In this document: positions 1 to 40,007 of the stretch, one piece after another | Numbering within the stretch: position 1 is the first letter of the stretch | How the letters are laid out: every line of letters begins with the position of its first letter | From: a bacterium | GTDB taxonomy: Bacteria; Patescibacteriota; Minisyncoccia; Phycocordibacterales; UBA9973 | Reading direction: 5' to 3' | DNA length: 40,007 bases | Assembly (NCBI GenBank): GCA_037130655.1 | Contig: JBAXSP010000005.1 | Coordinates: 1-40,007, forward strand | The notes under the pieces: generated by a model | Database searches by the model: none | Told to the model about the DNA's origin: nothing | The model's input: only the letters and a program-made list of their open reading frames with translations | Position numbers and translations under genes: made by a program

Positions 1-61
1 TAATGACTAATGACTAATGACTAATGACTAATGACTAATGACTAATGACTAATGACTAATG
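1..61. repeat. Perfect heptamer tandem repeat (TAATGAC)x8 plus partial unit, running off the window edge
   Basis: Positions 1-56 are eight exact TAATGAC units; 57-61 is TAATG. Confidence 0.98.
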
Positions 62-67
62 GAATAC

Positions 68-98
68 AAAGCGCGGCGACCAAAGGTCGCCGCGCTTT
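68..98 (-). terminator. Perfect 14-bp palindrome with 3-nt loop, likely intrinsic terminator of secY
   Basis: AAAGCGCGGCGACC-AAA-GGTCGCCGCGCTTT, 36 nt downstream of the secY stop. Confidence 0.8.
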
Positions 99-130
99 TA
101 CTAGTCATTGGTCATTGGACACTGGTCATT
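99..130. repeat. Degenerate heptamer repeats, inverted relative to 1-61
   Basis: TAC TAGTCAT TGGTCAT TGGACAC TGGTCAT T between the hairpin and the secY stop. Confidence 0.85.
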
Positions 131-134
131 ACTT

Positions 135-1406
135 TTAGTATTCCCGAAGTGAAAGCTGTGCTTCAATTCGTTTTACCAAATCGATAACCACAGATACCGC
201 AATCAAGAGTGATGTACCTCCAACAGTCAGTGATGTGATTCCTGTAGCACTTTTGAGTACCAACGGAATAACCGCAATGAGCCCCAAGAAGAGTGCACCA
301 AAGAGTGTTAGACGAACAATGATATATGAAAGATATTTCATTGTTGCTTCACCTGGACGAATTCCTGGAATAAATGCTCCACTCTTTTGGAGATTTTGAG
401 ACATTTGTTCTGGATCAAACGTAACTGCTGTGTAGAAGTATGTAAATAATACTACAAAGATAAAGTATACGAGTGGGTATGCCCAAGCTGAAGTGACAAA
501 CCAAGACATTGCGTGTGCAAGACTTGCAAGTACGCTGTGTGTTGAGTTAGCAAATACATTTGCAATCAACTGCGGAAAAAGCAAAATTGAAAGTGCAAAA
601 ATGATTGGCATAACTCCTGCTTGGTTCAAACGAACTGGAATGTATGTTGATGTTCCACCGATTACTCGATTACCGTGCACTTGTCGTGCATAGGTTACCG
701 GAATCTGTCGTTCTGCATCGTTCACAAATACCACGAATGCAATGATCAATGCCCCAAGTGCAGCAAAAAGCAAGAATACTGGTAATTGAGAAATGTCGAA
801 TGAATAGATTGCTTGTGCGATGTGTGTTGGTAATTGCGCTACGATACCAGCAAAGATAAGGAGTGATACTCCGTTTCCAATACCGAATTCAGAAAGCAAT
901 TCTCCAATCCACATAAGGAGAACAGAACCTGCAACAATAACTGCTAAGTTAAGTGCAAATCCAAATGTTGATAGTTCAACAATAATTCCTTGTTTCTTCA
1001 AAAGCAACAAGAATCCAAATCCTTGCAATAGTGCCATTGGTACAGTCAAAATTCTTCCGTATTGAGCAAATTTTTGACGCCCTGCATCACCGTTGTCTTG
1101 ATACGCAGATTTAATGCGAGGAGACAAGATAGTCAACAACTGCATGATGATTGAAGCCGTAATGTACGGACTCACCCCAAGCATAATGATTGAAAGATTT
1201 GATAGTCCTCCACCTGAGAGCACATTCAATATTCCAAAGAATTGGTTGTTGGCAAGAAATTGTTGCAAACGAGTCACATCTACTCCAGGAACTGGAATAG
1301 CTGCGAGTAAACGGAACAACACAAGAAAACCTACTATAGCCAAAATTCTATTACGAAGGTTTCGGTCAGTTACTAGCAGTTTAATTTTCTTTAATAGTGT
1401 ATTCAT
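135..1406 (-). CDS. secY: Preprotein translocase subunit SecY
   Basis: LGVSPYITASIIMQLL, GIGNGVSLLIFAGI and GAFIPGIRPG motifs; about 10 hydrophobic helices; follows rplO. Confidence 0.99.
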   Translation of the reverse strand: MNTLLKKIKLLVTDRNLRNRILAIVGFLVLFRLLAAIPVPGVDVTRLQQFLANNQFFGILNVLSGGGLSNLSIIMLGVSPYITASIIMQLLTILSPRIKSAYQDNGDAGRQKFAQYGRILTVPMALLQGFGFLLLLKKQGIIVELSTFGFALNLAVIVAGSVLLMWIGELLSEFGIGNGVSLLIFAGIVAQLPTHIAQAIYSFDISQLPVFLLFAALGALIIAFVVFVNDAERQIPVTYARQVHGNRVIGGTSTYIPVRLNQAGVMPIIFALSILLFPQLIANVFANSTHSVLASLAHAMSWFVTSAWAYPLVYFIFVVLFTYFYTAVTFDPEQMSQNLQKSGAFIPGIRPGEATMKYLSYIIVRLTLFGALFLGLIAVIPLVLKSATGITSLTVGGTSLLIAVSVVIDLVKRIEAQLSLREY

Positions 1407-1417
1407 AAATTTAGTTG

Positions 1418-1494
1418 AAAGTTCTTAAAGTTATAAAGTTCTTAAAGTTATACTGTTTTGCATTTACTTTACAACTTTGTACTTTATGAACTTT
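1418..1494. repeat. AAAGTT/AACTTT short repeats in two inverted arms, including an exact 17-bp tandem duplication
   Basis: AAAGTTCTTAAAGTTAT at 1418-1434 and 1435-1451; ACTTT units at 1466, 1474, 1481 and 1490. Confidence 0.8.
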
Positions 1495-1938
1495 TTACTT
1501 AATAATACCGCCAGCTTGTTCTATTTTTGCCTTAGCTGAATCACTTACGAAACAGTCAGATGAAATAGAGAGCTTTTTTGTAAGTTCACCAGTAGCCAAA
1601 ATTTTGACTTGAGGAAGAACACCTTGTGTTCGTTTAATCAAACCATTTTTCAAAAGCAATGCTCTTGTAATAAATGTTCCTGCTTCAAATACTTTGTCCA
1701 AAGTTCCAACGTTTACAACTTTGAAATCTTCTTTGACTGATTTGTTACTGTTTTTTCCACGTCCACGAAGTTTTGGAAGTTTCTTGATGATATCGCGCAT
1801 TTGTGGACGCTTTTTGTTACCAGCACGAGCTGTTTGTCCTTTGCCTCCACGTCCAGATGTTTTACCGCTTGAACCTCCACGTCCAATCAATTTCTTTTTC
1901 TTGTTTGGTGTTTTTTTAACGAGTGTATGTAGTTGCAT
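1495..1938 (-). CDS. rplO: 50S ribosomal protein L15
   Basis: IGRGGSSGKTSGRGGKGQTAR motif; AKAKIEQAGG C-terminus. Confidence 0.98.
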   Translation of the reverse strand: MQLHTLVKKTPNKKKKLIGRGGSSGKTSGRGGKGQTARAGNKKRPQMRDIIKKLPKLRGRGKNSNKSVKEDFKVVNVGTLDKVFEAGTFITRALLLKNGLIKRTQGVLPQVKILATGELTKKLSISSDCFVSDSAKAKIEQAGGIIK

Positions 1939-1939
1939 A

Positions 1940-2560
1940 TTATTGTTGTGTTGCTACTTTTTCTTCTTGTGCGACCACAGGAGCTGCATGTACTTTTTTG
2001 ACTGCGATTTGAGAAAGCGCAGAAATAGTTGCACGAGCATTGTTCATTTTGTTCTTACTACCAGAGTTAATCTTTGCAGTAACGTTCTTGATACCAGCCA
2101 AGATCAAAATATCACGCATAGCAGAACCTGCTACGAGACCTTTTGATTTGTTTGGCATCATCATTACTTGTGCACTGTTGTATTTTGCAGACACATCGTG
2201 ATGGATTGAACCTTCTTTGTTCAATTTGACGGTAATCATATTTTTGCGAGCAGCTTTCAATGCTTTTGCGATTGCAAGCGCAGTGTCAGCACCCTTTCCT
2301 GTTCCCATTCCAACAGAGCCCTTGTGGTCTCCGATTGCAATAGCAACTGCGAAACTCATACGACGTCCTCCTGAAACCACACGAGTAACGCGACGAATAG
2401 AAATCATCTTTTGATCGAACTCAGGTTTTGGTCGTTCTGCATAAGTTTTTCCTCCTGGACCTCCTGGTCTTCCGCCTTTTCTATGTGGACGAGCCCCACC
2501 AGCCCCAGTCCCAGTTCCTGTCATTGTATTATTATTGGGTTTTGTATTTGTGAAAGCCAT
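1940..2560 (-). CDS. rpsE: 30S ribosomal protein S5 with Gly/Pro-rich N-terminal extension
   Basis: IRRVTRVVSGGRRMSF and GLVAGSAMR motifs. Confidence 0.98.
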   Translation of the reverse strand: MAFTNTKPNNNTMTGTGTGAGGARPHRKGGRPGGPGGKTYAERPKPEFDQKMISIRRVTRVVSGGRRMSFAVAIAIGDHKGSVGMGTGKGADTALAIAKALKAARKNMITVKLNKEGSIHHDVSAKYNSAQVMMMPNKSKGLVAGSAMRDILILAGIKNVTAKINSGSKNKMNNARATISALSQIAVKKVHAAPVVAQEEKVATQQ

Positions 2561-2564
2561 AAAA

Positions 2565-2915
2565 TTAAAACTTAAGTCCTGCTTCGCGGGCAGAATCTGC
2601 TACTAATTTGACACGACCAGTATACTTGAAACCATTACGGTCAAAAACAACTGCAGTAATCTTTTTTGCTAGTGCAACTTCGGCAATTTTCTTACCGACA
2701 ACAACTGCGCGTTCTGCTTTTGTACCTTTTGTTTCTTTGATGTCTGATGCTTCACCAATTGTGACACCTTTTGTATCATCAATCAATTGAGCGTACATAT
2801 GGACATTTGAACGGAATACAGAGAGACGTGGAATACTAGCTGTGCCAGAAACACGACTTCTAATCTTGCCTTTCAAACGAATTCTTTTTTCAGTTTTCTT
2901 TTGTTGTGTATTCAT
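2565..2915 (-). CDS. rplR: 50S ribosomal protein L18
   Basis: [24 protein letters not shown] and AREAGLKF motifs. Confidence 0.98.
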
Positions 2916-2918
2916 ATA

Positions 2919-3452
2919 CTATGCAGATTTCTTACCAGCTTTGCGACGAATAACTTCCCCATCATAACGGAATCCTTTTCCTTTATATGGTTCTGGCTTT
3001 TTCAATGCGCGAACTTTTGCTGTAAATTGTCCGACCAATTCTTTATCAATACCTGATACGGTAATGTTATTTTTTTCAGCAGTCACCGTCAATCCTTCAG
3101 AGATTGGAACGATAACTGGATGAGAAAATCCAAGTGCTAATTTGAGATCTGAACCAGCTACTTCACTTTTGAAACCAACTCCTTCAAGAATGAGTTTCTT
3201 TGAAAATGGAGTAACTACTCCTTCAATCATATTTTCTAAATGAGATGCGTAAGTACCCCAAAGAGATCGGGCGAATTTGTCAGTCTTTCTTGGTGTGAAA
3301 GTGAGTGCATTATCTTCGATCGCAATAGTAACCACATCAATGACAGGACGAGTAATTGTTCCTTTTGGACCAGTTACTGTCACCATACCGTAGTCGAGTT
3401 TAACCTCAACACCAGCAGGAATTTGTATAATTTTTTTACCAACTCTTGACAT
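2919..3452 (-). CDS. rplF: 50S ribosomal protein L6 (start trimmed to MSRVGKK)
   Basis: MSRVGKK, LGFSHP and PEPYKGKG motifs; ATG at 3452. Confidence 0.98.
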   Translation of the reverse strand: MSRVGKKIIQIPAGVEVKLDYGMVTVTGPKGTITRPVIDVVTIAIEDNALTFTPRKTDKFARSLWGTYASHLENMIEGVVTPFSKKLILEGVGFKSEVAGSDLKLALGFSHPVIVPISEGLTVTAEKNNITVSGIDKELVGQFTAKVRALKKPEPYKGKGFRYDGEVIRRKAGKKSA

Positions 3453-3462
3453 ATATATTTGA

Positions 3463-3849
3463 TTACCAGATTTCGAATAATACTTCACCTCCGACCTGTT
3501 CTTTTTTCGCTTCCTTGTCAGTCAAAATACCTTTTGGAGTAGAAAATACTGTTACTCCGAAGCCATTCTTCACTGATTTGATATCGCGAATACCAGCGTA
3601 CATACGACGTGATTGTTTTGAAATACGTTTTACGTCACTGATTTTTGATTTTCCATCTACGTATCGAAGTGTAATTTCGATCATCGGACGGTCACGCTTC
3701 ACGAGAGCTTTTACATCCTCGATGAAATTTGCGCGCTTCAAACACTCTAAAATAGCGAGTTTGATTTTTGAATGAGGAACGACAACAGTTTCTTTAGAAA
3801 CCATTGCTCCGTTCTTCATTGATATGAGCATGTTTGATATTGGGTCCAT
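3463..3849 (-). CDS. rpsH: 30S ribosomal protein S8
   Basis: DPISNML, RISKQSRRMY, STPKGILT and GGEVL motifs. Confidence 0.98.
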   Translation of the reverse strand: MDPISNMLISMKNGAMVSKETVVVPHSKIKLAILECLKRANFIEDVKALVKRDRPMIEITLRYVDGKSKISDVKRISKQSRRMYAGIRDIKSVKNGFGVTVFSTPKGILTDKEAKKEQVGGEVLFEIW

Positions 3850-3875
3850 AATAATTTGATGTTATTAGAAAAGAA

Positions 3876-4061
3876 TTACCAAGAAGACTTACGTACTCCT
3901 GGAATCATTCCGTCGTTTGCTAACTCACGGAAACAGATTCGACAAAGTCCGAAATCACGCATAAATGCGTTTCCACGACCACACTTAAAACAACGATTCT
4001 TTGCACGAACCGGAAATTTTGGTTTCTTTTCTGCACGGGCTTTTGTTGATGTTTTTGCCAT
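3876..4061 (-). CDS. rpsN: 30S ribosomal protein S14, short zinc-binding type
   Basis: 61 aa with CFKC and CRIC pairs; IPGVRKSSW end. Confidence 0.98.
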
Positions 4062-4204
4062 AGGAAAAATTAATTAGCCTTTTTAAGGGACTAATAGTGA
4101 ATAATAAGTGATGAGATATCGCATTATTTTTCTTAAATATCCTTATAAAACAAGTGTTTTGTAAGGTCACTTAAGGAGAACAATGGATCAAACACCACGA
4201 GCAC

Positions 4205-4233
4205 ATAATAACATAGTAAAAACCCAAAAACAA
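4205..4233 (-). promoter_or_regulatory. Putative sigma70 promoter for rpsN-secY
   Basis: Minus strand TTGTTT-17 bp-TATTAT with TG extended -10; overlaps the hairpin at 4218-4240. Confidence 0.55.
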
Positions 4234-4263
4234 GGGTTTTAGGGCTTTATACAGATTCTACCT

Positions 4264-6678
4264 TTAGCATATTTTAACAGCGGGACAAACATCTTCTGGA
4301 GTACTGGTTTTGATTGAATTTTGATTTTTTAAAGCAATAATCTTATCCATCGTTTTTGGGCCAACAATACCAGTAGCTGGAATATTATATTTTTTCTGGA
4401 ATTTGATTACTGAAGCCTTGGTAACTGATCCGTAAAAATCTGTCACCTTTATCTCTTTCGGGAAAAACCCCTGTGTGACAAGAAATCTTTGTAATTCTAA
4501 AACATCACTTCCCTTTTTTCCTGTAGCAAAATATACGACTTTTTTAGAAAAAACAGGATTCGTTACAGTTGATATATTTTGAATAATCGTTGGAGTAACG
4601 GGCTGTGTAACAATATCCCGAGGTGTAACCACTGTAATTGATGGCATTGAAGGAATAAATCCTCCTCTACGACTATTTACGATCATCTGCGTAGCAGAAA
4701 CAACAGAAGATGGAGTCCCTTGTCCCCCATTATTAACTGGTATTACACGAAAATCGTATAGATTACCATTAATCAAACCAGTAATCTGTGCAGTTGTCAC
4801 AGCACTAACACTGTCAGCAAAAGTATTCCAGCTTGTTGTTCCATTTTCACGATACTGAATAACATAATCAGAAATTGCACTTGTACCAATATCAGTCGGA
4901 GCTGTCCAAGTGAGCGTCATTGCATTGTTTTCAGACGTCACAGAAAAACTTGTTGGAGCAAGTGCGGTTGTTCGAGTAAAAGAAATTTCTGTTGAACGCG
5001 GAGTAAAGTTTGGTGAATATGTATCTGTGTCACTCTCTTGTACCACTGTATAATAAGTCGTTCCAGCAACGAAGTTTGATGTATTCATTGTGGCACTTGT
5101 ACTTGTTGCAGTATATGTTCCACTACTTGTTCCGTATGAAATCTTGTAGGCAGCCAAAGAACTTTCAAGTGTAGCTCTCGAAGTCCAACTAAAATTCATT
5201 TGACCGAGTGACTCACTCACAGAAAAATTTGCTGGTGTCATCATATTGATTGCATACAATCGTGCCATCTGAGCAAAACCTGCAGTATTTGGATGTACAT
5301 CCTGACTAGTCGCAGCTAAATCAATATAATGATACCCATCGTTGTAATGATTTTTGAAAAATGTCCAAAAGTCAGGACCCGCAGAAACACCGGTGTTTGA
5401 AATTACTGTCGTATAGTATGGTTGATACGGTTCGAGCAAATTATGAAAAGCACTATCAATAGAATAGTTTGGATACGCAAGCCAGATATTTGCCGCACTG
5501 ATACCGTATCGTGTTTTCAATTCGGTGTTAATAATTGTTGTCAAATTTGTTTGGAGTGATGAAGCAGTAAGATTATTATATGCATCATTCACCCCAAGAT
5601 TAACCAATGCTTTATTTGGAGCAAGTGCGGTTACTCTTGTGCGATACCCTGCTCCACTCATCATACTGACATATCCAGCAGATGTAATACCCGCTTTTCC
5701 GTCATTCATAATAAAAACTGGATATCCATAATACGAAACAAGGGTGTTTTGTAATTTTGTGAGAAACCCTTCTTTCCATCTACCAGAAAAAGCGCCGTGT
5801 TGTGGGAACTGACGATTGTCATTTGAAACAGTTCCGGCTGGTGCTGTTGTCCAATTGGCAATTGGTGTTGAACCAAGATCAGTATCATAATACCCTTCGG
5901 TGATTGAATCACCGACACCTAAAATAATATCTCCGATACCAAGATTTGTTGCTTGATCATGATTACCTGCACTTGTTTGAACAACCTGACTCGAGTCGAC
6001 GATATATACATCGATCGTATATTCTGCTTTCGCAAGTGACGTAAATGAAGCAGTAAACGGTGAAGACATATCGTATACTGTTTGTTCTGTTGATAATCCC
6101 TTATTTAAAACAAACTTCACTCCACCACTTGATGGAAGCCCCGCACTTGCAACTGTTGCGGTAATAGACAATGTTGTGCTTGTTTGAATATACGGAATAT
6201 AAAATGGCGCTATATAGTCATCAGTAATAGCACGAGTTGCAACATACGGCGCACCAACAACACCTTTCATAGGGCTAGTAATAAAAATATATCCAGCTTT
6301 GACTGGTATAACATTTGAAATTGCTGCGGTTCCTTGGCTGTTAACAGCCATGACAGAAAAATCATATACAGTATCAGTAGTAAGGCCGGTCACCGTCGCA
6401 CTTGCTGTTGTGCTGACACCATCAGTAAATGTTGTCCATGAAGTATCTCCATTTAAACGATATTGAATCGTATAATCAGTAATACTTGCTCCGCCATTTG
6501 AAGGTGCTGTCCAAGTAAGTGTCACCGACGTTGCATCAGCACTCCCCGCAAGGGTTGTAATCGCAGAAGGAACAGAAACAGCTGAAGAACTGTGTGGAAA
6601 ACAAAGAAAACACAGAAAGAAAAATATACCGTACAGTATATTTTTCTTTCTGTGTGATTTTGTAGTATTTCTATTCAT
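4264..6678 (-). CDS. Secreted FN3 + SGNH/GDSL hydrolase + FN3 + peptidoglycan-binding protein
   Basis: Signal peptide; FN3 motifs (LTWTAP...YDFSVMAVN); SGNH blocks GDSIT, NDGKAG, NLGVND, DVHP; C-terminal GSDVLELQRFL...GIVGPKT PG-binding pattern. Confidence 0.85.
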   Translation of the reverse strand: MNRNTTKSHRKKNILYGIFFFLCFLCFPHSSSAVSVPSAITTLAGSADATSVTLTWTAPSNGGASITDYTIQYRLNGDTSWTTFTDGVSTTASATVTGLTTDTVYDFSVMAVNSQGTAAISNVIPVKAGYIFITSPMKGVVGAPYVATRAITDDYIAPFYIPYIQTSTTLSITATVASAGLPSSGGVKFVLNKGLSTEQTVYDMSSPFTASFTSLAKAEYTIDVYIVDSSQVVQTSAGNHDQATNLGIGDIILGVGDSITEGYYDTDLGSTPIANWTTAPAGTVSNDNRQFPQHGAFSGRWKEGFLTKLQNTLVSYYGYPVFIMNDGKAGITSAGYVSMMSGAGYRTRVTALAPNKALVNLGVNDAYNNLTASSLQTNLTTIINTELKTRYGISAANIWLAYPNYSIDSAFHNLLEPYQPYYTTVISNTGVSAGPDFWTFFKNHYNDGYHYIDLAATSQDVHPNTAGFAQMARLYAINMMTPANFSVSESLGQMNFSWTSRATLESSLAAYKISYGTSSGTYTATSTSATMNTSNFVAGTTYYTVVQESDTDTYSPNFTPRSTEISFTRTTALAPTSFSVTSENNAMTLTWTAPTDIGTSAISDYVIQYRENGTTSWNTFADSVSAVTTAQITGLINGNLYDFRVIPVNNGGQGTPSSVVSATQMIVNSRRGGFIPSMPSITVVTPRDIVTQPVTPTIIQNISTVTNPVFSKKVVYFATGKKGSDVLELQRFLVTQGFFPKEIKVTDFYGSVTKASVIKFQKKYNIPATGIVGPKTMDKIIALKNQNSIKTSTPEDVCPAVKIC

Positions 6679-6698
6679 ATCCGAAACAGAATGATTTA

Positions 6699-9600
6699 TT
6701 AGTTTACATCTTCATTCAAGAGCTTATCCCAAAAAATCTTATCGATTATTCCATTTTGTTTTAATTTAAATAATTGTTGTTTGTTTTTTACTATAGTTGT
6801 TGTTTGTTTTCCAAATACACCATCAGCTTTTATACCGAGGATTTTTTGCATACAGGCAACATCAGTACCTCGTTTGCCAACTGAAAGCGTGCGAGTATAT
6901 ACACAACTTTTTACTGTCCCCTGTTCCAAAGCAGGAACAATGACTGACTGCGTTGAATCTCCTGTACTTGAATAGAATTTGATATATTGTACGACTGATT
7001 TACGTGGAATCGTCAAATTTTTCTGCGTAACAAAACTAAACGGAACAATACCAGGACTATTTGAAAAATCTGATTTAGTTGCTAGTGCGTATCCAGTAAT
7101 ATTTACACCATTATTAAACACGGTATTTGTATTAGTTGTAATGCTTGGACTTGGGACTAAACTATTTCCACTACCCACCATCGGCACGGCACGGACAATT
7201 GATATATTATTGTGTCTCGTAGTTGTTGTGGTTGTCGTTGCTGGATCATCTATAGTAAACGTATAGATTGATGGATCAGAAAGAAAGGTTTGACCTCGAA
7301 GCACAAAAGAGTACGTTGTAGAAACTGTCGGTGTTCCAACAAAATTTGAACCGCTGATTGAAATACCTGTTGGTAATGAGCCTGATACAAGGAAAAAGGC
7401 TGGACTACTAAGACTACTCAAACTACTGATTGCTGTGTTATACGCAGTTCCTCTTGTACCACTTGGTTGTGTGCGAGAAAAATTCAGAATATCAAAACTA
7501 TCAACGCGGTTTGAACTTGTTTGAACAACATATAAACGTCTATTTATAGCATCAAAATAAATATGTGATGGACCATACATACCATTTTGAGAAGGAAGTG
7601 CCGTAGAAGTAGTAAAAGAATCTTGACCAAGAACAGCAAAAGCTGAAGCAAAGTTTGAAACGCCGGCAGAAAAATCAAATACCAATACTCGATTATTTAC
7701 ATTTTCAGCAACATACAACAACTTATCTGCTTGATTCCATGCAAGACCACGAGGTGTACTCATTGTACTTGCTGTTGTACCTGCAGTATTTGTCGTAGTT
7801 GAGAGTTGTCCCAGAATCGTTGCAGATGCTCCGTTGGAGATAGAAGTAGTAGAGTAAACCAACACTCGATTATTCCCAGAATCACTAACAATGAGTCGGC
7901 TATTGGTCGGATCTACCGCAATTCCATAGGGGGTGTTCATACCGGAACCGGTACAACTCCCTGACAGAGTAATATTCGTAGAACTTGAAGTGAAATCACA
8001 TTGACCGAGCACGTTCTCAGCCGTTAGACCACTTGCCATACTTGAAAGATTATAAACAACCACACGGTTAGCTCCATAGTCTGCAACATACAATTTATCT
8101 GTCACACTATTATATGCAACCGCAGTAGGGCCAACTAAGTTAGTAGATGAAACAGTAGCAGTACTGCAAGTAGTAGTAAGATCTGCTTTACCGAGCGCGT
8201 ATGTAGCAGACATATTATTTCCAGTAACACCTGCAGATAAGTCATAGACCATCACACGCTTGTGCGCGAAATCTGCTACAAACAACCGTTTATGAACAGA
8301 ATCATAATCGAGCCCTAATGGTGTACTTAATCCCGCGGCATTACACGAACCAGCACTACTACCTGTCGAAGTTGCTTGACCAAGATAGTATGTAGGGACA
8401 ACACTTGAGGGAACGTTGTCGTTTGTTAATGTATACACGAGTACACGATTATTGTTTGCATCGGATACAAACATATAGTGATGGTCAGTATCTATAACTG
8501 CACCGATTGGTGTGTTCATACCATTTGCTCTCACTGTTGCTGATTGTGATGCTGTTTGGTTATACACTGGCAGATCACTTGAATCAAGTTGACCGAGCAG
8601 ATTCGTAGCCGCCATATTATTACTAGTAATACCGCCTGAAATATCATAAAAAGTGATACGATGATACGTGAAATTAAGAATATATAAATATCCATTCGTC
8701 TCGTCATAAGCTGAAGAAATTGGCCCGCCCAAGCCAGTACCATTTGAATTCGCTGCCGCACTCGATGTTGTAAGTAATGTTTGCCCAAATGCATTCGCAG
8801 CAATAACACCATTGGTGAACGATGTATAAACCACCGTACGATTATCCGATAGATCATTTACAAAAAGACGATTATTTGTCGCATCATAAGTCAATTGACG
8901 AGGCGCACTCATACCACAACCGTTAGTTGTACCTGAGTTACAAGTACCGTTAGCAAACCCGGCTGCCGTATTGGTAGTACTTGTAGTAAGGTTTGGTTGA
9001 CCAAGCACAATTGTCGCCGTTATTCCACTACTACTTAATCCCCCTGAAATATCCCACCCCACAACTCGGTGACAAGTTGGATCTGATGCAAAAACTCTTC
9101 GTCCACTGACATCAACAGCAACACCAATCAAATTTCTTGAAAGCGTGCTACTGCAAGTACTTGTTGTTGGTGTCCCTAGACTTGTTTGTCCGAGTACATA
9201 ACTTGCAGACATTCCAGTACTTACCACTCCACTTGAAAGATCAAAACCCATTAATCGCCCATTAGTATAGTCAGCCACAAAAAGCGTTTTAGTTGTTGTG
9301 TCATATGCCAAAGCACTTGGACCAGACATCGTACTTGCAGTTGAGCCGGCAGTTGATGTTGTAAAACTTGTTTGACCAAGAACATATGTTGCATTCATTC
9401 CATCAGTAATACCACCTGAAGCAATATTTGCATAAACCAATACACGATTACCTGAGAAATCTCCCACAAACAACATATCAAGTGATGGTACATACAAAAC
9501 ACTTGTTGGAAGAATTGTGGTTGATTGAGTAGCGATTGCAGTACTACCTCGAAAACTTGGCTGACCGAGTACATTGTCAGCAATTCTATCTACCGGAGTA

Positions 9601-9875
9601 TTATTAGAATTAAGGTTATAGACCATGACACGTCGTTGAGATGAGTCTGCAACAAAAAGCTTGTGGAGTGTTGTATCAAGCCATATCCCTTGCGGACTTT
9701 GCATCGAACGGTCTGAAGTATACGTATTGTTGGCAATCGTTGCACCAGCCACAGGATTTCCATTTACATCAGTTTGTCCAAACGTATACGAACTTGTTTG
9801 AAGTGCAAAAGCACTTGAAAAAGAGAGACAGAAAACTATTATTGAAATGGTTAAAATTGTTTTTCTGAAAGACAT
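6699..9875 (-). CDS. Secreted NHL-repeat beta-propeller protein with Ig-like and peptidoglycan-binding domains (start trimmed to MSFRK)
   Basis: Signal peptide MSFRKTILTISIIVFCLSFSSAFA; 12 repeats with VAD..N.RV and LGQ motifs; GSLPTGISISG..GTPT Ig-like unit; GTDVACMQKILGIKADGVFG PG-binding pattern. Confidence 0.85.
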   Translation of the reverse strand: MSFRKTILTISIIVFCLSFSSAFALQTSSYTFGQTDVNGNPVAGATIANNTYTSDRSMQSPQGIWLDTTLHKLFVADSSQRRVMVYNLNSNNTPVDRIADNVLGQPSFRGSTAIATQSTTILPTSVLYVPSLDMLFVGDFSGNRVLVYANIASGGITDGMNATYVLGQTSFTTSTAGSTASTMSGPSALAYDTTTKTLFVADYTNGRLMGFDLSSGVVSTGMSASYVLGQTSLGTPTTSTCSSTLSRNLIGVAVDVSGRRVFASDPTCHRVVGWDISGGLSSSGITATIVLGQPNLTTSTTNTAAGFANGTCNSGTTNGCGMSAPRQLTYDATNNRLFVNDLSDNRTVVYTSFTNGVIAANAFGQTLLTTSSAAANSNGTGLGGPISSAYDETNGYLYILNFTYHRITFYDISGGITSNNMAATNLLGQLDSSDLPVYNQTASQSATVRANGMNTPIGAVIDTDHHYMFVSDANNNRVLVYTLTNDNVPSSVVPTYYLGQATSTGSSAGSCNAAGLSTPLGLDYDSVHKRLFVADFAHKRVMVYDLSAGVTGNNMSATYALGKADLTTTCSTATVSSTNLVGPTAVAYNSVTDKLYVADYGANRVVVYNLSSMASGLTAENVLGQCDFTSSSTNITLSGSCTGSGMNTPYGIAVDPTNSRLIVSDSGNNRVLVYSTTSISNGASATILGQLSTTTNTAGTTASTMSTPRGLAWNQADKLLYVAENVNNRVLVFDFSAGVSNFASAFAVLGQDSFTTSTALPSQNGMYGPSHIYFDAINRRLYVVQTSSNRVDSFDILNFSRTQPSGTRGTAYNTAISSLSSLSSPAFFLVSGSLPTGISISGSNFVGTPTVSTTYSFVLRGQTFLSDPSIYTFTIDDPATTTTTTTRHNNISIVRAVPMVGSGNSLVPSPSITTNTNTVFNNGVNITGYALATKSDFSNSPGIVPFSFVTQKNLTIPRKSVVQYIKFYSSTGDSTQSVIVPALEQGTVKSCVYTRTLSVGKRGTDVACMQKILGIKADGVFGKQTTTIVKNKQQLFKLKQNGIIDKIFWDKLLNEDVN

Positions 9876-9920
9876 AATAATATTAAAGACTACTATTACT
9901 ATTATTGTAACATACTTACC

Positions 9921-9957
9921 CATCAAAAAATCCACATTACTGCGGATTTTTTTGATG
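9921..9957 (-). terminator. Terminator hairpin after rplE
   Basis: Minus strand CATCAAAAAAATCCGCA-GTAA-TGTGGATTTTTTGATG (GNRA loop). Confidence 0.75.
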
Positions 9958-9965
9958 TATTTAGT

Positions 9966-10505
9966 CTATTTCTTGAACGGAATTCCGATGTGATCGAAAA
10001 ATGCTTTTGCTTCTTTTTTGTTCTTTGCTGTCGTTACGATAGTTAGTCCAAAACCGAATACATCTTTCAATTCTTCATCAGCACATTCAGGGAAAATAGT
10101 ATGTTCCTTGATACCGAGTGTAAGGTTTCCAATGTCATCGATTGCTTTTGCATCGAAACCACGGAAGTCTTTCATACGAGGCACTGCAACGTTGATGAAT
10201 TTATCGAGGAAAGAATTCATTCTTTCTCCGCGGATAGTTACCGCAACACCAACTGGGTCATTTGTTCGGATCTTGAACGAAGCGATTGATTGCTTTGCTC
10301 CACGAACAGTTGGACGTTGTCCAGTGATTTTTGATAGACGGTCAACGATACGATCGTTTACTGTTCTATCTTTTTTCATCGCAGTACCAGTTCCTGATGC
10401 AAGGATTACTTTCACCAATTTTGGTGCAGAGAGTTTGTTTTTGTAACCAAATTCCCCTTTCATCAAGTCGTACGCTTTATCTGCTTTTTGTTTTACTGTT
10501 TCCAT
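9966..10505 (-). CDS. rplE: 50S ribosomal protein L5
   Basis: ITGQRP, PRMKDFRGF and FPE motifs. Confidence 0.98.
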   Translation of the reverse strand: METVKQKADKAYDLMKGEFGYKNKLSAPKLVKVILASGTGTAMKKDRTVNDRIVDRLSKITGQRPTVRGAKQSIASFKIRTNDPVGVAVTIRGERMNSFLDKFINVAVPRMKDFRGFDAKAIDDIGNLTLGIKEHTIFPECADEELKDVFGFGLTIVTTAKNKKEAKAFFDHIGIPFKK

Positions 10506-10516
10506 ATTGTGTAAAA

Positions 10517-10816
10517 TTAAATTTCTTGTCCGCTCTTCTTTGCGATACGAACACTTTTACCTGCGACCTGTTTGTACCCAACACGAGTTTGCTTGCCTCC
10601 TTTTGGATCAGCAATCATTACGTTTGAAATGTGTACCGGAAGATTCTTTTCGATGATTTGACCTACTTCCCCGCGTCCAGTTGGTTTCTTGTGTTTCTTA
10701 ACTGCGTTCACGCCTTCAAGAATTACTTTTGTTCCTGCAACCACTTTCAACACGGTAGTTTTCTTACCTTTGTCTTTACCTGCTATTACTATTACTTTGT
10801 CGCCTTTTTTAATCAT
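10517..10816 (-). CDS. rplX: 50S ribosomal protein L24
   Basis: KGDKVIVIAGKDKGK (KOW) and PVHISNV motifs. Confidence 0.98.
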   Translation of the reverse strand: MIKKGDKVIVIAGKDKGKKTTVLKVVAGTKVILEGVNAVKKHKKPTGRGEVGQIIEKNLPVHISNVMIADPKGGKQTRVGYKQVAGKSVRIAKKSGQEI

Positions 10817-10839
10817 ATATAAAATATTACGCCGGAAGC

Positions 10840-11211
10840 CTAGATGACTTCTGGAGCAAGAGAGATAATTTTTTGATATCCTCGTTCTTGCAATTCACGT
10901 GGAATTGGACCGAAGACGCGACCTCCTTTTGGTTCACCTTTTGTTTTGTCGATAATAACAACTGCATTTTCATCAAAACGAATGTATGAACCGTCTTTAC
11001 GACGAAACGCATTTCGTTGACGTACGACAACTGCCTGACAAACATCCTTTTTCTTGATTTGCTTGCGAGGTTCAGCAACTTTGATAGAGATAACAACTTT
11101 ATCTCCTAGTTGCGCATAGCGACGTTTTGAAGATCCAAGAATCTTGAAAACCTTACCGATTTTACCACCAGTGTTGTCTGCTATTTTTACGACTGTTTCT
11201 GTTTGAATCAT
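10840..11211 (-). CDS. rplN: 50S ribosomal protein L14
   Basis: MIQ..ADNTG, FDENAVVII, GRVFGPIPREL and SLAPEVI motifs. Confidence 0.99.
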   Translation of the reverse strand: MIQTETVVKIADNTGGKIGKVFKILGSSKRRYAQLGDKVVISIKVAEPRKQIKKKDVCQAVVVRQRNAFRRKDGSYIRFDENAVVIIDKTKGEPKGGRVFGPIPRELQERGYQKIISLAPEVI

Positions 11212-11229
11212 ATAACGAAAATTAGTTAA

Positions 11230-11472
11230 TTATTGAACGACCTTAAAATGTTTGTCTTTTGAAAGTGGACGAGTACTTTCGATTTTTACTTTCTCCCCTG
11301 CTTTTGCAGTATTACTCTCGTCATGAGCTTTGTATTTCTTAGTGATTTGATAGTATTTCTTGTACTTCGGGTGTTTCTTGAATGTACTTACTGCGACTAC
11401 GACTGTCTTATCCATTTTGTCAGATACGACTGTACCACTCAATATTTTCTTTTTTGTTGTTTCTGTTTTCAT
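11230..11472 (-). CDS. rpsQ: 30S ribosomal protein S17
   Basis: [21 protein letters not shown] and TRPLSK motifs. Confidence 0.98.
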
Positions 11473-11483
11473 ATAAAATTATA

Positions 11484-11903
11484 TTATTGACGGGATACAA
11501 TGCGAGTCTTGATTGGCAATTTTGTTCCTGCCTTTCGAAGTGCTTCACGAGCAACTGCCTCTGATACACCATCAACTTCAAAAATAATACGACCTGGGAG
11601 CACTTCCATACAGTATCCTTGTGGATCACCTTTACCCTTACCCATACCTACTTCGGCTGGTTTTGCAGTAAATGGACGATCTGGGAATACACGAATCCAA
11701 ATACGAGCAACTTTTGTTGCAGTACGAGAAAGCACCTTACGAGCTGATTCGATTTGGTTTGATTTCACGCGAGCAGCAGATTCTGCTTTCAATGCATAAG
11801 AACCGAACGAGATTGTTGTACCTCGAGTATCAGGAGTTGCTGTTGCCATGTTTCGGCGTCCTGTTTGCCATTTTCTAAATTTTACTTTCTTTGGGAATAA
11901 CAT
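11484..11903 (-). CDS. rplP: 50S ribosomal protein L16
   Basis: MLFPKKVKFRK, IWIRVFPDRP and MGKGKG motifs. Confidence 0.99.
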   Translation of the reverse strand: MLFPKKVKFRKWQTGRRNMATATPDTRGTTISFGSYALKAESAARVKSNQIESARKVLSRTATKVARIWIRVFPDRPFTAKPAEVGMGKGKGDPQGYCMEVLPGRIIFEVDGVSEAVAREALRKAGTKLPIKTRIVSRQ

Positions 11904-11914
11904 ATCAATGATTC

Positions 11915-12592
11915 TTATTGTTTAGTGTTCTTATCTTTTTCAGAAAAGACTTCACCTCGATAAATCCAGACCTTTATACCAATGACACCGTATGACATAC
12001 GAGCACGTTCGCGCGCGAAGTCTACGTCTGCACGGATTGTTTGTAGTGGAATTGAACCACGTTTGATTTCTTCAGTACGAGCAATTTCTGCCCCACCAAG
12101 ACGTCCGCCCAAACGAATACGAGCTCCTTCTACTCCACGAGTAGCCATCACTTTTTCGATTGTTGATTTGAGGACACGGCGGAAAGGCAAACGCTTTTCA
12201 AGACCTTCAACGATCATGTATGCAACGAGTTTTGCATCTGCTTCAGGAGTTTCAACTTCGACAACATCGAGTTTGAAATCTGCAGGAAATACAATTCCCT
12301 TTTTACCAAGGAAAGACGCAATGTCTTTCTTCAATTTTTCGATACCTTCACCTGAACGTCCGATAAGCATACCAGGACGTGAAGTTTTGATGATCAAGCG
12401 AGTAGCTTTTTGATTGCGTTCAATTGCAACATCAGCGATGTAGTTTTGGCGCAAACGCTTATCAAGAAAACCACGAATAAGCACGTCTGTTTTCAAGAAG
12501 TCGCGGTATTTTTTGTCAGTTGCGAACCAGCGTGATTTCCAATCACGGAGAGTAACCAAACGGTGTGAAAATGGGTGTACAGTCTTAGACAT
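11915..12592 (-). CDS. rpsC: 30S ribosomal protein S3
   Basis: VHP, RPGMLIGRSG, GRLGGAEIAR and GVIGIKVWIY motifs. Confidence 0.99.
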   Translation of the reverse strand: MSKTVHPFSHRLVTLRDWKSRWFATDKKYRDFLKTDVLIRGFLDKRLRQNYIADVAIERNQKATRLIIKTSRPGMLIGRSGEGIEKLKKDIASFLGKKGIVFPADFKLDVVEVETPEADAKLVAYMIVEGLEKRLPFRRVLKSTIEKVMATRGVEGARIRLGGRLGGAEIARTEEIKRGSIPLQTIRADVDFARERARMSYGVIGIKVWIYRGEVFSEKDKNTKQ

Positions 12593-12594
12593 AA

Positions 12595-12975
12595 TTATTT
12601 GTTAGTTTTTTTAGTAGTTTTTGGTTTTGCACCTTTGACCTTTGATGAGTCCTTTACTCCCAATTCAATCACTACATTACTAGTGTGTTTGTGGATAGGA
12701 AAAGCTGAACCACGAGCACGTGGCATTGAACGCTTAAGAACAACCCCTTTATCAACCATTACGTTTGAAACATAAAGATCTTCTTTCTTTACATCAGTTT
12801 TTGCGAGTGCATTTGCAACTGCTGAATTCAAGAGTTTTTTGATTGGTAAAGACGCACGTTTTGCAAGGAAATCGAGTTCGATAACTGCATCTTGTACTTT
12901 TTTGCCTTTGATAAGTTGCGTAACGAGACGAACTTTACGTGGAGCTTGACGATAATTGTGTAGAATTGCTTTCAT
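12595..12975 (-). CDS. rplV: 50S ribosomal protein L22
   Basis: PRKVRLV, KLLNSAVANA and PRARG motifs. Confidence 0.98.
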   Translation of the reverse strand: MKAILHNYRQAPRKVRLVTQLIKGKKVQDAVIELDFLAKRASLPIKKLLNSAVANALAKTDVKKEDLYVSNVMVDKGVVLKRSMPRARGSAFPIHKHTSNVVIELGVKDSSKVKGAKPKTTKKTNK

Positions 12976-12986
12976 ATAAGTAAAAA

Positions 12987-13334
12987 TTATTTCTTCTTAG
13001 CGTCAGTAGAAGCTCCTTTCGCAGCTTTTGCAGCAGAAATTTCAGCTTCTTTCTTCTTCTGATCAAGTTCTTTTTGCATTTTACCTCCGTGGCGAGTAAA
13101 TTTCTTTGTTGGAGAAAATTCACCAAGTCTGTGTCCGACCATATCTTCAGTAACCAATACTTCGATGTGCTGGCGTCCGTTGTGAACACCAAAAACAAAC
13201 CCTACCATTTCAGGAGAGATTTGAGACGCACGTCTCCAAGTTTTAATAACCCCAGTTTCAATGGGTTTCTTCCCTTCTATCTTTGATAGAAGCTTTGCGT
13301 CAACATATGGACCTTTTTTGAGCGATCGTGTCAT
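12987..13334 (-). CDS. rpsS: 30S ribosomal protein S19 (start trimmed to MTRSLKKGP), with Lys/Ala-rich C-terminal tail
   Basis: [16 protein letters not shown] and [12 protein letters not shown] motifs. Confidence 0.98.
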
Positions 13335-13540
13335 TTTGTTTGTTGTTTCAGGAAAAGAGAATAAAGACAAATGCCTCATTTATGTATGAATACATAACAC
13401 CGTTCTGTATTGTAGCCCTAAATTGGACTAACTAACGGGATCGAGGGAAAAGCTTAAGCTTGACCTTAGAAAATTTAATTAAAAATTGCTCTTAATTGAG
13501 CATTCCTTGAATACCTATACGGTTGTTCAAAGTCTCTGAC

Positions 13541-13569
13541 ATCTTAGCAGAATGATACCGATGAGTCAA
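13541..13569 (-). promoter_or_regulatory. Strong sigma70 promoter for rpsS-rplE
   Basis: Minus strand TTGACT-17 bp-TAAGAT with TG extended -10. Confidence 0.75.
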
Positions 13570-13580
13570 GAGCTTGCTCG

Positions 13581-13611
13581 AAAGGGGCGAAACCTCCGGT
13601 TTCGCCCCTTT
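13581..13611 (-). terminator. Perfect 14-bp triloop palindrome downstream of mutY
   Basis: AAAGGGGCGAAACC-TCC-GGTTTCGCCCCTTT; heptamers TAATTCN follow at about 13622-13650. Confidence 0.75.
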
Positions 13612-13635
13612 TTGACCATTTTAAATTCGTAATTC

Positions 13636-14427
13636 CTAATTCTTAATTTTAACGATTCCTTCTTTTACGAGCAATTCCAAGGCTTTTTTGTAGTCATTTT
13701 TGACTACTTTTTCCTGTAAACGGATCAATTTTTGGACATTTTTATATCCCCCGCTCGCATACGCTTTGACCAGTTGACCCCGGATCTGACGGAATGAACC
13801 TTCGAACTTGGATTGTTTCTGATAGGTCGTACTTTTGCGATGAGTTTTGATTCCCTGCCCTTTCAAATAAGTGCCGTAATCCATCATCGCCGAATAGAAT
13901 TTTCGGGGATTTTTGGTATCAACGATTTCCTTCAAAATAGTTTCGATTTCACTATCAGCTACATTTTCTTTGTTTTGTAAAAAATGATGAATGATGACCG
14001 TACGAACATTTGTTTCAATCACCAGCTCTGATTGATTGTATGCAAACACACAAATCGCACGGGCGGTGTATGGACCGATACCAGGCAAAGATATCAAGGA
14101 GTCACGACTTTTTGGAAAGATACCTTTGTAGGTTTTCTGTATTTCAATGCAGGCGCGCTGTGCAAACAGTGCGCGACGATTGTAGCCAAGTCCTTGCCAG
14201 TACTGCAAAATAGTTTGAGTGTTCGCACGAGCAAGCACTTTGGCCGTCGGAAACTTTTTCAAAAATGCTTCGTATTTCGGCACAACTCGTGGAGCTTGGG
14301 TTTGTTGGAGCATCAATTCGGAAATGAAAATACTGTACGGATCAGTCGTCTGTCGCCACGGCAAACTATGCCGGCCATTCTTTTTGTACCAATCGTACAG
14401 CATTTTTCTGAATTCCTTCCCTTCCAT
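13636..14427 (-). CDS. mutY: A/G-specific adenine glycosylase, HhH-GPD family, short form without Fe-S cluster
   Basis: WY...R.LPWR, SELMLQQTQ, WQGLGYNRRA and SLPGIGPYTA motifs; no CX6CX2CX5C; no C-terminal NUDIX-like domain. Confidence 0.88.
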   Translation of the reverse strand: MEGKEFRKMLYDWYKKNGRHSLPWRQTTDPYSIFISELMLQQTQAPRVVPKYEAFLKKFPTAKVLARANTQTILQYWQGLGYNRRALFAQRACIEIQKTYKGIFPKSRDSLISLPGIGPYTARAICVFAYNQSELVIETNVRTVIIHHFLQNKENVADSEIETILKEIVDTKNPRKFYSAMMDYGTYLKGQGIKTHRKSTTYQKQSKFEGSFRQIRGQLVKAYASGGYKNVQKLIRLQEKVVKNDYKKALELLVKEGIVKIKN

Positions 14428-14457
14428 ATCCGGACATTATACACAAAGACAAAATAA

Positions 14458-14488
14458 AAAGGGCAAACGACTTTGTCGTTTGCCCTTT
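14458..14488 (-). terminator. Perfect 14-bp triloop palindrome downstream of the helicase gene
   Basis: AAAGGGCAAACGAC-TTT-GTCGTTTGCCCTTT. Confidence 0.75.
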
Positions 14489-14529
14489 AGTGATCACTAA
14501 AGTTTTTAGTCTTTAGTTTGAGATTAACA

Positions 14530-16941
14530 TTACTTTTTACCAAAATGTTCTTTAATTTTTTGAACTAAATCTGGATGATAGTGTTCACGTAAACAACCTT
14601 TTACATAAAACTCGTTAAAGAATTCTATAGGAAATTCTGATTTACGTTTTTTGACAAAATTTATAATAGCATCAACACTAGCAATTTTCATTTGTTTCAG
14701 GCCAGTTGCCGTAAACCATCCGCTAGGAGCCAAAGATTTACCACCTAAATCTTTTCTAATTAGAGCAACTAAATCCGGGTGTAAAAACTCAGCAGGAGCA
14801 GTCATTGTGCGATAATTTACAAACCATTCAGGATGTTTTTCTCTATATTTACTAATATACCTTTTTATTGTTGCATCACTAGATATCTTTTCTTCAACAT
14901 ACAACTTATTTACAGTGGTCCAACCATCAGGAGGAAAATCTAGCGACTTAAAATTATCTACTATAATTTTAGCTAAATCTGGATGATAATATTCTCCAGT
15001 ACCAATTTTCCTGTATAATTCCTTGTGTTTTAAGATTTGAACATTAGCAAATGCTTTGATAGTATGACGAGAAACACCTTTTAACTTACTTTCTATAGCA
15101 CCAAAACTAATCCATCCATCCAAAATTTTATAATTTTTAGAAAATTCTACTATACGAAGACATAATTGAGGGTGAAAGTGTTCTGATGGTTTTCCATTTC
15201 CTTGTGGATGATAAATCCCAAACCATTCAGAATGATCCTTACGAAACTTTTCTACAAACTTATAAATTGTCTCACGTGCAAGTTTATTCTCCTCTGCTAA
15301 GAAAGAAGCATTTTTGTAACCTTCTGGAGGCAGACCGTAAACTAGAAATTTTTCCCTCAAAAGCTTAAGAAGTTTTGGATGGTAACATTTGGTAATTTTT
15401 ATACCTGTCGAATTCCAATAATTTTTAACCCAATCGGGCTGTTTTTTCTGAATTTCATTTACAAATTTCTCTACTAATTCTGGAGATGCTCGTAATTTTT
15501 TGTAGGTTTGTGAATGAGTTTGCCAACCTTTGGGTAATACTTCTTTTTTCAAAAATTTTAACCATCCAGGAAAATCAGAATAATAAGCACCTGGATTAAA
15601 AGGGAGTTTACGGTTTACTTGTTTGTGTCTTTTTTGATAATCTGCAACATCTACAATACCAGCATTTATACTGACTTCACTGGCTTCTTGCCATGTGTCA
15701 TAAAATTCATTACTAGAAACCATATACTCAAGAACAGACAAAACATTCACAATTTCAGAGCTAAAATCAAAACTAAAACCTTTTCCATCAACATGAAGTG
15801 GTGTGCCGAGAATTAATTGTTCATTTTGACTCATACCAACTGGATTAAATTCTTCAATTTCAGTAATCAATTTTTGAACATTCTTGACTCTTTCGATGTT
15901 TGCAACAAAATCAAGTACCGTTACTTTGAATTTACCTGCAACTTTACTCAATGCCCTACCAAGTTGTTGTAACCATATCCGATATGAATCAGTTGATCGC
16001 AAAAATGCGAGCACCTCAACATTTGGAACATGAATTCCTTCATTGAACTTGTCTACAACAAGCACATGACTTGCATCACCGTTCTCAAACGCATCCATAG
16101 CGTCTTCATTTTCTTTTGACGACTGTTCTGAGTGCAACCAAACACTGTTTGGAAGAATTTCTGCAAGATGACGAAGATGAGTAATATTACGACAGAAAAC
16201 TATCGCTTTTTCACCTCCACTCGTATGCTGTAAGATTTCCAAACATTGCTTTTCACTTCTTTTTTGAATAAAGATGCGTTCGTTAATCTGTTTTTCACTA
16301 ATTCGAGCTTTTTCAACAAATACTTCCTGACAAATTAACTCAAGTTCATCTTGATCAAGTCCATCAGTAACTATTTTGTATTCAAGCGGTGTAAGCCAGC
16401 CTTTTGCAAGAGCTTCTGGCAGTGAGTAGTTTACAACTTCTTTTCCGAACATATGACGAATATCTCTTTCGTCTTCGCGGTCAGGAGTTGCAGTCATTCC
16501 TAGTTTCCAGATTGGTTTGAAAAAATTTAAAACAATTTCATAGGTATCTGCTTTTGCATGATGACCTTCATCAACGATAATATAATCGAAATGTTTTGCC
16601 TTAAAAAATTCATGAGGTTTTGATTGAAAGGTAGCAAACACAAACGTGTGTTCGTCTGCATTCCAATTTTTATTCTCTCCAAAGAAACGTGCGTACGTAT
16701 ACTTGTCTCCTAGAAGCTCCTCATATTTCTTGAGAGAACGTTCTAATATACCAGTATCGTGACACAGAAATAAGATTCGTGCTTTGGGCTTTTTAGACAA
16801 AAAGTATTCAACTATTTTAGCTGATACGATTGTCTTACCAAGTCCTGTAGCCATAACCATCAAGGCTTTGGCTGTTTCAAGCAGTGCAGAAAGCACCTTT
16901 TTGTAGGCAATTTTCTGGTAATCGTATAGTTTTATATTCAT
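14530..16941 (-). CDS. SF2 DExH helicase (ResIII/SSL2-like) with C-terminal repeat domains
   Basis: ATGLGKT (I), DEGHH (II), TAT (III), FNEGIHVP (V) and QQLGR (VI); repeats from aa 413 to 803. Confidence 0.9.
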   Translation of the reverse strand: MNIKLYDYQKIAYKKVLSALLETAKALMVMATGLGKTIVSAKIVEYFLSKKPKARILFLCHDTGILERSLKKYEELLGDKYTYARFFGENKNWNADEHTFVFATFQSKPHEFFKAKHFDYIIVDEGHHAKADTYEIVLNFFKPIWKLGMTATPDREDERDIRHMFGKEVVNYSLPEALAKGWLTPLEYKIVTDGLDQDELELICQEVFVEKARISEKQINERIFIQKRSEKQCLEILQHTSGGEKAIVFCRNITHLRHLAEILPNSVWLHSEQSSKENEDAMDAFENGDASHVLVVDKFNEGIHVPNVEVLAFLRSTDSYRIWLQQLGRALSKVAGKFKVTVLDFVANIERVKNVQKLITEIEEFNPVGMSQNEQLILGTPLHVDGKGFSFDFSSEIVNVLSVLEYMVSSNEFYDTWQEASEVSINAGIVDVADYQKRHKQVNRKLPFNPGAYYSDFPGWLKFLKKEVLPKGWQTHSQTYKKLRASPELVEKFVNEIQKKQPDWVKNYWNSTGIKITKCYHPKLLKLLREKFLVYGLPPEGYKNASFLAEENKLARETIYKFVEKFRKDHSEWFGIYHPQGNGKPSEHFHPQLCLRIVEFSKNYKILDGWISFGAIESKLKGVSRHTIKAFANVQILKHKELYRKIGTGEYYHPDLAKIIVDNFKSLDFPPDGWTTVNKLYVEEKISSDATIKRYISKYREKHPEWFVNYRTMTAPAEFLHPDLVALIRKDLGGKSLAPSGWFTATGLKQMKIASVDAIINFVKKRKSEFPIEFFNEFYVKGCLREHYHPDLVQKIKEHFGKK

Positions 16942-16966
16942 TTTTTTATGTACATTGGTTGCACAA

Positions 16967-16995
16967 ATTATAAACTATATATAATATAAAGTCAA
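16967..16995 (-). promoter_or_regulatory. Near-consensus sigma70 promoter of the helicase gene
   Basis: Minus strand TTGACT-17 bp-TATAAT. Confidence 0.8.
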
Positions 16996-17041
16996 TACCT
17001 TGTTATTATCAAAATACATTGCAAAATATGGTGATTTTTGT

Positions 17042-17084
17042 AAAACAAAAGAGCGACGGGCAAAGCCCGTCGCTCTTTTGTTTT
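17042..17084 (-). terminator. Perfect 20-bp triloop palindrome downstream of rplB
   Basis: AAAACAAAAGAGCGACGGGC-AAA-GCCCGTCGCTCTTTTGTTTT. Confidence 0.8.
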
Positions 17085-17089
17085 GTCCT

Positions 17090-17124
17090 GCTAGTTGCTA
17101 GACGCTAGTAGCTAGGTGCTAAAT
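17090..17124. repeat. Five degenerate heptamers GCTAGNN abutting the rplB stop codon
   Basis: GCTAGTT GCTAGAC GCTAGTA GCTAGGT GCTAAAT. Confidence 0.9.
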
Positions 17125-17964
17125 CTATCTCTTCTTACCTGTCTTGCGACGAGTAACAATAAGATGATTTGAGTATTTCTTCGGAGTACGAGTCTTTCGT
17201 CCACCAGTTACTTTACCCCATTTAGTCTTCGGTCGGCGTGTTCCACGTCCTTGTGCACCTTCACCTCCACCATATGGGTGGTCTACTGGGTTCATGGCAG
17301 ATCCACGAACAGTTGGGCGAATACCCTTCCATCGTGATGCACCTGCTTTACCGTAGTTACGAAGTTTGTTTTCTGAGTTTCCGACTTCACCAATTGAAGC
17401 GTAACACTTTTCATGCACTTTTCGGATTTCTCCTGAAGGCATTTTCAAACTAGTGTATCCTTCGTCATTCGCAATGACTTGGATAAAGGTTCCAGCACTT
17501 CGGCCAAGTTTCGCACCACCACCTTGTTTCAATTCCACATTGTATACGAATGTACCAACGGCAATGTTTTTGAGTGGTAGACGGTTTCCCGGTGTCAGTG
17601 GAGCTGTGTCAGATACGATGAATGTATCACCTACCTTCATTCCTTTTGGAGTAAGCACATAGCGCTTTTCTCCATCAGCGTAGACTGCGATTGAAATGAA
17701 AGAAGTTCGGTTTGGATCGTATTCAACAGAAGCAATTTTCGCTGGAATGTTGAACTTGTTGTACAAGAAATCAATCATTCGGTAACGACGTTTATTTCCT
17801 CCTCCTTTGTGGCGAGTAGTAATACGTCCAGCATTGTTGCGCCCCATATCACGCTTTCCTCCCTTTGTTAAACTTTTGAGTGGTGTACCAGTCGTTAGTA
17901 TTTCACGATAGTTAATCGTTTGCATATTACGACGTGATGGTGTTGTTGGTTTATATGTTTTCAT
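17125..17964 (-). CDS. rplB: 50S ribosomal protein L2
   Basis: GRNNAGRITTRHKGGG, EYDPNRT and RGSAMNPVDHPYGGGEG motifs. Confidence 0.99.
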   Translation of the reverse strand: MKTYKPTTPSRRNMQTINYREILTTGTPLKSLTKGGKRDMGRNNAGRITTRHKGGGNKRRYRMIDFLYNKFNIPAKIASVEYDPNRTSFISIAVYADGEKRYVLTPKGMKVGDTFIVSDTAPLTPGNRLPLKNIAVGTFVYNVELKQGGGAKLGRSAGTFIQVIANDEGYTSLKMPSGEIRKVHEKCYASIGEVGNSENKLRNYGKAGASRWKGIRPTVRGSAMNPVDHPYGGGEGAQGRGTRRPKTKWGKVTGGRKTRTPKKYSNHLIVTRRKTGKKR

Positions 17965-17966
17965 AT

Positions 17967-18278
17967 TTATGCAATAGAGATAGTATCACCTTTTTTAAGG
18001 AATACGACCGCTTTCTTACCACCACCTTTGGTTCCCCAATTACCACGAACAAAACGAATTTTATTCATGATTTTTGTGATGTTCACCTTGATTGGTGTCA
18101 CTTTATAAAGTCGAACAACTTCTTTGATAATTTCAGACTTTGTTGCTGAAGGTTTGACCATAAATGTGTACGCATTGAATTCTGACATCTTCGCAGCCTT
18201 TTCAGTCATACGAGGAGATAGAATAATAGCACTTACATCTTTCTTAACTTCTGTAGTTACTTCTGTTTTCTTTGCCAT
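17967..18278 (-). CDS. rplW: 50S ribosomal protein L23 with N-terminal extension
   Basis: PRMTEKA, YTFMV...ATKSEI and KKAVVFLKKG motifs. Confidence 0.96.
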   Translation of the reverse strand: MAKKTEVTTEVKKDVSAIILSPRMTEKAAKMSEFNAYTFMVKPSATKSEIIKEVVRLYKVTPIKVNITKIMNKIRFVRGNWGTKGGGKKAVVFLKKGDTISIA

Positions 18279-18281
18279 ATA

Positions 18282-19019
18282 TTATGCGGTTTTTGAACCA
18301 AGGAAAGCGAATGCTGTCTCTGGTGCAATAACGATTACGAATTTATGTGTCAACACATCAAGAACGTTCAAGTCCTTCAATTGTTCACAGTCGACCTGCG
18401 GGATGTTTGCAAAACTCTTTTCAAGTACTTCATTGCGTCCATCGATAAGGATAAGACCGCGATTTGCGCGCTTGTGTCCAAGTTTTTCAAATTCTTTCAT
18501 ACTTGCGAATGCATCGATAACGATTTGCGCATTTGCAGTTTTCATTTCTTTAAATTTGATTTCATCAATAAAGATCATTTCACCATCGCGATTTTTTGCA
18601 GATAGTACAGAGAACAACGCTTTTGTGCGCATTTTCTTGTTGATCTTTTGACTGTAATCTTTTTCAGAGCGTGGACCGAAAGTCACACCTCCGTGACGCC
18701 AGATTGGAGAACGAGTAGAACCGTGACGTGAACGTCCTGTTCCCTTTTGTTTCCATGGCTTCTTACCACCTCCGCGAATTTCACTTCGGTCTTTTGTGTG
18801 AGCAACGTTTGGTCGAGCGTTAGCTTGGATCGCAGTTGCTACTTGGTGAACGAGGTCAGTATTGAGCGCAAGCCCAAACACTGCGGGAGGAAGAGCGACA
18901 GTACCGATTGATTTAGCTGTTTGGTTATATAGTGTTGCTTCAAGTACTCCAGCTTCTTTTTTAGAAGTTGCTTTTGCTACTTTCTTAACAGCCACCTTTT
19001 TTGTAGTAGTTTTTTCCAT
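18282..19019 (-). CDS. rplD: 50S ribosomal protein L4 with Lys-rich N-terminal extension
   Basis: GGGKKPWKQKGTGRSRHGSTRSPIWRHGG motif. Confidence 0.99.
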   Translation of the reverse strand: MEKTTTKKVAVKKVAKATSKKEAGVLEATLYNQTAKSIGTVALPPAVFGLALNTDLVHQVATAIQANARPNVAHTKDRSEIRGGGKKPWKQKGTGRSRHGSTRSPIWRHGGVTFGPRSEKDYSQKINKKMRTKALFSVLSAKNRDGEMIFIDEIKFKEMKTANAQIVIDAFASMKEFEKLGHKRANRGLILIDGRNEVLEKSFANIPQVDCEQLKDLNVLDVLTHKFVIVIAPETAFAFLGSKTA

Positions 19020-19023
19020 ATAA

Positions 19024-19629
19024 TTATGCAGTTATTTCAAGTAATGTCCCTCTTCGACCTGGAAGTGCTCCTTTGATAAGGATTGTGTTTGTTGCTTTGT
19101 CTACCAATAGAACTTCAAGGTTTTTGACACTAACACGGTCATTACCCATACGTCCCGCCATACGCATTCCTTTTGGAACACGTGTGCGAAGACCTCCACC
19201 GATTGAACCTGGTTTTCGTTCTGAGTGTTTGCGTCCGTGTGTACGTTTGTCACCATGGAAACCATGACGTTTAACAACACCTTGGAAGCCTTTACCTTTT
19301 GAGATTCCAGCCACTACCACCATATCACCTTTTTCAAAGGCTGATACGTCGATAATGTCACCAACAGCTTTACCTGCATCTTCTGCGCGGAATTCGCGAA
19401 GTGTTTTGTAGGCAGCATCTTTGGTGTGACCGAGAACACTCTTCGAAAGACGTTCTTTCTTTTGTTCGCCGTAGCCAACTTGTAGCGCAGTATACCCATC
19501 TTTGTCACCAGTTTTAACTTGTGTAACAGTAATCGGTCCCGCAACAACTACAGTAGCCGGAGAAACTTTTCCGTCTTCGCCCCAGTATTGGGTCATATTC
19601 TGTTTTGTTCCGAGAATAAATTTTTTCAT
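19024..19629 (-). CDS. rplC: 50S ribosomal protein L3
   Basis: SKGKGFQGVVKRHGF and GMRMAGRMG motifs. Confidence 0.99.
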   Translation of the reverse strand: MKKFILGTKQNMTQYWGEDGKVSPATVVVAGPITVTQVKTGDKDGYTALQVGYGEQKKERLSKSVLGHTKDAAYKTLREFRAEDAGKAVGDIIDVSAFEKGDMVVVAGISKGKGFQGVVKRHGFHGDKRTHGRKHSERKPGSIGGGLRTRVPKGMRMAGRMGNDRVSVKNLEVLLVDKATNTILIKGALPGRRGTLLEITA

Positions 19630-19773
19630 AAATTGTTTGAGGTTTCTAGAGTCCTATTCACCCTGTGTCAAAAATTCGGTATAGATAACAAACTCAAAAG
19701 TCGTGAGACATTTAAGGATGTTATAAAACCAAATTTTGAAAGTAAGAGTGACGTCGGATTGAGAAACAATGTC

Positions 19774-19801
19774 GTGATTTTTTGCCTCGGCAAAAAATCA
19801 C
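19774..19801. other. Perfect hairpin just after rpsJ, without a downstream U-tract
   Basis: GTGATTTTTTGCC-TC-GGCAAAAAATCAC. Confidence 0.7.
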
Positions 19802-19810
19802 TCATTATTT

Positions 19811-20164
19811 CTACAGCATCTTCACGTCGATATCGACACCGTTTGGAAGATTGATATTTGTAAGCGCTTCCATTGTTTTTGGAGACGGGTTCAAAATATC
19901 GATCATTCTTTTGTGTGTACGGATCTCGAATTGTTCACGAGCGTTTTTATAAACGAACGGTGAGCGATTCACTGTGTACTTTTTAATTTCTGTTGGAAGC
20001 GGTGTTGGTCCGACTACTGTTGCTTCATGACGAAGTGCTGTATCGATAATTTGCTTGACTGAATTGTCAAGAATCTTATTTTCATAGGCACGAACACGAA
20101 TACGTAGTGTAACTGTTGCGTCTTCCCCAGATTTCTTTTTTGTTGTCTTTTTTTCTGTAGCCAT
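19811..20164 (-). CDS. rpsJ: 30S ribosomal protein S10 with Lys-rich N-terminal extension
   Basis: RIRVRAY, GPTPLPT, RSPFV...[11 protein letters not shown] motifs. Confidence 0.98.
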
Positions 20165-20204
20165 AGCTTTGGAATGAACTTAAGTACGTGAAGATGAGTG
20201 ATGC

Positions 20205-21410
20205 TTATTTGATGATTTTTGTCACCACACCAGCACCGACTGTCTTACCTCCTTCACGGATAGCAAAACGCTGTTGATCTTCTAGTGCAACTGGAGAAAC
20301 CAATTTCACTGTCAATTTTACTGTATCACCTGGCATAACCATTTCTGTTCCAGTTGGAAGTGTTGCTTCACCTGTAACGTCAGTAGTACGAACATAAAAT
20401 TGAGGCTTGTAACCGGTGAAGAATGGAGTGTGACGTCCACCTTCTTCCTTTTTCAAGATGTATACTTCACATTCAAATTCTGAGTGAGGAGTAACTGAAC
20501 CTGATTTTGCAAGCACTTGTCCACGTGTAATATCTTCTTTTTTGATACCACGGAGCAAGATACCAGCGTTATCTCCAGCCATACCTTCTTGTAGTTGTTT
20601 GTTGAACATTTCGATACCAGTTACAGTACTTTTTACAGTATCTTTCAAACCGATAATTTCAATTTCTTCACCAACTTTAACGATACCGCGTTCGATTTTA
20701 CCTGTTACCACTGTTCCACGTCCTTCGATTGAGAAGACGTCTTCGATTGGCATAAGGAATGGCTTGTCAGTTTCGCGAACTGGTTCGTCGATGTAGTTAT
20801 CACATGCATCTACGAGTTCGAGTACTTTCTTTGCCCATTCATCATCTACAGATGTTGATTGCAATGCTTTCAAACCTGAACCACGAATAACTGGAGTATT
20901 AGCACCGTCAAAACCTTGTTTTGTAAGGATTTCTCGGATTTCTTCTTCAACCAATTCGATCATGTCTTGGTCTTCAACCATGTCACATTTGTTCAAAAAT
21001 ACAACGATTTTTGGCACACCAACTTGTTTTGCAAGCAAAATGTGTTCACGTGTTTGTGGCATAGCACCATCAGTTGCAGCAACAACGATAATAGCACCGT
21101 CAGTTTGAGCAGCACCAGTAATCATGTTCTTGATGTAGTCCGCGTGACCTGGCATATCAACGTGAGCGTAGTGACGCTTTGGAGTTGTATATTCAGAGTG
21201 GTGGAGTGAAATAGTGATTCCACGAGCCTTTTCTTCTGGAGCCTTGTCGATACTATCGATTGCTTCAACGCGAGCTGAATAACCGTTTCCTTTGTTCATG
21301 TCTAACACGTGCAAAATAGCCGCTGTAAGCGTTGTTTTTCCGTGGTCAACGTGTCCCATAGTACCAATGTTTACGTGTGGTTTACTACGATCAAATACTT
21401 CTTGAGCCAT
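20205..21410 (-). CDS. tuf: Elongation factor Tu
   Basis: [34 protein letters not shown] and [10 protein letters not shown] motifs. Confidence 0.99.
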
Positions 21411-21511
21411 ATATATTCATTGGTTTATCCCTTTTGGGGTATAAACGTAAATTAATTAATAAAATGTCTTGTTTTCGAAAACAAAAACCGCTAAAAGTGC
21501 GATTAAGGCTT

Positions 21512-21540
21512 ATATTAGACGAAAAAGCGCGAAATGTCAA
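21512..21540 (-). promoter_or_regulatory. sigma70 promoter for tuf-rpsJ
   Basis: Minus strand TTGACA-17 bp-TAATAT. Confidence 0.75.
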
Positions 21541-21542
21541 AT

Positions 21543-21657
21543 CTCCGCTCGATACGATTTCTTGGAAAAGGACGGAATATTTTTGTGGTCAAAAATTTCC
21601 TCATACTCAGAGCCGAGCTCTTCCGTAGGCCATTTCCAAGAAACGTATCTCGCTCCG
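21543..21657. repeat. Branched long inverted-repeat element (REP-like or structured ncRNA)
   Basis: GATACG/CGTATC, TTTCTTGGAAA/TTTCCAAGAAA and ACGGAA/TTCCGT stems enclosing two small hairpins. Confidence 0.6.
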
Positions 21658-21680
21658 TGGTAAAAATCACAAAAAAAAGA

Positions 21681-21702
21681 AAAACACCTTTTCAGGTGTT
21701 TT
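21681..21702 (-). terminator. Intrinsic terminator of pyrE
   Basis: Minus strand AAAACACCT-GAAA-AGGTGTTTT followed by a T-run. Confidence 0.85.
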
Positions 21703-21706
21703 ATTT

Positions 21707-22357
21707 TTAAGCCGTTTCTGGTTCAAAAAAATCTTTGAATTTTTCGAACCAATCTTTAGGATTAGACTTCCAAGACAACAACAATATGTATTCCTCGGGA
21801 GAAATCATTTCTTTTGCTTTTTCTGAATATATTACATCAGTAAATGTAATAAGCGGCTCAAGAATATACCCTGCTTCTTCGAATCCTTTCTTGGATTCTT
21901 CCATTTCGTGTGAATAAATACACAACGGATATACAAATGAAGCACCGCTATCCTTTAAAATTTTAATACTATCCAAAAGACTTCCTCCTGTTGAAACAGT
22001 GTCTTCAATAACAACAATGGTTTTCCATAAAACATCGATACCTTCGATATTTTTACCCAAACCATAGGCTTTGGCATCCAAACGAACATATCCAAAAGGA
22101 AGCCTAAATTGTGTATTCAAGAACATTGCATGAGCAATACCACCAGTTGCAACACCGAGGATACCGTCGATAGAAAGTTTTTCAATCTTAATTTTAAAAA
22201 GATTTTTTATCAATTCCATTATTTTATAGTGCTTCATGCACTCTCGCAGATCGACATAGATCGGCGACCTTAGTTCTGATTTGAACGTGAACGGTTTTTT
22301 GAAATTGAATTTAATAATTCCGTGTTCCAATAATAGCTTAATTAATTCTTGTTTCAT
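21707..22357 (-). CDS. pyrE: Orotate phosphoribosyltransferase
   Basis: F..KSELRSPIYVDLR, K.YG and VVIEDTVSTGGS (PRPP loop) motifs. Confidence 0.88.
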   Translation of the reverse strand: MKQELIKLLLEHGIIKFNFKKPFTFKSELRSPIYVDLRECMKHYKIMELIKNLFKIKIEKLSIDGILGVATGGIAHAMFLNTQFRLPFGYVRLDAKAYGLGKNIEGIDVLWKTIVVIEDTVSTGGSLLDSIKILKDSGASFVYPLCIYSHEMEESKKGFEEAGYILEPLITFTDVIYSEKAKEMISPEEYILLLSWKSNPKDWFEKFKDFFEPETA

Positions 22358-22383
22358 TTTGCATTACATTTATTCCGATTTGA

Positions 22384-22412
22384 ACAATATAGAAAAATCA
22401 CCCTTGTGTCAA
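22384..22412 (-). promoter_or_regulatory. Putative sigma70 promoter of pyrE
   Basis: Minus strand TTGACA-17 bp-TATTGT. Confidence 0.6.
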
Positions 22413-22425
22413 ATGGAACAAAAAG

Positions 22426-22470
22426 CGTCGAAAAAACTTTATTGACTTCGCCGACAAGTTTCTTTCGACG
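22426..22470. repeat. Imperfect palindrome (REP-like)
   Basis: CGTCGAAA/TTTCGACG and AAACTT/AAGTTT arms around TTGACTTCGCCGA. Confidence 0.55.
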
Positions 22471-22494
22471 TCATTTTTCTTTGTAGAAAAAATG

Positions 22495-22520
22495 AAATCC
22501 CCTCTTTGCAAAGGGGATTT
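22495..22520 (-). terminator. Terminator of plsC
   Basis: AAATCCCCT...AGGGGATTT stem; T-run downstream on the minus strand. Confidence 0.75.
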
Positions 22521-22524
22521 TGAG

Positions 22525-23448
22525 TTACTCATCAATCATTTCTTGAATAATGTGTTGAGTTTTTTCAGCTAATTCTTTTGGAGACATCGTGCTCCCGTCA
22601 ATTGGTGTACCAATTCGTATGATAATACGCGTTGACTTGATGTACTGTCGCCATTTTGGCTTGGCCTCATAGGTACCAATAAAGGCAATCGGCACGATTG
22701 GCACTCCAGCTCTTTTGGCAATATTGAATGCAGTATCTTCAAATTGCTTCATCTGTCCGTTCAATGTTCGTGTTCCCTCAGGAAACGCAACCAATGATTT
22801 TCCTTGTGCTAATGTTTCAAGTGCTTTGTACTTGGCGGAAATATTAATTTCAGCCATTTCTCTTTTTGAAAGAATAATTTGTGGCAATAGCCAGTTCGTT
22901 ATTTTTTCAGAGACCGTTTTTGTATGAACCATCGTATTAGTACTTGATTCATATTTTGCGGTCGGAGGAATCACAGGAATAACATCCAGTCGTTTGAGCC
23001 ACCAGCCAAGTATCGGTATCTTCAACAATTTTTTATGAAGGAAGACAGTCCCCTGTAATCCTTTGAAATAATATCCTGTTGCGAAGATATCAAAAAAACT
23101 TCCGTGATTGGCCACCGCAACAAAATTGGTATTCGTTGGAAGTGTTCCAATAAGAATCGGTTTTCGGACCATTGATACCAAGAGCACCGCTCTGGCCAAA
23201 TAAAACCAATTTTTGTAGATAGTACTTGGAAAAAGTATTGTGCGAAGCATCAACGGAAAACCGATGACAATATATACAACAACAATTCCAGTTTGAATCA
23301 AATGAGTTTTTTGCATTCGCAAAAAATCACGTAATACATCGAGTGTTTTTTCATGTGCCTTATGAATGGCGTAATACCAATCATGTAGAAAGATCATTAT
23401 GTAGGCTATAAAAAGCACTACCTGCTGAGTATAGTTGAGATTTATCAT
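22525..23448 (-). CDS. plsC: Lysophospholipid (1-acyl-G3P) acyltransferase family protein; start trimmed to MINLN
   Basis: NHGSFFD (NHx4D) and FPEGTR motifs, GVPIVPI, N-terminal TM helices. Confidence 0.82.
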   Translation of the reverse strand: MINLNYTQQVVLFIAYIMIFLHDWYYAIHKAHEKTLDVLRDFLRMQKTHLIQTGIVVVYIVIGFPLMLRTILFPSTIYKNWFYLARAVLLVSMVRKPILIGTLPTNTNFVAVANHGSFFDIFATGYYFKGLQGTVFLHKKLLKIPILGWWLKRLDVIPVIPPTAKYESSTNTMVHTKTVSEKITNWLLPQIILSKREMAEINISAKYKALETLAQGKSLVAFPEGTRTLNGQMKQFEDTAFNIAKRAGVPIVPIAFIGTYEAKPKWRQYIKSTRIIIRIGTPIDGSTMSPKELAEKTQHIIQEMIDE

Positions 23449-23509
23449 TTTTATAAAGTGCTTTTGGGTCCAAGATGAATGGTACGGTATTTTTAACACA
23501 AACACAAAT

Positions 23510-23539
23510 AAAAAACAGGACTTTTATGTCCTGTTTTTT
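23510..23539 (-). terminator. Terminator of fusA
   Basis: AAAAAACAGGAC-TTTTAT-GTCCTGTTTTTT. Confidence 0.8.
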
Positions 23540-23544
23540 TATTT

Positions 23545-25704
23545 TTACTTACGATTTTTTACAATTTCATCTTCTACGTTTTTCGGTACGATATCGTAAC
23601 GAACGAATTCCATGGTGAATCCTGCACGTCCTTCAGTCATAGAACGAAGTTGTGTCATGTATCCGAACATTTCAGAAAGTGGCACAACGGCTTTGATTGC
23701 TTTGTTCATTCCACGATCTTCCATACCTTCGATAAGACCACGTTTTGATGAGAGTGAACCAGTCACATCTCCCATGAATTTTTCAGGAGTAACTACTTCA
23801 ACTTTCATCATCGGCTCAAGGATCACTGGACGAGCCATTTTGGCTGCGTCTTGCATTGCCATAGAAGCTGCAATTTTGAAGGCCATTTCGTTTGAGTCAA
23901 CATCGTGGTATGAACCGTCGTATAGATCAACAGACACATCCACCATTTTGAATCCAGCAATAACACCACGATCCAATCCTTCACGGAATCCTTTTTCACA
24001 AGCTGGAATGTATTCTTGTGGAATAGCACCTCCTTTGATTGTGTTGACGAATTCGAAGTGATCTTCACGTTTGACACTCTTCGGCAAATCAGCGATTTGT
24101 TCTTTTGAAAGAGACATATCCATTGGCTTCACGCGAATCTTCACGTGACCGTAGTTTCCACGTCCTCCAGATTGTTTGATGTACTTACCTTCAACATCTG
24201 CAGTTCCTTGAATTGTTTCGCGGTATGCAACTTGTGGTTTACCAACGTTTGCTTCAACAGAGAATTCACGCTTCATACGATCAACAATGATTTCCAAGTG
24301 CAGTTCTCCCATACCTGAAATAATTGTTTCGTTTGTTTCTGGATCAGTTGTTACGCGGAATGTTGGGTCTTCTTGTACCAAACGAGAGAGTGCCATACCC
24401 ATTTTTTCTTGGTCAGCTTTTGTTTTTGGTTCAATACGAAGTGAGATAACTGGTTCTGGGAACACAATACGATATAGTTCGATTGGATTTGCTTCTTCAC
24501 ACAATGTGTCAGAAGTAATTGTTTCCTTGAGACCTACCGCTGCTGCGATTTCTCCAGCAAACACTTTTTTCACTTCTTCACGTTCGTTGGCGTGCATACG
24601 TAGAATACGTCCGATACGTTCGCGATTTCCTGTACGAGGATTGTACACATAAGAACCTGCTTCAACACTACCTGAATACACACGGAAGAAAATCAATTGT
24701 CCAACGAATGGGTCAGTCGCGACTTTGAAAGCCAATGCTGAGAAAGGAGCTTTGTCGTCAGCTGGACGAGTAAGTGGTTCTTCTGTGTCTGGATGAACTC
24801 CACCGATTGCTGGAATATCTGTTGGAGATGGGAGGTAGTCAACCACCGCATCGAGTACCAATTGAACACCTTTGTTCTTGAGTGCTGAACCAACGAATAC
24901 TGGGAAAATTTGGTTTGCAATAACTGCCTTACGCAATTCAACCTTAAGCACTGCTTCAGGGATTTCTTTGCCTTCGAGATAGTCATTCATCAATGCTTCA
25001 TTGTTGGCAACGATAGCTTCGATCATTTCAGCACGAAGTTCTTGTGCTTGTGCCATCATATTTTCTGGGATTTCTTTTTCGATAACTTTATTTCCCATAT
25101 CACCTTCGAAGTAGAATGCCTTCATTTTGAGGAGGTCTACTGCACCTTCATGGTTTTCTTCAAGACCGATTGGAATTTGCATTCGAACTGCTTTCTTTGA
25201 AAGACGATCAAGGATTGTTTTGTATGAGTGGTCAAATGACGCACCAGTACGGTCGAGTTTGTTGATAAAACAAATACGTGGAACATTTGCTTCGTCAGCA
25301 TAACGCCAGTTTGTTTCTGATTGTGGTTCTACTCCAGCAACGCCGTCGAACACGACAACAGCACCGTCGAGCACGCGAAGAGAACGCTTCACTTCTACAG
25401 TGAAGTCGATGTGACCAGGTGTGTCAATGATATTAAAACGATATTTTTTTGATGTATCTTTCTTGTCTTCTACATAAGTAGGTGTCCAGAAACAAGTAAT
25501 AGCCGCAGAAGTAATAGTAATTCCACGTTCCTTTTCTTGTTCCATCCAGTCAGTTGTAGTCTCACCATCGTGCACTTCCCCAATTTTGTGAGAAACACCA
25601 GTATAGTAGAGCACGCGCTCTGACGTTGTTGTCTTACCCGCATCGATGTGGGCGATAATTCCAAAATTTCTAACTCTCTCCAAAGGATAATCCCGTTTGT
25701 CCAT
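23545..25704 (-). CDS. fusA: Elongation factor G
   Basis: [27 protein letters not shown] and GMGELHLEI motifs. Confidence 0.99.
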
Positions 25705-25762
25705 AAAATAAATGATAAACTAATAAAAAATCAAAAAAGACATCGTTTTGTCTTGTGTGCAT

Positions 25763-25791
25763 ACTATACGGAATTTTGGGCTTTTTTGCAA
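25763..25791 (-). promoter_or_regulatory. sigma70 promoter of fusA
   Basis: Minus strand TTGCAA-17 bp-TATAGT. Confidence 0.7.
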
Positions 25792-25796
25792 ATAAA

Positions 25797-25816
25797 AAAG
25801 CCGTCCGTACGGCTTT
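25797..25816 (-). terminator. Terminator of the 25835-26182 gene
   Basis: AAAGCCGT-CCGT-ACGGCTTT with flanking A/T runs. Confidence 0.7.
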
Positions 25817-25834
25817 GTTTTTTTCGACAACACA

Positions 25835-26182
25835 CTATGGCAGGAAGTACTTTTGATAAAATTTTTGATTCAATCTTATAACATTTTCAGCAGCAGATCT
25901 CTCTCTATCATCAGTTATATCGTTTTCTAAAGCATTCTTCATATTTTCGATTTCCTGCTTCAAATGAATTTTCGCTTCTTCTTTTGTAACAAGAACTGGC
26001 TCAAAAAAACGTGCTATACCTGTACGACCGAACCAATCAATGGCAATATTAGGACAAACATCATCTATCAAGACAACTACTCTGGTTACAGATTTATCGT
26101 GTGGCATTACTGTATACCATTGCCCTCCTTGAGGTTTTGGATCCAAATCATCTAATGATTTTAATTTTGCTGTTATTTCCAT
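25835..26182 (-). CDS. Hypothetical protein (115 aa from MEITAK), paralog of the C-terminal half of 26249-26866
   Basis: Own promoter and terminator; GQWYTV and FFEPVLVTKEEA resemble segments of the neighbour. Confidence 0.7.
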   Translation of the reverse strand: MEITAKLKSLDDLDPKPQGGQWYTVMPHDKSVTRVVVLIDDVCPNIAIDWFGRTGIARFFEPVLVTKEEAKIHLKQEIENMKNALENDITDDRERSAAENVIRLNQKFYQKYFLP

Positions 26183-26237
26183 TTTATTAAGTTTTAATTC
26201 CTCCACCACTTTACTCTTTTGATACAATTTGTCAAAA
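26180..26237 (-). repeat. Duplicated promoter/leader, copy 1
   Basis: 24 bp identical to 26864-26887 (CATTTTATTAAGTTTTAATTCCTC); TTGACA-16 bp-TAAAGT. Confidence 0.85.
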
Positions 26238-26248
26238 AAAATCCCTCA

Positions 26249-26866
26249 TCAGTGAGGGATTTTTGAATATAATACGCTTTGTTCTTTAAAATGTTCTTTT
26301 TGAAAATTGTTCATTTTTTCTAAAGCATACATAAAACGACAAGGTGTTTCTCTTAAACCGTTTGTTACTTCCAAAATCTCATTTGCAATTTGATTCGCAG
26401 CTCCCTCTTCTGTTAACAAAAGAGGTTCGATAAAATCATCTAGTGTGTCGGATTTTTGTCCATAAGGAAAAAGAATTGTGTTAGCACTTTCTGTATATAC
26501 AAGAAATCTTTGTTCGTCTTTTAGGTTGTCAAAAGTAACACTATAGTATTGACCTTCTGTTAGTTCAATATCAAGCAATGTAATTGGTTGAAAATCTTTT
26601 GTACTAACAAGTTTTAATCCTGAAAACGCACACTGTTTATTCAAAAGAACAAATTCTTTTGCATTTGTTTTTTCACTAAACAGAAATTCATCTCTTCCGG
26701 CAGAAACACGCTCTTTTTTACTTACACTGCGTTTCAATTCTCCAGTACACTTTTGACCGATAACAGGCACTGATTCAAGAATAAGAAATAATTCTTTATC
26801 TTTTGAAACCTCTAGCTCAAGGCCTCCTATTAACATAAAGATATGTTCGATTTTTATTTTTTTCAT
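26249..26866 (-). CDS. Hypothetical protein (205 aa from MKKIKIEH)
   Basis: Start set by the duplicated leader; its terminator hairpin AAAAATCCCTCA/TGAGGGATTTTT overlaps the stop. Confidence 0.7.
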   Translation of the reverse strand: MKKIKIEHIFMLIGGLELEVSKDKELFLILESVPVIGQKCTGELKRSVSKKERVSAGRDEFLFSEKTNAKEFVLLNKQCAFSGLKLVSTKDFQPITLLDIELTEGQYYSVTFDNLKDEQRFLVYTESANTILFPYGQKSDTLDDFIEPLLLTEEGAANQIANEILEVTNGLRETPCRFMYALEKMNNFQKEHFKEQSVLYSKIPH

Positions 26867-26922
26867 TTTATTAAGTTTTAATTCCTCACACAATTTACTC
26901 TTTTTTTTATTTTTTGTCAAAA
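26864..26922 (-). repeat. Duplicated promoter/leader, copy 2
   Basis: Same 24-bp core; TTGACA-17 bp-TAAATT. Confidence 0.85.
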
Positions 26923-26994
26923 ATATCTTTTTTAAAAATTGCTCTATTGTTTTTAATTTGTTATAAAAACCAAGGAATATAATGATCAAAATAA

Positions 26995-27303
26995 ATGGAA
27001 CAAAAAGTTTTTGCCGTCCGAGAACAAGACCCTCATTGGGTATTTGAACTCTCAACCACCGAAGTTTGTAGTTGTTGTGATGCAAGAAAAATCACCAGCG
27101 GACTCTATGTACACATTAGAGGAAAAGTAGGCATCCCTTGTTGTAAAGATTGCTATAACACTGCGGACGGATTCGATGAATGGTTTGCTAAATGTGAAAG
27201 TATGCGTACAGATATTCCAAAACAATTTGACTGGTTTTTTGAAATGTATTTCAAAGGTTACAAACCAGAACAAGCCATTGATGATCTTCGTCTTGTCGTA
27301 TAA
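26995..27303 (+). CDS. Small Cys-rich hypothetical protein, possible zinc finger
   Basis: CSCC and CCKDC motifs; ends at the bidirectional hairpin 27304-27325; divergent from 26866. Confidence 0.65.
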   Translation: MEQKVFAVREQDPHWVFELSTTEVCSCCDARKITSGLYVHIRGKVGIPCCKDCYNTADGFDEWFAKCESMRTDIPKQFDWFFEMYFKGYKPEQAIDDLRLVV

Positions 27304-27325
27304 AAAATCCCCTTTCGGGGATTTT
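27304..27325. terminator. Bidirectional terminator between the Cys-rich gene and metG
   Basis: AAAATCCCC-TTTC-GGGGATTTT. Confidence 0.8.
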
Positions 27326-27329
27326 CTTT

Positions 27330-28778
27330 TTATTCTTTCCGCAAAAACAACGGAATTTCTGGTTTTTGATTTGCTTTAATCAAAGCAATCATTTTTTCTG
27401 AAGTCTCAGGCAGTAGTGGTGCGAGTGAGCAAGCGATGTGTGACAAGCGAAGCAATGCATATCTCAAGTCTTCTTTGGCTTTCTCTGGATTAGTTTTGAT
27501 TGTCTTAAACGGTTCAGTCTCTTGGATAAATTTGTCGAGTGCATTTATTTCTCCCCAAATAATATCCATTACTTTTCCATTTTCAAACTGTTCGTATGCT
27601 TTTTCGATTTCACCATTTTGTAATGGTTGAAATGTGATGTGATCAATTTCTATTCCGTATGTCGCTGACATGTTGAGTAATCGTGAAGTCAGATTCCCCA
27701 AACCATTTGCCAAATTTGCATTGTAGGCTTCTTTGAACTTATCCATTGTCATATCACCGTCTTCAAAGGTCGACATTTCTCGAAGTAGATAATATCGCAA
27801 TGCGTCGGTACTGTATTCACCTATCACATCAAATGGAGAAATAACATTGCCGATAGATTTCGACATTTTTTGCCCACCTGAATTAATGAATCCATTGATC
27901 ACAATTTGTGATGTATTTGGAATACCACATGCCATAAGCATTGCTTGCCACATTGCTGACTGTTGACGCAAATTATCTTTGCCACAATATTGCACTGTTT
28001 CGCCGTTTACCCAAAATTGCTCAAATAGATCTTGTTGTTTTGGCCAGCTAAGTGTCGAGATATAGTTGGTCAACGCATCAAACCAGACATACATCACTTG
28101 TGAATCATCTTTTGGTACTGGTACACCCCAAGACATTTTTTCTTTCAAACGTGAAATAGAAAAATCTTCGAGTCCACGCTCTACAAAACTTTTGATTTCA
28201 TTGAATCGCCCTACTGGTTGTACGAAGTGTGGGTTGTCTGTATAAAACTTCAAAAGTTTTTCACCAAATGCAGAGAATTTGAAGAAATAATTTTCTTCGT
28301 CAATCAATTCAATTTTCTTACCTGGATGAATTGGGCATTCACCATTCTCATCAAGCTCACTCTCAGTCTTTTCGAGTTCGCAACCGACACAGTATTTTGT
28401 TTGATATGTTTTTTTGTAAATATATCCATTCTCATCACACATATTCCAGAGTGCCTGTGCCGCAACAATATGATCTTCGTCTGTTGTGCGAATAAAATGA
28501 ATATCTGAAGTGATATTGAGCACCGGAAGCAACGCTCGGAACTTTGCAGAATTTTCATCACAAAAATCTTGCACTTCCTTCCCTTCTGCTTGTGCTCGGT
28601 CAAAAATCTTTTGTCCATGCTCATCAGTGCCGGTATTGAAAAACACTTCATACCCAAGAGTTTTTTTGTAACGCGCAACTACATCAGCACGCACAATTTC
28701 CATCGCAAATCCAACATGTGGTTCACTGTTGATATATGGAAGCGTTGTTGTTATGTAAAAATGGTTAGTTTGATTCAT
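27330..28778 (-). CDS. metG: Methionine--tRNA ligase, short form without C-terminal tRNA-binding domain; start trimmed to MNQTN
   Basis: YITTTLPYINSEPHVG, TGTDEHGQKI, YVWFDAL and KMSKS motifs. Confidence 0.97.
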   Translation of the reverse strand: MNQTNHFYITTTLPYINSEPHVGFAMEIVRADVVARYKKTLGYEVFFNTGTDEHGQKIFDRAQAEGKEVQDFCDENSAKFRALLPVLNITSDIHFIRTTDEDHIVAAQALWNMCDENGYIYKKTYQTKYCVGCELEKTESELDENGECPIHPGKKIELIDEENYFFKFSAFGEKLLKFYTDNPHFVQPVGRFNEIKSFVERGLEDFSISRLKEKMSWGVPVPKDDSQVMYVWFDALTNYISTLSWPKQQDLFEQFWVNGETVQYCGKDNLRQQSAMWQAMLMACGIPNTSQIVINGFINSGGQKMSKSIGNVISPFDVIGEYSTDALRYYLLREMSTFEDGDMTMDKFKEAYNANLANGLGNLTSRLLNMSATYGIEIDHITFQPLQNGEIEKAYEQFENGKVMDIIWGEINALDKFIQETEPFKTIKTNPEKAKEDLRYALLRLSHIACSLAPLLPETSEKMIALIKANQKPEIPLFLRKE

Positions 28779-29847
28779 GAATAATAGGGACTTTTCTGTT
28801 ATTGGCAATATCGTCGAGAATTTCAATGACAAACACAGCACAAGGAACTGCGAGTAATACACCGAAGAAACCAATAAGATTGTATCCGATCAAAGCTGAA
28901 ATAATAACGACAATTGGAGAAACGCCGACAACTTTTTTGACCAACAGTGGAGCAATCAAATAATTTTCAATTTGCTGAATAACGATATACAAGACAAGTA
29001 CAATCAATGACGTAGAAACGCCACTATTCATTGCAGTAAGTAGTACCGCAGGAATTGTTGCAAAGATCATTCCAAAAGGAACAAGCTCAAAGATAGCAGC
29101 AATCAATGCAAGCAAGAGCGAGTATTCAACTCCCATGATTTGCAATCCTGCAAATACGAGAATCCCAACAATCAATCCGAGCAACAGTTGTCCTTGTACC
29201 CAGAGTGCAATTTTGCGTTCTATTCTTTCCCATAGACCAACAACATATTTTTCATGTTTTTCTGGTGTAACAAATCGCAAGAAACTTTCAACTCCGCGTT
29301 GTTGCATTGAAAGATAGAAAGAAATAACAAGAATAATAATGAAGTGAAGAAATCCGTTGAAAAATGCTGAGAGTGAAGAGAAGAGCGTTGTTGAGAGGTG
29401 TGTCAAAAATGCCCGTGAACCAGACACCACTTCCCCGATTGAAGCATTTGAGCCGATACCTTCAGCAAATTTTTGCGCACCAACAGCAAAACCTTTACTT
29501 TGAAATGGTTGCAACCAAGAAACCGTCGGCAATGCTCGGGCAAGTTGTGCTCCAAGTGTTGTAATCTGATCAAAGAAAATTGGAATAATGAAGTACAACA
29601 ATCCCCCAATAGCAAAAAGTAATCCGAAAAACACCACTGACACAACGATTGGACGAGGAATTCGATATTTGCGTTTTAGTTTTTCAGCTACTACTTCCAC
29701 AAAAGAAGCGAGGACAATAGCAACCAATAGCGTAATAAGTACATCTTTGACCAAAATTACCCCGACAATACCGAGAACAATAAGCACTGTTCTAATAATT
29801 GAAGAATTTGATATAGATATCGTTGTGTGTTTTTCACTCATATACAT
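28765..29847 (-). CDS. AI-2E (PerM-like) family transporter
   Basis: About 8 TM helices; ELVPF.G, QQIENYLIAP and GFFGVLLAVP motifs. Confidence 0.88.
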   Translation of the reverse strand: MYMSEKHTTISISNSSIIRTVLIVLGIVGVILVKDVLITLLVAIVLASFVEVVAEKLKRKYRIPRPIVVSVVFFGLLFAIGGLLYFIIPIFFDQITTLGAQLARALPTVSWLQPFQSKGFAVGAQKFAEGIGSNASIGEVVSGSRAFLTHLSTTLFSSLSAFFNGFLHFIIILVISFYLSMQQRGVESFLRFVTPEKHEKYVVGLWERIERKIALWVQGQLLLGLIVGILVFAGLQIMGVEYSLLLALIAAIFELVPFGMIFATIPAVLLTAMNSGVSTSLIVLVLYIVIQQIENYLIAPLLVKKVVGVSPIVVIISALIGYNLIGFFGVLLAVPCAVFVIEILDDIANNRKVPIIHESN

Positions 29848-31128
29848 CTATCGTACACCAAGAGCGCTTATTGTGGAAGCGAGTTTCTTTGTATCACAAG
29901 TAGGACCGACGACCGCAAACACTGCTCGTTCTTTGACCAAATATTTTCCTGCTACACGAACCAAGTCTTTTTCGGTAACTGCTTGTATTTTTTTGATTTT
30001 TTCTTCCGGTGTTTCAACGATACCGAGAATGAGTGCTTGTGGGCCAAAAAATCCAGCAACAGCATCTGAAGATTCCAATCCCATTTTGATATTTCCAATC
30101 ATATGCTGTTTTACCTTTTTCAACTCTTCATTTCCTACACCATTTTTTGCGACATCATTACAAAGCAATACTATTTTTTCTACCACCTCATTCAACCTCG
30201 CTGTTGTAACTCCAGCTGGTATGCAAAACAACCCTCGATCACTTTCGGAATCATGGAATGCGTATACGTAATACGCCACACCCAATTCTTCACGGAGCAA
30301 ATTGAACAATCGTGAACTCATTCCGCTTCCGAGTATCGCACCGAGTACTGCGAGCACAGTCGCATCTTTGTGACCTTTTGGTACTGTATCAAATGCAAGC
30401 ACAGTGTGCGTTTGATCTGTTTTCTTTTCGAAACTAACTACTTGTGGAAATGCTGTATCATTTTTGAACTTCGGTTTTTTGATTACCTTCCCTTCAGTAA
30501 GGGTTGCAAAATATTTCTTTGCTTCAGTAAGCATTTCTTTTTCTGTAATTCCTCCAGCGATGACGATGGTTGTTTTCGCAGGAACATAATGTGTTTGGTG
30601 ATATGTTGCAAAATCATCACGGGTAAACTTCAATACATTTTCTTTGGTTCCGCCGATTGTTCGTCCTGCAAAATGCTCACCATACATTCCTTCTGCCAAG
30701 ATGTGCCACACTTTGCGCTCAGGCATATCTTCGTACATATTGAGTTCTTCGACGATTACTCCTTTCTCTTTTTCAATTTCAGTTTCTGGAAACGTTGAAT
30801 TGAGATACACGTCGGCAATCACTGCAAATGCTTTCTTCCACAATTTTGCATCAACCTTGGTGTAATAGTTTGTGATTTCTCGATCAGTGTACGCATTGTA
30901 TTGTGCGCCGAGTCCATCAAGTTCGGTTGAAATGATTTTTGAAGAAGGACGATTGGTTGTCCCTTTGAAACACATATGCTCCAAAAAGTGTGAGAGTCCG
31001 TTATTGTCCTTGGTTTCAAAGTCAGCCCCAGCATTGACCATGACCATCGAGGTGACGGTCGGATTCCCTTTCATTGGTGCTGTCACAATTTTCAAACCAT
31101 TTTTCAGTCGGTGTATTTTTGATTTCAT
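29848..31128 (-). CDS. M16 (pitrilysin) family zinc peptidase
   Basis: Inverted zinc motif HFLEH; NAYT, EKEKGVIVEE and SSRLF..LRE..G..Y motifs. Confidence 0.93.
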   Translation of the reverse strand: MKSKIHRLKNGLKIVTAPMKGNPTVTSMVMVNAGADFETKDNNGLSHFLEHMCFKGTTNRPSSKIISTELDGLGAQYNAYTDREITNYYTKVDAKLWKKAFAVIADVYLNSTFPETEIEKEKGVIVEELNMYEDMPERKVWHILAEGMYGEHFAGRTIGGTKENVLKFTRDDFATYHQTHYVPAKTTIVIAGGITEKEMLTEAKKYFATLTEGKVIKKPKFKNDTAFPQVVSFEKKTDQTHTVLAFDTVPKGHKDATVLAVLGAILGSGMSSRLFNLLREELGVAYYVYAFHDSESDRGLFCIPAGVTTARLNEVVEKIVLLCNDVAKNGVGNEELKKVKQHMIGNIKMGLESSDAVAGFFGPQALILGIVETPEEKIKKIQAVTEKDLVRVAGKYLVKERAVFAVVGPTCDTKKLASTISALGVR

Positions 31129-31163
31129 AGAGACATTCTAACATAGATGACGGTAGGTAAAAC

Positions 31164-31192
31164 TTTACAAATAAATACTGAAAAGATACATT
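31164..31192 (+). promoter_or_regulatory. Putative promoter of the IMPase-family gene
   Basis: TTTACA-17 bp-TACATT, 8 nt before the ATG. Confidence 0.55.
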
Positions 31193-31200
31193 GAATATAT

Positions 31201-32124
31201 ATGAAGAAAAACACTGCACCATTTATCCCTATCAACCCTCACCAACTTGCAGTCTTTTTCAAAGACACAACACATAGAGTTTTGATGGAAATTCGCAGAG
31301 GACGAGCGCATTTTACTGCATATGAAAAAGAAAGTGATTACAAATCTGATATAGATTTTTTTACTGACGTAGACAAAAAATGCCAACAAATTTGGTTGAA
31401 ACATTGCAAAGAACAATATCCATTTATTGGAATTATTGCTGAGGAAGAAGATTTGCGTATCCCCTGTTCAACAAAAGCAGACGCTGAATATTTCTTCACC
31501 ATTGATCCGCTCGATGGAACAAAAGCTTTTATGCGAGGACAATCTGAAGGATTCAGTACAATGATTTCATTAATTCGAAAATCAAAAAATAAAAAGAATG
31601 CTCCGTATGAAATAATTGGTGCGTGCATCGGAGACGTAATGACACAAGAAATATATTATTATCGAATGTCATCAAAAAAAACACATCGACTTGAACCTGA
31701 CCAATTGGTTCGTGAATTACATCCAAGCACCGTCTCACTCAAAGAACAATACATTCTTTTGCGCGATGACCCTCGAACTCTTTCAGAAATAGCGCAACAG
31801 CTTACCTTTCCAGAAACTGGTGCATTCAAAAACATCGAAGTGGCCGGCGGAAGTATTGGGACAAACACAGCCAAGCTATGGAAAGGACAATGTGGCGCAT
31901 ATATTTTAAACAATACTTATGACACACCGTGGGATTGGAATCCTGTAGCAGGTATTTCAAAACGACTTGGTTTCAAAATGTTTGAAATTATAAAAAATGG
32001 TTTAGGAAAAGAAATTCCGCTTGATGGAATTATCGAAAAAACCAAACGTGAGAATGAACGAATTATTGTTCACGAAAGCCACGTCAAAGAATTGCAAAAG
32101 TATTTCAAAAAATTTAATAAATAA
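31201..32124 (+). CDS. Inositol monophosphatase/FIG superfamily phosphatase
   Basis: IIAEE, FTIDPLDGTKAF, GS.G and WD motifs. Confidence 0.85.
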   Translation: MKKNTAPFIPINPHQLAVFFKDTTHRVLMEIRRGRAHFTAYEKESDYKSDIDFFTDVDKKCQQIWLKHCKEQYPFIGIIAEEEDLRIPCSTKADAEYFFTIDPLDGTKAFMRGQSEGFSTMISLIRKSKNKKNAPYEIIGACIGDVMTQEIYYYRMSSKKTHRLEPDQLVRELHPSTVSLKEQYILLRDDPRTLSEIAQQLTFPETGAFKNIEVAGGSIGTNTAKLWKGQCGAYILNNTYDTPWDWNPVAGISKRLGFKMFEIIKNGLGKEIPLDGIIEKTKRENERIIVHESHVKELQKYFKKFNK

Positions 32125-32148
32125 AAAAATCCCTTTGGGGATTTTTTT
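32123..32148. terminator. Bidirectional terminator between the IMPase gene and glyQS
   Basis: AAAAAAATCCC-TTTG-GGGATTTTTTT. Confidence 0.8.
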
Positions 32149-32152
32149 TATT

Positions 32153-33469
32153 TTATGCTTCAAGCGAATCTCGCAAGAATTGCTCAACTTCATCTTTGTG
32201 CATTCGGACCTGTGTTCCAGAATCGCGGTCACGGACTGTAATGGTTCCATCTTCCAATGTATCAAAGTCTACAACAATACAATATGGTGTTCCGATTTCA
32301 TCTTGTCTTCGGTACCGCTTTCCAATATTTCCATTGTCATCCCAAGCGATTGTTCCAAAAGCTTGTTTGAGTGTTGCATAGATTGCATTGGCTTCGTGGA
32401 CGAGTTCTTCTTTGTTTTTCAACAGCGGTGATACACACGCAAGGTTCGGGGCAATACTTGGTTTGAATTTCAAGAAACTTCTCACTTCCCCATCATTCTC
32501 AACTTCAGTATATGCAGAAGTCAAAAGCGCAAGTACGGTACGATCAAGACCAAATGATGGTTCGATAACGTGCGGAATGAATCGTTCTTTGGTCTCTTCA
32601 TCAAAATATTCGAGTGATGCCCCACTTACTTCTTGATGTACACCCAAATCATAACTTCCGCGATATGCGAGTCCGTACAATTCTTTTCTTCCAAACGGAA
32701 AATCAAATTCGAAATCAACGGTGCGTTTTGAGTAGTGAGCCAAATCTGCTCCTTCGACTTCGAGTTCATGCACACGAGCACTATCGATACCAATACTATT
32801 CATCCATTCAACCATTTCATCTTTCCAATAATTGAATTCTGCTTCCCACAGTTCTGGTCGAATAAAATATTCGATTTCCATTTGTTCAAATTCTCGAACA
32901 CGGAAAATAAAATCGCGCGGAGTAATTTCATTACGAAAAGCTTTTCCGATTTGTGCCATACCAAATGGCAATTTTGGATGCATTGAATCCATAATGTTTT
33001 TGAAGTTCACAAACATTCCTTGTGCTGTTTCTGGACGCAAATACGCAATCGCAGAAGAATCTTCAACGGCACCGATTTTTGTTTGAAACATCATGTTGAA
33101 CTGTCGCTCTTCACCAAATGCCCCACCACATTCTGGACAAGCATTTCTGTCTTCTAATTGATCAGCACGAAAACGGCGTTTACATTTTGTACATTCTACA
33201 AGTGGATCAGAGAATCCACCGACATGCCCTGATGTTTCCCAGACTTTGCCGTTCATCAAAATGGCTGCGTCCACCTCGAACATATCTTTGCGAGTTTTCA
33301 CAAATTTCTTTTTCCACGAGTTTTTGATGTTGTCTTTGAGAGCAACACCAAAATGACCATAATCAAATGCTCCTGCAAGTCCGCCATAAATATCAGAACC
33401 TGGGTAGATAAATCCTCGGCGCTTTGCCAAAGAAACGATTTTTTCCATCAATTGTGCGTCTTTTTCCAT
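32153..33469 (-). CDS. glyQS: Glycine--tRNA ligase, homodimeric (eukaryote/archaea-like) type
   Basis: LRPETAQGMF, FRNEITPR, REFEQMEIEYF, PHVIEPSFG and IGKRYRRQDEIGTP motifs. Confidence 0.97.
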   Translation of the reverse strand: MEKDAQLMEKIVSLAKRRGFIYPGSDIYGGLAGAFDYGHFGVALKDNIKNSWKKKFVKTRKDMFEVDAAILMNGKVWETSGHVGGFSDPLVECTKCKRRFRADQLEDRNACPECGGAFGEERQFNMMFQTKIGAVEDSSAIAYLRPETAQGMFVNFKNIMDSMHPKLPFGMAQIGKAFRNEITPRDFIFRVREFEQMEIEYFIRPELWEAEFNYWKDEMVEWMNSIGIDSARVHELEVEGADLAHYSKRTVDFEFDFPFGRKELYGLAYRGSYDLGVHQEVSGASLEYFDEETKERFIPHVIEPSFGLDRTVLALLTSAYTEVENDGEVRSFLKFKPSIAPNLACVSPLLKNKEELVHEANAIYATLKQAFGTIAWDDNGNIGKRYRRQDEIGTPYCIVVDFDTLEDGTITVRDRDSGTQVRMHKDEVEQFLRDSLEA

Positions 33470-33502
33470 ACACTTAATATATCAGATATTGAGATAATTC
33501 TA

Positions 33503-33551
33503 AAATAAGAAAAGCGGTCGGAGGCTTCGCCTCCGACCGCTTTTCTTATTT
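33503..33551 (-). terminator. Perfect 23-bp triloop palindrome
   Basis: AAATAAGAAAAGCGGTCGGAGGC-TTC-GCCTCCGACCGCTTTTCTTATTT. Confidence 0.8.
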
Positions 33552-33584
33552 ACTTTATAACTTTTAACTTTATAAACCTTATAA
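33552..33584. repeat. ACTTTATA-type short repeats between the hairpin and a stop codon
   Basis: ACTTTATA ACTTTTA ACTTTATAA ACCTTATA A. Confidence 0.75.
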
Positions 33585-35465
33585 CTATTTCGTCACCAGT
33601 CCATCCCCTGAACCCGCAACCTCAGAAGATTTATATCCTTTGAGTGTTGAACGGATATCATTTCCAGAGAAACTATCGGTCGCAGTAACGGTTGTTGAAT
33701 TCAAGAGAGCTACATCCTCTCCTACTTGATTGTTTGCTGGAATAATTTTGATTTTGAAACTTACTTTTCGGACCAGTCCTGCGCCAAGTTTTTTGACTGC
33801 ACCAACTTTCCAAATTACTTCTTTGTTCAAATCATTATATGAAATATCTTCATCGTTTTTATTGACCACATCCCCCCACTTGATACCCGTTGGTAATGTT
33901 GTTCGCACAATTGCATTTGATACCGGATCAGTTGAATTTGAAATTGACCAAGTCACTGTATAAGTTGTTTCTTTGCCCATTGCTGGCGGAATAACTCCTG
34001 TGTCATTGGTGCCATGTACAATATTTCCGTTTACAGAAAAATCACTACCGAACTTGATGGTCTTCTTGTCGATACTGGTTAATTCTTCATTTTGATACCC
34101 ATCACCTGTTTGCAATCCTTTACTATTTACGACGATTGAAATTTCAGGACTAACCGACGAACCAGACGAAGACATTGTTTTTGTGGTGAAGCTAAATGGC
34201 AATGCGCCACTTGCACCTGTTTCTATTTGTGAAAAAGCTGGATATGTATCACGATTCCATGTAATGGTATTTGTTCGTGCATCATAATATCCACCATCTA
34301 CTTGCAATGTCCCTTCATCAAACGCTTGGCCGATGATTGTTGTACTGATTTCAGCATTCGCAATGCTACTTGGTGAATTATTTGACCAAACAACAGTACC
34401 GTTGACAGTAGATCCACCAGAAACTACATAGGTATCTTTGTTTCCTCCAGTCATTTCAAAATGGGCATCAAGAAATGGTTTCTGCAAAGTGACAGCGTGT
34501 GGCAATGAATTGTATGTCACCCCAACAGTCGATTGATCATCTTGTTTTTGTTCTCCGGCATAAATACGAAATACTTTTTCTTCACCTTGTTCACCAGAGA
34601 GTGTTCCTGAAATACGAATTTCTTTTGAAACACCGGTTTTCATATCACCCAAATCAAAGACATTGTCCCCAAGCATTGGTTGTACGTTTGCATTTTCAAA
34701 TGAAAATCCTGGCGGATAATCAACACGAAGAATCATATTTTGCGCAATATTTTCACCATTTAAGACTGTCTTGATAGTGAAAGAATAATGCTGATTTGCA
34801 CTGGTTGTTGTTGGTCCGTCAACTGCAAGCGATAGCGGTGAAGCGGAAAGTGTCACTGAGTAGTCGATTGTCTTTGAAAAAATTGCGTTTGATCCAGGGA
34901 TTTTGTATTCGAGTGTCATTTTCATTTGTTTGACTGAACCTTGTTCACCATAGAGTACGACATCAAATGCATGATGTTTTGTTTCTCCTGCGCCGATAGT
35001 CCCAAAACTTTCTCGAATACGAACACGATCTTCGACTTGATTACTGGTGCTCCCTTTTGGATATTCTAAGATAAGGTCAGCGAGTTCAATTGCAGAATTA
35101 TTTCTATTGGTAGCCAATGCTTCAAGGGTCAGCTTGTTGCCACCCGGAGTGAATGCATTTCCCAAAATTTCTAGATCAATATTTTTGTTTGAAACCGTAT
35201 TTCCTCCACGAAATGTCATCACCGCAAAAAAACCCATAGCAATCAAAAAGAATACTATTGCGGTTATAAAAAATTTTTTAAAAAAAGAATTCTTTTTCAT
35301 CATACGTGTGCCTGTATCAAATGCAGGTTTGACTGCGTCCCAAGTTTTTGGAGCTTTGTGCATAATATCGTGAAGCACTGATTTCTTTGACTCAGTCAGA
35401 CTATCGGTATCACGATTCATGTAGAGTTTGCGTTTCAATTCTTCAAGACGATTTGATTCTTCCAT
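33585..35465 (-). CDS. Single-pass membrane protein with a large beta-rich extracellular region, function unknown
   Basis: One TM helix (FFITAIVFFLIAMGFFAVM) then Ig-like segments (YTVTWSISN, LPTGIKW). Confidence 0.8.
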   Translation of the reverse strand: MEESNRLEELKRKLYMNRDTDSLTESKKSVLHDIMHKAPKTWDAVKPAFDTGTRMMKKNSFFKKFFITAIVFFLIAMGFFAVMTFRGGNTVSNKNIDLEILGNAFTPGGNKLTLEALATNRNNSAIELADLILEYPKGSTSNQVEDRVRIRESFGTIGAGETKHHAFDVVLYGEQGSVKQMKMTLEYKIPGSNAIFSKTIDYSVTLSASPLSLAVDGPTTTSANQHYSFTIKTVLNGENIAQNMILRVDYPPGFSFENANVQPMLGDNVFDLGDMKTGVSKEIRISGTLSGEQGEEKVFRIYAGEQKQDDQSTVGVTYNSLPHAVTLQKPFLDAHFEMTGGNKDTYVVSGGSTVNGTVVWSNNSPSSIANAEISTTIIGQAFDEGTLQVDGGYYDARTNTITWNRDTYPAFSQIETGASGALPFSFTTKTMSSSGSSVSPEISIVVNSKGLQTGDGYQNEELTSIDKKTIKFGSDFSVNGNIVHGTNDTGVIPPAMGKETTYTVTWSISNSTDPVSNAIVRTTLPTGIKWGDVVNKNDEDISYNDLNKEVIWKVGAVKKLGAGLVRKVSFKIKIIPANNQVGEDVALLNSTTVTATDSFSGNDIRSTLKGYKSSEVAGSGDGLVTK

Positions 35466-35482
35466 ATAGAAAGTATATCAAA

Positions 35483-35587
35483 TAATGATCAATTACCAAT
35501 GACTGATGACCAATAAAAGTGCGCGAAGGCTTCGCCTTCGCGCACTTTTTCGAATACTAATCATTGATCATTAGACACTAGTCATTA
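35483..35587. repeat. Composite element: heptamer arm, 16-bp triloop palindrome (35515-35549), inverted heptamer arm
   Basis: TAATGAT CAATTAC CAATGAC TGATGAC | AAAAGTGCGCGAAGGC-TTC-GCCTTCGCGCACTTTT | TAATCAT TGATCAT TAGACAC TAGTCAT. Confidence 0.85.
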
Positions 35588-36160
35588 TTACAGCTGTGTC
35601 TGCCCGAGTGACATATTGATACGCTCAACATATTCTTCTCGTTTCAATTGTGCAATCACTTGTTCCATCTGGTCGATATGTAAATCAAGCAAGTTCTTAT
35701 CTGATTCTTCATGATCCCAATACCCAAGAATGTGCAATAGGCGCACAATCAAAATGATTTCATATTCCCGAAACAAAGAACTGTATACAGTTTTATCTAA
35801 TTGCTCTACCGCAAGTACATCACCAAACAATTGTTCATGCGTTCCTTCTCCTTGAATCAATCTCCTGATAAGTCTGAGCCACTTCCCAATCATTTTATTC
35901 CACGAGACATCTTCAGAGAAAACTTTTCCAATAGTCGAAACACTGCCAATCCGCCAAAATTCTTTTCCACGAATTAAATCCACCTTGATAACCGAACCTT
36001 CCTGCAGTGCGTAGCGCTGACGTGATTGCAGTCGTCGCGTTCCTTGAGCGGTTGCAATAATCAAACCAAAATCTTCCGTATACAATTCATACAGACGATT
36101 GGCTTCCCCAATATTGCCGTAACCAAGTACGACAGCTTTGGTGTGATAAATGTGGTACAT
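35588..36160 (-). CDS. recO: DNA repair protein RecO (short)
   Basis: TKAVVLG...GEANRLYELYTEDFGLI.A.AQG.R OB-fold pattern; LLHILGY. Confidence 0.8.
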   Translation of the reverse strand: MYHIYHTKAVVLGYGNIGEANRLYELYTEDFGLIIATAQGTRRLQSRQRYALQEGSVIKVDLIRGKEFWRIGSVSTIGKVFSEDVSWNKMIGKWLRLIRRLIQGEGTHEQLFGDVLAVEQLDKTVYSSLFREYEIILIVRLLHILGYWDHEESDKNLLDLHIDQMEQVIAQLKREEYVERINMSLGQTQL

Positions 36161-36202
36161 ATAATACGGCTATTTTCCCATACATATAACGGTTTTTATC
36201 TA

Positions 36203-36232
36203 TTGACATATAGATAATTAATGTGATATAAT
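36203..36232 (+). promoter_or_regulatory. Consensus sigma70 promoter
   Basis: TTGACA-18 bp-TATAAT with TG extended -10. Confidence 0.75.
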
Positions 36233-36262
36233 ATTGGCAGGTAAAAAAACAAGCCAGCTCTT

Positions 36263-36712
36263 ATGAAAAAAGAAAAAATTACTGGACCCTTATGGATCCG
36301 CACCGAAAACACCGAGGCCGAAAATTACTTGGTTGGTGTCCCTTTAAACAATCTCTTCACAATATTCTTTATGAGTAGTTCTGGAGAATTTCTGAATCCT
36401 GCTAACCCTCAAATTTGGCATGATTTCAAAAGATCAGCAGAGGGCACTGAGCGAGAAGTTTCTCAAGTACCGAACAACTTGTTTGATGATGTAATGGACC
36501 ATGCAATAAAATCTCAAATTGCTATCAAAAACAAATGGGATGTAAAAATCTTTGTTCTTACTGGAGAAATGATGCCTCCTAAACAAAAAGATCATACTGA
36601 AAAAACAGTTTCAATGTTGGAAAAAAATACAACAACTGAATCAGAAACTAGGACAACTTTCAGTATGTCAGAAGTGCCAGGTTTTCAAAAACTGTTAGAA
36701 AAAACTGCTTAA
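36263..36712 (+). CDS. Hypothetical protein
   Basis: 149-aa ORF with its own promoter and terminator; no motif recognised. Confidence 0.7.
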   Translation: MKKEKITGPLWIRTENTEAENYLVGVPLNNLFTIFFMSSSGEFLNPANPQIWHDFKRSAEGTEREVSQVPNNLFDDVMDHAIKSQIAIKNKWDVKIFVLTGEMMPPKQKDHTEKTVSMLEKNTTTESETRTTFSMSEVPGFQKLLEKTA

Positions 36713-36729
36713 AGATGTTCATGTTAAGC

Positions 36730-36757
36730 AAAAGCCAACTCTTACGAGTTGGCTTTT
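36730..36757. terminator. Bidirectional terminator
   Basis: AAAAGCCAACTC-TTAC-GAGTTGGCTTTT (GTAA loop on the minus strand). Confidence 0.85.
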
Positions 36758-36874
36758 TTATTTACATTTCTAAACAGGATGATATTTTCGATAGACTTTT
36801 CGCCAGAGCGGATACAACAAGAAAATGAATACACCAGCAAGAGCACTCCACGCGCCGAGCAAGAAGAAATAGAT

Positions 36875-36947
36875 CTTTAGTCGAAAAATTTTAACAACTT
36901 TGTTGCTAAAATTCTTTCAACACGAATTTTCTTTGCAGGAAAATTCG
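36875..36947. mobile_element. Approximately 70-nt double-hairpin insertion (insert 2)
   Basis: CGAATTTT/AAAATTCG stem plus an 18-19 bp stem with a C-AAA-G loop; shifts the frame by +1. Exact ends are uncertain. Confidence 0.5.
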
Positions 36948-36968
36948 CCAACACAATTCTTTGGCATA

Positions 36969-37075
36969 GAAATAAAAGCTTCAGTGATATAGAGCATCTA
37001 TGTACTGAACTTATATTTCGTCTTCGACTCGGACGATGTGAAAGTGATTACACTTTCACTCGCTCCTCGCTCGAC
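36969..37075. mobile_element. 107-nt double-hairpin insertion with 7-bp direct repeat (insert 1)
   Basis: GAAATAA at 36969-36975 and 37076-37082; stems TATTTCGTC/GACGAAATA, GTGAAAGTG/CACTTTCAC and TTCAGT/ACTGAA. Confidence 0.65.
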
Positions 37076-37358
37076 GAAATAATAATTCAATTTCCAATAG
37101 CACTGGACTTCGACTTTTCGATCGATGTTATATCGTTTTGATTCACGTTCGTGTAGTCGATCAGCAATCGAGGTGTGTCCGAATGTCAGAAAGACCGCAA
37201 GTACCCCAAGCCATTCCACCAGTCCTTTGTGTGAAATCAAGGCAATGGCAATCAACACTCCCCCGACAAAGACATATTCAATGACATATGTTTGCACACG
37301 AAAAGTCTTTTTGATTTTTAGTACTAGTTCAACCAAATTTCTTCCAAAACTTTTCATC

Positions 37359-40007
37359 TTATTTTTCAATACTTACTTTATAAACTTCGGTGTCAATTTT
37401 TATTTCATTACTTCCATCAGCAAAAATAACTTCACGGATTTGGACGGTCTTTTTTAGATCAGCTTCAAATTCTTCAACCAAGGTTTTTGCATTTTCTGAA
37501 ATTGTCAGATTGATTGTGTCTTCTGGAGTCAGTCCTGTTTCTTTTCGGAGGTCTTGCAATGCACGAACAAGTTCGCGATAGTTTCCTTCTCGTTTTAGTT
37601 CTGGGGTGATTTCTGTATCAAGAACAAATCCCTCACTATTTCCATATTCAACACCTTTAATATTCAATTCATCACAAATAATTTGAGTATATTCGTCTTT
37701 CAACTTTTGACTTTCAACTTTCAACTGATTGAGTGGTTGTCTTACTGGAATCCCGGTACTTTTTCTCAAAGCATTTCCTTGTGTACAAATATCACGAACT
37801 TTTTGCATTTCTTCCAAAACAGCTGTATCTACTTTTTGAATTTCCGGCCAACTTGTTAGATGCACAGAAATTTGATCATTTTCTGTTCGCAATTTCAACC
37901 ACAAATCTTCGGCACTAAATGGTGCAAACGGTGCAAGAATTTTTGCGAAGTTTTTGAGTACATAATACAACGTTTGTTTCGCCTCTTTGTCACCGTCTTT
38001 CAAACGATCACGAGAACGTCGCAAATACCACGTCGAAAGATCTCCAACGAAATCACGAATCTCACGCACTGGTTCGAAAGTTTTGTAATTATCTAGACCC
38101 TCTGTTGCTTTTTCTACCAAGAAATTAAATCTTGCAAGAATCCATTGATCTAAGACATTTGTAGGCACTAGGCTCTGGGCACTAGGCTCTAGCGAAACAT
38201 CTCTATATAGCTCATAGAATGAAAGAATATTGTATGTCAGCGTAAATACTTTTCCTTCCAATTCTTTCACCGTCTTCTCATCAAAGTTCTTACTATCCCC
38301 TGGTTGATTGACTGAGTACATCCATAAACGGAGCGTATCCACACCAAACTTATCCATTGCTTCCCACGGGTTCACAATGTTGCCGATAGACTTCGACATC
38401 TTCTTGCCTTCTGCATCGAGTAAGTGTCCGAGACAAATGACGTTCTTGTACGCCTTGCCTTTGCCCATCAATACGCCGATTGCATGAAGTGTATAGAACC
38501 AGCCACGAGTTTGATCAATCGCTTCTGAAATAAAGTCTGCTGGATAACTATGTGATTTGGTAAAGATTCCACCATCGATATCTTTTTTGTGTTCGAAAGG
38601 ATAATGATCTTGCGCAAATGGCATTGCACCACTATCAAACCACACGTCCATTACTTCTTTGATGCGATGAAATTCTTTGCCATCTTTTTCAAGAATTACT
38701 TCATCGATAAATGGTCGGTGTGGGTCGAGTTCATAATTTTCATTGTGCGGAACTGGAACGAAATCAATCGCTCGAACTTCGGCATTTTTCATATCATCAA
38801 AATGCGCATTATTTTCTTGTGCAATCAATGCATATGTCTCGTCTATCGAAAGCCCTGCCCCACCTGAACGAAGCATCCATGCTGGACCACCGTGTGTGAC
38901 GAACAAAATATTTTTGTCTTTATATGTTGTTTCGTATTCATACAACAATTCCATCACACGAAGTTTGATGTCGAGGTAAGATTCATCACCGTCATTTTTT
39001 GCATCAACATATTCTTTTGTTTTTGGAAATGCATCATGATACTCGCCCCATGTTTTTCCTTCGAATGAATAGACACCGAATTCTTTCAGTCGTTCATCAA
39101 AGATTGTTTGTTCATCAGAAAGACCGAGCACTTCTTTGACGATTTGTGCTGTTTCTCTCGTACGAACAAATGGCGAAATAACCATCATGTCGATTTTTTT
39201 ATCTTTCAAATCTTCCGCTGAAACACGAACTTGTTCTTTTCCATTATCAGTGAGGTGATGTGGATTGTCTGGATGTGTGCTCACTTGCCAGTGCAAATTA
39301 TGTTCGGCTTCTCCGTGACGCATTACGAAATACTTGTTACCAGATTTCTTCGTATATTTTTTGAGTGTTTCAAATGAATTGACGAACAATCGCTCACCAT
39401 CAGCAGACTGCCAAATCGGAAGTGGTGTCCCCCAATATCGTTCGCGAGAAATTGCCCAGTCTTTGATATTATCGAGCCATTCACCGAAACGTCCCTCACG
39501 AATGTGTGCAGGTTCCCAATTGATGTCTTCATTTTCTTTGACCAATTCATCATGCAGTTTTGACATTGCAATGTACCAAGAATCTCGCGCGTAATATAGA
39601 AGCGGAGTTTTACAACGCCAGCAGTGCGGATATGAGTGTTCGTATTTTTCTTTTTTGAACAAAAGTCCACGTCCTGCCAAATCTTTAATGATATCGATTG
39701 CAACTTGTTCGTCTTTCGCAAAACGAGTTTCAAGAAAATCTGTTCCTGCAATAAAATGCCCGGTGTCATCAACAGTGTGGAATTTTGGCAAATTATTTTT
39801 TGTCGCCACGTCGAAGTCTTCTGCTCCGTACATTGGCGCAATATGCACAATACCGGTTCCGTCAGTTGTAGTAACAAAATCTGCAGACACAACCTTGAAT
39901 GCATTCGGTAATTTTTCTTTTTGTTCACCAGAAATAGTGTTTAGAAGATATGGATACAATGGTTCGTATTCCATTCCAATCATTTCACTACCTTTGTGTT
40001 CTGCTAT
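37359..40007 (-). CDS. ileS: Isoleucine--tRNA ligase (type 2-like), 5'-partial, with an inserted histidine phosphatase domain
   Basis: GTGIVHIAP, YPHCWRC, WAISRERYWGTP, DVWFDSG, DQTRGWF and KMSKS motifs; frame stays open to the window end. Confidence 0.97.
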   Translation of the reverse strand: MAEHKGSEMIGMEYEPLYPYLLNTISGEQKEKLPNAFKVVSADFVTTTDGTGIVHIAPMYGAEDFDVATKNNLPKFHTVDDTGHFIAGTDFLETRFAKDEQVAIDIIKDLAGRGLLFKKEKYEHSYPHCWRCKTPLLYYARDSWYIAMSKLHDELVKENEDINWEPAHIREGRFGEWLDNIKDWAISRERYWGTPLPIWQSADGERLFVNSFETLKKYTKKSGNKYFVMRHGEAEHNLHWQVSTHPDNPHHLTDNGKEQVRVSAEDLKDKKIDMMVISPFVRTRETAQIVKEVLGLSDEQTIFDERLKEFGVYSFEGKTWGEYHDAFPKTKEYVDAKNDGDESYLDIKLRVMELLYEYETTYKDKNILFVTHGGPAWMLRSGGAGLSIDETYALIAQENNAHFDDMKNAEVRAIDFVPVPHNENYELDPHRPFIDEVILEKDGKEFHRIKEVMDVWFDSGAMPFAQDHYPFEHKKDIDGGIFTKSHSYPADFISEAIDQTRGWFYTLHAIGVLMGKGKAYKNVICLGHLLDAEGKKMSKSIGNIVNPWEAMDKFGVDTLRLWMYSVNQPGDSKNFDEKTVKELEGKVFTLTYNILSFYELYRDVSLEPSAQSLVPTNVLDQWILARFNFLVEKATEGLDNYKTFEPVREIRDFVGDLSTWYLRRSRDRLKDGDKEAKQTLYYVLKNFAKILAPFAPFSAEDLWLKLRTENDQISVHLTSWPEIQKVDTAVLEEMQKVRDICTQGNALRKSTGIPVRQPLNQLKVESQKLKDEYTQIICDELNIKGVEYGNSEGFVLDTEITPELKREGNYRELVRALQDLRKETGLTPEDTINLTISENAKTLVEEFEADLKKTVQIREVIFADGSNEIKIDTEVYKVSIEK
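37697..37726. repeat. Intragenic heptamer repeat in ileS
   Basis: CTTTCAA CTTTTGA CTTTCAA CTTTCAA, encoding LKVESQKLK on the minus strand. Confidence 0.75.
38162..38192. repeat. Intragenic heptamer repeat in ileS
   Basis: TAGGCAC TAGGCTC TGGGCAC TAGGCTC TAG, encoding SLEPSAQSLVP on the minus strand. Confidence 0.85.

Follow-up and report, generated by a model that had tools for sequence, protein, structure and literature searches.

Stop-codon-rich heptamer arrays paired with triloop palindromes: a putative fast-evolving terminator module in a Patescibacteria lineage

Heterocystous cyanobacteria reportedly carry short tandemly repeated repetitive (STRR) heptanucleotide sequences, said to have been described by Mazel et al. 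in 1990; slippage is one proposed origin for these functionally unexplained repeats. Small dispersed repeats (SDR), which form conserved sequence families of 21-27 nt, are likewise said (Elhai et al., in 2008) to be nested in the tandem heptamer repeats of Nostoc. Among long repeats, heptanucleotide simple-sequence repeats form the most abundant class in the majority of prokaryotic genomes, at least as PMC4679880 summarises Mrazek et al. 2007, and TAACTGA direct repeats, with two stop codons per heptamer, occur in 2-6 copies in marine Beggiatoaceae, cyanobacteria and Bacteroidetes, both between genes and within ribosomal protein operons, with a forward orientation limited by stop codons and a patchy distribution across phyla (MacGregor 2015, PMC4679880). 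Short palindromes at gene ends are represented by REP and REPIN sequences with their RAYT transposases (PMC3116915), the REPs being tagged GTAG/CGTC (PMC3733652). Quasipalindrome template-switch mutagenesis (Ripley 1982; Lovett laboratory, PMC7202029; spacer inversion, PMC8604942), as these sources outline it, perfects imperfect inverted repeats in one event and may invert the spacer between them.

The window analysed here, a 40,007-nt stretch of a tiny Patescibacteria genome, holds six mismatch-free palindromes with stems of 14-23 bp, each with a 3-nt loop and C-G closure, exactly where an earlier note had listed them, and on the gene side of all six, between the hairpin and the stop codon that ends the minus-strand gene upstream, lie period-7 repeats. 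These arrays share with STRR and long heptanucleotide repeats the tandem 7-nt units in intergenic DNA, and the units of sites 1 and 6 (CAATGAC, or TTGGTCA on the other strand) match the STRR unit, TTGGTCA; they differ in being short (4-9 units), anchored at stop codons, of several unit types together, and accompanied, in a Patescibacteria genome, by triloop palindromes that are rich in GC and stand in terminator position. Like the TAACTGA repeats they are stop-codon-containing heptamers found between genes and also in ribosomal protein operons, but most TAACTGA repeats immediately precede start codons, with no hairpins reported alongside (PMC4679880), whereas the present arrays stand downstream of stop codons and next to palindromes. 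Nostoc SDRs are similarly very small elements embedded in heptamer arrays and hairpins, variable between close relatives and of unknown mechanism; what is embedded here, however, is a palindrome of 31-49 nt whose sequence varies, and at mutY it comes in together with its array (see below). REP and REPIN sequences are also short, extragenic, strain-variable palindromes, often at gene ends, with proposed movement as hairpins, but REPs form sequence families with a conserved tag, many near-identical copies and a linked RAYT gene; the cores here differ from site to site, carry no tag, and no RAYT is found among the 28 window proteins scanned.

All modules are on the minus strand, and their sequences, except for the TRF unit of the distal arm of module 1, are given below in gene sense. 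Palindrome 1, after secY (68-98; AAAGCGCGGCGACC-TTT-GGTCGCCGCGCTTT, a perfect 14-bp stem with C-G closure), stands between a gene-side arm (99-137) that runs from the secY stop as TAA-aag-TAATGAC-CAGTGTC-CAATGAC-CAATGAC-TAGTA, its 5 stop codons closing all three frames, and a distal arm (1-61), the inverted complement of the gene-side arm, which Tandem Repeats Finder (TRF) reports as (TAATGAC) x 8.7 with a score of 122 and 100% matches. The start of the window, and probably of the contig too, falls inside this distal arm. An inverted array is also present on the far side of palindrome 6, after recO (35515-35549; 16 bp; AAAAGTGCGCGAAGGC-GAA-GCCTTCGCGCACTTTT): its distal arm (35483-35514) reads GTCATCA GTCATTG GTAATTG ATCATTA, and its gene-side arm (35550-35590) runs from the recO stop as TAA-TAATGAC-TAGTGTC-TAATGAT-CAATGAT-TAGTATTCGA, with 7 stop codons (P = 0.003) and all three frames closed. 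Palindrome 2 (13581-13611; 14 bp; AAAGGGGCGAAACC-GGA-GGTTTCGCCCCTTT) follows mutY, which encodes an HhH-GPD glycosylase, and the array between them (13612-13652; TTAAGAA TTAGGAA TTACGAA TTTAAAA TGGTCAA; TRF match at 13624-13648) overlaps and provides the mutY stop codon (13636-13638). Palindrome 3 (14458-14488; 14 bp; AAAGGGCAAACGAC-AAA-GTCGTTTGCCCTTT) is joined to the stop of a ResIII/SNF2 helicase gene by a weak tract of CTAAAGA / CTAAAAA type (14489-14532) with 5 stop codons. Palindrome 4, whose core we call family I (17042-17084; 20 bp; AAAACAAAAGAGCGACGGGC-TTT-GCCCGTCGCTCTTTTGTTTT), follows ribosomal protein L2, from whose stop a TAG recurs every 7 nt (17085-17127; TAGATT TAGCACC TAGCTAC TAGCGTC TAGCAAC TAGCAGG, also detected by TRF), giving 5 stop codons against 1.8 expected (P = 0.006) and closing all three frames. 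Palindrome 5 (33503-33551), with a 23-bp stem and the loop GAA, follows a 626-aa DUF11-like gene across a tract of TTATAAR type (33552-33587; TRF 33552-33586, period 8) whose stop codons close frame 0 only. All three frames are closed in 9 of 13 arrays, where shuffles lead one to expect about 3, and stop codons are individually enriched in 7 of the 13.

Chance does not explain the palindromes, because Markov shuffles of the window yield about 0.03 triloop palindromes of at least 10 bp against 6 observed of at least 13 bp. As a measure of repeat adjacency we took the highest count of matches (maximum 14) at lag 7 in 45-nt flanks, a score of 10 being reached by background at 3.6%. The six sites score 10-14 (12/14 at site 2) and the 23 other perfect hairpins of the window (stem of at least 8 bp) at most 8, so that 6/6 against 0/23 reach the threshold (Fisher p = 2e-6). 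The earlier note's separation of two hairpin classes is thereby borne out within the window, including its statement that other hairpins lack repeats, which extends to three perfect hairpins missing from its list (6610-6655, 19774-19801, 26237-26264). Its claim of 7-mer-type repeats at every site stands with the qualification that the period at site 5 is closer to 8 and the repeats at site 3 are weak (10/14), and its claim that all triloop palindromes carry them applies to the six long ones, not to a seventh, 8-bp C-TTT-G palindrome without repeats inside the S19 gene (13274-13292). The cores, which begin AAAG or AAAA, are unrelated to one another, as it had said, and are single-copy within the 40 kb.

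In common with intrinsic (Rho-independent) A-tract/U-tract 'bidirectional' terminators, the six are GC-rich stem-loops after a stop codon with a 5' A-run, a 3' T-run and C-G closure. As putative terminators they are unusual in their long, perfect stems without G-U pairs, in their 3-nt loops where the ordinary terminators of the window mostly have tetraloops, and in standing 24-41 nt back from the stop codon (4-18 nt for ordinary hairpins). Predicted RNA folding energies range from -21 to -39 kcal/mol, or about twice the stability of ordinary A/T-tract tetraloop terminators; all the other hairpins except one, at -26, fall between -3 and -17. The modules follow the stop codons of co-oriented genes and lie just before a promoter-like box and the start codon of the next gene: a strong promoter-like site, TTGACT-17-TATAAT, is found downstream of module 4, and TATAAT-like boxes stand 6-10 nt upstream of the next ATG after several modules. 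U-tracts are short after two of the six hairpins (TTTC at site 2, four T at site 6), and a simple terminator scan of half the window flagged only site 3. The metatranscriptome contigs from a relative span L2 to EF-Tu in fragments, none of which reaches a module. Strong terminators after L2 would be unexpected inside the S10 ribosomal operon.

On the plus strand the loops of sites 1-6 read AAA, TCC, TTT, AAA, TTC and TTC. Among 11 independent loops, 6 are GNA and the rest TTT, AAA or AAG; 10 of the 11 are homopurine or homopyrimidine (P ~1e-4 by simple arithmetic), and in 10 of the 11 the 5' arm, read in gene sense, is purine-rich (64-80%). GNA loops fall 6:0 on the transcript-sense strand, which together with the purine-rich arms points to an RNA-level or strand-specific role.

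Comparison with four congeneric strains (A-D; shared genes 80-92% identical) shows the same pattern at independent sites and, in orthologous spacers (a comparison the earlier note had proposed), modules that are present, absent or different between relatives. Elsewhere in these strains, six additional palindromes of the class are likewise flanked by such repeats, lag-7 scores of at least 9 being reached by 6/6 triloop and 7/40 other hairpins (p = 2e-4). One of those seven is a mutated member of the triloop class. At the mutY stop a 64-66 nt indel comprising five heptamers and palindrome 2 is found in the window only and is absent from B, C and D; at recO the whole of module 6 is absent from A and B, where the spacer measures 38 nt, and neither junction shows a target-site duplication. 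The outer stem of palindrome 6 resembles the secY palindrome of B and D. The secY site has four different states, strains A-D having a different module or an ordinary terminator; the 626-aa gene is followed in A and B by a different module (AAAAGAAAGACAGCC-GAA with TAGGCTC arrays); and different modules occupy the same site downstream of map between strains. Palindrome 3 is identical in strain C, and the helicase gene and module 3 are both missing from A and B. The L2 palindrome has ACC/GGT in its inner stem in B and C and GGC/GCC here, two compensated pairs that leave it perfect. The family I core also occurs after secY in strain C and, with other heptamer flanks, on at least 5 other contigs of run X7, one example there having a symmetric 1-bp deletion in both arms. 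Arrays and hairpins also receive inserts: a 75-nt double-hairpin element interrupts a palindrome loop (strain C) and an array (strain D), and strain B has other inserts within arrays. Because they are inserted, absent, swapped or compensated between strains, we regard these as fast-turnover DNA modules in terminator position.

Arrays can exist without the triloop core, since an arms-only element between L15 and secY (1407-1494, minus strand) has none: its inverted 8-9-nt arrays (AAAGTTNNN / NNNAACTTT, detected by TRF) pair with each other with no GC palindrome at the centre (dG -22.9). This spacer is just 14 nt in strains A and C, and in runs X2 and X3 the arms-only tract is replaced by 29 other letters. 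In-frame arrays without a GC palindrome also occur within ileS (37697-37726 and 38162-38192), and one sister-strain site has TAG heptamers with an AATT centre. In more distant Paceibacteria heptamer arrays adjoin tetraloop terminators, and counts give no link of repeats to loop size (1/6 against 18/158), so the association drawn in the earlier note does not extend to a general rule; across other phyla and distant Paceibacteria the arrays accompany tetraloops or no GC palindrome. Inverted AATGACY arrays in metagenomes almost never enclose a triloop GC palindrome, and similar arms with one variant unit are present in unrelated metagenome contigs.

The reading we favour, with a probability of roughly 60%, is that these six hairpins belong to a separate, rapidly evolving kind of intrinsic-terminator module found in a lineage of Paceibacteria (Patescibacteria). 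Such a module would consist of a stop-codon-rich, STRR-type heptamer array starting at or just past the stop codon, a GC-rich mismatch-free palindrome with minimal 3-nt loop and C-G closure, and in some cases an inverted array copy on the far side. In the transcript, hairpin and U-rich tail would end transcription and/or shield the 3' end, while the array would free ribosomes, whatever their reading frame, ahead of the stem; release in any frame would therefore let a module land harmlessly in the last codons of a gene, as at mutY. At the DNA level, the perfect symmetry, minimal loop and adjacent tandem repeats may arise by template-switching and slippage of replication at a fork-stalling hairpin, alternatively or additionally by copying between dispersed modules, and neither would need a dedicated hairpin transposase. 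Quasipalindrome template switching fits the mismatch-free arms, the paired L2 changes and the L5 terminator, whose loop is GAAA in strain A and the exact inverse TTTC in B and C on the same stem; we count this flip as suggestive of template-switching in the lineage, spacer inversion and arm homogenisation being its known products at inverted repeats (PMC8604942, PMC7202029). Template switching is a kind of mutation rather than an element, and it accounts for perfect arms and minimal loops but not for GC-rich cores, loop composition or the unit length of 7. The gene-side arms of modules 1 and 6 are identical at 29 of 33 nt with the variant units in the same order, and so look like a ready-made arm copied rather than like independent slippage.

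The modules could instead be non-autonomous mobile elements akin to REP/REPIN, MITE or SDR sequences, which an HUH enzyme (RAYT or IS200/IS605) or another recombinase would move in the form of folded single-stranded DNA hairpins, with terminator activity incidental; we consider this unlikely. The unit-like insertion at mutY and the presence/absence at recO would suit such movement, but the junctions lack target-site duplications, and neither a GTAG/CGTC tag nor a REPIN doublet is found. One palindrome family does occur at different loci with different arrays, and hairpin loops and arrays are favoured places of nested insertion (strains B, C and D), yet within the window the cores remain unrelated and single-copy, and orientation relative to genes is strongly biased. 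d(GNA) loops with C:G closure are exceptionally stable in DNA (PMC3201870), on which the earlier note had drawn in pointing to these enzymes; about half of the loops (5/11) are not GNA, the ordinary hairpins of the window, too, are most often closed by C-G, and the 28 window proteins scanned include no HUH or other transposase domain. Of its proposal that the class is selected or generated at the DNA level, the dynamic behaviour is supported (the mutY indel, recO absence, swaps and compensated L2 pairs), the specific mechanism is not.

Still less probable is that an oligomeric protein binds the arrays, as RNA or as DNA, and, in the manner of TRAP or HutP, tunes how far the very strong hairpin beside them terminates transcription or is read through; were it so, the two hairpin classes would be regulated and constitutive terminators. 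The conserved UAG/UAA at a strict 7-nt period in 4-6 units per arm, the unit order kept between modules 1 and 6 and the alike one-variant-unit arms of unrelated metagenome contigs are what such a protein might read, but units differ so widely between sites (TAATGAC, TAGCNNC, TTAGGAA, TTATAAR) that one reader cannot fit all arrays. Arrays are moreover lost or swapped between close strains that retain the gene and lie in frame within ileS, and the window offers no candidate protein. That there is no real class, only ordinary terminators by chance beside ordinary microsatellites, is already disfavoured and very improbable, since the abundance of heptanucleotide repeats in prokaryotes (in the summary cited above) and the lack of loop preference in distant Paceibacteria are outweighed by the Fisher test in the window, its recurrence at independent sister-strain sites, and the joint gain of array and palindrome, for example at mutY.

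What the triloop marks is the module family of this lineage; association with heptamers does not in general depend on it. Though local, the class is real, and it is a variant of the long-known, still unexplained heptamer repeats of bacteria.

An exhaustive search for perfect hairpins in the window returns six palindromes with stems of 14-23 bp, 3 nt loops and C-G closure (68-98, 13581-13611, 14458-14488, 17042-17084, 33503-33551 and 35515-35549; sites 1 to 6), confirming the positions and geometry that the earlier note had read from the sequence; shuffled sequence contains essentially zero comparable palindromes. In minus-strand gene sense they mark the ends of secY, mutY, a ResIII/SNF2 helicase gene, the L2 gene, a 626 residue DUF11-like gene and recO, respectively. 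The same note held that all six carry tandem repeats and that ordinary hairpins carry none. The lag-7 score (best matches out of 14 at lag 7, 45 nt each side) ranges between 10 and 14 at the six sites and is at most 8 at all 23 other perfect hairpins (stem at least 8; Fisher p = 2e-6), a score of 10 being reached at 3.6% of random positions. The claim thus stands within the window (6/6 versus 0/23), with the qualification that the repeat period at site 5 is nearer 8 than 7. Six of the nine regions of the window that score at least 11/14 adjoin five of the palindromes (sites 1, 2, 4, 5 and 6), and TRF reports period-7 tracts at 1-61, 104-130, 13624-13648 and 17089-17121. At every site the heptamer array lies, in gene sense, between stop codon and hairpin. 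Sites 1 and 6 have a second, inverted array beyond the hairpin, and their gene-side arms are identical at 29/33 positions, with the same order of variant units (TAATGAC-yAGTGTC-yAATGAy-CAATGAy-TAGTA). Because the yAGTGTC unit is confined to the gene side, a recent simple fold-back copy was rejected as the source of the two-sided arms. An 8 bp C-TTT-G palindrome within the S19 gene has no repeats alongside.

These modules, each an array with its palindrome, have the stable GC-rich stem-loop of an intrinsic terminator, with RNA folding energies of -21 to -39 kcal/mol (-3 to -17 in ordinary hairpins, one at -26) and a stop codon 24-41 nt upstream (4-18 nt in ordinary hairpins). The ordinary class consists mostly of tetraloops with short GC cores within long A/T tracts, some with wobble pairs or mismatches, for example the window L5 and fn3 terminators. 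C-G closure is commonest there too, and was rejected as a hallmark of the triloop class for that reason. An intrinsic terminator also has a U-tract of ~7-9 nt directly 3' of the stem; module T-runs lie partly within the palindrome, and of the stretches after the stem, those at sites 3, 4 and 5 are good and those at 2 and 6 poor. A consensus terminator scan of the first half of the window flagged site 3 only, by a method ill-suited to palindromes with their own T-tract. Metatranscriptome assemblies from the same sample and from bioreactors yielded short contigs from relatives, and not one of these extends as far as a module. Promoter-like boxes and start codons come after the modules. Following several of them, TATAAT-like boxes stand just 6-10 nt before ATG (14428-14440 and 35466-35480; L085:11850-11862 in a relative), which suggests leaderless or very-short-leader mRNAs. 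Elsewhere, a 20 bp perfect AT-rich hairpin with a loop of 6 lies, without repeats, within codons 1-25 of the fn3/GDSL gene (6610-6655); no matching hairpin was seen at the equivalent position of one related strain (B, below).

All three reading frames are closed in 9 of 13 arrays, versus ~3 expected from shuffles, and seven arrays show individual stop-codon enrichment. In 10 of 11 independent cases the loop consists of purines only or of pyrimidines only (P ~1e-4 by our arithmetic, taking a chance of 1/3 per loop); in gene sense, TTT occurs three times, GAA four times, and GGA, AAA, AAG and GTA once each. In the d(GNA) triloop mini-hairpin, whose stability the earlier note cited, a 5'-C:G-3' pair closes a G-N-A loop (PMC3201870); it fits about half of the loops (3/6 window sites; 6/11 independent sites, all six on the sense strand), but the others, although C:G closure is found in every triloop, are TTT, AAA or AAG. 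The 5' arm is purine-rich in gene sense in 10/11 cases. This bias of sense-strand loops and purine arms argues for a role in the transcript; alternatively, it could mark the strand that is single-stranded in co-directional replication, and the data do not separate the two.

The window (38.6% G+C, nearly all genes on the minus strand) carries the S10/spc ribosomal protein cluster, secY, EF-Tu, EF-G and several aminoacyl-tRNA synthetases, the ribosomal cluster being interrupted by extra genes encoding a mutY-like glycosylase, a ResIII helicase, and NHL and fn3/GDSL proteins. Its L2 protein shares no more than 72% identity with those of species representatives, all Candidatus Paceibacterota / Patescibacteria assemblies, and the relatives found in this way (<=72% identity) were used as a distant-relative control. 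DNA identical to the window also occurs in a freshwater metagenome run (Logan assembly). Through protein clusters and exact protein matches, four congeneric strains were retrieved (A, GCA_964444515.1; B, SRR21915726; C, SRR35571891, also seen in runs X2 and X3; D, ERZ3602258), with DNA identity of 80-92% in shared genes and at least 90% identity in clustered proteins.

Comparison of orthologous spacers, which the earlier note had proposed, reveals modules gained, lost and swapped between these close strains at the ends of secY, mutY, recO, the 626 residue gene, map and L2. The secY end has TAATGAC arrays and a window-specific palindrome in the window, an ordinary, slightly imperfect terminator without repeats in A, CTAG-type arrays with a C-TTT-G palindrome unlike that of the window in B and D (in D additionally one mismatch and a 68 nt insert in the array), and in C TAGGCNC arrays flanking the family I palindrome (the type that follows L2 in the window), whose loop is split by a 75 nt double-hairpin element. 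At mutY a 64-66 nt indel, present in the window only, consists of five heptamers and the palindrome; the stop codon comes from the array, and the former gene end (cgagcTAG...cttgac) appears to be kept just 3' of the hairpin. The entire recO module is absent in A and B, and at the 626 residue gene and map the modules differ by strain, with a C-NNN-G triloop in all. L2 ends in an ordinary tetraloop terminator in A and in the family I palindrome in the window, B and C, with inner stem GGC/GCC versus ACC/GGT, two fully compensated pairs. The family I core occurs with other heptamer flanks on at least 5 contigs of another freshwater run, where one variant has lost one base symmetrically per arm. 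At new sites in A-D (hairpins already known from the window left out), a lag-7 score of at least 9 accompanies 6/6 long C-NNN-G triloops versus 7/40 of the rest (p = 2e-4), with one clear exception in strain B, where a TAG-heptamer array adjoins a full palindrome centred on AATT.

Larger differences and arrays without a GC palindrome were also seen. The ResIII/SNF2 helicase gene (14530-16941, with flanks) forms, together with a promoter-like site of its own and module 3, an indel in the S10 ribosomal operon, found in the window and strain C (alignable over the N-terminal half only) and not in A or B, with TTTGT microhomology at its junctions; since these lie outside the stems, integron attC-style recombination within palindromes was rejected as the entry route of this helicase cassette. 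Between L5 and S14, the NHL and fn3 genes are also missing from strain D. The spacer between L15 and secY holds an 88 nt arms-only inverted array in the window (1407-1494; 8-9 nt units AAAGTTNNN / NNNAACTTT; dG -22.9) and is just 14 nt in strains A and C. Two four-unit heptamer arrays lie in frame in ileS (37697-37726 and 38162-38192), one of them of the TAGGCWC unit type seen in strain C intergenic arrays; ileS itself (37359-40007; 1154 aa in relatives) encodes an isoleucyl-tRNA synthetase with an inserted histidine-phosphatase domain.

The idea that a triloop defines the repeat-bearing class holds in this lineage but does not extend beyond it. At 23 loci of more distant Paceibacteria, heptamer arrays, often with TAG/TAA every 7 nt, lie 5' of terminator hairpins that are mostly tetraloops, and by these counts arrays show no tie to loop size (1/6 versus 18/158). 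Scanning metagenomes for inverted AATGACY arrays around a centre of 20-50 nt gave ~115 distinct elements, the majority without a perfect central hairpin; the 37 with a perfect central stem have loops mostly of 7-12 nt, a triloop in 1/37, and frequent direct arm-arm pairing.

Ordinary hairpins, too, are visibly remodelled at the DNA level. On one shared stem core (AAAATCCGCA), the L5 terminator loop is GAAA in strain A; B and C have the exact inverse of this, TTTC, and the window has GTAA and a wobble pair (L083:9134-9169 versus L082:4639-4680 versus window 9925-9952). Spacer inversion is the mark left when replication switches templates between the arms of an inverted repeat (PMC8604942), a process that also turns quasipalindromes perfect (PMC7202029). 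An exact inverse on one stem suggests that the L5 loop was flipped by such template switching.

Among known element types, STRR and heptanucleotide SSRs share with the modules tandem head-to-tail non-coding 7 nt units (TRF; lag-7 at least 10/14 at all six sites). SDR elements, reportedly described by Elhai in 2008, are said to be a conserved 21-27 nt unit inserted in pre-existing heptamer arrays; the palindromes here are always in or beside arrays, and at mutY array and palindrome were gained together, with no empty array in relatives. MITEs have terminal inverted repeats, a target-site duplication and conserved internal sequence, whereas the modules vary in internal sequence and show no such duplication where they join the DNA at mutY and recO. 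Strain B does contain a 137 nt MITE-like insert (L089:10616-10750; ~20 nt inverted ends TCCGGTAGTAG...CTCACTACCGGA, ATGG on both sides), placed precisely at the start codon of the gene that follows recO. REP/REPIN elements belong to one palindrome family with numerous near-identical copies in a genome, whereas the six module cores are unrelated and each single-copy in the 40 kb window. One end of a REP also carries a conserved tag, GTAG or CGTC (PMC3733652), unlike the module stems, which start AAAG, AAAA or AAAT. No RAYT (Y1 HUH transposase) was detected by Pfam among the 28 window proteins scanned. The earlier suggestion that the palindromes may be selected or generated at the DNA level is partly supported, by their fast turnover between strains. 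The REP/IS200-IS605 HUH route raised with it fails on the features examined in the window, which shows no conserved core, tag or transposase.

Two further non-coding elements were noted, and Rfam at gathering threshold matched no family to either or to any other part of the window. About 130 nt upstream of S19 (13420-13552, minus strand) are 100% identical in the window, A, B and D, between flanking genes that differ by 8-14%; the predicted consensus fold is -41 kcal/mol, and this may be an r-protein leader or a small RNA. A dispersed ~75 nt two-hairpin element occurs at 36878-36947 (minus strand) and ~22428-22495, and in relatives at L084:18787, L086:11790, L087:7975 and L089:529. Its first hairpin is conserved (YGAWTTTTC-CYRCAAA-GAAAAWTCR). 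The other one is long, its apex varies and shows compensatory changes, and its loops are mostly C-NNN-G triloops; the element sits within a triloop palindrome's loop in strain C and within a heptamer array in strain D.

The best-supported reading is that the modules, whose position, stability and turnover are directly observed, form a lineage-specific family of composite terminator modules with fast turnover at the DNA level. In this reading, transcription would terminate at the modules, the arrays would release ribosomes, and template switching or slippage may have generated the whole. A bolder extension, to which we give roughly one chance in five, is that each module is a gene-less 'portable gene end': because it combines all-frame stop codons (the array) with a very strong terminator (the triloop palindrome), any gene could take it up harmlessly in its last codons or 3' UTR, and such cassettes would spread and replace one another via hairpin-loop- or array-targeted insertion or self-templated copying.

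To our knowledge, heptanucleotide repeats (STRR, long simple-sequence repeats) have been known for more than 30 years without a function or source. In this Patescibacteria lineage the heptamers are part of a defined module with all-frame stops, a very strong palindrome and a terminator position, and the gain, loss and swap variants of close strains are natural before-and-after alleles, which make ribosome release ahead of the terminator and harmless insertion into gene ends testable hypotheses. For annotation of ultra-small bacteria, the modules would mark transcription-unit ends and explain contig breaks (the window begins inside an array). Portable gene ends, if real, would add a previously undescribed type of mobile terminator to the genomes of ultra-small bacteria and would explain the old heptamer-repeat puzzle functionally.

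Follow-up and report, generated by a model that had tools for sequence, protein, structure and literature searches.

Is the small gene downstream of ileS in this genome broken, or does it still work by discarding parts of itself? The gene lies on the minus strand of a 40,007-nt stretch of patescibacterial DNA (hereafter the window), and an earlier note made from the sequence alone described it as interrupted twice by short, fully folded inserts. Two explanations were offered there: a pseudogene hit twice by a small palindromic mobile element, or a functional gene whose inserts are removed at the level of the RNA or the ribosome. The first has gained ground, as the inserts are absent from 26 orthologues and both belong to repeat families with members elsewhere. 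The second found no positive support: the hallmarks of translational bypassing fail and Rfam offers neither intron nor ribozyme. We put at roughly 0.78 the probability that the locus records a double insertion of REP/MITE-like elements, a reading drawn from sequence comparison in which the gene would now be either a pseudogene of recent origin or a truncated allele.

The interrupted gene and its reconstruction

On the minus strand, the ileS stop codon (TAA, 37361–37359) is followed after one base by the ATG at 37357, from which, as had been claimed, an open reading frame runs into a hairpin and then into a stop. Its first 94 codons (segment 1, minus strand, 37076–37357 in the ORF list; MKSFGRNL...CYWKLNYYF) specify two predicted transmembrane (TM) helices and a conserved FGHxxIAxRLxERE motif. 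After CYWKLNYYF, frame 0 continues as VERGASESVITFTSSESKTKYKFST (VERGASES...KFST) up to a premature in-frame TAG (minus strand, 36998–37000), and three-frame translation, which located this stop, placed a second one, TGA 36919–36917, within insert 2. The predicted product as it stands has 119 aa, made up of 94 native residues and a 25-aa tail (VERGASESVITFTSSESK); with TAG and TGA both in frame 0 through the inserts, it would lack the third TM helix. Read-through under another genetic code was considered and rejected, because TAG and TGA would both need to be sense codons.

Removal of 107 nt (37075–36969), including one copy of TTATTTC, joins YYF to YAKELCW, as confirmed by translation. The peptide YAKELCW (codons 95–101) is encoded by segment 2, a 21-nt piece in frame +2 that lies between the inserts (minus strand, 36948–36968; three-frame translation). 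Where the earlier note had proposed taking out about 70 nt more, removal of 36947–36878 leads from W into K-IYFFLLGAWSALAGVFIFLLYPLWRKVYRKYHPV*. This is segment 3 (minus strand, 36770–36877; codons 102–136 plus TAG, delimited by homologue alignment), which lies beyond the premature stops, is again in frame 0 and encodes a third TM helix and a basic tail. Its stop codon (36772–36770) stands 12 nt before the gene's own bidirectional intrinsic terminator hairpin (36730–36757), found by a terminator scan and conserved in the orthologous locus L002. With both inserts removed (107 + 70 nt), the protein has 136 aa, the same as in the nearest orthologues, and its last 34 residues are identical to those of L009; no family name for it was obtained from Pfam or NCBIfam.

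Logan's independent assembly of a public run contains the identical interrupted sequence at ~14x depth; that run may come from the very sample that yielded the window, and no contig with an alternative joint at the locus was seen in that assembly. Palindromes are known to give rise to artefacts in MDA and assembly, and a chimeric or fold-back sequence might on that account have entered the contig during amplification or assembly. The identical Logan sequence, with no competing joint, makes an assembly artefact unlikely; the inserts, moreover, truly belong to families that occur in many other samples, and the 7-nt duplication that accompanies insert 1 is precise. We give an artefactual origin next to no chance and treat the inserts as genuine DNA.

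Uninterrupted orthologues and empty sites

Searching with the 119-aa ORF yielded another 24 homologues, 121–147 aa long, and one of 77 aa, and a scan of the GTDB species representatives gave 25 loci, all of them one uninterrupted stretch matched essentially end to end. The earlier note had expected homologues to continue through YAKE..W into the helix containing GAW; all 24 full-length homologues do so without interruption, reading ...CYWKL.YYF-[YV].KE..W-[LF]-.YF...GA[WYS]SA...PV. Neither insert occurs in any of the 26 orthologues examined; three of these are close relatives, at 85–90% identity, and they read ...CYWKLNYYF-YAKELCW-L-IYF(F/L)LLGAW...RKYHPV without a break.

The orthologue P0002, which is 87% identical, reads YYFYAKELCWLIYFLLLGAWSALAGVFIFLLYPLWRKVYRKYHPV, and DNA alignment of its locus, L002, leaves two clean gaps opposite the window. 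Segment 1 shares 85–87% nucleotide identity with the uninterrupted orthologues L002 and L009, and the YAKELCW peptide is identical in P0002 and L009. The nearest relative, L009, is syntenic with the window (ileS, the small gene, recO and onward) at 76–85% nucleotide identity, and its empty sites read AAT TAT TAT TTC TAC GCC AAA GAA TTA TGC TGG CTG ATT TAC TTC TTC. A contig in run X4 represents the third relative: its joint runs from 36968 to 37076 and skips 107 nt, with a 7-nt positional ambiguity, and its second empty site reads TGG CTG ATC TAT TTC TTC. About 810 nt lie between the end of ileS and the small gene in L009 (L009:9180–9992), where the window has one base.

Only 21 nt of native gene sequence separate insert 1 from insert 2. 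A single composite insertion was rejected, because the 21-nt YAKELCW piece is native and in the right order; this piece excludes a single event and leaves two independent insertions.

Folding of the insert region

The 241-nt region folds at −73 kcal/mol, against −47 ± 4 kcal/mol for shuffled sequences (z = −5.9; 0 of 200 shuffles as good), and forms four hairpins: A (37081–37014), B (37012–36976), C (36948–36922) and D (36916–36884). Hairpins A and B account for almost the whole of insert 1, and C and D for almost the whole of insert 2, as the earlier note had described. Two of its finer observations also hold: insert 1 can pair with the end of the upstream coding segment (TATTTCGTC/GACGAAATA), and hairpin D contains G-U pairs and is accompanied by a CGA...CGA repeat 64 nt apart. 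Hairpin D, with two G-U pairs, folds at −11.3 kcal/mol in the sense strand and at −4.8 kcal/mol in the antisense strand; B prefers the antisense strand, and A and C are neutral. The strand bias of folding was discarded as a test for RNA-level function, since the hairpins disagree (D sense, B antisense).

The inserts might be removed from the mRNA, whether as mini-introns, by a ribozyme or through cutting by a host nuclease followed by ligation. Such removal would suit the dense structure, the pairing of insert 1 with the last 6–9 nt of the upstream exon, which is reminiscent of an internal guide sequence, and the two G-U pairs of hairpin D, which favour a sense-strand RNA. However, hairpin B is better on the antisense strand, so that no consistent strand bias exists; inserts of 107 and 70 nt are far below the size of any known self-splicing intron; and the junction of insert 2 is not clean at the DNA level. 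Other members of the family are intergenic, where splicing would be pointless. No Rfam intron, ribozyme or other family came near its gathering threshold: a search of 36000–38000 against Rfam 15 at E-value ≤10 returned 18 matches, all far below gathering scores and all to families other than introns and ribozymes, and a gathering-score scan of the whole window returned nothing. We consider excision from the RNA highly improbable.

Insert 1 and its repeat family

Insert 1 (minus strand, 36969–37075) is absent from L002, L009 and the X4 contig, and relative to them is an exact addition of 107 nt, including one TTATTTC copy, with TTATTTC on both sides and no other change; its boundary slides by 7 nt, up to 37082–36976. 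It is made up of unit A, a long bulged hairpin (minus strand, 37010–37082), which uses the TTATTTC of the gene itself, a sequence shared with L009, as its 5′ foot, and unit B, a second hairpin delimited by folding that is variable within the family (minus strand, 36976–37012). Unit B is followed by a T-rich 3′ core, TTTATTTC (36976–36969), in an arrangement that is weakly terminator-like; at the position of unit B, L040 and L052 carry GC-rich terminator-like hairpins and then (A)CC-TTTATT.

Hairpin A occurs on at least five other contigs of the same metagenome, at 80–93% identity and with unrelated flanks. These contigs, which match 37010/37016–37082, have a similar depth of 11–15x, except for two short contigs at 2.5x. 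Of nine further freshwater, riverine and groundwater runs, all but X5 also contain copies of hairpin A, most of them several; these copies too have unrelated flanks, and their alignments mostly end exactly at 37082. The paired positions 37045/37052 and 37043/37054 of the apical stem vary among copies, and we read these changes as compensatory.

Copies at the level of full sequence were obtained by a pattern scan of metagenome contigs, followed by a search with a covariance model built from its matches. Pattern scan and model gave L061:11217–11304, L040:13686–13878 (two tandem units), L040:3144–3232 and L052:5493–5580, and the model gave L022:7854–7942. These external copies, three of which lie in L040, score 50–99 bits with the covariance model, and unit A of the window scores 79 bits. 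All six external loci are intergenic, situated directly past a stop codon or past a terminator hairpin and T-tract.

Across copies, hairpin A measures 67–73 nt. The conserved part is its lower stem (TTTCGTC-GAGCGAGGAGC ... GTCCGAG.GAAGAC-GAAA), while the apical stem is wholly different in sequence between copies and always keeps its pairing. One to several variable hairpins follow, the last of them GC-rich and terminator-like in L040 and L052, and the unit ends at its 3′ side in (G/A)ACC-TTTATT(T/G)(C). The internal loops that juxtapose GA (GAGCGAGGAGC opposite GUCCGAG.GAAGAC; 37073–37061 and 37035–37021 in the window) are nearly invariant across copies. They look like a motif for protein or tertiary contacts, possibly a K-turn-like one.

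Direct repeats of TTTATT(T/G)C bound the units at five of the six external loci, a recurrence that makes this sequence either a strongly preferred target or a part of the element. The core can pair with the 3′ arm of hairpin A, so that each unit can be written as X in the flank, its inverted copy X′ inside and X again at the 3′ end; in the window these are the gene's TTATTTC, GAAATA and TTTATTTC, respectively. At L040:3144, both bounding cores are TTTATTG, and hairpin A has GACGCAA in its 3′ arm in place of GACGAAA: the change in the core is matched in the arm, which indicates that X, X′ and 3′ X co-vary. As a separate observation, L040:13686–13878 consists of two perfect tandem units of 105 nt, each with hairpin A, a GC-rich terminator-like hairpin and the TTTATTTC core. 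A unit of this family can duplicate head to tail at its core.

Within the 40-kb window, neither blastn-short nor an unfiltered search with the covariance model revealed another copy. In the 360 kb that surround the orthologues, the covariance model detected one copy (L022) and blastn none. A metagenome scan with a 21-mer from the 5′ arm of hairpin A gave no matches; another, with a two-foot pattern, picked out 35 stretches, and the genuine copies among them are confined to L040, L052 and L061. Among viral contigs, an 18-mer had no matches and a 17-mer only chance matches in GC-rich phage contigs. The family as a whole is widespread in freshwater and groundwater Patescibacteria.

Between two genes elsewhere in the window lies a branched inverted-repeat element (21543–21657) with the ends CTCCGCTCGATACG / CGTATCTCGCTCCG, which share a CTCGCTCC/GGAGCGAG motif with hairpin A. 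The covariance model for A misses this element, which may be a distant relative belonging to a different family.

The question of skipping by the ribosome

Programmed bypassing would have the ribosome take off at UUC (Phe94), land on the UUC 107 nt further on and then hop 64 nt from CGA to CGA, yielding the complete protein. Matched codons do occur at both inserts, the take-off codons stand at the foot of stable hairpins, and taking out both inserts leaves an intact downstream segment in the right frame. The earlier note had listed the matched TTC codons as a possible sign of bypassing, an interpretation that does not hold up: the UUC pair lies within the TTTATTTC core repeat, and TTC is part of the TTTATT(T/G)C that bounds intergenic copies too. 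Given the X/X′/X arrangement of those intergenic copies, both the pairing with the exon and the matching TTC codons belong to the usual build of the family, and neither feature is specific to a coding gap.

Other properties of the locus also stand against bypassing. Neither take-off codon is followed by a stop or a rare codon, the next codons being GUC (9.7 per 1000 in the window's long ORFs) and AUU (39.8 per 1000, the commonest of those checked). The gaps of 107 and 64–70 nt are about twice the known maximum: the gap of T4 gene 60 is 50 nt long and the yeast mitochondrial byps measure 27–55 nt, and we know of no documented efficient bypass as long as 107 or 64–70 nt. A hop from CGA to CGA would add two residues seen in no homologue, the inefficiencies of two serial hops would multiply, and neither gap is conserved in any relative. 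Bypassing thus fails on three of four testable hallmarks (slow codon, gap length and conservation), with identical codons as the fourth; it is not supported, and we allow it a very slim chance.

It might still be supposed that the gene is alive and that its elements are skipped, by two serial hops between the duplicated core codons or by excision from the RNA, guided by pairing of X′ with the core copies at the two borders. The sole hint for such skipping is that the downstream segment is intact, in frame and changed only synonymously, and we think it very unlikely. If it were true, a widespread patescibacterial repeat family would be a bacterial counterpart of the mitochondrial byps.

Insert 2

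The account of the locus as a double insertion extends to insert 2 (minus strand, 36878–36947), which comprises hairpins C and D and adds 70 nt relative to the orthologues; L002, L009 and the X4 contig have the site empty. The junction bears a scar, in that C...AG flanks the insert in place of the CTG/TTG codon of the orthologues. The earlier note had cautioned that these junctions cannot be fixed from the sequence, and indeed removals of 64, 67 and 70 nt all leave the tail in frame, so that the borders can be placed no more closely.

Elsewhere, the X4 contig carries a whole-unit copy of insert 2 (36882–36948, 11 mismatches). In the sample's DNA run (X1), one contig carries a partial copy, about 11 nt past a hairpin, in which hairpin C is joined to another second hairpin while the TTTTTCGAC end is unchanged. 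These relatives are contig pieces aligned to the region.

State of the gene

On the branch leading to the window, segments 2 and 3 have acquired seven synonymous and no non-synonymous changes and no indels; segment 1 has 14 synonymous and four non-synonymous changes. The earlier note had looked to relaxed selection on the downstream segments as evidence against a functional gene. No such decay is found, a result that fits recent insertion and continued translation equally well: either the insertions would be recent relative to the ~6% branch, or the tail would still be under selection. Together the inserts measure 177 nt (107 + 70), a multiple of three, which brings the tail back into frame, an outcome with a chance of 1 in 3. 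For this organism, three metatranscriptome runs from the same study yielded only pieces of 30–40 nt, at 20421–21180 and 24392–24432.

The 119-aa truncated protein, with two TM helices and a new 25-aa tail, might itself be functional, or the gene might be split, with a second part translated from TTG 36862. The N-terminal 94 residues hold most of the invariant motifs, and the ORF was called as a protein in an independent assembly. On the other hand, the third helix contributes 14 of the 40 invariant columns (Y104 to R131), so that its loss is unlikely to be neutral, and no obvious ribosome-binding site was seen by eye upstream of TTG 36862. We regard a working truncated or split gene as unlikely. 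From the double insertion and the premature stops we infer instead that function has been lost.

The P0025 lineage (L003/L004) carries an in-frame TAA in the same small gene, which hints that the gene can be lost or is dispensable. This TAA (L003:3232–3234, also in L004) stands where homologues have Thr or Ser, with the rest of the gene intact in frame; found in two independent samples, it represents either a nonsense allele or a read-through site.

Comparison with known systems

REPs have a stem of 8–9 bp, span 20–40 bp and lie mostly just downstream of coding regions (PMC3733652). Occasionally they occur inside genes, sometimes twice in one gene, as described for CGTC-tagged REPs (Di Nocera et al., 2013, PMC3733652), and intragenic REPs are listed with the amino acids that they encode, that is, they are read as part of the ORF (PMC3733652). 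The present inserts resemble REPs, REPINs and BIMEs in being short, non-coding, hairpin-forming, multi-copy and mostly situated downstream of ORFs, with stems maintained by apparently compensating changes and two insertions in one gene; in addition, both arms of hairpin A start with CGTC when read from the outside in. They differ in the size of hairpin A (67–73 nt) and in its conserved, asymmetrically bulged lower stem. The CGTC of hairpin A is base-paired, whereas the REP tag (GTAG or CGTC) is unpaired, and the family of insert 1 has extra variable hairpins, a terminator-like 3′ end and a T-rich direct repeat (X/X′/X). Intragenic REPs are read within the ORF, whereas here the frame is broken.

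The Rickettsia palindromic elements (RPEs) are likewise palindromic repeats of bacteria with reduced genomes and can enter protein-coding genes. Their insertions keep the frame and add translated peptide segments to the host protein, whereas frame 0 through the present inserts holds TAG 37000–36998 and TGA 36919–36917.

Insert 1 has a certain likeness to the IS200/IS605-derived PATEs and to HUH transposition, in that terminal inverted repeats are lacking and the ends are rich in hairpins. By analogy, insertion just 3′ of a short constant sequence resembling the element's own 3′ end, and an internal guide-like segment complementary to that short sequence, would be further points in common. IS200/IS605 transposition produces no duplication of the target, whereas the core here, of 7–8 nt, is duplicated, and we regard the likeness to the IS608 mechanism as a possible lead.

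With classical MITEs the inserts share a multi-copy, non-coding nature and presence/absence polymorphism between relatives. The ends of insert 1 (GTCGAG... / ...GAAGCTT), however, are not inverted copies of each other, and those of insert 2 share only CGAA, as judged by eye; a 7-nt direct repeat is present, yet the same TTTATT(T/G)C recurs at five of the six loci. Bypass elements (the T4 gene 60 gap and the byps of Magnusiomyces mitochondria) are also short structured inserts in coding sequence with identical border codons, and a preprint describes both the byps and the gene 60 gap as mobile themselves (bioRxiv 10.1101/2022.08.31.505936). In contrast, the present inserts lack a stop or hungry codon after take-off, create gaps about twice as long, occur in no orthologue and belong to a family that is otherwise intergenic.

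A possible course of events

Two small non-coding hairpin repeats have entered a conserved 136-aa gene encoding three TM helices, in separate events and 21 bp apart. The coding sequence AAT TAT TAT TTC mimics the usual T-rich landing site, and insert 1 went in just behind it. Insertion would be site-specific for the T-rich core, and pairing between X and X′ in single-stranded DNA might guide it, through an HUH-type enzyme (IS200/IS605, RAYT) or through recombination of folded single strands. Insert 2, from a second family, would have come second, either drawn by the terminator-like end of insert 1 or admitted once selection had already relaxed. Translation would now enter insert 1 and end at the TAG, and the gene would be inactivated.

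The locus provides a natural before-and-after record for two small structured repeat families of candidate-phyla-radiation (CPR) bacteria, and the intergenic copies indicate that core, internal complement and terminator-like 3′ end travel together. Taken together, these features constrain the mechanism of insertion and point to a site-specific and possibly pairing-guided process aimed at T-rich gene ends; such elements would be able to destroy genes whose coding sequence mimics the landing site. For annotation, the case suggests that a short ORF in a CPR genome with a cluster of hairpins behind it may be a split gene. A search of the literature found no description of such repeats in Patescibacteria, and what emerges is apparently a set of undescribed hairpin repeat families of the CPR and not a new decoding phenomenon.

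Other features of the window

Two further features of the window may be recorded. The catalytic domain of IleRS carries a complete His_Phos_1 domain (PF00300; minus strand, 38826–39329; residues 227–394 of the partial protein; E = 1e-28). The start of the window (1–131) has a GC hairpin (68–98) flanked by arrayed copies of the 7-mer TAATGAC and of its inverted partner.
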